Shown here piece by piece: positions 1 to 37,800 of a DNA stretch of 37,800 nt. The notes below the pieces were generated by a model. That model did not search any database. It saw only the letters and a list, made by a program, of their open reading frames with translations, and was not told the origin of the DNA. Where the stretch lies: positions 1-37,800 of IMG/VR virus record IMGVR_UViG_3300027969_000214; one strand, written 5' to 3'. Origin of the DNA: a virus. Its lineage: Duplodnaviria > Caudoviricetes. Position 1 is the first letter of the stretch; the number at the start of each line of letters is the position of its first letter. Position numbers and translations under genes: made by a program.

Positions 1-525
1 GACTGCACAGAGCTTCTGTTTATTGATGCGGATGTCATTGTCACGCCTGACGACATTCTGCGCTTGATGGCCCAGAGCGGACACATGGACATCACTGCGG
101 GTGCATATCCACGCAGAGCTAAAGATGCCAAGTTCTTTGCTGATGTCTACTATGACCACAACGGCGAGTTAGAGTTTGAAGGCTCTATGATGCGTTTAAA
201 GCGTGCTCCTACAGGTTTTATGCTGATCCAGCGCCACGTCATTGAGCAGATGATTGCAGCGCATCCTGAGTGGACTTATGAAAAATCCCCAACAGAGAAG
301 ATGTCAGCAGTGTTTGACTTTGCTATCCGTGATGGCAAGTATGTTGGTGAAGACTACCTGTTCTGCGACCGCGCAACTGAAATGAACTTTACAGTCTACC
401 TAGACGTAGACATTAGCCTGCCGCACGTCGGCCAAGAAACGTTTGAGCGCAATTTCCGCGAGGAGGTTGTGATGCCTTTGCTGGAGAACATTTACCAGCA
501 TAAGTTGAAAGTTGTAAATGGCTAA
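1..525 (+). CDS. GT-A fold glycosyltransferase-like protein, 5'-truncated
   Basis: Frame +1 is open from base 1: DCTELLFIDADVIV (DxD motif), then AGAYPRR, TGFMLIQRHV, GEDYLFC and LPHVG, typical of phage GT2-like proteins. Confidence 0.75.
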   Translation, partial: DCTELLFIDADVIVTPDDILRLMAQSGHMDITAGAYPRRAKDAKFFADVYYDHNGELEFEGSMMRLKRAPTGFMLIQRHVIEQMIAAHPEWTYEKSPTEKMSAVFDFAIRDGKYVGEDYLFCDRATEMNFTVYLDVDISLPHVGQETFERNFREEVVMPLLENIYQHKLKVVNG

Positions 526-763
526 GAGTGCAGCATGGACGAGAAAAGAAGGCAAGAACCCGAATGGTGGTTTAAACGCCAAGGGCCGAGCCTCTGCCAA
601 AGCGCAAGGCATGAATTTGAAACCGCCCCAGCCAGAAGGAGGCTCCCGGCGAGACTCTTTCTGTGCGAGGATGAGTGGCATGAAAAAGAAGCTAACGAGC
701 GCCAAGACAGCCAACGATCCGGATTCACGCATCAATAAAGCTTTGAGGGCTTGGAATTGTTAG
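518..763 (+). CDS. Small basic conserved phage protein (GGLNAKGRAS...SFCARM; possibly DUF6321-like)
   Basis: 81 aa, Lys/Arg-rich, overlaps the upstream stop. Motif recalled from phage structural regions. Confidence 0.7.
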   Translation: MAKSAAWTRKEGKNPNGGLNAKGRASAKAQGMNLKPPQPEGGSRRDSFCARMSGMKKKLTSAKTANDPDSRINKALRAWNC

Positions 764-999
764 ATCTAAATACAGCATGGTCTGCCATCTTGTCATTAGT
801 GATTGGATTGTTAGGCTACATGATGAACGAAAAGTTCAGGGAACTGGCACGTGTCACGATCCTGTTGAACAAAACTCGTGAGGAGGTAGCTCGTGATAAC
901 GTTACTCAAGCAGAAATTGACCGCATTACAAGTCACATTGACCAACGCTTTAATAAGCTTGAAGAAAAAATTGACCAGCTTATTCGGCAAGGGAGATAA
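751..999 (+). CDS. Small membrane protein with N-terminal TM and C-terminal coiled coil
   Basis: Hydrophobic AWSAILSLVIGLLGYMM followed by heptad IDQRFNKLEEKIDQL. TTG start is uncertain. Confidence 0.7.
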   Translation: MELLDLNTAWSAILSLVIGLLGYMMNEKFRELARVTILLNKTREEVARDNVTQAEIDRITSHIDQRFNKLEEKIDQLIRQGR

Positions 1000-1370
1000 T
1001 GATGCCAAGTAGTTCTAAAAAACAAGCTGATTTCATGCGTGCGGTGGCCCACAGCCCATCATTCGCAAAGAAGACCGGAGTGCCCATGTCAGTGGGCAAA
1101 GACTTTTCAGCGGCTGATAAAGGCCGTAAATTTTCAAAAGGCGGCACTATGGCTAAGAGCGACATGAAAGAAGACATGGCCATGGACTTGAAACAAGATA
1201 AGTCTATGATGCAAAAGGCTGTAAACAAACATGAGAGCCGCCTGCACAAAGGCCAGCCCATGACCAAACTTGCAAAGGGTGGTTACACCCGTGCAGCAGA
1301 CGGCTGTGCCACTAAGGGTAAAACCAAGGGCACAATGATTACCATGAACAAGGGCGGAATGGCCTGCTAA
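999..1370 (+). CDS. Basic Lys/Met-rich protein with FSKGG/LAKGG/MNKGG and RAADG..KGKTKG motifs (putative internal virion protein)
   Basis: 123 aa ORF with GGAG upstream. Motifs are shared with neighbouring genes. Confidence 0.75.
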   Translation: MMPSSSKKQADFMRAVAHSPSFAKKTGVPMSVGKDFSAADKGRKFSKGGTMAKSDMKEDMAMDLKQDKSMMQKAVNKHESRLHKGQPMTKLAKGGYTRAADGCATKGKTKGTMITMNKGGMAC

Positions 1371-1379
1371 GGAGTTGAT

Positions 1380-2399
1380 ATGGCGACTAGAAAACCTATG
1401 AAGAAGTTTAAACGCTACGAAGGTGGCGGCGAAGTTATGGGCGAAATGGATCCCATGGAAGCCGCTGCTAAAAAACGTGGCCTAGAGATGTCAAACAAAG
1501 AAGCTCCTGTAGGCTTCTTTGAGCGTATCCGCGCAGGTAATATTGACCAGCCCGGTACAGAGGCGTACAACCGCTTTGGTGCTGGCCGTGGTAAAGCTGA
1601 GGCTCCCGCTCCTGTTACTGTGCGTCCTCCTGCAACGCCTGCAATGCCTGCCGCATCTTCACGTCCATTGTCTGATGACATGTATTCAGACTATGGCCCA
1701 AGTGCTGGCCGAAGTTCTAGTGAAACAATCACGCCTACACGTCCTATGGCTACTAAGCCTGTAGTGCCAGCTAAACCAACTGCCACGCCAGTACCTCCAT
1801 TAAGCACTGGTGGCCCTGATCGCAGTAGTTTAATTAACAAGCCTTCGTTAAATACCAACTACAGCAATGAAGGCCGTAACAAGCCTGCGCCAGCCGCTCC
1901 TACCAAGCCCACCATGGACACTAAAGCCATGAATGAGGATGCCAAAAAAGCTATGGCTGATGATCCAAGCTCTTTAATGGGTATGGCTGGAGCCGGTGCA
2001 GCAGCTTTGTTTGGCGCAAGCAAATTAGGCAAGATGTTTAAAGGCGCAAAGAACGCCGCCAGTGCTGGAAAAAGTTTAATTACATCTCCAGCGGCAAAGA
2101 GTGCCATGGGTAAAGCTGATGACGCAAAAGCAGCCTCAGCCTACGACAAGCTGAAGAAAAGCAGCTTTACCAAGGGCGACGATGTTACCGATGTAGTACC
2201 CAAATCTACTGCTATGAAGCAGTTAGGTAAGCCGACTGGCAAGAAACCATTGGATGAGTCTGATACTACAGGCGGCGCAATCGGCTACAAACGCGGCGGT
2301 AAGATGAAGAAGTATGCCTCCGGTGGAATGGTTTCATCTGCGTCTAAACGTGCTGACGGTATTGCCACTAAAGGCAAAACTCGTTGCAAGATTTGTTAA
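1380..2399 (+). CDS. Low-complexity Pro/Ala/Lys-rich protein with YEGGG/YKRGG/YASGG and C-terminal RADGIATKGKT
   Basis: 339 aa, TAAGGAG SD at 1368-1374. Confidence 0.75.
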   Translation: MATRKPMKKFKRYEGGGEVMGEMDPMEAAAKKRGLEMSNKEAPVGFFERIRAGNIDQPGTEAYNRFGAGRGKAEAPAPVTVRPPATPAMPAASSRPLSDDMYSDYGPSAGRSSSETITPTRPMATKPVVPAKPTATPVPPLSTGGPDRSSLINKPSLNTNYSNEGRNKPAPAAPTKPTMDTKAMNEDAKKAMADDPSSLMGMAGAGAAALFGASKLGKMFKGAKNAASAGKSLITSPAAKSAMGKADDAKAASAYDKLKKSSFTKGDDVTDVVPKSTAMKQLGKPTGKKPLDESDTTGGAIGYKRGGKMKKYASGGMVSSASKRADGIATKGKTRCKIC

Positions 2400-2408
2400 G
2401 GAACTATC

Positions 2409-2936
2409 ATGAGTCCAGCAGAAAAAGAAGCTCGTCAAGAGCAAGCCGACCGCAAAATGCGGGCACAGGCTGAAAAAGCTTACAACAAAGAAATGCCAGA
2501 ACCTGACACTACGTTTGGCAATTTAGGTAAAAAAGCAGTTGCAGCCACGATGGCTGTGCCTGCTGGCATAGCAGGGGCTACTTTGTTAGGTCTTCAGCCG
2601 GGCAGCCCCGGCATGATTGATTCTGCAAAATACGGCGCAAAGACCATGTATCACACTGTTATGGGTGATAAAAAATCCAACGACAAAGCTGAAAAAGATT
2701 ACATGGATTCGGCCAAACGCGCTCAAAGCATTGAGACTAAACGCAATACTGGTGAAGATACCAATGCTGCTGGTGACTCATACAAAAAAGGCGGCATGAC
2801 TGCCAAGTACCAGTCATTTTCCAAGACAGGTAAACCTGATGGCATGAAGAAAGTAACCAAGATGGCTAACGGTGGCTTTGTACGTGCTGCCGATGGGATT
2901 GCCCAGCGTGGCAAAACCCGTGGAAAGTTGGTTTAA
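2409..2936 (+). CDS. Hypothetical protein with YKKGG/MANGG and C-terminal RAADGIAQRGKTRG
   Basis: 175 aa, TAAGGA SD upstream. Confidence 0.75.
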   Translation: MSPAEKEARQEQADRKMRAQAEKAYNKEMPEPDTTFGNLGKKAVAATMAVPAGIAGATLLGLQPGSPGMIDSAKYGAKTMYHTVMGDKKSNDKAEKDYMDSAKRAQSIETKRNTGEDTNAAGDSYKKGGMTAKYQSFSKTGKPDGMKKVTKMANGGFVRAADGIAQRGKTRGKLV

Positions 2937-2938
2937 AC

Positions 2939-3412
2939 ATGATTGCCAGCCGTGGAATGGGAGCCATGCTCCCTAGCAAAATGCCCAAAGGTGTCAAGAA
3001 AGCCCGTCGGGATGACACTGACTTTACTCAGTACGCTGAAGGCGGCGAAGTGGAAGAAGAAACGTTACCTAGTGATGTTAAATTTAACGTACAACGTCCA
3101 CGTTTAAACCTTAAACAAAAAGAGTTGTCGGGTCGCTTAACTGCCGATACGCAACTTGGTGCTAACACATCTTTGCAAGGCTATTTAGATGGCGGTATTA
3201 ACAAGCGTGGCCCAAATGTTAAAGGGTTTGGTGTTAACCTAACTCATCGATTTGCCAAAGGCGGTGAAGTCTGGGATAAGCCAAGGCCTGAGGGTTTGGC
3301 TAAACCCAAGAAATTAGCGCCTGCAAAAAAAGCAAAAGCCAAGGCTATGGCTAAAGCCGCAGGCCGCCCATACCCAAATTTAGTTGATAACATGAGAGCG
3401 GCTAAGAAATGA
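2939..3412 (+). CDS. Basic hypothetical protein with an internal cassette between YAEGGEV and FAKGGEV
   Basis: 157 aa. C-terminus AKAAGRPYPNLVDNM, ATGA overlap with the next gene. Confidence 0.75.
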   Translation: MIASRGMGAMLPSKMPKGVKKARRDDTDFTQYAEGGEVEEETLPSDVKFNVQRPRLNLKQKELSGRLTADTQLGANTSLQGYLDGGINKRGPNVKGFGVNLTHRFAKGGEVWDKPRPEGLAKPKKLAPAKKAKAKAMAKAAGRPYPNLVDNMRAAKK

Positions 3413-4338
3413 CCACTACCGGCAGCACCCTCTTTAATCTTGACTTCACGGAAATTGCCGAGGAAGCATGGGAGCGTGCGGGCAGGGAGATGCGTTCAGG
3501 CTATGACTTGCGTACAGCACGCAGATCAATGAACCTAATGACCATTGAATGGCAGAACCGTGGTATCAACATGTGGACAATGGAGCAGGGTTTCATTAAC
3601 CTGACTCCGGGTCTGGCGACGTATGCTTTGCCTACAGACACAATTGATTTGTTAGAGCAGGTTATCCGTACAGGCCAGAACTCAGCATCCACACAGGCTG
3701 ACTTAACAATCACCCGTATTAGTGTTTCTACCTATGCGACCATTCCAAACAAACTCCAACAAGCCCGTCCAATCCAAGTCTGGGTTCAGCGTTTGTCTGG
3801 AGAAGTTAACCCAACGGCTGCGATTTTGGATGGAGCCATCACCTCCACGGCAACCACGATCACGCTTAACACGGTGGTTGGGTTAGCTGGATCAGGATTT
3901 ATTCGTTTAAACAGCGAAGACATCTATTACACCTACATATCAGGGAATACCCTAAGCGGTGTATTCCGTGGGCAGAACAACACAACTGCTGCTGCACAAG
4001 CGGATGGCACGGCTGTCTTTGTTCCTCAGCTTCCTGCGGTTACTGTCTGGCCTACGCCTGATAACAGCACGCCCTACCAGTTTGTTTACTGGAGACTGCG
4101 CCGGGTTCAAGATTCTGGCGCTGGTGTAGAAACAGCCGACATGAACTTCCGCTTCCTGCCCTGCCTTGTGGCTGGGTTGGCGTACCACATTGCCATGAAA
4201 GTGCCTGAGTTGATGCCTCGCCTTGAGATGCTCAAGGCTGCATACAACGAGCAGTTTGATCTGGCAGCCGGTGAAGACAGGGAGAAAGCCGCAATTCGGT
4301 TTGTGCCCCGTCAGCAGTTCATTGGTGGGAGTATGTAA
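3409..4338 (+). CDS. Head-tail adaptor / tail tubular A-like protein (P22 gp4 / T7 gp11 class) with inserted beta-rich domain
   Basis: EEAWERAG..SGYDLRTARRSMNLM..EWQNRGINMWT; VWPTPD; FLPCLVAGLAYHIAMK. Insert AILDGAITSTATTITL...RGQNNTTAAA. Confidence 0.65.
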   Translation: MTTTGSTLFNLDFTEIAEEAWERAGREMRSGYDLRTARRSMNLMTIEWQNRGINMWTMEQGFINLTPGLATYALPTDTIDLLEQVIRTGQNSASTQADLTITRISVSTYATIPNKLQQARPIQVWVQRLSGEVNPTAAILDGAITSTATTITLNTVVGLAGSGFIRLNSEDIYYTYISGNTLSGVFRGQNNTTAAAQADGTAVFVPQLPAVTVWPTPDNSTPYQFVYWRLRRVQDSGAGVETADMNFRFLPCLVAGLAYHIAMKVPELMPRLEMLKAAYNEQFDLAAGEDREKAAIRFVPRQQFIGGSM

Positions 4339-4721
4339 TGGGTAACCGATTTGCATCCGGCAAGATAGCGATTGCTGAGTGTGATCGGTGCGGCCAGCAA
4401 TACCAGTTAAAGAAGCTTAAGACTGAGGTCATTAAGCAGCGCCAGTATCAGTTGCTGGTGTGCCCAGAATGCTGGGATCCAGACCAACCGCAGTTAATGC
4501 TTGGTACGTTCCCAGTGGATGATCCTCAAGCTCTACGCAATCCGCGTAGGGATACAACATATGTCACCTCAGGTGTAAACGTTAATGGGTACACCTCAGG
4601 CGGTTCGAGGGATATTCAGTGGGGCTGGAATCCCGTTGGCGGGGCCAGTAATTTTGATGATGCGTTAACGCCAAACTACTTGGTGGCAACGACATTTGTT
4701 GGTACAGTTACAGTATCTTAA
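4338..4721 (+). CDS. Small Zn-ribbon (CxxC..CxxC) phage protein
   Basis: CDRCG and VCPECWD motifs; DPQALRNPR. Confidence 0.7.
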   Translation: MGNRFASGKIAIAECDRCGQQYQLKKLKTEVIKQRQYQLLVCPECWDPDQPQLMLGTFPVDDPQALRNPRRDTTYVTSGVNVNGYTSGGSRDIQWGWNPVGGASNFDDALTPNYLVATTFVGTVTVS

Positions 4722-4732
4722 GGAGTTTAAAC

Positions 4733-4921
4733 ATGGCTTACACACGATCAGCAGACGGCATTGCCAAAAAAGGCAAAACCGAAGGCACAAACCTTGGCAA
4801 CAGCGGCCCCACTCAGAAAGAAATGATGGGCGGCAAAGGCAAAGGTAAGGGCAAAACCAACGCCGACATGAAGTCTATGGGACGTGGTTTGGCAAAAATT
4901 GCAGCACAGAAGCGAGGCTAA
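4733..4921 (+). CDS. Small basic protein with N-terminal RSADGIAKKGKT motif
   Basis: 62 aa, AAGGAG SD then GTTTAAAC-ATG. Confidence 0.75.
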   Translation: MAYTRSADGIAKKGKTEGTNLGNSGPTQKEMMGGKGKGKGKTNADMKSMGRGLAKIAAQKRG

Positions 4922-4923
4922 TC

Positions 4924-5190
4924 ATGGCTACATTCAGCAAAAAGATGATGGGCAAAGAAGTTGGCGATGCCAAAGTCTATGCCAAGCCACACACTATGTC
5001 TGGCAAAGAAGTGAAAGCTTCTTCTACGCCCGGCAGTGGCCCTAACCGCAGCAATGCAGCCAATGTCGATATGTCTGTAGGCAACATCAGCCGTTCGGCT
5101 GGTAATGAAGCAGTCAAGACATCTGGCATTAAAGTCCGTGGTACTGGTGCAGCTACCAAAGGTTTGATGGCTCGTGGCCCAATGGCCTAA
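4924..5190 (+). CDS. Small basic protein (C-terminal RGTGAATKG..ARGPMA)
   Basis: 88 aa, GAGG SD upstream. Confidence 0.75.
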   Translation: MATFSKKMMGKEVGDAKVYAKPHTMSGKEVKASSTPGSGPNRSNAANVDMSVGNISRSAGNEAVKTSGIKVRGTGAATKGLMARGPMA

Positions 5191-5200
5191 GGTTTAAACG

Positions 5201-6052
5201 ATGGCAATGACATACGCCCAACTCGTGGCTGCGGTACAGGATTACACGCAGAACACGTTTGACACGACCACGATCAATACAATGATCAAGCAGGCGGAGC
5301 AGCGCATCTATAACACGGTGCAGATTGCCAACTTGCGTAAGAATGTCACGGGTGTACTGTCTACCGGCAATAAGTACTTGGCCTGTCCAGAAGACTTCCT
5401 GTCGGTATACAGCCTTGCCATATACCCTTACAACACCACGACTGCCACTGGCACGTCTGGTGCAAAGAGCATTGTTGTGACCAGTACTACCGGCGTGGCG
5501 TTAGGCCAGCAGGTTACGGGTACAAACATTGGAACTAATGCCATTGTGCGCGGGATCAGTGGAACAACAATCTATTTGACTGTAGCCAACAGCGGTACTG
5601 TGTCCACTACGGTCACCTTCCAAGGCGACTACCTGTACCTGCTTAACAAGGACGTTAACTTCGTCCGTGAGGCGTATCCATTGAGCGCAGTGGTGTCTGA
5701 GCCTAAGCATTACGCCATCTTTGGCCCGCAGTCTTCCAACGTCAATGAGTTGTCGTTCATCCTTGGCCCTACGCCAAATGCCAACTACTACGCTGAACTG
5801 CACTACTATTACTATCCAGAGTCTATTTGTACCACCACAACCACATGGCTGGGTGATAACTTTGACTCTGCATTGCTGTATGGCACGCTGTGCGAGGCCG
5901 GAACATACATGAAGAGCGCACCGGAAGACGGTATGTATAAGACGTACCAAGAACGGTACGTTCAGGCTATTGCTCTTCTCAAGAACTTGGGTGACGGCAA
6001 ACAACGTGCTGACGCTTACCGTGATGGTCAGATTAGGGTTCCTGTGGCATGA
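5201..6052 (+). CDS. Second head-tail adaptor-like virion protein with inserted Thr/Gly-rich beta domain
   Basis: MTYAQLVAAVQDY..IKQAEQRI; PEDFL; LGPTPNANYYAELHYYYYP; ALLYGTLCEA. Confidence 0.65.
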   Translation: MAMTYAQLVAAVQDYTQNTFDTTTINTMIKQAEQRIYNTVQIANLRKNVTGVLSTGNKYLACPEDFLSVYSLAIYPYNTTTATGTSGAKSIVVTSTTGVALGQQVTGTNIGTNAIVRGISGTTIYLTVANSGTVSTTVTFQGDYLYLLNKDVNFVREAYPLSAVVSEPKHYAIFGPQSSNVNELSFILGPTPNANYYAELHYYYYPESICTTTTTWLGDNFDSALLYGTLCEAGTYMKSAPEDGMYKTYQERYVQAIALLKNLGDGKQRADAYRDGQIRVPVA

Positions 6053-6465
6053 GTTACATCTTACAAACCCAAACGACCAGCTTTAAAACACAGCTTTATA
6101 CAGCCGTTCATAACCTATCCACGGATACGTTAAAGATTGCCCTGTACACGGCCAATGCTGATTTAAACGAGGCAACCACTGTTTACACGACTACCGCAGA
6201 GGTGACGGGTACAGGATACGTTGCAGGCGGGGTGGCCTTGACTGGTGTAACCATTAACTCGTCTGGCTCTACGGCTTATGTAGACTTTGCTGATGTAGTG
6301 TTTAACGCATCGGTTACGGCTCGTTGTGCGTTGATCTACAACGTCACGCAGGGTAACAAATCCATTGCTGTGTTGGACTTTGGGTCTGACAAAACCTCTA
6401 CCAATTTCACCATCACAATGCCTGCTAACACAGCGACCGCAGCATTGATTCGTTCTTCTAACTAA
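6049..6465 (+). CDS. Virion/tail-associated structural protein
   Basis: SFKTQL..DTLKIALYT..GYVAGG..VDFAD..ALIYN..VLDFGSDK pattern common in podoviral tail regions. Confidence 0.65.
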   Translation: MSYILQTQTTSFKTQLYTAVHNLSTDTLKIALYTANADLNEATTVYTTTAEVTGTGYVAGGVALTGVTINSSGSTAYVDFADVVFNASVTARCALIYNVTQGNKSIAVLDFGSDKTSTNFTITMPANTATAALIRSSN

Positions 6466-6474
6466 GGAGTCACC

Positions 6475-7038
6475 ATGACTATTGACAAAATGACTGCCAC
6501 CGACATGGTGCAAGCATCTACTAAATACAACACAATGCCTGAAGACTCTATGAGTATTGAGGGCTTTTACACTGCTGTCTGCCACGGCGCTGACGGTCAG
6601 CTTAAGTGGACAGAGCCTTTCTGCAACTTGGTCACTACAGTTGGCAAGAACTTTACGCTGGACACCACGCTGGGTAACACCGCTGGCGGCGCAGTTGTGA
6701 TGGGTCTTAAAGGTACAGGTACAGCAGTTGTAGCTGATACGCAAGCCTCTCACGCCACATGGTTAGAAGTTGGCCTAGCTAATGCTCCTACATACTCAGG
6801 CAATCGTCCTACACCATCATTTAGCGCGGCTTCTGCTGGTAGCAAGACAACATCTTCTGCGGTGTCGTTTTCCATTACCAGCACTGGCACTGTTGCAGGT
6901 TGCTTCATTAACATTGGTGGTAGCGCAACTAAAGACTCAACGACTGGCACATTGTTCTCCGCTGGAGACTTTTCTAGTTCTAAGTCTGTTGTTTCTGGCG
7001 ACACCATTGCTGTTACTTACACTGCTACATTGACTTGA
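6475..7038 (+). CDS. Virion/tail fibre-associated structural protein
   Basis: 187 aa, Thr/Ser/Gly-rich beta protein; TAAGGAG SD. Confidence 0.6.
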   Translation: MTIDKMTATDMVQASTKYNTMPEDSMSIEGFYTAVCHGADGQLKWTEPFCNLVTTVGKNFTLDTTLGNTAGGAVVMGLKGTGTAVVADTQASHATWLEVGLANAPTYSGNRPTPSFSAASAGSKTTSSAVSFSITSTGTVAGCFINIGGSATKDSTTGTLFSAGDFSSSKSVVSGDTIAVTYTATLT

Positions 7039-7039
7039 T

Positions 7040-8056
7040 ATGGCTGCTGGATGGGGTGATGGCGATTGGGGTGCTTTAGGCTGGGGTGGTGTTACCGCCT
7101 ACGAAGTCAGCATTACCGAGCCTCTCACCACATCCACAGCGTGGGGTGAAGATACTTGGGGGTCTGGTCTTTGGGGCGGTACAGTACCGTTTGAAGAAAC
7201 TCAGACTGTCCAGTTCACGGCTAATGCGTCTATAACTGAGACTGCGGCTATAGCGGATAGCCAGTCTGCAATCACTGCATTTTTGGGGTCTGTTACTGAA
7301 ACCGCAGCCATTACATCTACAGAGTCAGCTACGGCGGCGTTTGCGGCATCCATTACAGAGACAGCCGTAACATCCACTACGGAAGAAGCTACAGCCAACT
7401 TCCCAGTATCAATTACAGAAACATCGGTTACATCCACGACTGAGGAAGTGGCGGCAACATTTGCCAAATCAATTACTGAGACTGCGGCTACTTCTACAAC
7501 GGAATCTGTAGCGGCTACATTTGCTAGAACAGTGGTAGAAGCCATGTTGATTCAAGACAACATAACGGCTACAACAGCTTACACAGACACGGTTTCTGAC
7601 TCTTTAGAGACAAGTACAACGGAATCTGCCACGGCTAATTTCCCAGTCTCTATTACTGAGACTAACCCAATATCAACAGTTGAAGAGGCTGTTGCCACGT
7701 TCTTGGGTGATATTACCGAGTCAATGGCAATCTCAGAGCAGCAGTTGTTTGTCTGGCTGGCTGACATTATTGAAACAATGGCTACGTCTGACTCGACAAC
7801 GGTTGGAACGTATTACACAGAATTTATTGCAGAGCTTGCGGCTATCGCGGATAATCCACAGGCGGCTACTGCGTACAATGTAAGCACCTCGGATACGATG
7901 GCAATTACATCCACTGAAAATGGGCGTAATTTGTGGGAAGTAATAGATGACACCGAGACTGCAAACTGGCAAAATATCAGCAATCCACAAACACCGGGCT
8001 GGTCGGATGTTGATACCGTAGAAACGCCCGGTTGGACACAAATTTCTACTCAGTAG
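7040..8056 (+). CDS. Acidic Thr-rich repeat protein (putative fibre shaft)
   Basis: N-terminal WGxxxWGxxxWGG twice, about 12 repeats of 20 aa (xxSITETAxxxSTExxxAxF), C-terminal 11-aa Trp repeats. Confidence 0.65.
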   Translation: MAAGWGDGDWGALGWGGVTAYEVSITEPLTTSTAWGEDTWGSGLWGGTVPFEETQTVQFTANASITETAAIADSQSAITAFLGSVTETAAITSTESATAAFAASITETAVTSTTEEATANFPVSITETSVTSTTEEVAATFAKSITETAATSTTESVAATFARTVVEAMLIQDNITATTAYTDTVSDSLETSTTESATANFPVSITETNPISTVEEAVATFLGDITESMAISEQQLFVWLADIIETMATSDSTTVGTYYTEFIAELAAIADNPQAATAYNVSTSDTMAITSTENGRNLWEVIDDTETANWQNISNPQTPGWSDVDTVETPGWTQISTQ

Positions 8057-8065
8057 GAGCAATAG

Positions 8066-8887
8066 ATGGCAAATACATCGCTAATAGGACTAACCCTCCC
8101 AGCAACAGGCACACTGTCAGGTCAGTGGGGCGACACGGTTAATAATGCTATCTCGCAGATTATTGACGTTGCGGTAGCCGGAACCCAAACAATCTCGACT
8201 GATGCAGACATTACGTTGTCTTTGACAACAGGTACATATGCCAGTACAGGTCTGACGGGCAATAGCTCCCAGTACGCAGTGATTTTATGGACTGCCGGTG
8301 GTACAGCCACTAGAACCATTACAGTCCCTGCTCAGTCCAAAATCTATGTGGTAATTAACGCCACAACCAGCACTCAGTCAATTACTGTTAAAGCTGCAAC
8401 AGGAACGGGCGTAACCTTGTTGGCCGGTACTAGGGCTGTTATAGCTTGGGATGGCACTAACTTTGTAAACGTAGGTGGTGGTTTACCAGCGGGTTCAACC
8501 ACTCAAGTCCAATACAATAATGCTGGGGCATTTGGCGCTTCTGCCAATATGACGTTTGACGGGACTAAGCTGACTGTTGGAAACTTATTGGATTCTGGAC
8601 TTACGGCAAGTAAACCGGTTTTTACAGATGCTAGTAAGAATTTAGTTTCGACAGGTACTCTTGGCGTTGACCAAGGTGGTACAGGGTTGGCTACAACCAC
8701 TGCTTATAGCGTGGTGTTTACGGGCACAACTTCTACTGGTAACTTTCAAGCTTCGGCTGGCCCCGGAACAACAGGTTATCTTTTGACAAGTAATGGCGCA
8801 GGAGCGTTACCAACTTGGCAAGCGGCTCCCGCAACTGGTGCTACTCGCGGTCAAGCAGTGGCTATGGCTCTCGTCTTCGGTCTATAA
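8066..8887 (+). CDS. Tail fibre protein
   Basis: N-terminal GLTLPATG..GQWGDTVN anchor; TTQVQYNNAGAFG; GGTG; LTSNGAGALPTW fibre motifs; ends AVAMALVFG. Confidence 0.7.
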   Translation: MANTSLIGLTLPATGTLSGQWGDTVNNAISQIIDVAVAGTQTISTDADITLSLTTGTYASTGLTGNSSQYAVILWTAGGTATRTITVPAQSKIYVVINATTSTQSITVKAATGTGVTLLAGTRAVIAWDGTNFVNVGGGLPAGSTTQVQYNNAGAFGASANMTFDGTKLTVGNLLDSGLTASKPVFTDASKNLVSTGTLGVDQGGTGLATTTAYSVVFTGTTSTGNFQASAGPGTTGYLLTSNGAGALPTWQAAPATGATRGQAVAMALVFGL

Positions 8888-8896
8888 GGAAACATC

Positions 8897-9295
8897 ATGG
8901 CAAATCCAAATATTGCTGGCAGTTCAACCACAATTTACGGTGTAACAACCTATCTAACACCATCTGCAACTACAGCCGTAGTGCTTCTTCCTAACGCTGC
9001 TTCTAGCGGTACAGTGATGAAGATTAACCAGATCGTGGCAGCTAATGTGAACGGCTCTGCGGCAGTTAACACAACTGTGTCTATCTACACCAACGGTGCA
9101 GTAGCTCAAGGTTCTGCTCCTAGCAGTGGTACGGCATACCCAATTGTTTCAACCGCTTCCGTCCCTGCTACGGCTTCATTGGTTGTTGTGGACAAAACAT
9201 CAGCTTTGTATCTGATGGAGGGTTCTTCAATCACTGTTACATCCGGCACAGCCAGCGGCATTACCTACAGCATCAGCTATGAGTTGATAGCGTAA
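8897..9295 (+). CDS. Tail fibre-associated small beta protein
   Basis: MANPNI...KINQIVAANVNG...LYLMEG...SYELI, directly after the fibre gene. Confidence 0.6.
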   Translation: MANPNIAGSSTTIYGVTTYLTPSATTAVVLLPNAASSGTVMKINQIVAANVNGSAAVNTTVSIYTNGAVAQGSAPSSGTAYPIVSTASVPATASLVVVDKTSALYLMEGSSITVTSGTASGITYSISYELIA

Positions 9296-9307
9296 ACGGA
9301 GGCAATC

Positions 9308-10189
9308 ATGTCTCTTAAATGGACTGGTGGAGTACGTTCGCCGACCTATAACGGCCTTAACTACCCTGTCACAACGGTGGAATACCTTGTCGTGGCTGGC
9401 GGTGCTTCTGGTGGAGGTAACCTTGCTGGAGGTGGCGGCGCGGGTGGTTTGTTAACTGCTACTGGTTATGCCGTTACCCTTGGCTCAAGTATCACTATAA
9501 CTGTTGGTGCTGGGGGCGCTAGTGTAAGTAGCTCCGCTAGTAATGGTGTTAACGGCTCTAACTCTGTATTAGCTGGTAACACAACAATTACTACTACAGG
9601 TGGTGGTGCTGGCGGAACGGATGGTCAAGGTGGTACTGGTGGAGGCTCAGGCGGTGGTGCTGGAAGTAGAACGCAAACAGGAGGAGCTGGAACTTCAGGT
9701 CAAGGATTTGCTGGTGGAAATTCTGCCACTGGTGACTATTATTCTGGTGGTGGTGGTGGTGCTGGCTCTGCGGGTGGGTCGGCAATACTTGCAACCAAAC
9801 TTGCTGGTATAGGCGGAGCAGGTTTGGTATCTTCTATTTCAGGCTCACCAATTCAATACGCTGGCGGCGGCGGCGGTGCGGCTCTTACTGGATATTTAGG
9901 CATAGGCGGCATAGCAAGTGCTGGAAATGGTGGGCAAGCAATTCAGTCCCCTGCAACATTTCAATTTCGTGCTACTAGCGGCATAGCAAACACAGGCTCT
10001 GGTGGTGGTGGCGGTGGATGGGACACAGTTAGTGGCAGTGGAAGTGGAGCAGGCGGCTCTGGCATCGTAATCCTACGCTACCCATCTTATTTACTTCCTG
10101 CGGCATCTACAACTGGATCACCAGAAATATACATTGCGGGTCAGTACCGAGTGTATAAATTTATTGCATCTGGAACAATCACATTCTGA
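9308..10189 (+). CDS. Glycine-rich domain protein (putative receptor-binding), paralog A1
   Basis: VEYLVVAGG..GGGGAGG..GGSGIVILRYP..YKFIASGTITF. Confidence 0.75.
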   Translation: MSLKWTGGVRSPTYNGLNYPVTTVEYLVVAGGASGGGNLAGGGGAGGLLTATGYAVTLGSSITITVGAGGASVSSSASNGVNGSNSVLAGNTTITTTGGGAGGTDGQGGTGGGSGGGAGSRTQTGGAGTSGQGFAGGNSATGDYYSGGGGGAGSAGGSAILATKLAGIGGAGLVSSISGSPIQYAGGGGGAALTGYLGIGGIASAGNGGQAIQSPATFQFRATSGIANTGSGGGGGGWDTVSGSGSGAGGSGIVILRYPSYLLPAASTTGSPEIYIAGQYRVYKFIASGTITF

Positions 10190-10195
10190 GGTTAT

Positions 10196-11971
10196 ATGGC
10201 AACAGGTCTTTTTACCCTCAAGCAAGTTAACCAAGCCATTCGTCAAGGCGCATGGTCAGGCAATATCGCACCTCAATTTGTAGAGTACCTTTGCGTTGCT
10301 GGTGGTGGTGGCGGTGGCTCAGGCTATGGCTCTGATGCTGGCTCTGGTGGTGGTGCAGGTGGATTGTTAACAGGCATAGTTCCTGTTGTGGCTGGTACTT
10401 CTTACACAGTCACGGTGGGTGGTGGTGGTAATGGAGCAACCAATGGCGCAGATACTACAGGTTCAACTGGAGTAAATTCGGTATTTGGAAATATTACTTC
10501 TCTAGGCGGAGGTGGTGGGCAATCCCCAACTACATCAAGAGTGGGCGCATCTGGTGGTTCTGGTGGTGGCGGCATGGATACTGGTGCAGGCGGAAGCGGA
10601 ACATCTGGTCAAGGCAATGCAGGTGGCAACAGTACTGGAACTGCTGGTTTAGAAGCCGGTGGCGGCGGTGGAGCAGGGACAGTAGGATTAAATTCTAAGG
10701 ACGGCTCTAGAATTGGTGGAAATGGTGGTGCTGGTATTGGAAATACTCTTACTGGCACAGTAGGTGCTTATGCTGGAGGTGGCGGCGGTGCGGGTGCGGC
10801 CGCATCAAGTATTGGAGGCCAAGGCGGTGTAGGTGGTGGCGGAGGTGGTTATGGTGTAGCCACAAGTTATTTTGCTAATGGAACAACAAACACAGGCGGG
10901 GGTGGCGGGGGTCACGGAGACAACGGACAAGCAGGTGCAAATGGCGGTTCAGGTTTTGTTGTAGTCAGATACCCCGGCACAATTGCGTTTTACACTGGTG
11001 GTATTGTTTACACCTATGGCGATTACGTTATCCATGTATTCATGTCTAGCGGCACACTAGCACCAACGACAGCGGTGACACCTGCTGGCCCATGCACAAC
11101 CAAAGCAATTTTTGGATACGGTAATGGCAGTGCTGGAAATTTTTCTGTTACCAATTTGGTTTCTAGCGCAGGTGTCGTTGCAACTGATACGACTGGTGTT
11201 GGAACAGCTAGAGTTTATTTAGCCGCTACGGGATACGGAACAGACAAAGCCATTTTTGGTTATGGAAACAGCGGGTCAGTTACTGCAATATCTAATTTAG
11301 TATCAAATACTGGGGTTGTGGCTACGGACACGACTGGAGTCGGTACGGCAAGATCGGATTTAGCCGCCGCAAGATACGGATCAGATAAAGGTATTTTTGG
11401 TTATGGATATATTTCCGCCAATCCCGGAACAGCTATAAGTAACCTTGTTTCTAATACAGGTGTTATTGCCACAGACACCGCAGGTGTTGGTACAGCAAGA
11501 AATGGTCTTGCCGCCGCTGGTTATGGAATAGATAAAGCCATTTTTGGTTATGGTTATGGTTCTAGCAATCTTTCTATGACCAACTTGGTGTCAAATACGG
11601 GTGTAGTTGGGATTGATAAAACTGGTGTTGGGACAGCTCGTAATAGTTTGGCGGCAACTACATTTGGGATAAATAAAGCTATTTTTGGATTTGGAGCCGC
11701 ATCTTCATTTTATTCTATAACCAATATTGTTTCCAACACTGGTGTTGTGGCAGACGATACTACTGGAGTTGGTACAGCTAGAGGTGGTTTAGCCGCCGCA
11801 GTTTACGGCACAGACAAAGCTATATTTGCTTATGGAACAACAATAGGCGGTGGTTCTGGATGGGTTTCTACAAGTAATTTAGTATCCAATAATGGGGTGG
11901 TTGCATCTAATACTACTGGTGTAGGCACTGCACGCCAAGGTTTATCCGCCGCAGGATACTCAGTTACATAA
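10196..11971 (+). CDS. Glycine-rich domain plus six-repeat beta-propeller-like protein, paralog B1
   Basis: Gly-rich domain followed by six ~48-aa repeats KAIFGYG..NLVSNTGVV..DTTGVGTAR..LAA. Confidence 0.75.
   Translation: MATGLFTLKQVNQAIRQGAWSGNIAPQFVEYLCVAGGGGGGSGYGSDAGSGGGAGGLLTGIVPVVAGTSYTVTVGGGGNGATNGADTTGSTGVNSVFGNITSLGGGGGQSPTTSRVGASGGSGGGGMDTGAGGSGTSGQGNAGGNSTGTAGLEAGGGGGAGTVGLNSKDGSRIGGNGGAGIGNTLTGTVGAYAGGGGGAGAAASSIGGQGGVGGGGGGYGVATSYFANGTTNTGGGGGGHGDNGQAGANGGSGFVVVRYPGTIAFYTGGIVYTYGDYVIHVFMSSGTLAPTTAVTPAGPCTTKAIFGYGNGSAGNFSVTNLVSSAGVVATDTTGVGTARVYLAATGYGTDKAIFGYGNSGSVTAISNLVSNTGVVATDTTGVGTARSDLAAARYGSDKGIFGYGYISANPGTAISNLVSNTGVIATDTAGVGTARNGLAAAGYGIDKAIFGYGYGSSNLSMTNLVSNTGVVGIDKTGVGTARNSLAATTFGINKAIFGFGAASSFYSITNIVSNTGVVADDTTGVGTARGGLAAAVYGTDKAIFAYGTTIGGGSGWVSTSNLVSNNGVVASNTTGVGTARQGLSAAGYSVT
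11098..11968 (+). repeat. Six tandem ~141-150 bp coding repeats (propeller blades)
   Basis: Six KAIF(G/A)(Y/F)G...GVGTAR units are visible in protein and DNA. Confidence 0.85.
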
Positions 11972-11982
11972 TTGGATTAAAA

Positions 11983-12195
11983 ATGCCACTACCTGAAAAT
12001 ATAATCCTCACAGCAGAACAAATTGCACACGCAGTTGAAGACGCTCGTAATGCAACGCACCCAGCATCATGGGTGTGGAGTGACAATGCCTCATCTTGGA
12101 TTGCTCCTATTGCAGAACCAACTGACGGACTGCCATATTTGTGGGACGAAGCCGCAGGCAACTGGATGCCGTTCCCTGATTACCCAAGGGGCTGA
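11983..12195 (+). CDS. Small Trp-rich protein, paralog of the C-terminal part of 13688..14047
   Basis: ASWVWSDNASSWIAPIAEP..LWDEAAGNW versus ASWLLNESTCQWGAPIAMP..TWDEATTSW. Confidence 0.65.
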   Translation: MPLPENIILTAEQIAHAVEDARNATHPASWVWSDNASSWIAPIAEPTDGLPYLWDEAAGNWMPFPDYPRG

Positions 12196-12200
12196 AGTTT

Positions 12201-12812
12201 ATGGCATCAAATTTAAACTCAGAATTCAACTACCGATACCAAGTTATTGGTTCAACGCCTTGGGAAAAGATCAAGACCCTTCAAGGGTTTTTGGTTGGAC
12301 GTAAACGGGCGGCTGTGCTTGAAGAAGTGGCAGCATTAAAGTATCAGGCCAAGCTGGAGGAACTCAAGCACCTTAAAACCGTGCCAGCTTTACCGCACGT
12401 TCTTTTAAACTTGCAGGCTGAAATCATTGAACTTGAATCGTTCCTTGATGACCAAACCCATGCGTTCAGGTTAAACGACAAAGAAATTGAAATTCTAAAT
12501 AAACTATTGACTGAGTTGTACATTGAAGTTGAGCCTACCAGACTTAAGCATGAGGACGGTACGCCCTACACAGATGACGAAATGTTTGAAGCCAACGCAA
12601 ACCATGAGTTTACAGTAACGATTGGGCGTGAAATTCAAGCTGAAATTATTGCAAATGGCAGACCATCACCTGCTAAATTGTTAAACGCTATGAGCAATCC
12701 GCAGACACTTGAAGCGCTTAAGATGGTTGGAATTGTTCCAAAAGAAACCATTTTGCTTGGCGAAAAAGATGTTACTTTGCAGATTGAAAACACACAAATG
12801 GAGTTGACATGA
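12201..12812 (+). CDS. Hypothetical alpha-helical/coiled-coil protein (possible fibre assembly factor)
   Basis: 203 aa ORF within the fibre block. Function inferred from context only. Confidence 0.55.
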   Translation: MASNLNSEFNYRYQVIGSTPWEKIKTLQGFLVGRKRAAVLEEVAALKYQAKLEELKHLKTVPALPHVLLNLQAEIIELESFLDDQTHAFRLNDKEIEILNKLLTELYIEVEPTRLKHEDGTPYTDDEMFEANANHEFTVTIGREIQAEIIANGRPSPAKLLNAMSNPQTLEALKMVGIVPKETILLGEKDVTLQIENTQMELT

Positions 12813-13678
12813 GCGCAAACTTGGGCGGTTACATATCGGCGACATTCAATCCGCTAACCAGCGGAGTACCTGCTACGGTTGAATATCTAGTAGTTGCTGG
12901 TGGGGGCGGAGGTGGAGGTGGCGCAACACAAGCGTCTGGCGGCGGTGGTGGCGGCGCTGGAGGCTTGCTTTTTTCCGCAGGGTTTGCTGTTGCGGCTGGG
13001 ACTGCATTGACGGTTACTGTCGGTGCTGGCGGTGCTGGCGGTGCTGCATCAAACGTTCTTGCTGCAAACGGTTCAAACTCTGTTTTTAGCTCTATTACTA
13101 CAACAGGCGGTGGTGGAGGTTCTGGTAATGTTGGTTCTGGTTCCGCTGGTGGTTCTGGTGGTGGTGCATCTGCTACAGGGTCAGGAGGTGCGGGTACATC
13201 TGGTCAAGGGTTTATTGGTGGTAGCCCGGCTGGTTCAGGCAATTATGGCGGTGGCGGAGGTGGTGGCTCTGGCTCTGCTGGAATAACTGGTTCGGGAGTG
13301 GCTGGAGGCTCTGGCGGTACTGGCACTGTCTCATCTATTTCTGGTGCTCGTATTTTTTATGCTGGTGGTGGCGCGGCTGGAACATACAATGGTGGTACTG
13401 TTGGCTTTTCTATTGCTGGTGGTGGCGCGGCTGGAACATCTGGTGGAGGTAATGGGCAACCAGCGTTATCAAATACAGGTTCTGGTGGCGGCGGTGGTTC
13501 ATTTGGAGCAGGTGGTTCACCAGCTTACACGGGTGGCGCAGGAGGCTCTGGCATCGTCATTATTCGTTACCCTTCTAACTGCGCTCCACCCGCTTCCACA
13601 TCAGGAAGCCCTCAGATAAACTACGCTGACGGGTATCAGATTTACACTTGGACTTCATCTGGAACTGTAACTTTTTAA
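12809..13678 (+). CDS. Glycine-rich domain protein, paralog A2
   Basis: VEYLVVAGGG..GGSGIVIIRYP..YTWTSSGTVTF. Confidence 0.75.
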   Translation: MSANLGGYISATFNPLTSGVPATVEYLVVAGGGGGGGGATQASGGGGGGAGGLLFSAGFAVAAGTALTVTVGAGGAGGAASNVLAANGSNSVFSSITTTGGGGGSGNVGSGSAGGSGGGASATGSGGAGTSGQGFIGGSPAGSGNYGGGGGGGSGSAGITGSGVAGGSGGTGTVSSISGARIFYAGGGAAGTYNGGTVGFSIAGGGAAGTSGGGNGQPALSNTGSGGGGGSFGAGGSPAYTGGAGGSGIVIIRYPSNCAPPASTSGSPQINYADGYQIYTWTSSGTVTF

Positions 13679-13687
13679 GGATCAAAC

Positions 13688-14047
13688 ATGGCACATTTTG
13701 CAAAAGTAGAAAACGGTGTAGTGACGCAAGTCATCGTCATTGAGCAAGACGTTTTAAATCTTGGTCACTGGGGCGATCCAGCATCTTGGGTTCAGACTTC
13801 ATACAACACTTATGGTGGAGTTCACACGCAAGGTGGTACGCCACTGCGTAAGAATTTTGCTGGTATTGGATACACATACGACTCAGGCCGTGATGCGTTT
13901 ATTCCTCCCAAACCATTTGCGTCTTGGTTATTGAATGAATCCACTTGTCAGTGGGGTGCACCTATAGCGATGCCTGTTGTAGAAGGCAAACGCTTCACAT
14001 GGGACGAAGCTACAACATCATGGGTTGAAGTAACTCAAGGAGCCTGA
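13688..14047 (+). CDS. Conserved small protein accompanying Gly-rich fibres
   Basis: MAHFAK..WVQTSYN..LRKNFAGIGYTYD..DAFIPPKP. Confidence 0.7.
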   Translation: MAHFAKVENGVVTQVIVIEQDVLNLGHWGDPASWVQTSYNTYGGVHTQGGTPLRKNFAGIGYTYDSGRDAFIPPKPFASWLLNESTCQWGAPIAMPVVEGKRFTWDEATTSWVEVTQGA

Positions 14048-14048
14048 C

Positions 14049-14840
14049 ATGGCGCAACTATCAGGGATGTGGACGCTCTCGCAGGTGACCCAAGCTGTAA
14101 AAGACAATAACTGGACTGGCATCCCTGCCCAGAATGTGGAGTATTTGATTGTTGCTGGCGGTGGGTCAGGTGGCTCTTCAACTGGAGGTGGTTGGTCTGG
14201 AGGTGGTGGAGCGGGAGGTCTGCTTGCTGGTTTTGCCGGAGTAGCTACAAGTTCTGCCATTACTGTAACTATTGGCGCTGGAGCCACTGGGCCGGGAGCG
14301 GGTACTAACACAAACGGTACGCAGGGCAGTTCGTCTGTTTTTGGATCAATTACTGCAACTGGTGGCGGTGGCGGTTCAAAAAGCGATGGAGCTATTGGTG
14401 GCTCTGGTGGCTCTGGTGGCGGAGCCGCACAAGGTTTTTTGGGTGGAAATGGAACAACTGGACAAGGAAATTCTGGAGGTAGCGGTAGTGGAGGTGGATA
14501 CGGTGGTGGTGGAGGTGGGGCTGGGATTGTTGGTTTTGGTGCAACCGTTGGTAGAGGCGGTGCTGGTATTGCTTCTGGTATATCAGGGACAAGCACTGTC
14601 TATGCAAGTGGAGGCCCCGGACAGAGTAGCGGTGGCGCAGGTGGAGCTAATACTGGAGATGGTGGGCAAGGAGTAACTAACACTAGTACCGCAGGCGGTA
14701 ATGGCGGTTCAGGCGTTGTCATTCTTCGCTATCCAGACACATTTAGAGCCGCAACAAGCACAACAGGTTCACCAACAATCACTGTGGCTGGAGGATTTAG
14801 GGTCTACCAATTCACAGCCTCTGGTTCTATTACGTTCTAA
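14049..14840 (+). CDS. Glycine-rich domain protein, paralog B2
   Basis: SGMWTLSQV..VEYLIVAGGG..GGSGVVILRYP..YQFTASGSITF. Confidence 0.75.
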   Translation: MAQLSGMWTLSQVTQAVKDNNWTGIPAQNVEYLIVAGGGSGGSSTGGGWSGGGGAGGLLAGFAGVATSSAITVTIGAGATGPGAGTNTNGTQGSSSVFGSITATGGGGGSKSDGAIGGSGGSGGGAAQGFLGGNGTTGQGNSGGSGSGGGYGGGGGGAGIVGFGATVGRGGAGIASGISGTSTVYASGGPGQSSGGAGGANTGDGGQGVTNTSTAGGNGGSGVVILRYPDTFRAATSTTGSPTITVAGGFRVYQFTASGSITF

Positions 14841-14845
14841 GATGA

Positions 14846-15133
14846 ATGCGCTGGCTCCTACTGTTACTGTTGCTGGCACTGGTCGGGGCCGTAGCCAAGA
14901 GTGGCTGCCATGTGCGGGAATTCTACGGAATTGGCTACACAGTCCACGATCCCACGCAGCGGCACAAAGAGATGGTGGCGTGGCTCGACAAGAATGCGCC
15001 CTATTGCAAGTCAACCGAATACATGGTGATCTGGAACAACCTAGCAGAGTGGGCGGGCACGGCAGATTCCACATGGCTACGTAACAAAGTTGTACATGGA
15101 TACAAAGATGCACTTGAGCGTGAAAAGAAATGA
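14846..15133 (+). CDS. Small exported protein with Sec-type signal peptide (candidate antiholin)
   Basis: MRWLLLLLLLALVGAVA|KSGC, two Cys in the mature part; 95 aa. Confidence 0.6.
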   Translation: MRWLLLLLLLALVGAVAKSGCHVREFYGIGYTVHDPTQRHKEMVAWLDKNAPYCKSTEYMVIWNNLAEWAGTADSTWLRNKVVHGYKDALEREKK

Positions 15134-15369
15134 TCCCGCCTATACACAAGTGGTATCCAATGGTTCAGCCGGGAGGCGAACCAACCAAGACAGATGCGCT
15201 TGAACGCAGGCAACAGCGTCTAGAAGAAGAATACAAACAAGCTTTGAAAATGACAAAGGTGAAGAACAAAATTGATGAACTTGAGGTTGAGTTGTACGTA
15301 AAAAAAGCAGAACGCAACCAACTAGCCCTTGAGATTTTTACCAACCGCAAGATAGACATATTGGTTTAA
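15130..15369 (+). CDS. Small charged helical hypothetical protein
   Basis: 79 aa, ATGA overlap with the upstream gene. Confidence 0.6.
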   Translation: MIPPIHKWYPMVQPGGEPTKTDALERRQQRLEEEYKQALKMTKVKNKIDELEVELYVKKAERNQLALEIFTNRKIDILV

Positions 15370-15371
15370 AC

Positions 15372-16097
15372 ATGGTCACAGCAAAGAAACCCCCAGCAAA
15401 GGTAGCGCCCGTTAAGCGGCGTACACCCAAGCCCAAAGCCGAGCAGACAATCAATGTGTCTGTTGCCGCGCCAGTACCTGTGAAAGCTGAAGCCAAGAAG
15501 GACGACAGTACCGTTGGTAAAGTCATTGGTTTAATTGAGTGGGTGGACAATCCGTTTAAACTGTTCACGGTCATTCTGTTGTCGTTCCTATTCTTTGCTG
15601 GCTATTTTGCTTGGGACTCACGTACAGTTATTTTGAACGCCATAACAAGTTCAAGCCACCAGCCTCAGCTTAAAGAGATTAAGGTGTTGGAGCACGTAGC
15701 CCAAAAGCTACAAAAAGATTTAGAAGCTGAAACGGTGTTGGTTCACAAGGTAACGCTCGTTGTAAACAGCAGGGTTACGCTACTTGCGTATGGCCCAAAG
15801 GGACGGGAAACCTTGCTTGACGGCTACAACTCCACCCTGTTTGGCAAAGACGTTGCCCGTAATTCAGCAGTAATTGCCATGATGAATGGGGAAGTCTATT
15901 GCGATAAGCTGGTAGCTTCTGGTAAAACATCAGAGTGGGAAGAAAAGCAGGGCGTAGGATTTATCTGCCGTGGCTCTATTCCGCCTGAGATGGGTGCTTT
16001 TGAAGGTTATATTTCTGTTGGATTTACCAAGGAACCGCAAGACCTTGGCGCTGTCAAAACCCGTATTAACCTAGCCGCCACTGAGATGGCTAAATAA
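15372..16097 (+). CDS. Single-TM protein with GAF-like periplasmic domain (T4 holin T-like)
   Basis: Basic N-terminus, TM FKLFTVILLSFLFFAGYFAW, ~150-aa alpha/beta domain ending GYISVGF..INLAATEMAK; next to holin and endolysin. Confidence 0.5.
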   Translation: MVTAKKPPAKVAPVKRRTPKPKAEQTINVSVAAPVPVKAEAKKDDSTVGKVIGLIEWVDNPFKLFTVILLSFLFFAGYFAWDSRTVILNAITSSSHQPQLKEIKVLEHVAQKLQKDLEAETVLVHKVTLVVNSRVTLLAYGPKGRETLLDGYNSTLFGKDVARNSAVIAMMNGEVYCDKLVASGKTSEWEEKQGVGFICRGSIPPEMGAFEGYISVGFTKEPQDLGAVKTRINLAATEMAK

Positions 16098-16106
16098 GGA
16101 GTAACC

Positions 16107-16601
16107 ATGCTTGATATTCTTTCTGGGGGCCTAATGGGTTCCATTTTTGGCGGCTTGTTCCGTATGGCTCCCGAGGTGCTGAAGTTCTTTGATAAGAAAA
16201 ACGAGCGTCAGCACGAACTGCTAATGTTTACACGCCAGTGTGAGCTAGAGACGCTACGTGGTCAGCAGAAGTTGGCTGAGATTGGCGCTCAAAGAGAAGC
16301 CGCTATGGACGTAGGCGTAATGGATGCTTTCAACAACGCCATTACTCAGCAAGCTGAAATGGTCAAAGCCGCAGGCGGTTGGGTGGCTAGTCTGTCAGCA
16401 TCAGTGCGTCCAGTCGTAACTTACTGGGTGCTGTTTGTCTGGTCGTTCATTCATGTATGGTTTGCATGGAACGCATGGCTTGGTGGTGCGCCAGCCGTAG
16501 AAGTTTTTAAAACCATGATGACACCTGACTTCTCGGCCTTGTTGTCTGGGACAATTAACTATTGGTTCCTTGACCGCACTCTGAAGCAACGGGGTATTTA
16601 A
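16107..16601 (+). CDS. Holin (3-TM, gene-transfer-agent holin-like family)
   Basis: WVASLSASVRPVVTY..TM..INYWFLDRTLK signature; upstream of the lysozyme. Confidence 0.7.
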   Translation: MLDILSGGLMGSIFGGLFRMAPEVLKFFDKKNERQHELLMFTRQCELETLRGQQKLAEIGAQREAAMDVGVMDAFNNAITQQAEMVKAAGGWVASLSASVRPVVTYWVLFVWSFIHVWFAWNAWLGGAPAVEVFKTMMTPDFSALLSGTINYWFLDRTLKQRGI

Positions 16602-16603
16602 AT

Positions 16604-16816
16604 ATGAAACCTACCGCATGGTACGACCCAACTAACGGCATGGTCAGCACAGACAAAGACAGCCCTTTGTTTACACCGCTTGGTCAGGTGTGGCCTTTGT
16701 ATCCACAGCGCACATGGGTAGGGCTGACGGATGAAGACAACATTGATTGGGATGGGGGCGACCTTAAGTCCCTTGTCAGAGCCGTTGAAGCCAAACTGAA
16801 GGAAAAGAACACATGA
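16604..16816 (+). CDS. Small hypothetical protein (WVGLTDE..AVEAKLKEKN)
   Basis: 70 aa. Motif recalled from small accessory genes of betaproteobacterial phages. Confidence 0.65.
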   Translation: MKPTAWYDPTNGMVSTDKDSPLFTPLGQVWPLYPQRTWVGLTDEDNIDWDGGDLKSLVRAVEAKLKEKNT

Positions 16817-17037
16817 CACCCGCAGAACTACTGCACACAGATGCCGCAAGGTATGCCACAAACCGAAAGAATGCCTACGTTGAAGCCATGAAGCGCGGTG
16901 AGGTTGACCACATGAGCGAAGATGTCCTCAATGGCAAGTGGTTGGCCCACTACGAAGGTTACCGTGAAGGTTACTGGGCCGCTGTTGGTGATAGCAAGTT
17001 TTCAACAGACCCCGCCAAGCTTAAAGAGAAACAATGA
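16813..17037 (+). CDS. Small hypothetical protein (ends AKLKEKQ)
   Basis: 74 aa, ATGA overlaps on both sides. Confidence 0.6.
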   Translation: MTPAELLHTDAARYATNRKNAYVEAMKRGEVDHMSEDVLNGKWLAHYEGYREGYWAAVGDSKFSTDPAKLKEKQ

Positions 17038-17477
17038 ACCTAGAGTTAGCCGCCAGTCTGTGCCGTCAATATGAGGGCTACCGCGCCAAGCCCTACCTTT
17101 GTCCGGCTGGTGTGGCTACGATTGGCTATGGTTCTACTTACTACGCAGATAAACGCAAGGTGACTTTAGAAGATGCGCCGATGGATGAACCCACGGCAAG
17201 GGCGCTTTTAATGATTGAGCTTGAGCATACGTACCTACCGGGTGTTCTACGTAACTGTCCCGGTCTGATTACAGACGTTCGTAAGTGCAATGCCATTGTA
17301 GATTTTTGTTATAACTTGGGCACAGGACGCTTGCAGACTTCCACGTTAAAGAGGAAAATCAATGCCAATGATTGGGAAGGGGCAAAAGAACAATTGATGC
17401 TCTGGACTAAAGGTGGCGGCAAGGTATTGCCGGGTCTGTTTAAACGCCGCACGGCTGAGTGCGCTTTGTTGGATTAA
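17034..17477 (+). CDS. Endolysin, GH24 (T4/P22/P1-like) lysozyme
   Basis: YEGYRAKPYLCPAGVATIGYG gives the E-x8-C-x5-T catalytic triad; FCYNLG; STLKRKIN; LPGLFKRR. Confidence 0.92.
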   Translation: MNLELAASLCRQYEGYRAKPYLCPAGVATIGYGSTYYADKRKVTLEDAPMDEPTARALLMIELEHTYLPGVLRNCPGLITDVRKCNAIVDFCYNLGTGRLQTSTLKRKINANDWEGAKEQLMLWTKGGGKVLPGLFKRRTAECALLD

Positions 17478-17480
17478 GCG

Positions 17481-19565
17481 ATGGCACTTAAGAAACTTGT
17501 ACTGAAGCCGGGAGTTAACCGGGAGAACACCCGTTATACCAACGAGAACGGCTGGTATGAGTCCGACAAGGTTCGGTTTCGCCAAGGCACACCTGAAAAG
17601 ATTGGTGGCTGGGCACGTATTTCAGTGTTTGCTTTTGTCGGTGTGTGCCGTTCCTTGTGGAACTGGATCACCCTTGAGAACTTGAACCTGATCGGAGTAG
17701 GTACAAACCTTAAGTTTTACCTTGAAAACGGCGGCGAATACTACGACATCACGCCTATTCGGGCTGCTGCTGTATTAAGCAATCCTTTTACCACAACAAA
17801 CACAAGTGCCACGGTTTTGGTCACGGACGTGGCGCATGGCGCGGCCAATGGTGATTATGTAAGCTTCAGTAATGTAGCCACAGTGGGTGGTTTAAACCTT
17901 AATGGTGAGTTCCAAATAACTCTCATTGACGCAGATACTTACAACATCACGGCATCTACTACCGCTACATCCGGTGCGACTGGTGGTGGGACTACAGTAT
18001 CTGCTGTTTACCAGATTAACACTGGCGTAGCCTACGAAACACCACAGACAGGCTGGGGCGCAGGCGCTTGGGGTTCTGGTACTTGGGGCTTTAGCGGAAC
18101 AAGTAACGCCGCTTTGCGTCTATGGAGCCAGAATAACTTTGGTGAAGACTTAATCTATGGCTATCGTGGTGGCCCAATTTACTATTGGGATGCATCATTT
18201 GGCTTATCGCCAGCCTCCTTTACAGTCACAATCGCTTCTCCTGCTGTAGTTACTACGTCTATTTCGCTGGTTAACAACACGCCGGTTGTTTTGACCAACT
18301 CAGGCTATCCGTCTGCTTTGCCTACGGGTTTAAGTGTAGGCACAACGTACTACGTTAAAAGCTCTACCGGCACAACATTTAACCTGTCATTGACTCCCGG
18401 CGGCGCAGCTATTAACACTTCTGGATCGCAGTCTGGTACGCACTACATCATGCCTAATGGTGTAAACATCACGAGCTTGTCTGGTTCGTCTGATGCTCCA
18501 ATCATCCAGAACTACATCTATGTATCTGACGTAAGCCGTTTTGTGTTTGCGTTTGGCTGTAACGACTACGCTTCTACAGTACAGAGTCCCATGTTGATTC
18601 GCTGGTCGGATCAGGAGTCTTTGGTTGATTGGACACCCTCATCCACCAATCAGGCCGGTAGTGTCACTTTATCTCACGGCTCAAGCATCATTACAGCTAT
18701 TCAGACCCGTCAAGAGATCTTGGTATGGACTGACTCTGCCATCTATTCTCTCCAATACATTGGCCCGCCAGTAATTTGGTCTAGCCAGTTGATGGGTGAC
18801 AACATTTCTATTCTGGGTCAGAACGCAGCCGCCCAAGCTTCAGGCGTGGTGTACTGGATGGGCGTAGATAAGTTCTATATGTACGATGGCCGCTTACAGA
18901 CACTAAGCTGTGACCTGCGCCGCTACATCTACCAAGACATTAACCTTGACCAGAACCAACAAGTCTTTGCCAGTACCAACGAAGGCTTTAATGAAGTCTG
19001 GTGGTTCTACTGCTCGGCTGGCAGCTTAACTGTTAACCGCTATGTGGTGTACAACTACCTTGAGAAGGTCTGGTACTACGGCACTATGGCACGAACAGCA
19101 TGGCTGGATTCTGGCCTGCGCGACTTCCCAGTTGCCGCTACGTACAGCTATAACTTGGTTAATCAAGAATACGGCTTAGACAACAATGAGACTGGTACGC
19201 CAGCAGGTATTGAGGCTTACATCTCTTCTGCTGAGTTTGACATTGACGATGGCGACAGATTTGGTTTTGTCTGGAGGATGTTGCCTGACCTGACATTCTC
19301 AGGCTCTGACGCTTCTCCTACGCCCGAAGTAACTTATACCCTGTACCCCATGCAGAACTCAGGCTCTGGTACTGGAACGCCATCCACAGCTAACGTAGAC
19401 AAGCTGACCGGCGCTCAATACACAGTGACTGAAGGCTTCACTGGCCAGATCAATACACGGGTTCGTGGTCGCCAGCTTATCTTGAAGGTTGGTTCTTCTA
19501 ACCTTGGGACAACATGGCAGTTGGGTTCTACCCGTATTGATATCAGACCGGACGGCAGACGATGA
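17481..19565 (+). CDS. Tail nozzle / DNA stabilization protein (P22 gp10 / tail tubular B-like) with inserted beta domains
   Basis: KPGVNRENTRY..VRFRQGTPEKIGGW; IRWSDQE; NQAGS; FNEVWWFY; RVRGRQ..RIDIRPDGRR. Confidence 0.75.
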   Translation: MALKKLVLKPGVNRENTRYTNENGWYESDKVRFRQGTPEKIGGWARISVFAFVGVCRSLWNWITLENLNLIGVGTNLKFYLENGGEYYDITPIRAAAVLSNPFTTTNTSATVLVTDVAHGAANGDYVSFSNVATVGGLNLNGEFQITLIDADTYNITASTTATSGATGGGTTVSAVYQINTGVAYETPQTGWGAGAWGSGTWGFSGTSNAALRLWSQNNFGEDLIYGYRGGPIYYWDASFGLSPASFTVTIASPAVVTTSISLVNNTPVVLTNSGYPSALPTGLSVGTTYYVKSSTGTTFNLSLTPGGAAINTSGSQSGTHYIMPNGVNITSLSGSSDAPIIQNYIYVSDVSRFVFAFGCNDYASTVQSPMLIRWSDQESLVDWTPSSTNQAGSVTLSHGSSIITAIQTRQEILVWTDSAIYSLQYIGPPVIWSSQLMGDNISILGQNAAAQASGVVYWMGVDKFYMYDGRLQTLSCDLRRYIYQDINLDQNQQVFASTNEGFNEVWWFYCSAGSLTVNRYVVYNYLEKVWYYGTMARTAWLDSGLRDFPVAATYSYNLVNQEYGLDNNETGTPAGIEAYISSAEFDIDDGDRFGFVWRMLPDLTFSGSDASPTPEVTYTLYPMQNSGSGTGTPSTANVDKLTGAQYTVTEGFTGQINTRVRGRQLILKVGSSNLGTTWQLGSTRIDIRPDGRR

Positions 19566-19909
19566 GCTTTATCGTTACGTCAGATTTTGAGCTTAACAAG
19601 GTGGCCGCACCTAATATGCCGCTACCACCAGTGGAGTACAACCGCCAGTATTTTGACCAGATGCTTAACATCTTGCGTCTGTACTTTAACAGGATTGATG
19701 CTTTAAACACGCAGTTAATAGCCGCTGGTGTAGTGCCTGCTTTGACTAATTACACCGTAGCTACGCTACCAAGTGCGGTTACATCAGGTAAAGGCGCAAG
19801 GTCTTTTGTAACGGATGCTTTAGGCCCAACATTTGGGGCAACCGTGGTGACTGGCGGGGCTGTTGCTGTGCCTGTATATTCTGACGGAACAAATTGGAAG
19901 GTTGGATAA
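19562..19909 (+). CDS. Small virion protein downstream of the nozzle
   Basis: APNMPLPPVEY..LRLYFNRID helix plus YTVATLPSA..YSDGTNW tip-like C-terminus. Confidence 0.65.
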   Translation: MSFIVTSDFELNKVAAPNMPLPPVEYNRQYFDQMLNILRLYFNRIDALNTQLIAAGVVPALTNYTVATLPSAVTSGKGARSFVTDALGPTFGATVVTGGAVAVPVYSDGTNWKVG

Positions 19910-22900
19910 TGGCACGGTTTTCAGACGCAGAAATACGCGCTTATGTAGAAGCAAACATAGATAACCCTGCGGCTATTGCAGAGGCCGCCGCCGCTGCGGG
20001 CGTGTCTATGGCCGATCTGTCTCGTGCCACTGGTTTTTCTGTTGCTGACATTTCTGGTTATTTTGGAAACGCTGGCGTGTCAATCCCTGCTCCAGATAAC
20101 TCTGCGGCTGAACGGGAGGCGGCTCGTATACAAGCGGCAAATGAAGCGGCGTGGGCAAAACAACAAGCCGAGAACGAAAGACTGTGGGCGGCGCAACAAG
20201 CCGAGAATGAGCGCAAATGGGCGGAGCAACAAGCGGCTGCTGCCGCTGCTGCTCGTCAAGCTGCTGCCGCACAAGCTGCCGCAGATAAAGCCGCTGCGGA
20301 AGCTGCTGCACGTGAAGAAGCCGCCAGAACCGCTGCCCAACAAGCTGCCGCTCAACGTGCTGCACAAGCGGCTGCGGCTGCACAAGCTGCGGCAGATAAG
20401 GCTGCTGCTGATGCTGCGGCGCAACAACAAGCTGCTGCACAGGCTAAAGCACAAGCTGATGCAGATGCTAAGGCTGCCGCAGCAGCTACAAAACCGACAG
20501 CTAAAAACCAAGTCTACGAAGACACTGCCGCAGCAGAAGATGCTGGCATTGCGTCATTACCAGCGGCTAAGGCCACGACTGCTAGTGCACCAGCCACACC
20601 TTCAGCCGTAGAAAAGTTAACGCAACAGATCCTAGCTCAAGGCACAACTAGTCAGTGGAAGGGTGAAGGCTTTGGTTCTGCTGAGAAAAACGCAGCCGAC
20701 ATGGCCAAGATTCTGGCTGATACCGGCATTACAGACATTAAACAGTTTGGCAAAGTCACTACTTACGCGCCTGCACAAGAAATTGCAAAAACGTATAACG
20801 GTGAGGTTGTTCGCACCCTAGACAATGGGGACGGCACAACTACTAATGTCATTGTTAGAGGTACAGGCCAATACGACCAAGATGGCAATGAAACAGTTAC
20901 ACAAGTAGCTGTTCCCGCAAACGCCAAATTAACTGCTGTTTATGGGCAAGACAATGGCAATGGTGAACTAGAAGCAATTGACCCCTCTAAAGTAACTATT
21001 AAAGATGGCAAAGCTGTAGTTGCCACCGGCGAGACTTTTGGTAACAAAGTTACAGGCACAGCGGTTGCCAGTACATACGGAGAGCGTCAAACAGGCAACG
21101 CTTTTGGTGGCACATATGCCGGTGAAGGTAACACTGGTTATCGGGTGCAGTTTGATGCACAAGGTAATCCAATTTTTTACACCACCAAAGCTTCCAGCAG
21201 CAACATTGGCGACCTTGCGCCCATCTTGGCTATTGCCTCGTTTATTCCTGCGTTAGCGCCGTTTGCTCAAGCTATCAATGCTGCGATTGCTATTGATCGT
21301 GGCGACATCCTTGGTGGTATTGCGTCACTAGCTGGCGTGGCTGGCATGTCTGAGGTATCTACCGGACTTAAGGTTGTTAAAGCTCTGGACGATGGCAACA
21401 TCATGGGTGTTGTTACATCTTTGTTGGCAGATCCTAGCCTAGGCAAGTTGGCCTCTACCACCATGATTGGTGATGGCATTTCATTTGCAGACGCGGGCAA
21501 AACATTAAAAGTTCTTGATAGCTTAAACAAGGGTGATTTGCTTGGAGCGGCAACTACTGGCGCAGACCTGTCTGGCAGTTCTGATGCCCAAACTGCTGCC
21601 GCAGGTTTAGCCCTCGTTAAAGCTGCAAAAACTGGTGACTTTACGCAAGTGGCTGCTGCGGCTAATGGTTTAAACAACACTTTAAACGCCACTAACAATG
21701 TGGTCACGCAGTTACAAAACTCTGGGTTGGTGGAGAAAGGCACAAACACCAACATCCAAAATCTGCTAGATAGCATGTTAACTGTTGATGCTTCGGGCGC
21801 TAGAGACATTAACGCTGCCGCAGCTTTTGCTGCTGATTCTGGTTACAACAAGTTTGTGTTTGATGGAAAAACCTATACGCTGAACAACGACAATTCAGCC
21901 GCCACTATTGCCCAGCTAGAGGCGGATGCGCTAAGAACTAATACAGCCAACAACCTTAAAGGCGGTGAGTTTGATGGTGTTGATGCTCAAATAGCAGCCA
22001 ACGCCAAAGCAAACAATACAGTTATTGGCAATGCAGAAGCTGACGACTTAACCCAAGCTGCTGCTTTAGCCAAAGCACGCAACCCAACGGGGACGACTTT
22101 CACCTTTGGTGGTAATACTTACACCATGGGTACGTCAAATGCTGCGGTTGCCGGTGCTTTAAACGAAACTAAACTGGCAGAAACCAAAGACAACATTAAA
22201 AACTCTGCATCGTTTAACGAAGCATTTGCTTTAGCTCGTAAGGATCTACCAGCCGGAACAGCGTTTGAATGGTTTAACCCTAAAACCGGCAAGACTGAAA
22301 GTTTTGTCAATGCTACGGCAGCAGAGCGGCCAGATCTGTCTACTGCTGTTAAACCCGCCACCGACCAATCTGACGCAGAAACTCAGCGTTTACTCAACCA
22401 AAGCAATGCGTTAGTCAAAGCTAATGCACCTAATGAAAGCTCGGCTGAAACAAGACGTTTAATTGCCCAGAATGAGGCATTAGATCTTGCGGCTGCCAAA
22501 CAAAAAGCAGACGCAGCAAAAGCTGCCATTAACAGTGTATTGGGCGAAGGAACTGCATCCAATATCTTAATTCAAGGTTTGTCTAACATTAACCAAGCAA
22601 CTGGCCAAACGTTAGACTTCTTTGGCGGCACAGCAGCAGCCATAGGCCTGACAGGCTCAAACAATGCATTAACTAACGCAGGTCAGTCTGTTACGCGCCT
22701 TGGCGAATCAATGCAGTTGGAGTCGGTTAATCAGGCCAATGCCAATGTGATCAAGGCAGTAAACGATGCAGATGGCTTGGGCGCAAAGATCATTGCCGGT
22801 GCAAAAGCTATTTACGACAATCCTCTGTCAGTCAACATGGCTGCGATTGAGGTTTTACAAGAGGCTCTTCCTCTTGGCATAGCATCCAAAGCTTATAAGT

Positions 22901-25428
22901 TGGTTGGCAAATTGGGCGCTGTGGGTATAGATATGGCTTTAAACGCCATTGAGTCTGGCGGAGCAGCATATAACGACAAGTATCGTGATGCGATCAAGGA
23001 TGGCAAGACAGCCGCGCAAGCAGATGCTGAAGCTACTAAAGCTTTCTACATTGCCAGCGCCGTTACTGTGGCTACAGCCGGTGTTGTAGACACTGCGGTG
23101 ATTGGAAAAATTACCAGTGCCGTTGAGAAAGCTGCAACCAAAGCTGGAACTGGTTTTGCCAAAGAAGGCGCATCTGAGTTTGGCGAAGAGTTCCTGACTT
23201 CTGCCATTACCGACTATGCTTTAACCGGCAAGGTTGATTTAAACAAGGCTTTGACACAAGGTGTTGTTGGCGGATTTGTAGCTGGTAAGACCACAACCAG
23301 TATTGATGCTGCTTCTCATCTTTCTAGCAGCGTGTCAGACGTGCAAAATACGTTTACACAAGAACTTAATAACGCAGGCATCAAGTCTTCTGACGGCAGC
23401 AACACAGTTAACTCCTTGGTTGATTCAAAAACCAATACTTTTATTGCGCCAAACAACATCACAAATACTCTTACAAACGCTGGCCTGATAGATACAACAA
23501 ACGCAGATTTAAGTCCTGCCATGCAGTACGCAGCGGCTAATAACACTAGTACGCAGCAAGTGTATGACGCAATTAACGGCTGGATTGCGGCCAATCCTAA
23601 TGCTACACAAGCGGAAATCATGACCGCTATGAACGGCGCTGGCTTGGATGTAGGTGATGTAGTTGCAGCCATGAGTTCTAAAGCCACTACTGACAGCATT
23701 GCCAAAGCGGCTGACACTAGCGGCATAGCCGGTTTGACTGGCACTAAGACCAAAGGCAAAACTGACGCTGAAATAGCCGCTGAAGTTGAAGCTGCTGCTA
23801 AAGCACAAGCCCTTGTGGATGCTAAAACCAAAGCTGATGCTGCTGCTGCAAAACTTGCCGCTGACACCCAAGCTGCAATTGAGGCACAAGTTACAGCCGC
23901 TGCTGAAGCCAAAGCTAAGGCTGAAGCCAAAGCCGCTCTTGACGCTAAGATTGCAGCCGATGCTGCCATTGCGGCTGAGGCACAAGCTAAAGCAGATGCT
24001 GCTGCTAAAGCGGCTGCTGATCAAGCCGCTGCCGATGCCGCCGCCGCTACTGCCGCCGCTGAAGCTGCCGCCAAGGCTGATGCCTCTACTAAAGCGGCTG
24101 CGGATGCCGCTGCTGCCGCTGCGGCTGCCGCTGCTGCAAAATCTGCCGCTGATGCTAAAGCCGCTTCTGATGCGGCGGCTGCTGCTGCCGCTGCAAAAGC
24201 TGCTGCGGATGCTCAGGCAAAGATTGATGCCAAGACTGCTGCCGATGCACAGGCGGCTGCTGATGCTGCTGCTGCTCAGGCCACTGCTGCTGCTAAAGCT
24301 GCCTCAGATGCACAAGCCGCCGCTATAGCTCAGGCCGCTGCCGATGCTCAAGCAGCCGCTGACGCTGCTGCTGCTGCAAAAACTGCGGCTGATGCTAAGG
24401 CTGCGGCTGATGCCCAAGCTGCCGCTCAGGCTGCTTTAAACGCTTTGGTTGCAGCTAAAACCACAACGTCTACCGCAACCGATACAGCCACGGACACCAC
24501 AACTGATACGTCTACTACGGCAACAACAGCGGCTAACACCAATGCAGCTACCAATGCCGCCACTAATGCGGCTACAAACACTGCGACCAATACAAATGCT
24601 GCCACTAACACTAATGCGGCAACTAATACTGCAACAAATACGGCTACGGATACCAATACCAACGCGGCCACAAATACCACCACCAATACAAACCCTACAG
24701 TCAACACCAATCCGACTGTAAATACCAACCCAACGGTGAACACAAACCCCACCGTTAATACTAACCCGACTGTAAACACAAATCCTACAGTCAATACTAA
24801 TCCGACCGTTAATACAAACCCAACGGTAAATACCAATCCGACAGTCACCACTAACCCCACGGTTACAACGAATCCGACTGTTAATACAAACCCAACCGTT
24901 AACACTAACGTTAATGTTTCCACGCCTGACGCAATCACAGTTGGTGATGTATCAATTCCCGGAACATACACGCCACCGGATGTATTAACGTCGATTACGT
25001 CAACTACACCAACTACGCCAATTACAACAACTCCAACAGTTACGGAAGTTACGCCTACCACGCCCACTACGCCAGTGGTCAAGCCGCCCGTCAAGAAGAC
25101 ATCTACGCCAACTCAAACGCAGATGCCACAAAGCGGTGGTGGAGGCCAAGATATAGCCGCTCCGTTGGCAAGTGTGTTCTATTACGGCAAGGACTTTGGT
25201 GGTCAGAAGCAGCAAGTTGCCCCGACGGGCGATTTGATGATGTCTCCGTACCATGAACTAAGTGTTACCAAGGCGGGAGCAGAACCAGAGCCGCAAGCAA
25301 TTCCTGTTGCACAAGAAGCAAAAGGCGGCGAAAATGACATAGCTGCGTTACTTCAACAAATCATGTCTTCTGGCGATAACAACATGACGCAAGAAGAGTT
25401 AATGCAAATTATTCAAGCAAGAGGCTAA
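19909..25428 (+). CDS. Very large low-complexity internal virion/ejection protein (Ala-rich helices, NTNPTV repeats)
   Basis: ~1839 aa from the TAATG-overlap ATG at 19909. Located between the nozzle and ejection genes. Confidence 0.65.
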   Translation: MARFSDAEIRAYVEANIDNPAAIAEAAAAAGVSMADLSRATGFSVADISGYFGNAGVSIPAPDNSAAEREAARIQAANEAAWAKQQAENERLWAAQQAENERKWAEQQAAAAAAARQAAAAQAAADKAAAEAAAREEAARTAAQQAAAQRAAQAAAAAQAAADKAAADAAAQQQAAAQAKAQADADAKAAAAATKPTAKNQVYEDTAAAEDAGIASLPAAKATTASAPATPSAVEKLTQQILAQGTTSQWKGEGFGSAEKNAADMAKILADTGITDIKQFGKVTTYAPAQEIAKTYNGEVVRTLDNGDGTTTNVIVRGTGQYDQDGNETVTQVAVPANAKLTAVYGQDNGNGELEAIDPSKVTIKDGKAVVATGETFGNKVTGTAVASTYGERQTGNAFGGTYAGEGNTGYRVQFDAQGNPIFYTTKASSSNIGDLAPILAIASFIPALAPFAQAINAAIAIDRGDILGGIASLAGVAGMSEVSTGLKVVKALDDGNIMGVVTSLLADPSLGKLASTTMIGDGISFADAGKTLKVLDSLNKGDLLGAATTGADLSGSSDAQTAAAGLALVKAAKTGDFTQVAAAANGLNNTLNATNNVVTQLQNSGLVEKGTNTNIQNLLDSMLTVDASGARDINAAAAFAADSGYNKFVFDGKTYTLNNDNSAATIAQLEADALRTNTANNLKGGEFDGVDAQIAANAKANNTVIGNAEADDLTQAAALAKARNPTGTTFTFGGNTYTMGTSNAAVAGALNETKLAETKDNIKNSASFNEAFALARKDLPAGTAFEWFNPKTGKTESFVNATAAERPDLSTAVKPATDQSDAETQRLLNQSNALVKANAPNESSAETRRLIAQNEALDLAAAKQKADAAKAAINSVLGEGTASNILIQGLSNINQATGQTLDFFGGTAAAIGLTGSNNALTNAGQSVTRLGESMQLESVNQANANVIKAVNDADGLGAKIIAGAKAIYDNPLSVNMAAIEVLQEALPLGIASKAYKLVGKLGAVGIDMALNAIESGGAAYNDKYRDAIKDGKTAAQADAEATKAFYIASAVTVATAGVVDTAVIGKITSAVEKAATKAGTGFAKEGASEFGEEFLTSAITDYALTGKVDLNKALTQGVVGGFVAGKTTTSIDAASHLSSSVSDVQNTFTQELNNAGIKSSDGSNTVNSLVDSKTNTFIAPNNITNTLTNAGLIDTTNADLSPAMQYAAANNTSTQQVYDAINGWIAANPNATQAEIMTAMNGAGLDVGDVVAAMSSKATTDSIAKAADTSGIAGLTGTKTKGKTDAEIAAEVEAAAKAQALVDAKTKADAAAAKLAADTQAAIEAQVTAAAEAKAKAEAKAALDAKIAADAAIAAEAQAKADAAAKAAADQAAADAAAATAAAEAAAKADASTKAAADAAAAAAAAAAAKSAADAKAASDAAAAAAAAKAAADAQAKIDAKTAADAQAAADAAAAQATAAAKAASDAQAAAIAQAAADAQAAADAAAAAKTAADAKAAADAQAAAQAALNALVAAKTTTSTATDTATDTTTDTSTTATTAANTNAATNAATNAATNTATNTNAATNTNAATNTATNTATDTNTNAATNTTTNTNPTVNTNPTVNTNPTVNTNPTVNTNPTVNTNPTVNTNPTVNTNPTVNTNPTVTTNPTVTTNPTVNTNPTVNTNVNVSTPDAITVGDVSIPGTYTPPDVLTSITSTTPTTPITTTPTVTEVTPTTPTTPVVKPPVKKTSTPTQTQMPQSGGGGQDIAAPLASVFYYGKDFGGQKQQVAPTGDLMMSPYHELSVTKAGAEPEPQAIPVAQEAKGGENDIAALLQQIMSSGDNNMTQEELMQIIQARG
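23770..24460 (+). repeat. Ala/Asp/Lys/Gln-rich coding repeat (AAADAxAA)
   Basis: Long GCN-rich degenerate repeat. A similar block lies at about 20100-20490. Confidence 0.8.
24685..24900 (+). repeat. 12 x 18-bp coding tandem repeat, (N/T)TNPTV
   Basis: 216 bp equals 12 hexapeptides; third codon positions vary. Confidence 0.9.
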
Positions 25429-25429
25429 T

Positions 25430-26389
25430 ATGGGTGAAGAATACGATTTTTTTGCGGATCCTAGGAACGATGCATTTGCCTACAATGACTTGGGGGCATC
25501 TCCATCTAACTCTCAAATCCTGTCGGATATAAATTACAGTCCCAGTATGTTAAGCAGCCTTGGCAGTCTTCTGTCGGGCGGTTCTGGATCCATGGCTCAG
25601 ATAGCAAGTCTGGGCGGGCTAGGAGCTTTGCTTAATTCTTTAGGTGGTTCTAGTGGCGGCGGTTACAAAGGCTATCAAGGAAGCATACCAAAGTACACAG
25701 CTTCACGTACTCAGTACGCACCTCCTGTGAGTACAGTGAATCGTGGCCCTGCACCTTCCAACGAAGCTGTCATGGATTATCTAAAGCGTCCCGGTTTAAA
25801 CGATTCTATGATTGCTCGTTCAATGAATGAGTATGGCGTTTCTCCTCAACAAGTTGCTAGTGTGACTCAAACGCCGTTGGCTGACATTCAGTCTCGTTAT
25901 CAAGCTGCGATGGGGCCAAACGCAGGCATGGCACGTCGCCCCGGCTCAGGTGGTGTAACGTACTTCTCCCCTATGGTTTACACGCCCCAAGGCGCTGCCC
26001 CAGCAGCAGCCGCTCCAGCGGAAACCGCTCCGGCTACTGTAGCTCCAGCAGTTGAAGATAAGTCTTATCAAGTCTTTGCCGCAGGCGGTATGGCTCATGG
26101 CGGGTTAGGATCTTTAGGTCATTACTCCGATGGTGGTCACTTGCTTAAAGGGCCGGGCGATGGCGTGTCTGACTCTATCCCTGCGATGATTGGTAACAAG
26201 CAACCAGCCCGTCTGGCCGATGGCGAGTTTGTCATCCCAGCCCGTATTGTTTCTGAGATCGGCAATGGATCTACAGACGCAGGAGCACGTAAACTATATG
26301 CCATGATGGATCGCATCCAGAAAGCTCGTGGCAAGACTTTGAAGAACGTTGCAGCCAACACCAAGGCTGACAAACATTTACCAGCGTAA
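25430..26389 (+). CDS. Internal virion protein with GPGDGVSDSIPA..LADGEFV domain
   Basis: FAAGG/MAHGG/YSDGG motifs precede the conserved C-terminal domain. Confidence 0.7.
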   Translation: MGEEYDFFADPRNDAFAYNDLGASPSNSQILSDINYSPSMLSSLGSLLSGGSGSMAQIASLGGLGALLNSLGGSSGGGYKGYQGSIPKYTASRTQYAPPVSTVNRGPAPSNEAVMDYLKRPGLNDSMIARSMNEYGVSPQQVASVTQTPLADIQSRYQAAMGPNAGMARRPGSGGVTYFSPMVYTPQGAAPAAAAPAETAPATVAPAVEDKSYQVFAAGGMAHGGLGSLGHYSDGGHLLKGPGDGVSDSIPAMIGNKQPARLADGEFVIPARIVSEIGNGSTDAGARKLYAMMDRIQKARGKTLKNVAANTKADKHLPA

Positions 26390-26398
26390 GGTTTAAAC

Positions 26399-27310
26399 AT
26401 GGCTACATCACCTATTGCAGGACTAACCCCCCAATCTGGAGGAACATCCTCCTCCACCCTATCTGAATGGGCAGGCCCGTATGTAACGGATATGCTTGGC
26501 AAAGCCCAAGCGATTGCCGATCAGCCTTATGCTGTGTACGGTGGCCCACAGACTGCGGGTGAGTCAGGCTTACAGTCCAAGGTCTTCCAAGGCTTGGGCA
26601 ATCTGTCCTTCCCCGGCCAACTTGGTCAATCATTTAGCTCTACAGGTGCGTATCAGCCTCCTCCAATGACCCCCGGTGTTTATAGCCCCGGAGCCGTTGG
26701 CACAGGCGCAGGCGCTCCTCCTATGGGCGGTATGGGTGCACCTATGGGAGGTCAGCCTCCTTCCGGTCAACCTACTGGCGTAGCGGCTCAGTACATGAAT
26801 CCATACTTGGATTCAGTCCTCCAACCTCAGTTGGCAGAAATGCGCCGTCAGTCCGAGATCAATCTCCAACCAAGCATGGCCAAGTTAACCCAAGCCGGTG
26901 GTTATGGTGGCGGCCGTCAGGCCATTATGGAGTCTGAGGCTAACCGCAACCTACTTCAAGAGCAGAACAAGACTATCGGCCAAGGGTACGCAAATGCGTA
27001 CGACAAGGCCATGGGTCAATTTAACACTGAGCAGGGTCAAGCTAAGACTTTGGCTGACATGATGTCTGAGGCCGGTGGTCAACAGCGTGGTATTGAACAG
27101 CAAGGTATCAGCGCAGACTACAACGAATTCCTCGCACAACGTGATGATCCAATGAAGAAGACGCAGTACTTGCAGTCTATGCTTCAAGGTCTGCCTATCT
27201 CTACGGTCACCAACACAGCCGCCCAGCAATCTGGCCTTGGCTCTTTGGTGTCTTCAATCGGCGGTATGGGTTCTATCATGGACTCATTGAACAAGTTTAA
27301 ATTGACCTAA
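26399..27310 (+). CDS. DNA ejection/transfer protein (Gln/Gly-rich)
   Basis: QYMNPY; GGYGGGRQ; Gln-rich helices; C-terminal GLGSLVSSIGG amphipathic segment. Confidence 0.65.
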   Translation: MATSPIAGLTPQSGGTSSSTLSEWAGPYVTDMLGKAQAIADQPYAVYGGPQTAGESGLQSKVFQGLGNLSFPGQLGQSFSSTGAYQPPPMTPGVYSPGAVGTGAGAPPMGGMGAPMGGQPPSGQPTGVAAQYMNPYLDSVLQPQLAEMRRQSEINLQPSMAKLTQAGGYGGGRQAIMESEANRNLLQEQNKTIGQGYANAYDKAMGQFNTEQGQAKTLADMMSEAGGQQRGIEQQGISADYNEFLAQRDDPMKKTQYLQSMLQGLPISTVTNTAAQQSGLGSLVSSIGGMGSIMDSLNKFKLT

Positions 27311-27319
27311 GGGTTCGCT

Positions 27320-29062
27320 ATGAATCTGATCCAAGTACAAGAGCACCTCAAGGATATGCCCATGAGGGCAATCATGGAATACGCTAACGGGAAGAACCCT
27401 CAGGTTCCTCCCTATTTGGCTTTGGGTGAATTAAACCGCCGTAAGCAGATGGAGCAATCCGCAAGGACAGGCACACCTCCTGAGGGCACAGTCAAAGACA
27501 AGCTTGAGAAAGAGATCACAGGACAGGCTACCGACCTCATGCAGGCCGGTGCTGCCCGTCAAGCGCAGTCTAATGAACAGCTTCAACAAAGCCTGATGGG
27601 TCAACCCCAGCCAGTGCCAGAAGGTACGCCTCAGCCTCCACAGCCAGAGGAGCCAATGCCAGAGATGCAACAGATGGCTGCGGGTGGTTTAACTTCTTTG
27701 CCCACAGGAGGCATGTTTAAATTTGCAGGAGGCGGCGGTGTCGTTGCTTTTGCCGATGAGGGTTTGGTAGTTGACCAAGCTGAACAAGCCGCTAGAGATG
27801 CCAAGGCGGCTTTGCGTCAATATGGTTTACGCCAACAACAACAAGATCCTCAAGGTTTTGCTGCGGCGCAACAAGCTGCTGCTGCGGCTGATGCTGCTGT
27901 AAACGATGCAAGACGTGCTGCGTTTGGTAGTGATACTGGCCCTGCCGGGGCTTTGGGTCAAAGCATGGGTGCGCCTGTGCGTAATGCACAACAACAAGCT
28001 GCGGCTCGTGTGCAACCCACCTTTAGTCCTGATGATCAAAGCGCGGCAGAAACAGCCCGTCTGGCTCGTCAGAACGCAGGCCCACCTATGGGGATTGCCA
28101 CAGGCACAACTCCTGATGCATCTATGATGCCTCCCCCCATGCCCGGTGGCGGTGGTGGGATACCATCATTAAAAATACCTAAAGGCCCATCATTTGAAGC
28201 GCCTGATCCAGATGCTTATGATAAGAAGCTTGCTGCGTTTAAACAAGCAAACCCCGGTTTGGCTGGCAGCGAGTTCCAGAAGTTATTGGATAAGATTGCT
28301 CAACAGGATGAGGCTGACCGCGCTCGTTTCATTACACAAGAAAAAGGCCGTACACGTGCTGATTTCTGGAAATCATTGATTGACGCAGGCGAAGCTACCC
28401 GTGGACAAAAAGGTCTGGGTGCTTTGCTAGGTGGCTTTGGTAAATCTGCTGGCGCTTCTGAAGCGGCTGCGGCTGATCGTGCAGATGCACAAGCCAAGAT
28501 GCGTCGTGATCAAGAGATGGGCATGGCTAAGATGCGTGCCGAACTTGAGGCTGCCCGTCGCGCTGAAGCTCGTGGTGACTTTGAAGGTGCGTTTAAACAT
28601 CGTCAAGATGCTGAAAAAATTGGCCGTGATCTGCAACAAACAGAATTTGCCAACCAAATGGAAGGGGCCAAGTTGGCTGAACAGGCTCGTGGTCATAGCA
28701 TTCAAGCGGCTAGTGCCAACCGCGATCCTGAGCTTATTAAGATTGCTAGGTCAATCCACAAGCCCGGTATGCCATGGGAAGAGGCTCTTGATCGGGCGGC
28801 GCATTATGCACGTGGCGCTCAATATGAGACTGTGGCTCAACGCGAGAAGGCCGCACTGGGTAAAGACTTGTCAGCCAAGACCAACATGATTGACATGCAG
28901 TTGGCTATGACCAAGCCCGGCTCTTCTGATCACAAAGAACTAATGAATCAGCGTCAACGAATCATTGATCAATTCTTAGCCGACCAGAAGATGTTGGGTG
29001 GTAAACTTGGTGGCAATGCGCCAGCCGCAACCGTCCCCGGTAAAGTTGAACGACTTGGATAA
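27320..29062 (+). CDS. Internal virion/ejection protein (helical)
   Basis: VPPYLALGELNRR; MAAGG/FAGGG motifs; coiled coils. Confidence 0.65.
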   Translation: MNLIQVQEHLKDMPMRAIMEYANGKNPQVPPYLALGELNRRKQMEQSARTGTPPEGTVKDKLEKEITGQATDLMQAGAARQAQSNEQLQQSLMGQPQPVPEGTPQPPQPEEPMPEMQQMAAGGLTSLPTGGMFKFAGGGGVVAFADEGLVVDQAEQAARDAKAALRQYGLRQQQQDPQGFAAAQQAAAAADAAVNDARRAAFGSDTGPAGALGQSMGAPVRNAQQQAAARVQPTFSPDDQSAAETARLARQNAGPPMGIATGTTPDASMMPPPMPGGGGGIPSLKIPKGPSFEAPDPDAYDKKLAAFKQANPGLAGSEFQKLLDKIAQQDEADRARFITQEKGRTRADFWKSLIDAGEATRGQKGLGALLGGFGKSAGASEAAAADRADAQAKMRRDQEMGMAKMRAELEAARRAEARGDFEGAFKHRQDAEKIGRDLQQTEFANQMEGAKLAEQARGHSIQAASANRDPELIKIARSIHKPGMPWEEALDRAAHYARGAQYETVAQREKAALGKDLSAKTNMIDMQLAMTKPGSSDHKELMNQRQRIIDQFLADQKMLGGKLGGNAPAATVPGKVERLG

Positions 29063-29065
29063 GAC

Positions 29066-32000
29066 ATGGCAATTTATCAGTACACCGCTCCTGATGGGCA
29101 CAAGTATCGTGTAGAGGCTCCAGAGGGCGCTACTGATCAACAGGTGTATGGATTAGTGGTGCAAAATTATCCGTATGCGGGGCAAACTACCAAAGAACTT
29201 GAAGAGACTAAGCGTGCACCGAGCACCATCAAGGACATTGGTCTAGGTGGCCTAGGAGCGTTGGCCGGTGGCATACAAGGCTTGACAAACATTGCCGGTG
29301 TAGATAACCCAGTCTCCAAAGGCTTGGGATCTATACAGCAATACGCACAAGAAAATCTTAGCCCTGCTCGTCAGGAAGAGTTAGCCATTCAAGGTGAATT
29401 AGAAAGCCGTGCTCAAGGCACTGGTTTGGCTAACGAAGTTGGCACTGGCATACGTCGGTTTACACAGGCTCCTGTACAGGGCACGGTAAACGCATTGCTT
29501 GGCAGTGCTCCTATCATTGCTGCGGGTTTTATCCCCGGTGGGCAAGCCGCCGCAGGCGCAAGCCTAGGAGCCAGAGTATTGGCTGGAGCACGTGGAGCCA
29601 CTGGTATCGGTGGTTTGATGGGCGTTGGTGGTCAGAAAGGTCAAGACTACGAAGCAGTTAAACAAGCCTTGTTGGACAAGGGTTTAGACCCAGCTATTGC
29701 AGAACAAAGAGCGTTAGAGGCCTCTGCATATTCATTACAGAATGCTCCACGTCAACTTCTTGCTGGCGGTGCTGGTGCAATGGAAGGCATGTTTGGTGTT
29801 GAGCAAGCTTTGGCTAATGCTGCCAAGAAAGTCAGCAAATCTACCGGCGCAGCAGCATTGGATGCCCCTACGTTTAAACGTGCTGTTGGAACATCTGTGC
29901 TGGGTGAAGGCGTACCTGAAGCCATTCAAGCTGGTGTTGGTCAAATTGGAACTAACGTAGCTTTAAACCAGTCTGGTATTAACACCGATCTCACTGAAGG
30001 CTTGGCCGGTACAGTTGCACACGATGCTTTAGTTGGCTCTGTATTGGGTCTTGCTGTTTCTCCTGTGCAGATGTCTAATTTGCAACGTGAATACAAACAA
30101 TCAAAAGCCGATGAACAAGCTAGAAAGCAAGCTGAAACTGACGCACAAATACAAGCTGCGACACAAAAGGCAGAAGCCGAGCGTGCTGTTCTTCAGAAAC
30201 AGACCGATGACATCCAAAAGCAAATGGAGCAACAGCAAGCTATTGCTTTGCCTGCACCGGCTGAGGAAATCCCCGTTGAAGAAGTACAGACCGATCCGCT
30301 CAAGAATCCTTTAGGCAACATCCGTAAGAGCGAAGTTCCTTTTGACATCTACAAACAAATTGATGAGTACCGCAAAGGTGCTGGCCTTCCCAAGCTCAAG
30401 GAGTACTCGATTGAGGACTTTGTGGATTCTATGCCGGGGCAGAACCCCAAGGCAGAGCAAGGCCTATTGGATGAGCTTATCACCGCCAAGTCTGGTTATG
30501 CCGGTGAGAAGTACACCGCACAAGACATCCTAAATCAAGCCAAGCTGAAGAACGTAGACACCAGTACCAAAGGTTTCAAAGATTTCTTAGCTAGAACCAC
30601 TGGTGCAAGCGCACTGGAACAGATGTCTCAGCCGCAGCTACATGCTGCGTTTAAAGCGTTAAACAACCTGCCAGCATCGGAAGGTTTAAACATCCTGCCC
30701 GAAGGCACAAACGCACGCCGGTTTGATGAGAAGCAATACGACAAAGCCATCAAGGGTGTAGACTTTTTGTTGGCAGAACTGGGCGTTCCTGTAGATCCTA
30801 AGGAAGTCATCAAGACCATCAAGGAATACACGAACCTTACAGAAGACTCCCATGCCGGAGCTATTCTAGATACAGCCATTAAGAACGGTGACGTTGACCT
30901 GATCAAGACACCTCGCTATGAGATCTATGATCCCAAGACGGGAACTGCCCTTCCGTCCACCTACACATCTAGGACTGCTGCACGCGCTGCGGCAGCCAAG
31001 CGTGGTTTAAACGTTAGGCAGATTACAACAGATGCCATCGCTGCCCCCGCCACCTCCGCCACGCTGCCCGAAGGATTTGACATCCGCGAAGGTGCGTTTA
31101 AAGAGGGTGAAGCTCCAGCAGGTTACGACGTGCTGGCCGGTGAAGAAGTGCTGTTTAAAGCTAACACAGTCGAAGAAGCCAACGCCAAAAAGGACAGCTT
31201 TGAGCGTACCCGTGCCGGTATGGCTAACGCCCGTGAGAATCAAATCACGCAGTTGAACAACGCCATCGAAGCAAGCCAAAAGCGTTTAACCACCATGGAG
31301 GCTCAGGGCAAAGGTCAGACGACCGGTTACCAAAAGGCCGCCGGTAAGCATGCCAAGCTGGTCGCAGACACTCAGGCAAAGATTGCCGCCCTGACAGAAG
31401 AGATCAAGAAGTTTGATCCTAAGGTCACTGCGCTTGCAGTCAAGCCAACAGGCACTAAAGCCATTGGCCGTAAGGGCTACACGGTGTTTGAACAGGGTCA
31501 GGCACGTGCTACATATCCATCCCGTCAAGCGGCTGAAGAAGGCATCTTGGCCGACATGGATGAGAAGCAACTGCAAGAGTTGACTCAGCAACAAGGCCGT
31601 CGGGCGGTTGGTAAGAAGGCTCAGGCTGAACTGGAACGCAGAACTGCACCCAAGCCTACAGAAGGTAAGCCTGTGTCTGAGGTTCTGGAAGGCATTGAAA
31701 CTGAAGCCAAAGCCGCCAAGGCAAAGGCTGAAGCGGCCAAAGAGACACCCGGCCTCAAAGAGAAGATGGCGGCTGTCGAAGCCCAACTCAAACCCATCCT
31801 CAAGAAGTTTGGCCTTGGTGATGTCAAGCTGAACCTTGTTGAGAAGCTGGACTCAGAAGGCTCCTACAACGAGAACCTGATCAAGATTGCCTTGGAAGAA
31901 AAAGAACCAGTGCGTATCTTGCGCCATGAGGCTTTGCACGCTCTAAAGGATTTAAACTTCTTTACGCCTCAGCAGTGGAATGCGCTTGAGCGCATGGCTA

Positions 32001-35000
32001 AGAGCGATTGGACTGACAAGTATCTGAAGAAGAAGATTGTTGAGCACAAGGGCAAGCGCATGTCTGCCTATGATGCTTATGTTGACATCTACAACAATGA
32101 CATGGCTAAGGTTACAGAAGAAGCCATTGCTGAAGCCTTTGCTGACTTTGCCAATAACAAGCCACCAGCAGGAATGCTGGCTGCACTACTCAAACGTTTA
32201 AACGACTTCTTCACTGCGCTGCGTAATGCACTGAACGGTGCTGGTTTTCAGACTTACGAAGATGTGTTTGGCAAGATTGAGCGTGGCGAACTGTCTCAAA
32301 AGCCAAGCGCATGGAAGGCTAACGACAAAGTTAAAGATGATGCGGTCAAGTACTCCATGAAGTTTGGGATTGATCCGTATACCTCTGAAGGTCAGATCAA
32401 CGTTCCGTTGGATGGCGACAACACACGCTTCTCCATCAAGCAACCCTATGATCAGAAGAAACTTAGCAAAGACGAGACATTAAAGAACGACCCAATTACA
32501 GGTCTGCCTTTAAACGCTAACGGCACAGTGACGTTGTACTACCCAACGACCAACGAGTCGGCTAGGGATCTTGCTGAAACCCGCAAGCTCAAGGGCCACT
32601 CGCCTACAGCCAACCGCATCTACTTGACCAACGAGTCCAGTTCGGCTGCGATCACAAACAAGCCCGGCATGATTGATCAACCTGTGGGTGGTGCGAACGT
32701 ATTGCTACAAGTAGATCCATCTGTGATCCATTTGTTAGAAGAGCACTCAGATGGCCGGAAAGATTTCTTTATCCCAATCGCAGAAGGTAAAGCGTTTGAG
32801 AAGAAGATGGCTCAGACCAAGCTGTTTACACTCAATGCGCCGCGTACCAAAGGCCTACACCCTGACCGCACTCTGAAGCAAGTTACGACCGCAGTAAACG
32901 ATGCGGCCACTAAGTGGGCTAACTCTTCTGCGGCAGATCGTCGCATCATGGCACGTAATGCCAAAGATGTGCTCCGTGCAGAGCACAACATCAGTCGCTT
33001 GTTTGGTGCTAACTCCAAGCTGGAGAAGACCAATATCGGTGAATACGGCCTGACATACAACGGCAAGAAGGTCATGTCCACAGGACTTGGCTTTGCTTCA
33101 GCACAGAAGATCAATGACGAGCAACGTGCCACCACATGCCCTCAGTCAGGCATCTGCGAGGACTTGTGCCTTGGAGAAACCTCTGGACAGAACTTGCTGT
33201 ACGGTGGCGAAGGCCAGTGGCGCTCAGGCCCACGCCTGTCTCAGTACTTAAAGACTGAGGCTCTAGTGGTAAACCCTGAGGCGTTTGCCATTGCCATGAT
33301 CAAGCAGATTGAATCATTCCGCAAGGCAGCACGGGATTTGGATTACCACCCGGCTATTCGTTTAAACGTTACATCTGACTTCAACCCTAGCACGTTTGAG
33401 AACATTATCAACATGTTCCCTGATGTGACCTTCTACGACTATACAAAGCTAGATACCAAGCCAATCGCACCTAATCATCATTTGACCTATAGCTCAACTG
33501 GTGCATCGCAGGTTGTTGATAAGAAGACGATCTTTAACAAGTTCTCTAATTGGGATCGCATGGTAGACAAGATTCTGCCTAGCGGTCGCAATGTGGCTAT
33601 GGCGTTTACAAGCCGCTCATCCATGCCTAAGTTTGTTAAGGACGAAAGAACTGGCAAAACGTTTGAGGTGTGGAATGGTGATGAGTACGATGCTCGTTTC
33701 CTTGACCCAGTCAAAGAAGGCGGTGACGGCTTAATCATTGGCCTGACCAACAAGGACAACACCACCAAGCCTGAGGATGCGGCAGAGAAGCACAATGGCT
33801 TCTTCCTTGATTACGATCCTGAGCGTGATGGCGATACATTGGTTATCCCCAACCAAGAGAAGCTAAAAGGCGACCAAGGTCAGCCAGTTACATTTTCTAA
33901 GAAGCCACGGTTTAGCTTGCGTAGCGTTCCACCAGAGCCGGGCACAGAACCAATTCCACAAGGCATGGTTCGGTTGTACCACCAAACAGACGGGCAGTCT
34001 CTAGACAAGATTGCCAAAGAAGGTTTGTCAATCAAGTACGCCAAAGGCATTGAAGGCCCGAAGGCTATTTATGCCGGAGAGCAACCATTCTATGGCGCGG
34101 CAGACTCACGCCCAACGTTAGAGTTCTTTGTGCCTAAAGCGCAGTGGGATGCTCCATTTGTGCTTGAGGATGTTAAGCCTGAACAGATCATTGCGGCTCA
34201 TTACCCTTGGCATAAAACTGCTCGTTACTTGGAATCTGAGCCACAGTCTATGCAATCTGCATTAGACGGCCAATATGATGATTTAAAAGATCCAGACACA
34301 TCTAAGGCCGTGGAGTACATCAAAGAAAAGTACAGCAAGACTGATGAGCGTATGAGCCTGCGTGATGCGCCGGAAACGCCTGAGTTTAAACAGTTCTTTG
34401 CTGGCAGCAAGGTTGTTAATGAAGATGGCTCCCCCAAAATCATGTACCACGGTACAAACAAAGATTTCAATGAGTTTGTTATTGCTGAAAAAGCAAATAG
34501 AACAGGAATGCCTGACGGCTTTTATTTCACATCCGATATAGACGATGCAAACCGATACGCAAAAGGTGAAGGCGCTAACGTTATTCCTGTGTATCTAAGT
34601 ATTAAAAATCCATTTAACCTTGGCGAGAAAAATAAAATCTCCAAAGAAATGGTTATGCAGTTTAGGGATGAATTACGTGCAGACAACCCCGACCTACCGT
34701 TTAGTTGGATACAAGAAAAAGTTGCTATTTTTAAAGAAAATACTGCCGCCGGTAGGTTTCCGTTTCCCAGTATTAGTTTCCCTACAGCAGCAATGCAACG
34801 GGTGTTTGAAGTTGGTGGCTACGATGGTTTGATTGACGGGGGTAGAGTTTTTGTTGCTTTTAATTCCAATCAAGTTAAGTCTGCAATTGGCAATACTGGT
34901 GCGTACAGCAAGTACAACCCTGATGTGCGCTACAGCTTGCGTGAATCCACTGACCCGGACACTGTTAGCCGTGTAAACGCAACAACGACTACCCGCGAAG

Positions 35001-37486
35001 AGAAGGGCTATGCCGAGCGCATAACTAAAGCTTTGAGCGGTGATTCATTCTCTGCATTGCGTGCTGAGGCGTTAAATCGCTACAACCGACTGGCCGACGT
35101 AGATAAAGCTGTGGTTAAGAAGAGGGGCGGCGCGGCCTTGATGGCTGATGAAAGCGCAGAGGCTGGAGCCTTGCAGTCTGACTTAGCCGCAGGGGTTACC
35201 GCATCTGTGTTGGGTGTACACGACCGCAACGGTGGTATCCCTGTGTACGCCAATGGCGTGACCAAAGCCTTCAATGACAATGGGAAGATCAAAGGCCCAG
35301 TGGCTATCTTTGCGCCTTTGTCTAAATACAATGACCCATACATCTACCAGCTTTACCAGTTCTGGGCTGCTGCCCAGCGCGGATCTCGTTTAAACGAACA
35401 AGGCCGTCCCGACATCTTTACTGACGCAGATCTCGTAAAAGCCCAGCAGTTGGAAAAAGACCATCCTGAGTTCCGTCAGATCCAAGCCGAATGGAATGTT
35501 TACAACAACGGCTTGATGCAATTCTTAGTGGACACAGGCGTGTTGTCAGAAGGTGACCGCGCTAGGTTCACTGAGTATTCAGATTACATCCCGTTCTATC
35601 GTCAGATGGAAGGCGAGAAGACCATCGGGCCAAACTTGTTCCAGTCTATTTCTGGTGTCAAGAAGCCTAAGAAGCTCAAAGAGGGCGAAGACAAAGCGCC
35701 TTTGGCTGATTTCTTGGAAACCATTGTCCGTAACACGCAGTCATCTATCCAGATGGGTATGAAGAACGTTGCGGCACAGCGTGCCATCGACAGGGCGTTG
35801 GAAATTGAGATGGCTGAGAAGTTGCCACCCAACTCCAAAGCAGGACTTGACACAGTTCAGGTGCTAGAAAAAGGCCAAGTCGTTACTTATCAAGTAGCTG
35901 ATCACTTGTTCATCAACGCTGTTAAGAGTTTAAACATGCCAGAGTTGCCGTTCATCGGCCTGCTTTCTGGCCCGGCCAACTTTTTGAGGAACATGGTGAC
36001 CAAAGATCCCGGATTTATGTTGGCTAACATGGTTCGAGACTCAATGGCGGCATACGTAACTAGCGGTGTCAAGATGACTCCCATCGCAGATACTGTGTCA
36101 AACTTTGGCAAAGCCATGGCAGGCACATCCCCAGAATTTGAGGCGCTTTTAAACGCTGGTATTGGTGGCGGCTACGAGTTCTCTCAGAACATTGAGATGA
36201 GCGCCAAGGCGTTTGAGAAAGAGCTTAATAAAAAGTACGAAGGCAAGACGTTGTTCCAACGCATCTTGAATCCAATGAGCGCACCTACAGCTTTGTGGGA
36301 AGCTTTGGAAAAAGGTACAACTGCGTCTGACATGGCGACAAGGATGGAGGTGTATAAACGCACCTTAGCCGAGACTAACAACGAGGCAGAAGCTCTGCAC
36401 CGCGCCCTTGAGGTGATGAACTTTAACCGCAAAGGTAGCTCTCCGGTCATCCGTATTCTGACTGCGGCCATCCCGTTCTTAAACGCCCGTATGCAGGGTC
36501 TGGACGTGCTCTATAGAGCGTCGTTTGGCGAGATGAATAACAAAGATGCGGCCATGATTCAGAAACGTTTCATTGTCCGTGGCCTGACCATGGCCGCTCT
36601 GTCAGCCATGTACTGGACGCTGACTCATGATGACGATGAGTACAAGAAACAAGAACAGGAAACCAAAGACAACAACTGGCTTGTCCCATCCTTGGGCATC
36701 AAGATCCCAATCCCGTTTGAGATTGGTGTGATCTTCAAGGTGATCCCTGAGCGGATTATGGCTTTGACCTTAGGCCAAGACACAAACAAAGACTTCATGG
36801 ACTCTATGGCTAGGAATCTGCGTTCAACACTGGCCATTGACTACTTGCCACAGGCTATCAAGCCTTTTGTGGAGACAGAGACTAACTTCTCCCTGTTTAC
36901 ACGCAGACCTATTGTTGGCCAAGGTTTAGAAGGCGTTGCCCCGGAGTACCAAGTTGGCCCCGGAACATCGTCTGCCGCCGCCGCTTTAGGTTCTCAATTA
37001 GGCATGTCGCCCATGAAGATCGACCACTTGATTCAGGGCTACACCGGAACAATGGGCATGTACATGGTCAGCGCCTTGGACGGAATCATGAACATGAATG
37101 CCGAGAACCCTAATGCGTCTAAACGCTTTGAGCAGTTGCCATTCATCAAACGCTTTGCGCTGGATCCAGAGGCCAGAGGTACAGTCACCAGCTACTACGA
37201 TTTGAAGAACGCCACAGATGAAGTGGTCAGAACATCAAGCTTGCTTGAGCGCACCATGAACTTTGAGGAACGTAACAAGTTCATGAAGGAAAACATCAAG
37301 ATGCTTGCCACTAAAGATTACATCCTAGACCTTGAGAAGACCATGAAAGAGTTCCGTCAGGCTCAGGTCATGATCCGTAGTTCCAAGATGGATGCGGATG
37401 CCAAGCGAGATGCGCTCCTAAGAATCAACCAAGCTCAGAATGCCTTGACGGCTAATATCAACTTCCTCAAGTCGAACATAATGTGA
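29066..37486 (+). CDS. Giant polyvalent ejection protein: HExxH metallopeptidase-like, ART-like, GP88-like, ART-like, ART-PolyVal-like and LPD38-like domains
   Basis: RHEALH..EEAIAEAF; TCPQSGICEDLC..RLNVTSD..FYDYTK; RLYHQT; TPEFKQFFAGSKVV..MYHGT..GFYFT..VYLSIKNP..GYDG; IKIPIPFEIG..PQAIKPFVE. Confidence 0.75.
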   Translation: MAIYQYTAPDGHKYRVEAPEGATDQQVYGLVVQNYPYAGQTTKELEETKRAPSTIKDIGLGGLGALAGGIQGLTNIAGVDNPVSKGLGSIQQYAQENLSPARQEELAIQGELESRAQGTGLANEVGTGIRRFTQAPVQGTVNALLGSAPIIAAGFIPGGQAAAGASLGARVLAGARGATGIGGLMGVGGQKGQDYEAVKQALLDKGLDPAIAEQRALEASAYSLQNAPRQLLAGGAGAMEGMFGVEQALANAAKKVSKSTGAAALDAPTFKRAVGTSVLGEGVPEAIQAGVGQIGTNVALNQSGINTDLTEGLAGTVAHDALVGSVLGLAVSPVQMSNLQREYKQSKADEQARKQAETDAQIQAATQKAEAERAVLQKQTDDIQKQMEQQQAIALPAPAEEIPVEEVQTDPLKNPLGNIRKSEVPFDIYKQIDEYRKGAGLPKLKEYSIEDFVDSMPGQNPKAEQGLLDELITAKSGYAGEKYTAQDILNQAKLKNVDTSTKGFKDFLARTTGASALEQMSQPQLHAAFKALNNLPASEGLNILPEGTNARRFDEKQYDKAIKGVDFLLAELGVPVDPKEVIKTIKEYTNLTEDSHAGAILDTAIKNGDVDLIKTPRYEIYDPKTGTALPSTYTSRTAARAAAAKRGLNVRQITTDAIAAPATSATLPEGFDIREGAFKEGEAPAGYDVLAGEEVLFKANTVEEANAKKDSFERTRAGMANARENQITQLNNAIEASQKRLTTMEAQGKGQTTGYQKAAGKHAKLVADTQAKIAALTEEIKKFDPKVTALAVKPTGTKAIGRKGYTVFEQGQARATYPSRQAAEEGILADMDEKQLQELTQQQGRRAVGKKAQAELERRTAPKPTEGKPVSEVLEGIETEAKAAKAKAEAAKETPGLKEKMAAVEAQLKPILKKFGLGDVKLNLVEKLDSEGSYNENLIKIALEEKEPVRILRHEALHALKDLNFFTPQQWNALERMAKSDWTDKYLKKKIVEHKGKRMSAYDAYVDIYNNDMAKVTEEAIAEAFADFANNKPPAGMLAALLKRLNDFFTALRNALNGAGFQTYEDVFGKIERGELSQKPSAWKANDKVKDDAVKYSMKFGIDPYTSEGQINVPLDGDNTRFSIKQPYDQKKLSKDETLKNDPITGLPLNANGTVTLYYPTTNESARDLAETRKLKGHSPTANRIYLTNESSSAAITNKPGMIDQPVGGANVLLQVDPSVIHLLEEHSDGRKDFFIPIAEGKAFEKKMAQTKLFTLNAPRTKGLHPDRTLKQVTTAVNDAATKWANSSAADRRIMARNAKDVLRAEHNISRLFGANSKLEKTNIGEYGLTYNGKKVMSTGLGFASAQKINDEQRATTCPQSGICEDLCLGETSGQNLLYGGEGQWRSGPRLSQYLKTEALVVNPEAFAIAMIKQIESFRKAARDLDYHPAIRLNVTSDFNPSTFENIINMFPDVTFYDYTKLDTKPIAPNHHLTYSSTGASQVVDKKTIFNKFSNWDRMVDKILPSGRNVAMAFTSRSSMPKFVKDERTGKTFEVWNGDEYDARFLDPVKEGGDGLIIGLTNKDNTTKPEDAAEKHNGFFLDYDPERDGDTLVIPNQEKLKGDQGQPVTFSKKPRFSLRSVPPEPGTEPIPQGMVRLYHQTDGQSLDKIAKEGLSIKYAKGIEGPKAIYAGEQPFYGAADSRPTLEFFVPKAQWDAPFVLEDVKPEQIIAAHYPWHKTARYLESEPQSMQSALDGQYDDLKDPDTSKAVEYIKEKYSKTDERMSLRDAPETPEFKQFFAGSKVVNEDGSPKIMYHGTNKDFNEFVIAEKANRTGMPDGFYFTSDIDDANRYAKGEGANVIPVYLSIKNPFNLGEKNKISKEMVMQFRDELRADNPDLPFSWIQEKVAIFKENTAAGRFPFPSISFPTAAMQRVFEVGGYDGLIDGGRVFVAFNSNQVKSAIGNTGAYSKYNPDVRYSLRESTDPDTVSRVNATTTTREEKGYAERITKALSGDSFSALRAEALNRYNRLADVDKAVVKKRGGAALMADESAEAGALQSDLAAGVTASVLGVHDRNGGIPVYANGVTKAFNDNGKIKGPVAIFAPLSKYNDPYIYQLYQFWAAAQRGSRLNEQGRPDIFTDADLVKAQQLEKDHPEFRQIQAEWNVYNNGLMQFLVDTGVLSEGDRARFTEYSDYIPFYRQMEGEKTIGPNLFQSISGVKKPKKLKEGEDKAPLADFLETIVRNTQSSIQMGMKNVAAQRAIDRALEIEMAEKLPPNSKAGLDTVQVLEKGQVVTYQVADHLFINAVKSLNMPELPFIGLLSGPANFLRNMVTKDPGFMLANMVRDSMAAYVTSGVKMTPIADTVSNFGKAMAGTSPEFEALLNAGIGGGYEFSQNIEMSAKAFEKELNKKYEGKTLFQRILNPMSAPTALWEALEKGTTASDMATRMEVYKRTLAETNNEAEALHRALEVMNFNRKGSSPVIRILTAAIPFLNARMQGLDVLYRASFGEMNNKDAAMIQKRFIVRGLTMAALSAMYWTLTHDDDEYKKQEQETKDNNWLVPSLGIKIPIPFEIGVIFKVIPERIMALTLGQDTNKDFMDSMARNLRSTLAIDYLPQAIKPFVETETNFSLFTRRPIVGQGLEGVAPEYQVGPGTSSAAAALGSQLGMSPMKIDHLIQGYTGTMGMYMVSALDGIMNMNAENPNASKRFEQLPFIKRFALDPEARGTVTSYYDLKNATDEVVRTSSLLERTMNFEERNKFMKENIKMLATKDYILDLEKTMKEFRQAQVMIRSSKMDADAKRDALLRINQAQNALTANINFLKSNIM

Positions 37487-37760
37487 GATGACCCCGCTCG
37501 AATAACCATCCAATGGTTCCTCGGTGGGCTTCATCCCATGCCGCAAACCTAGCCGATTTGGTCATGTCTTTGCCTTGGTCTATCTTCATGTGGCACACAT
37601 AGCACAAGGCCGCAATCCGATAGTCGTGAGCCTTGATGCCCATCCCCTTGCCATCGCGTTGTTGATTGGAGTGAGCGGCTACCACTGTCCCATCCTCAGT
37701 CCCGCATCTCTGACAAGGGCACTGCCTGACAAGGTCAAGCAGTTTCCTATTCCGGTACAT
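37467..37760 (-). CDS. Zn-binding HNH-like putative nuclease (YbcO/DUF1364-like)
   Basis: RNRKLL..CPCQRCG..VVAAHSN..GKGMGIKAHD..AALCYVCH..ID. Confidence 0.75.
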   Translation of the reverse strand: MYRNRKLLDLVRQCPCQRCGTEDGTVVAAHSNQQRDGKGMGIKAHDYRIAALCYVCHMKIDQGKDMTKSARFAAWDEAHRGTIGWLFERGHLTLCST

Positions 37761-37800
37761 CTTGCTTGCTTATAAATTCAATGTAGTTAGCAATCTCTTT
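37747..37800 (-). CDS. 3' end of an upstream minus-strand gene (partial)
   Basis: Reads KEIANYIEFISKQDVPE* and overlaps the start of 37467..37760. Confidence 0.4.
   Translation of the reverse strand, partial: KEIANYIEFISKQDVPE

Follow-up and report, generated by a model that had tools for sequence, protein, structure and literature searches.

HIP1 (GCGATCGC) of cyanobacteria is a palindromic octamer found in excess in every reading frame of coding DNA; it is a trait of the host chromosome and is linked to methyltransferases. The virion nick motifs of T5, phiKMV and tf/LUZ24 are sites of single-strand breaks in the packaged DNA. The proteases SPRTN and Wss1 bind DNA without sequence specificity and depend on catalysis. 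KorB belongs to the ParB family. On IncP-1 plasmids, KorB and KorA are described as silencing over long range from sites away from promoters, KorB acting as a sliding clamp (PMC11790492). In Cluster A mycobacteriophages, one protein (L5 gp71, the TipsytheTRex repressor) is described as having more than 20 dispersed sites, some at promoters and most elsewhere. Each stoperator is an asymmetric 13-mer that sits in an intergenic gap and points along the direction of transcription; a monomer that has HTH and Stoperator domains binds it, and specificity has diversified among related phages (PMC9283540).

The window analysed here, a 37.8-kb (37,800-nt) stretch of a lake podophage, contains a dispersed 8-bp palindrome, GTTTAAAC, for which a SprT-like protein is the candidate reader. 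Like Cluster A stoperators, the sites are many and scattered, with 24 in the window and 39-54 per complete gene-positive relative. Unlike the 13-mers, GTTTAAAC is palindromic, an asymmetric variant occurs in both orientations, and the copies lie mostly inside codons (19/24 wholly coding); the candidate reader, instead of an HTH monomer, is a zincin fold with a zinc ribbon, predicted to form a homodimer. It shares with SPRTN/Wss1 (6MDW/6MDX, 5XBN) a predicted minimal zincin fold, HExxH and a small C-terminal zinc-binding module, but the evidence here points to a specific octamer, and HExxH catalysis appears to be lost in some carriers. Like HIP1, GTTTAAAC is an octameric palindrome over-represented in all coding frames; unlike HIP1, it is restricted to mobile elements, where it goes with a gene of their own. 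As with KorB/KorA, the candidate regulator is element-encoded, its gene lying beside parA on plasmids, whereas no ParB-family-type fold was found among the matches of the SprT-like protein. A literature search found no paper on GTTTAAAC.

The palindrome array in the window

The first-pass annotation had reported at least 24 copies against about 0.6 expected. Exactly 24 were found, the first at 570 and the last at 35928-35935, and this number was reached in none of 100 dinucleotide-preserving shuffles (mean 0.64, maximum 5). GTTTAAAC was also the top octamer under a second-order Markov model (24 versus 0.8). Higher-order controls bore out the excess less well, the both-strand count of 48 comparing with 4.1, 11, 28 and 46 under orders 3, 4, 5 and 6, because such models are trained on sub-words of GTTTAAAC. 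The copies are read as x-Leu-Asn (12) or x-Phe-Lys (7), span Val-stop junctions (2) or are intergenic (3), in agreement with the earlier statement that they occur in all frames and are no by-product of one peptide motif.

Single intragenic copies lie in gene 518-763 (DUF6321; 570-577, Gly-Leu-Asn), gene 1380-2399 (1406-1413, Lys-Phe-Lys-Arg), gene 2939-3412 (3102-3109, Arg-Leu-Asn), the SU10-adaptor-like gene 3409-4338 (3905-3912), gene 15372-16097 (15554-15561, Pro-Phe-Lys-Leu), the endolysin gene 17034-17477 (17438-17445), the virion structural gene 17481-19565 (17890-17897), gene 19909-25428 (21668-21675) and gene 25430-26389 (25794-25801). Gene 27320-29062 holds two (28237-28244, Ala-Phe-Lys-Gln; 28591-28598, Ala-Phe-Lys-His), and the gene of a 2806-aa polyvalent protein holds eight (29872-35935), starting at 29872, 30684, 31005, 32196, 33360, 34384, 35388 and 35928. 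The remaining five end 0-1 nt 5' of an ATG (p about 1e-9 versus uniform placement): two overlie the Val-stop of one gene and abut the start of another (2931-2938, gene 2409-2936 and ATG 2939; 15364-15371, gene 15130-15369 and ATG 15372), one lies between a ribosome site and ATG 4733 (4725-4732), one is 1 nt 5' of ATG 5201 of an SU10-adaptor-like gene (5192-5199), and one abuts ATG 26399 of a DNA ejection protein gene (26391-26398). From 5200 to 15363 there is no exact copy. The site at 15554 is also retained in six word-poor loci.

The array is kept by selection at the DNA level. The proposed codon-shuffling control left the enrichment intact, with 19 coding sites against a mean of 1.7 and a maximum of 8 in 1000 within-gene synonymous shuffles, and the word is used at 19 of the 26 places where the peptide permits recoding to it. 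The comparison with orthologues, also proposed, showed 13 of 15 alignable coding sites kept in the nearest complete relative. Contig pieces from public freshwater runs speak against an assembly artefact: among the pieces listed, ones with zero differences span at least 6 of the 12 sites in 25000-37800, although one of the runs may be the window's source sample.

One-mismatch variants noticed earlier at 194, 6161, 19701 and 21680 are all real. The outer-base variants, spread over 194-32515, comprise 12 copies of CTTTAAAC/GTTTAAAG (shuffle 2.1) and 6 of ATTTAAAC/GTTTAAAT (shuffle 2.2; 16/1000 shuffles reach 6) and are likely weaker sites. Overlooked in the first pass was a secondary word, GTTTACAC/GTGTAAAC, with 12 copies over 4573-36902 (4573, 6181, 11006, 16226, 16669, 18460, 23352, 25976, 29458, 32824, 34971 and 36895) against 1.9 in shuffles, which is the main word in actinobacterial carriers of the SprT-like gene. 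The asymmetric variant occurs in both orientations, 9:3 in the window and on both strands in Yang, Zeta1847 and JackieB.

Association of the word with a SprT-like gene

The window covers the structural arm of a podophage of ~63 kb, and the SprT-like gene lies outside it; the link to this phage therefore rests on relatives, the nearest being G006 (82.5% nucleotide identity over 24 kb). Judged from these sequences, the phage very likely carries the gene in its missing early arm. An HNH/DUF968 gene on the minus strand (37467-37760) is the start of that arm and, in the set compared, is common only to the four relatives with the reader gene.

In relatives, the GTTTAAAC array goes with the SprT-like gene. 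Among eight that are at least 90% complete, the four with the gene have 39-54 copies and the four without it have 0-5, a split that tracks the early arm containing the gene. Peptide-permitted places are used at 70-76% in the window and the four gene-positive relatives, versus 0-5% in five of six gene-negative relatives and 24% in the sixth. In a second set, also at least 90% complete, 10/10 carry the gene and nine have 24-52 copies; the tenth, a QVTR carrier with 5 copies, is enriched in ATGTAAAC/ATTTACAC. One relative, G018, has 5 copies and no SprT-like gene. The suggested search for a co-distributed gene yielded a candidate DNA-binding gene; no methyltransferase of the families PF01555 or PF02086 was found in 5/5 complete relatives, nor was a tyrosine or serine integrase in 5/5. 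Within this family the gene is inherited together with the whole early arm, and so only cross-lineage and residue-level tests single it out.

The proteins of this class fall into about 2,900 clusters (50% identity), and carriers of the gene include podo-, sipho- and myoviruses as well as plasmids. In each of ten whole records of unrelated carriers with QxTR[ML], GTTTAAAC or GTGTAAAC exceeds its expected count: Yang (20 vs 0.08), Zeta1847 (22 vs 0.08), JackieB (41 vs 0.05), 4A (13 vs 0.22), R5C (17 vs 0.04), Mica (7 vs 0.09), Mano (4 vs 0.14), PT1 (6 vs 0.74), ECO1230-10 (5 vs 0.97) and G034 (3 vs 0.08). Four whole records with a rewritten C-terminal domain have 0-1 copies, and a plasmid homologue with QTRRH has none. 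Across unrelated phages, prophages and plasmids the word goes with the C-terminal QxTR zinc ribbon: after dereplication, 24 of 35 clusters (three short ones left out) were enriched at p<0.01, with 232 words against 13 expected; five control word pairs were enriched in 0/35. The other 11 clusters were not enriched, clear exceptions being L231 (QTTRL), with 0 words in 20.5 kb, and L553, with 0 words in 9.9 kb. On plasmids the gene lies directly before parA and near rep, and pDB-3 has 7 sites versus 0.06 expected, all in the backbone and several intragenic. Host chromosomes showed no enrichment in five gene-carrying bacterial genomes; of the sites in a Streptomyces genome of 6.5 Mb, 19 of 21 fall within the 30-37 kb around the SprT-like gene, as do 18 of 44 in an Arthrobacter genome of 4.2 Mb.

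A word site often lies in the SprT-like gene's own promoter: the word is found just upstream of the gene in Mica, Mano, PT1, ECO1230-10, G034, Yang, JackieB and Zeta1847, and a variant word in G006. In Zeta1847, 9 of 22 sites occupy -35/-10 spacers (0.08 expected). The window's group has 0/36 sites in sigma-70-like spacers and no enrichment in promoter overlap (2/36 vs 1.7). Spacing is more even than random in Yang (CV 0.44, 0/5000 simulations), JackieB (CV 0.56, p 0.0002) and R5C (CV 0.61, p 0.03), and does not differ from random in the window or in its four complete relatives. In G004, G006 and G007 a cluster of 4-6 DnaA-box-like words precedes the gene; G011 has the word array and no such cluster. 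A site conserved between Mica and Mano lies where a gene begins whose Mica copy is annotated as ParB-like; Mica itself has only 7 sites and other HTH regulators.

Zeta1847 and the EH phages are reported to be turbid and to have an integrase but no repressor (PMC7302621). AZ phages are likewise reported to undergo lysogeny without a known repressor, the SprT-like protein, known in Cluster AZ/EH actinophages as the 'SprT-like protease', being one of four candidates; Liebe, with a 33-aa N-terminal truncation of its gene, forms clear plaques and Maureen turbid ones, the two having three further differences (bioRxiv 10.1101/2025.05.26.655371). No binding site is given in the available text of that preprint, where 'TAAAC' occurs 0 times.

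The SprT-like protein and its motif

The protein matches PF10263 below the curated cut-off (21.2 versus 25.6 bits, E 2.7e-4) and PHROG 6361, of 'unknown function' (E 1e-34). Its structure model (pLDDT 96.7) predicts an N-terminal Wss1/SPRTN-like minimal zincin fold and a C-terminal zinc ribbon; the best fold match was Wss1 5XBN (Z 8.0, rmsd 3.1, 102 aligned), followed by abylysin (Z 7.7) and SPRTN (Z 7.6), all middling values. A homodimer was predicted with ipSAE 0.65 (best control 0.00; pLDDT at least 87), and runs agreed in at least 95% of contacts. The mark used was attained by 20 of 30 homodimers with solved structures and by 1 of 23 single chains. In this predicted symmetric dimer, N-terminal residues form part of the interface and QGTRM (residues 151-155) would stay outside the interface listed. 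HExxH is intact in G006 and retained in 134/150 representatives. It is lost in G004, G011 and 11 of 23 further carriers, at least twice within the window's phage family, where dead-form carriers hold 36-54 copies; catalysis, to judge by the motif, can be lost while the array stays.

Across carriers, the word changes with the QxTR motif, which holds the predicted DNA-reading residue. QPTR carriers use ATTTAAAC in place of GTTTAAAC: G063 has 20 copies of ATTTAAAC in a 21.7-kb locus and no GTTTAAAC in its record, L481 has 13, G054 has 12 versus 7 of GTTTAAAC, and L363 has two A-variant sites in the 150 nt that precede the gene. QGTR sisters, 62-64% identical, retain GTTTAAAC, and a tree of the peptidase domain only places QP in three separate clades. 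The G045 word is not seen in L268, which also carries QVTR, and in G057 an ordinary QSTR motif goes with GTGTAAAC; the residue-word code is therefore incomplete.

Proposed genome-wide repression and rival explanations

The first-pass proposal of a DNA-level signal bound by a phage protein was supported and narrowed to one candidate reader, its other options finding no support. The SprT-like protein very probably binds GTTTAAAC, which its C-terminal zinc ribbon would read. On the best reading (probability about 0.55), the 24 palindromes are operator-type sites of the predicted-homodimeric SprT-like protein, an autoregulated repressor with dispersed operators that would combine stoperator-like logic with an unrelated fold in a so far undescribed genome-wide repressor. 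The protein would be made first, limit its own synthesis and then fill about 50 sites per 63-kb genome, where promoter sites would block initiation, and start-codon and intragenic sites would sum as orientation-independent roadblocks. At an intragenic site, as most are here, a single small dimer is usually a weak roadblock. Given binding, the roadblocks would rather likely keep expression low in a carrier or lysogenic state or time late genes. The peptidase domain may serve at least as a dimer scaffold, and an intact HExxH could, speculatively, lift repression by self-cleavage.

If the zinc ribbon reads the word, GTTTAAAC should be preferred over CAAATTTG and single-base variants, and a G-to-P change at the QxTR position should move preference to ATTTAAAC. 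Both the protein and the 8-bp site are specified, and the one-residue specificity prediction can be tested in cultured, harmless phage-host pairs, as can the identity of the immunity repressor of temperate Arthrobacter AZ and turbid Microbacterium EH/Zeta1847 phages. If true, a SPRTN/Wss1-fold protein would be a sequence-specific DNA binder, and phages and plasmids would putatively shape codon choice to build its binding array. Only tentatively can this be extended to a Spartan/Wss1-type protease turned into a sequence-addressed dimer with a re-programmable zinc-ribbon reader, in a widespread mobile-element class that writes the address into its own codons; one protein would then combine the missing AZ/EH-type immunity repressor with the protease that switches it, or else would be a protease anchored on DNA that clears host defence proteins from self DNA.

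The same reader could instead act as a guard: dimers placed every 1-4 kb would protect the element's DNA by cleaving or obstructing the host proteins that cover it or move along it, such as silencers, SMC-type or restriction translocases and DNA-protein crosslinks, and promoter sites would serve autoregulation only. The Wss1/SPRTN-like fold, the prevalence of HExxH, the even spacing in Yang, JackieB and R5C, the backbone sites of pDB-3, and Mica with its few sites and other regulators all suit this role. It is nevertheless doubtful: dead-form carriers keep their arrays, spacing is random in the window and four complete relatives, and word switches would be better explained by immunity-type diversification than by an unchanging target in the host. 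An architectural or replicative role, in which the element's DNA is organised, compacted or tethered by the dimers so that it can replicate or segregate, accounts for the DnaA-box-like clusters, the plasmid position beside parA and rep and the Mica/Mano site at a ParB-like gene, but is improbable, predicting neither the Zeta1847 sites between -35 and -10 nor the Liebe/Maureen plaque difference, and G011 has an array without the cluster.

That a host factor, methyltransferase or virion nick/packaging signal explains the word, the SprT-like gene hitch-hiking, agrees with the inheritance of the gene with the whole early arm and with the 5 copies in G018. It is slightly less probable still. The word is concentrated in the mobile element rather than the host chromosome and changes with the element's own gene, against a host protein or HIP1-like trait; neither PF01555 nor PF02086 was found in 5/5 complete relatives, which lends a modification site no support; and copies number only 0-5 in relatives whose head, tail and terminase genes are closely similar, and plasmids carry the word too, which gives no support to a nick, packaging or ejection landmark. 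Carriers of three virion types and plasmids, and a word that follows one residue of the SprT-like protein, also argue against hitch-hiking. A compositional or assembly artefact, to which the fading excess at Markov orders 5-6 might point, is hardly credible, as models of these orders contain the word itself and the sites are backed by codon shuffling, orthologue conservation and public-run contigs.

The palindrome array in the window

The first-pass annotation had claimed a many-fold excess of the palindromic octamer GTTTAAAC over chance, and this was borne out: 24 exact copies lie between positions 570 and 35935, and dinucleotide shuffles gave 0.64 on average. No other octamer in the window was more over-represented. 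The annotation had also proposed shuffling synonymous codons, and when this was done within genes the 19 copies in coding DNA fell to 1.7. Furthermore, 26 places could hold the word without a change in the encoded peptide, and 19 of them do. The codon-shuffle excess and this usage therefore indicate selection on nucleotides, and the array is a real, selected feature. As to an assembly artefact, also raised at that stage, at least six of the 12 sites in 25000-37800 were matched without differences by contig pieces from public freshwater runs, among the pieces listed. The one-mismatch words GTGTAAAC/GTTTACAC and CTTTAAAC/GTTTAAAG each occurred 12 times in the window against about 2 expected. Apart from a YGTTTAAACR flank bias, the sites showed no consensus longer than the octamer. 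Even spacing was absent in the window and its four complete relatives, the regular spacing beyond 25 kb in the window (CV 0.47) being that of a stretch chosen post hoc. Five of the exact sites were followed by a start codon 0-1 nt after their end, and the variant ATTTAAAT at 16596-16603 similarly abuts an ATG at 16604.

Ten GC-rich 6-bp palindromes (CAGCTG, GCCGGC, CTGCAG, GGCGCC, GGTACC, GCTAGC, TGCGCA, GCGCGC, CCGCGG and ACGCGT) had zero copies in the coding DNA of the window (1-37486), where codon shuffling predicted 4-30 of each, and CGCG and TCGA were strongly depleted there. This is heavy restriction-site avoidance, so the abundance of GTTTAAAC runs counter to a genome-wide avoidance of palindromes. 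For six of these words, counts were also made in the four relatives positive for the SprT-like gene, and nearly none were found. The Chi-like word GGTGGTGG was rejected as a candidate, its 28 copies against 20.9 after codon shuffling being accounted for by glycine codons.

Carriers of the word and of the SprT-like gene

Among eight relatives at least 90% complete, GTTTAAAC was present in 39-54 copies in four and in 0-5 copies in the other four. The positives shared an early arm with the small terminase, the SprT-like gene, MoxR-type AAA and vWA genes, a primase-helicase, an exonuclease, Sak and the HNH gene located at the end of the window. By profile search the SprT-like gene was detected in 4/4 positives and 0/6 negatives; Pfam PF10263 by itself missed it in G004 and G011, both of which were detected by a custom profile. 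The share of permitted places that carry the word was 70-76% for the window and the four positives, 0-5% for five negatives and 24% for the sixth negative, G018. Among 25 additional records picked by their primase, 23 carried the SprT-like gene; of those at least 90% complete, all ten carried it and nine had 24-52 copies of GTTTAAAC. Since the early arm is inherited as a block, the family split alone does not single out the SprT-like gene, and the rank test over complete genomes (p 0.002), which counts kin as independent, was given no weight.

Other early-arm features were observed in this family. Two genomes without the SprT-like gene carried different palindrome arrays there, one of 13 copies of AACTAATATTAG(T) (G020:29469-47569) and one of TATTAACA-nn-TGTTAATA-type sites (G021:4559-13181). 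In three genomes (G004:18142-18282, G006:16327-16428 and G007:39182-39322), the interval separating the small terminase from the SprT-like gene holds a cluster of 4-6 DnaA-box-like words, possibly a host-DnaA origin. No DNA polymerase match was found in the early arm of G006, the genome scanned.

Homologs of the SprT-like gene were found in 164 GenBank phage records and 79 plasmid records, and words were counted in the whole records of 14 phages, of which 12 came from GenBank and two are uncultured. All ten records in which QxTR[ML] is followed by a zinc ribbon exceeded expectation for GTTTAAAC or GTGTAAAC, with 13-41 copies of GTGTAAAC in Yang, Zeta1847, JackieB and 4A (at most 0.22 expected) and 3-17 copies of GTTTAAAC in R5C, Mica, Mano, PT1, ECO1230-10 and G034. 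Only 0-1 copies occurred in the records with a rewritten C-terminal domain (Dismas, MW2, Epa5 and G033). In G033 (L213-L215), which also has a longer linker, a degenerate 10-mer around TTAA (GTATTAAGAC-like) was enriched, a possible further specificity switch. Dereplication of 198 loci gave 38 clusters, 35 of which had loci reaching 5 kb or more. Taken together, the two words were enriched in 24 of these 35 clusters (232 in total against 13 expected), and five control word pairs in 0/35. Most of the 11 non-enriched clusters had just one site, which usually fell within the SprT-like gene or next to it, and one of the 11 (L231) had none.

In bacterial genomes, too, sites crowded around the SprT-like gene: its surroundings held 19 of the 21 sites of a Streptomyces genome, 18 of the 44 of an Arthrobacter genome and, for GTTTAAAC, six of the seven of a Sphingobium genome. 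The Arthrobacter genome has a second cluster of seven GTGTAAAC within 19 kb (G066:C4:1365980-1384725), apart from the known prophage and perhaps another carrier element. Three plasmids were examined: pDB-3 had seven backbone sites, pBSY17_4 had two, and a Ralstonia plasmid whose motif is altered had none. In sphingomonad plasmids (loci L324, L333, L356, L578 and L580) the SprT-like gene lies ahead of parA and a ribbon-helix-helix gene, with a site within its coding sequence and more in the relaxase gene.

The candidate reader and its possible role

Low-count exceptions inside the phage family proved to be carriers with switched words, the word changing with the residue at QxTR. G063 and its kin, which have QPTR, contained 20-21 ATTTAAAC per 20 kb, with zero GTTTAAAC in G063, and its QGTR sisters (62-64% identity) retained GTTTAAAC. 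Another QPTR carrier, G054, had 12 ATTTAAAC and seven GTTTAAAC across 17.7 kb, and a distant QPTR homolog in a bacterial assembly (L363) had two A-variant sites in the 150 nt that precede the gene. QP carriers occupied three separate positions in a tree (63 rows) built from the peptidase domain only, one of these positions being nested within a supported QG-rich clade. The QVTR carriers G045 and G061 favored ATGTAAAC/ATTTACAC. The code between residue and word is incomplete, because G057, whose motif is ordinary, uses GTGTAAAC, and a further QV carrier departs from the G045 pattern.

The candidate reader was modelled (pLDDT 96.7) as an N-terminal Wss1/SPRTN-like zincin domain and a C-terminal zinc ribbon. 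A search of solved structures with the profile by sequence gave no match (best E 0.06), and the C-terminal domain modelled alone without an alignment (pLDDT 75.6) gave generic zinc-ribbon matches only (Z at most 3.2). A symmetric homodimer is supported by prediction, with an ipSAE of 0.65 against 0.00 for the best control, contact agreement of at least 95% and pLDDT of at least 87; 20 of the 30 solved pairs reached this mark, as did one of 23 single chains. The QGTRM segment lies outside the listed residues of the predicted interface. Dimeric binding is established for most palindromic operators, and the predicted dimer would suit a palindromic site. G006 has an intact HExxH, which at least two clades have lost; where the motif is dead, carriers still have as many as 54 word copies, and their arrays were not clearly denser.

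A site lies immediately upstream of the SprT-like gene in eight unrelated phages, and a variant site likewise in G006, a placement that usually marks autoregulation. In Zeta1847, nine of 22 sites fall between -35 and -10 hexamers. A strict promoter scan gave little signal, and a relaxed one gave enrichment in Zeta1847 only, plus one JackieB site. The AZ preprint describes phages that form lysogens and for which no repressor is known, and an N-terminally truncated allele of the SprT-like gene that accompanies clear plaques (bioRxiv 10.1101/2025.05.26.655371); Zeta1847 and EH phages are described as turbid phages that have an integrase and lack a repressor (PMC7302621). Because of these upstream sites, promoter sites and phages without a repressor, we put the probability at roughly 0.55 that the SprT-like protein is a repressor, which would act at operators dispersed over the genome. 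Counting against this, most sites are intragenic, sites in the window's group are not concentrated in promoters, and an integrase of either class (tyrosine or serine) was found in 0/5 of its genomes. A guard role for the same reader, favored by the even site spacing in Yang, JackieB and R5C and by the sites in plasmid backbone, is less likely. An architectural role for it, to which the DnaA-box-like clusters and the neighboring parA would point, is improbable, and a host factor, methylation or nick fits the word poorly and is a very improbable explanation.

Such a repressor would resemble the Cluster A stoperators in logic, but site symmetry, site position and protein fold are all unlike those described for stoperators (PMC9283540), and the GTTTAAAC system is thus not a member of that class. 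The protein is already known as annotated, namely as 'SprT-like protease', and jumbo-phage SprT-like peptidases are mentioned only as presumed cutters of host proteins (PMC7824862). A literature search outside subscription journals turned up nothing on phage arrays of GTTTAAAC or GTGTAAAC, and none of the papers found gives a binding site for an SprT-like protein; TAAAC has 0 occurrences in the main texts of the AZ preprint and of PMC7302621.

Other features of the window genome

The window is the full extent of the virus record and encodes adaptor, tail, lysis and ejection proteins together with a polyvalent protein. Its nearest cultured matches are distant phages of 53-65 kb, such as DSL-LC04 and HTVC023P, and its uncultured relatives measure about 63 kb. 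Of the 15 coding sites that could be aligned with the nearest complete relative, G006 (82.5% identity across 24 kb), 13 are conserved there. The polyvalent protein (2806 aa; 29066-37486, +) has GP88, ART-PolyVal and LPD38 domains and is probably ejected; its ART region is unlike that of G006. A series of small basic genes at 999-3412 and 4733-5190 (+), several sharing the terminal motif ADG-x-A-x-(K/R)GKT(K/R)G and with K-x-A-x-GG repeats inside, possibly encodes processed virion proteins. Four glycine-rich, tail-like paralogous genes (9308-14840, +; PHROG 2295) form a region with few peptide-permitted places inside a 10-kb stretch that has no exact sites. The gene at 19909-25428 (+) carries about 12 copies of an NTNPTV tandem peptide repeat (24600-24950) after long Ala-rich repeats.
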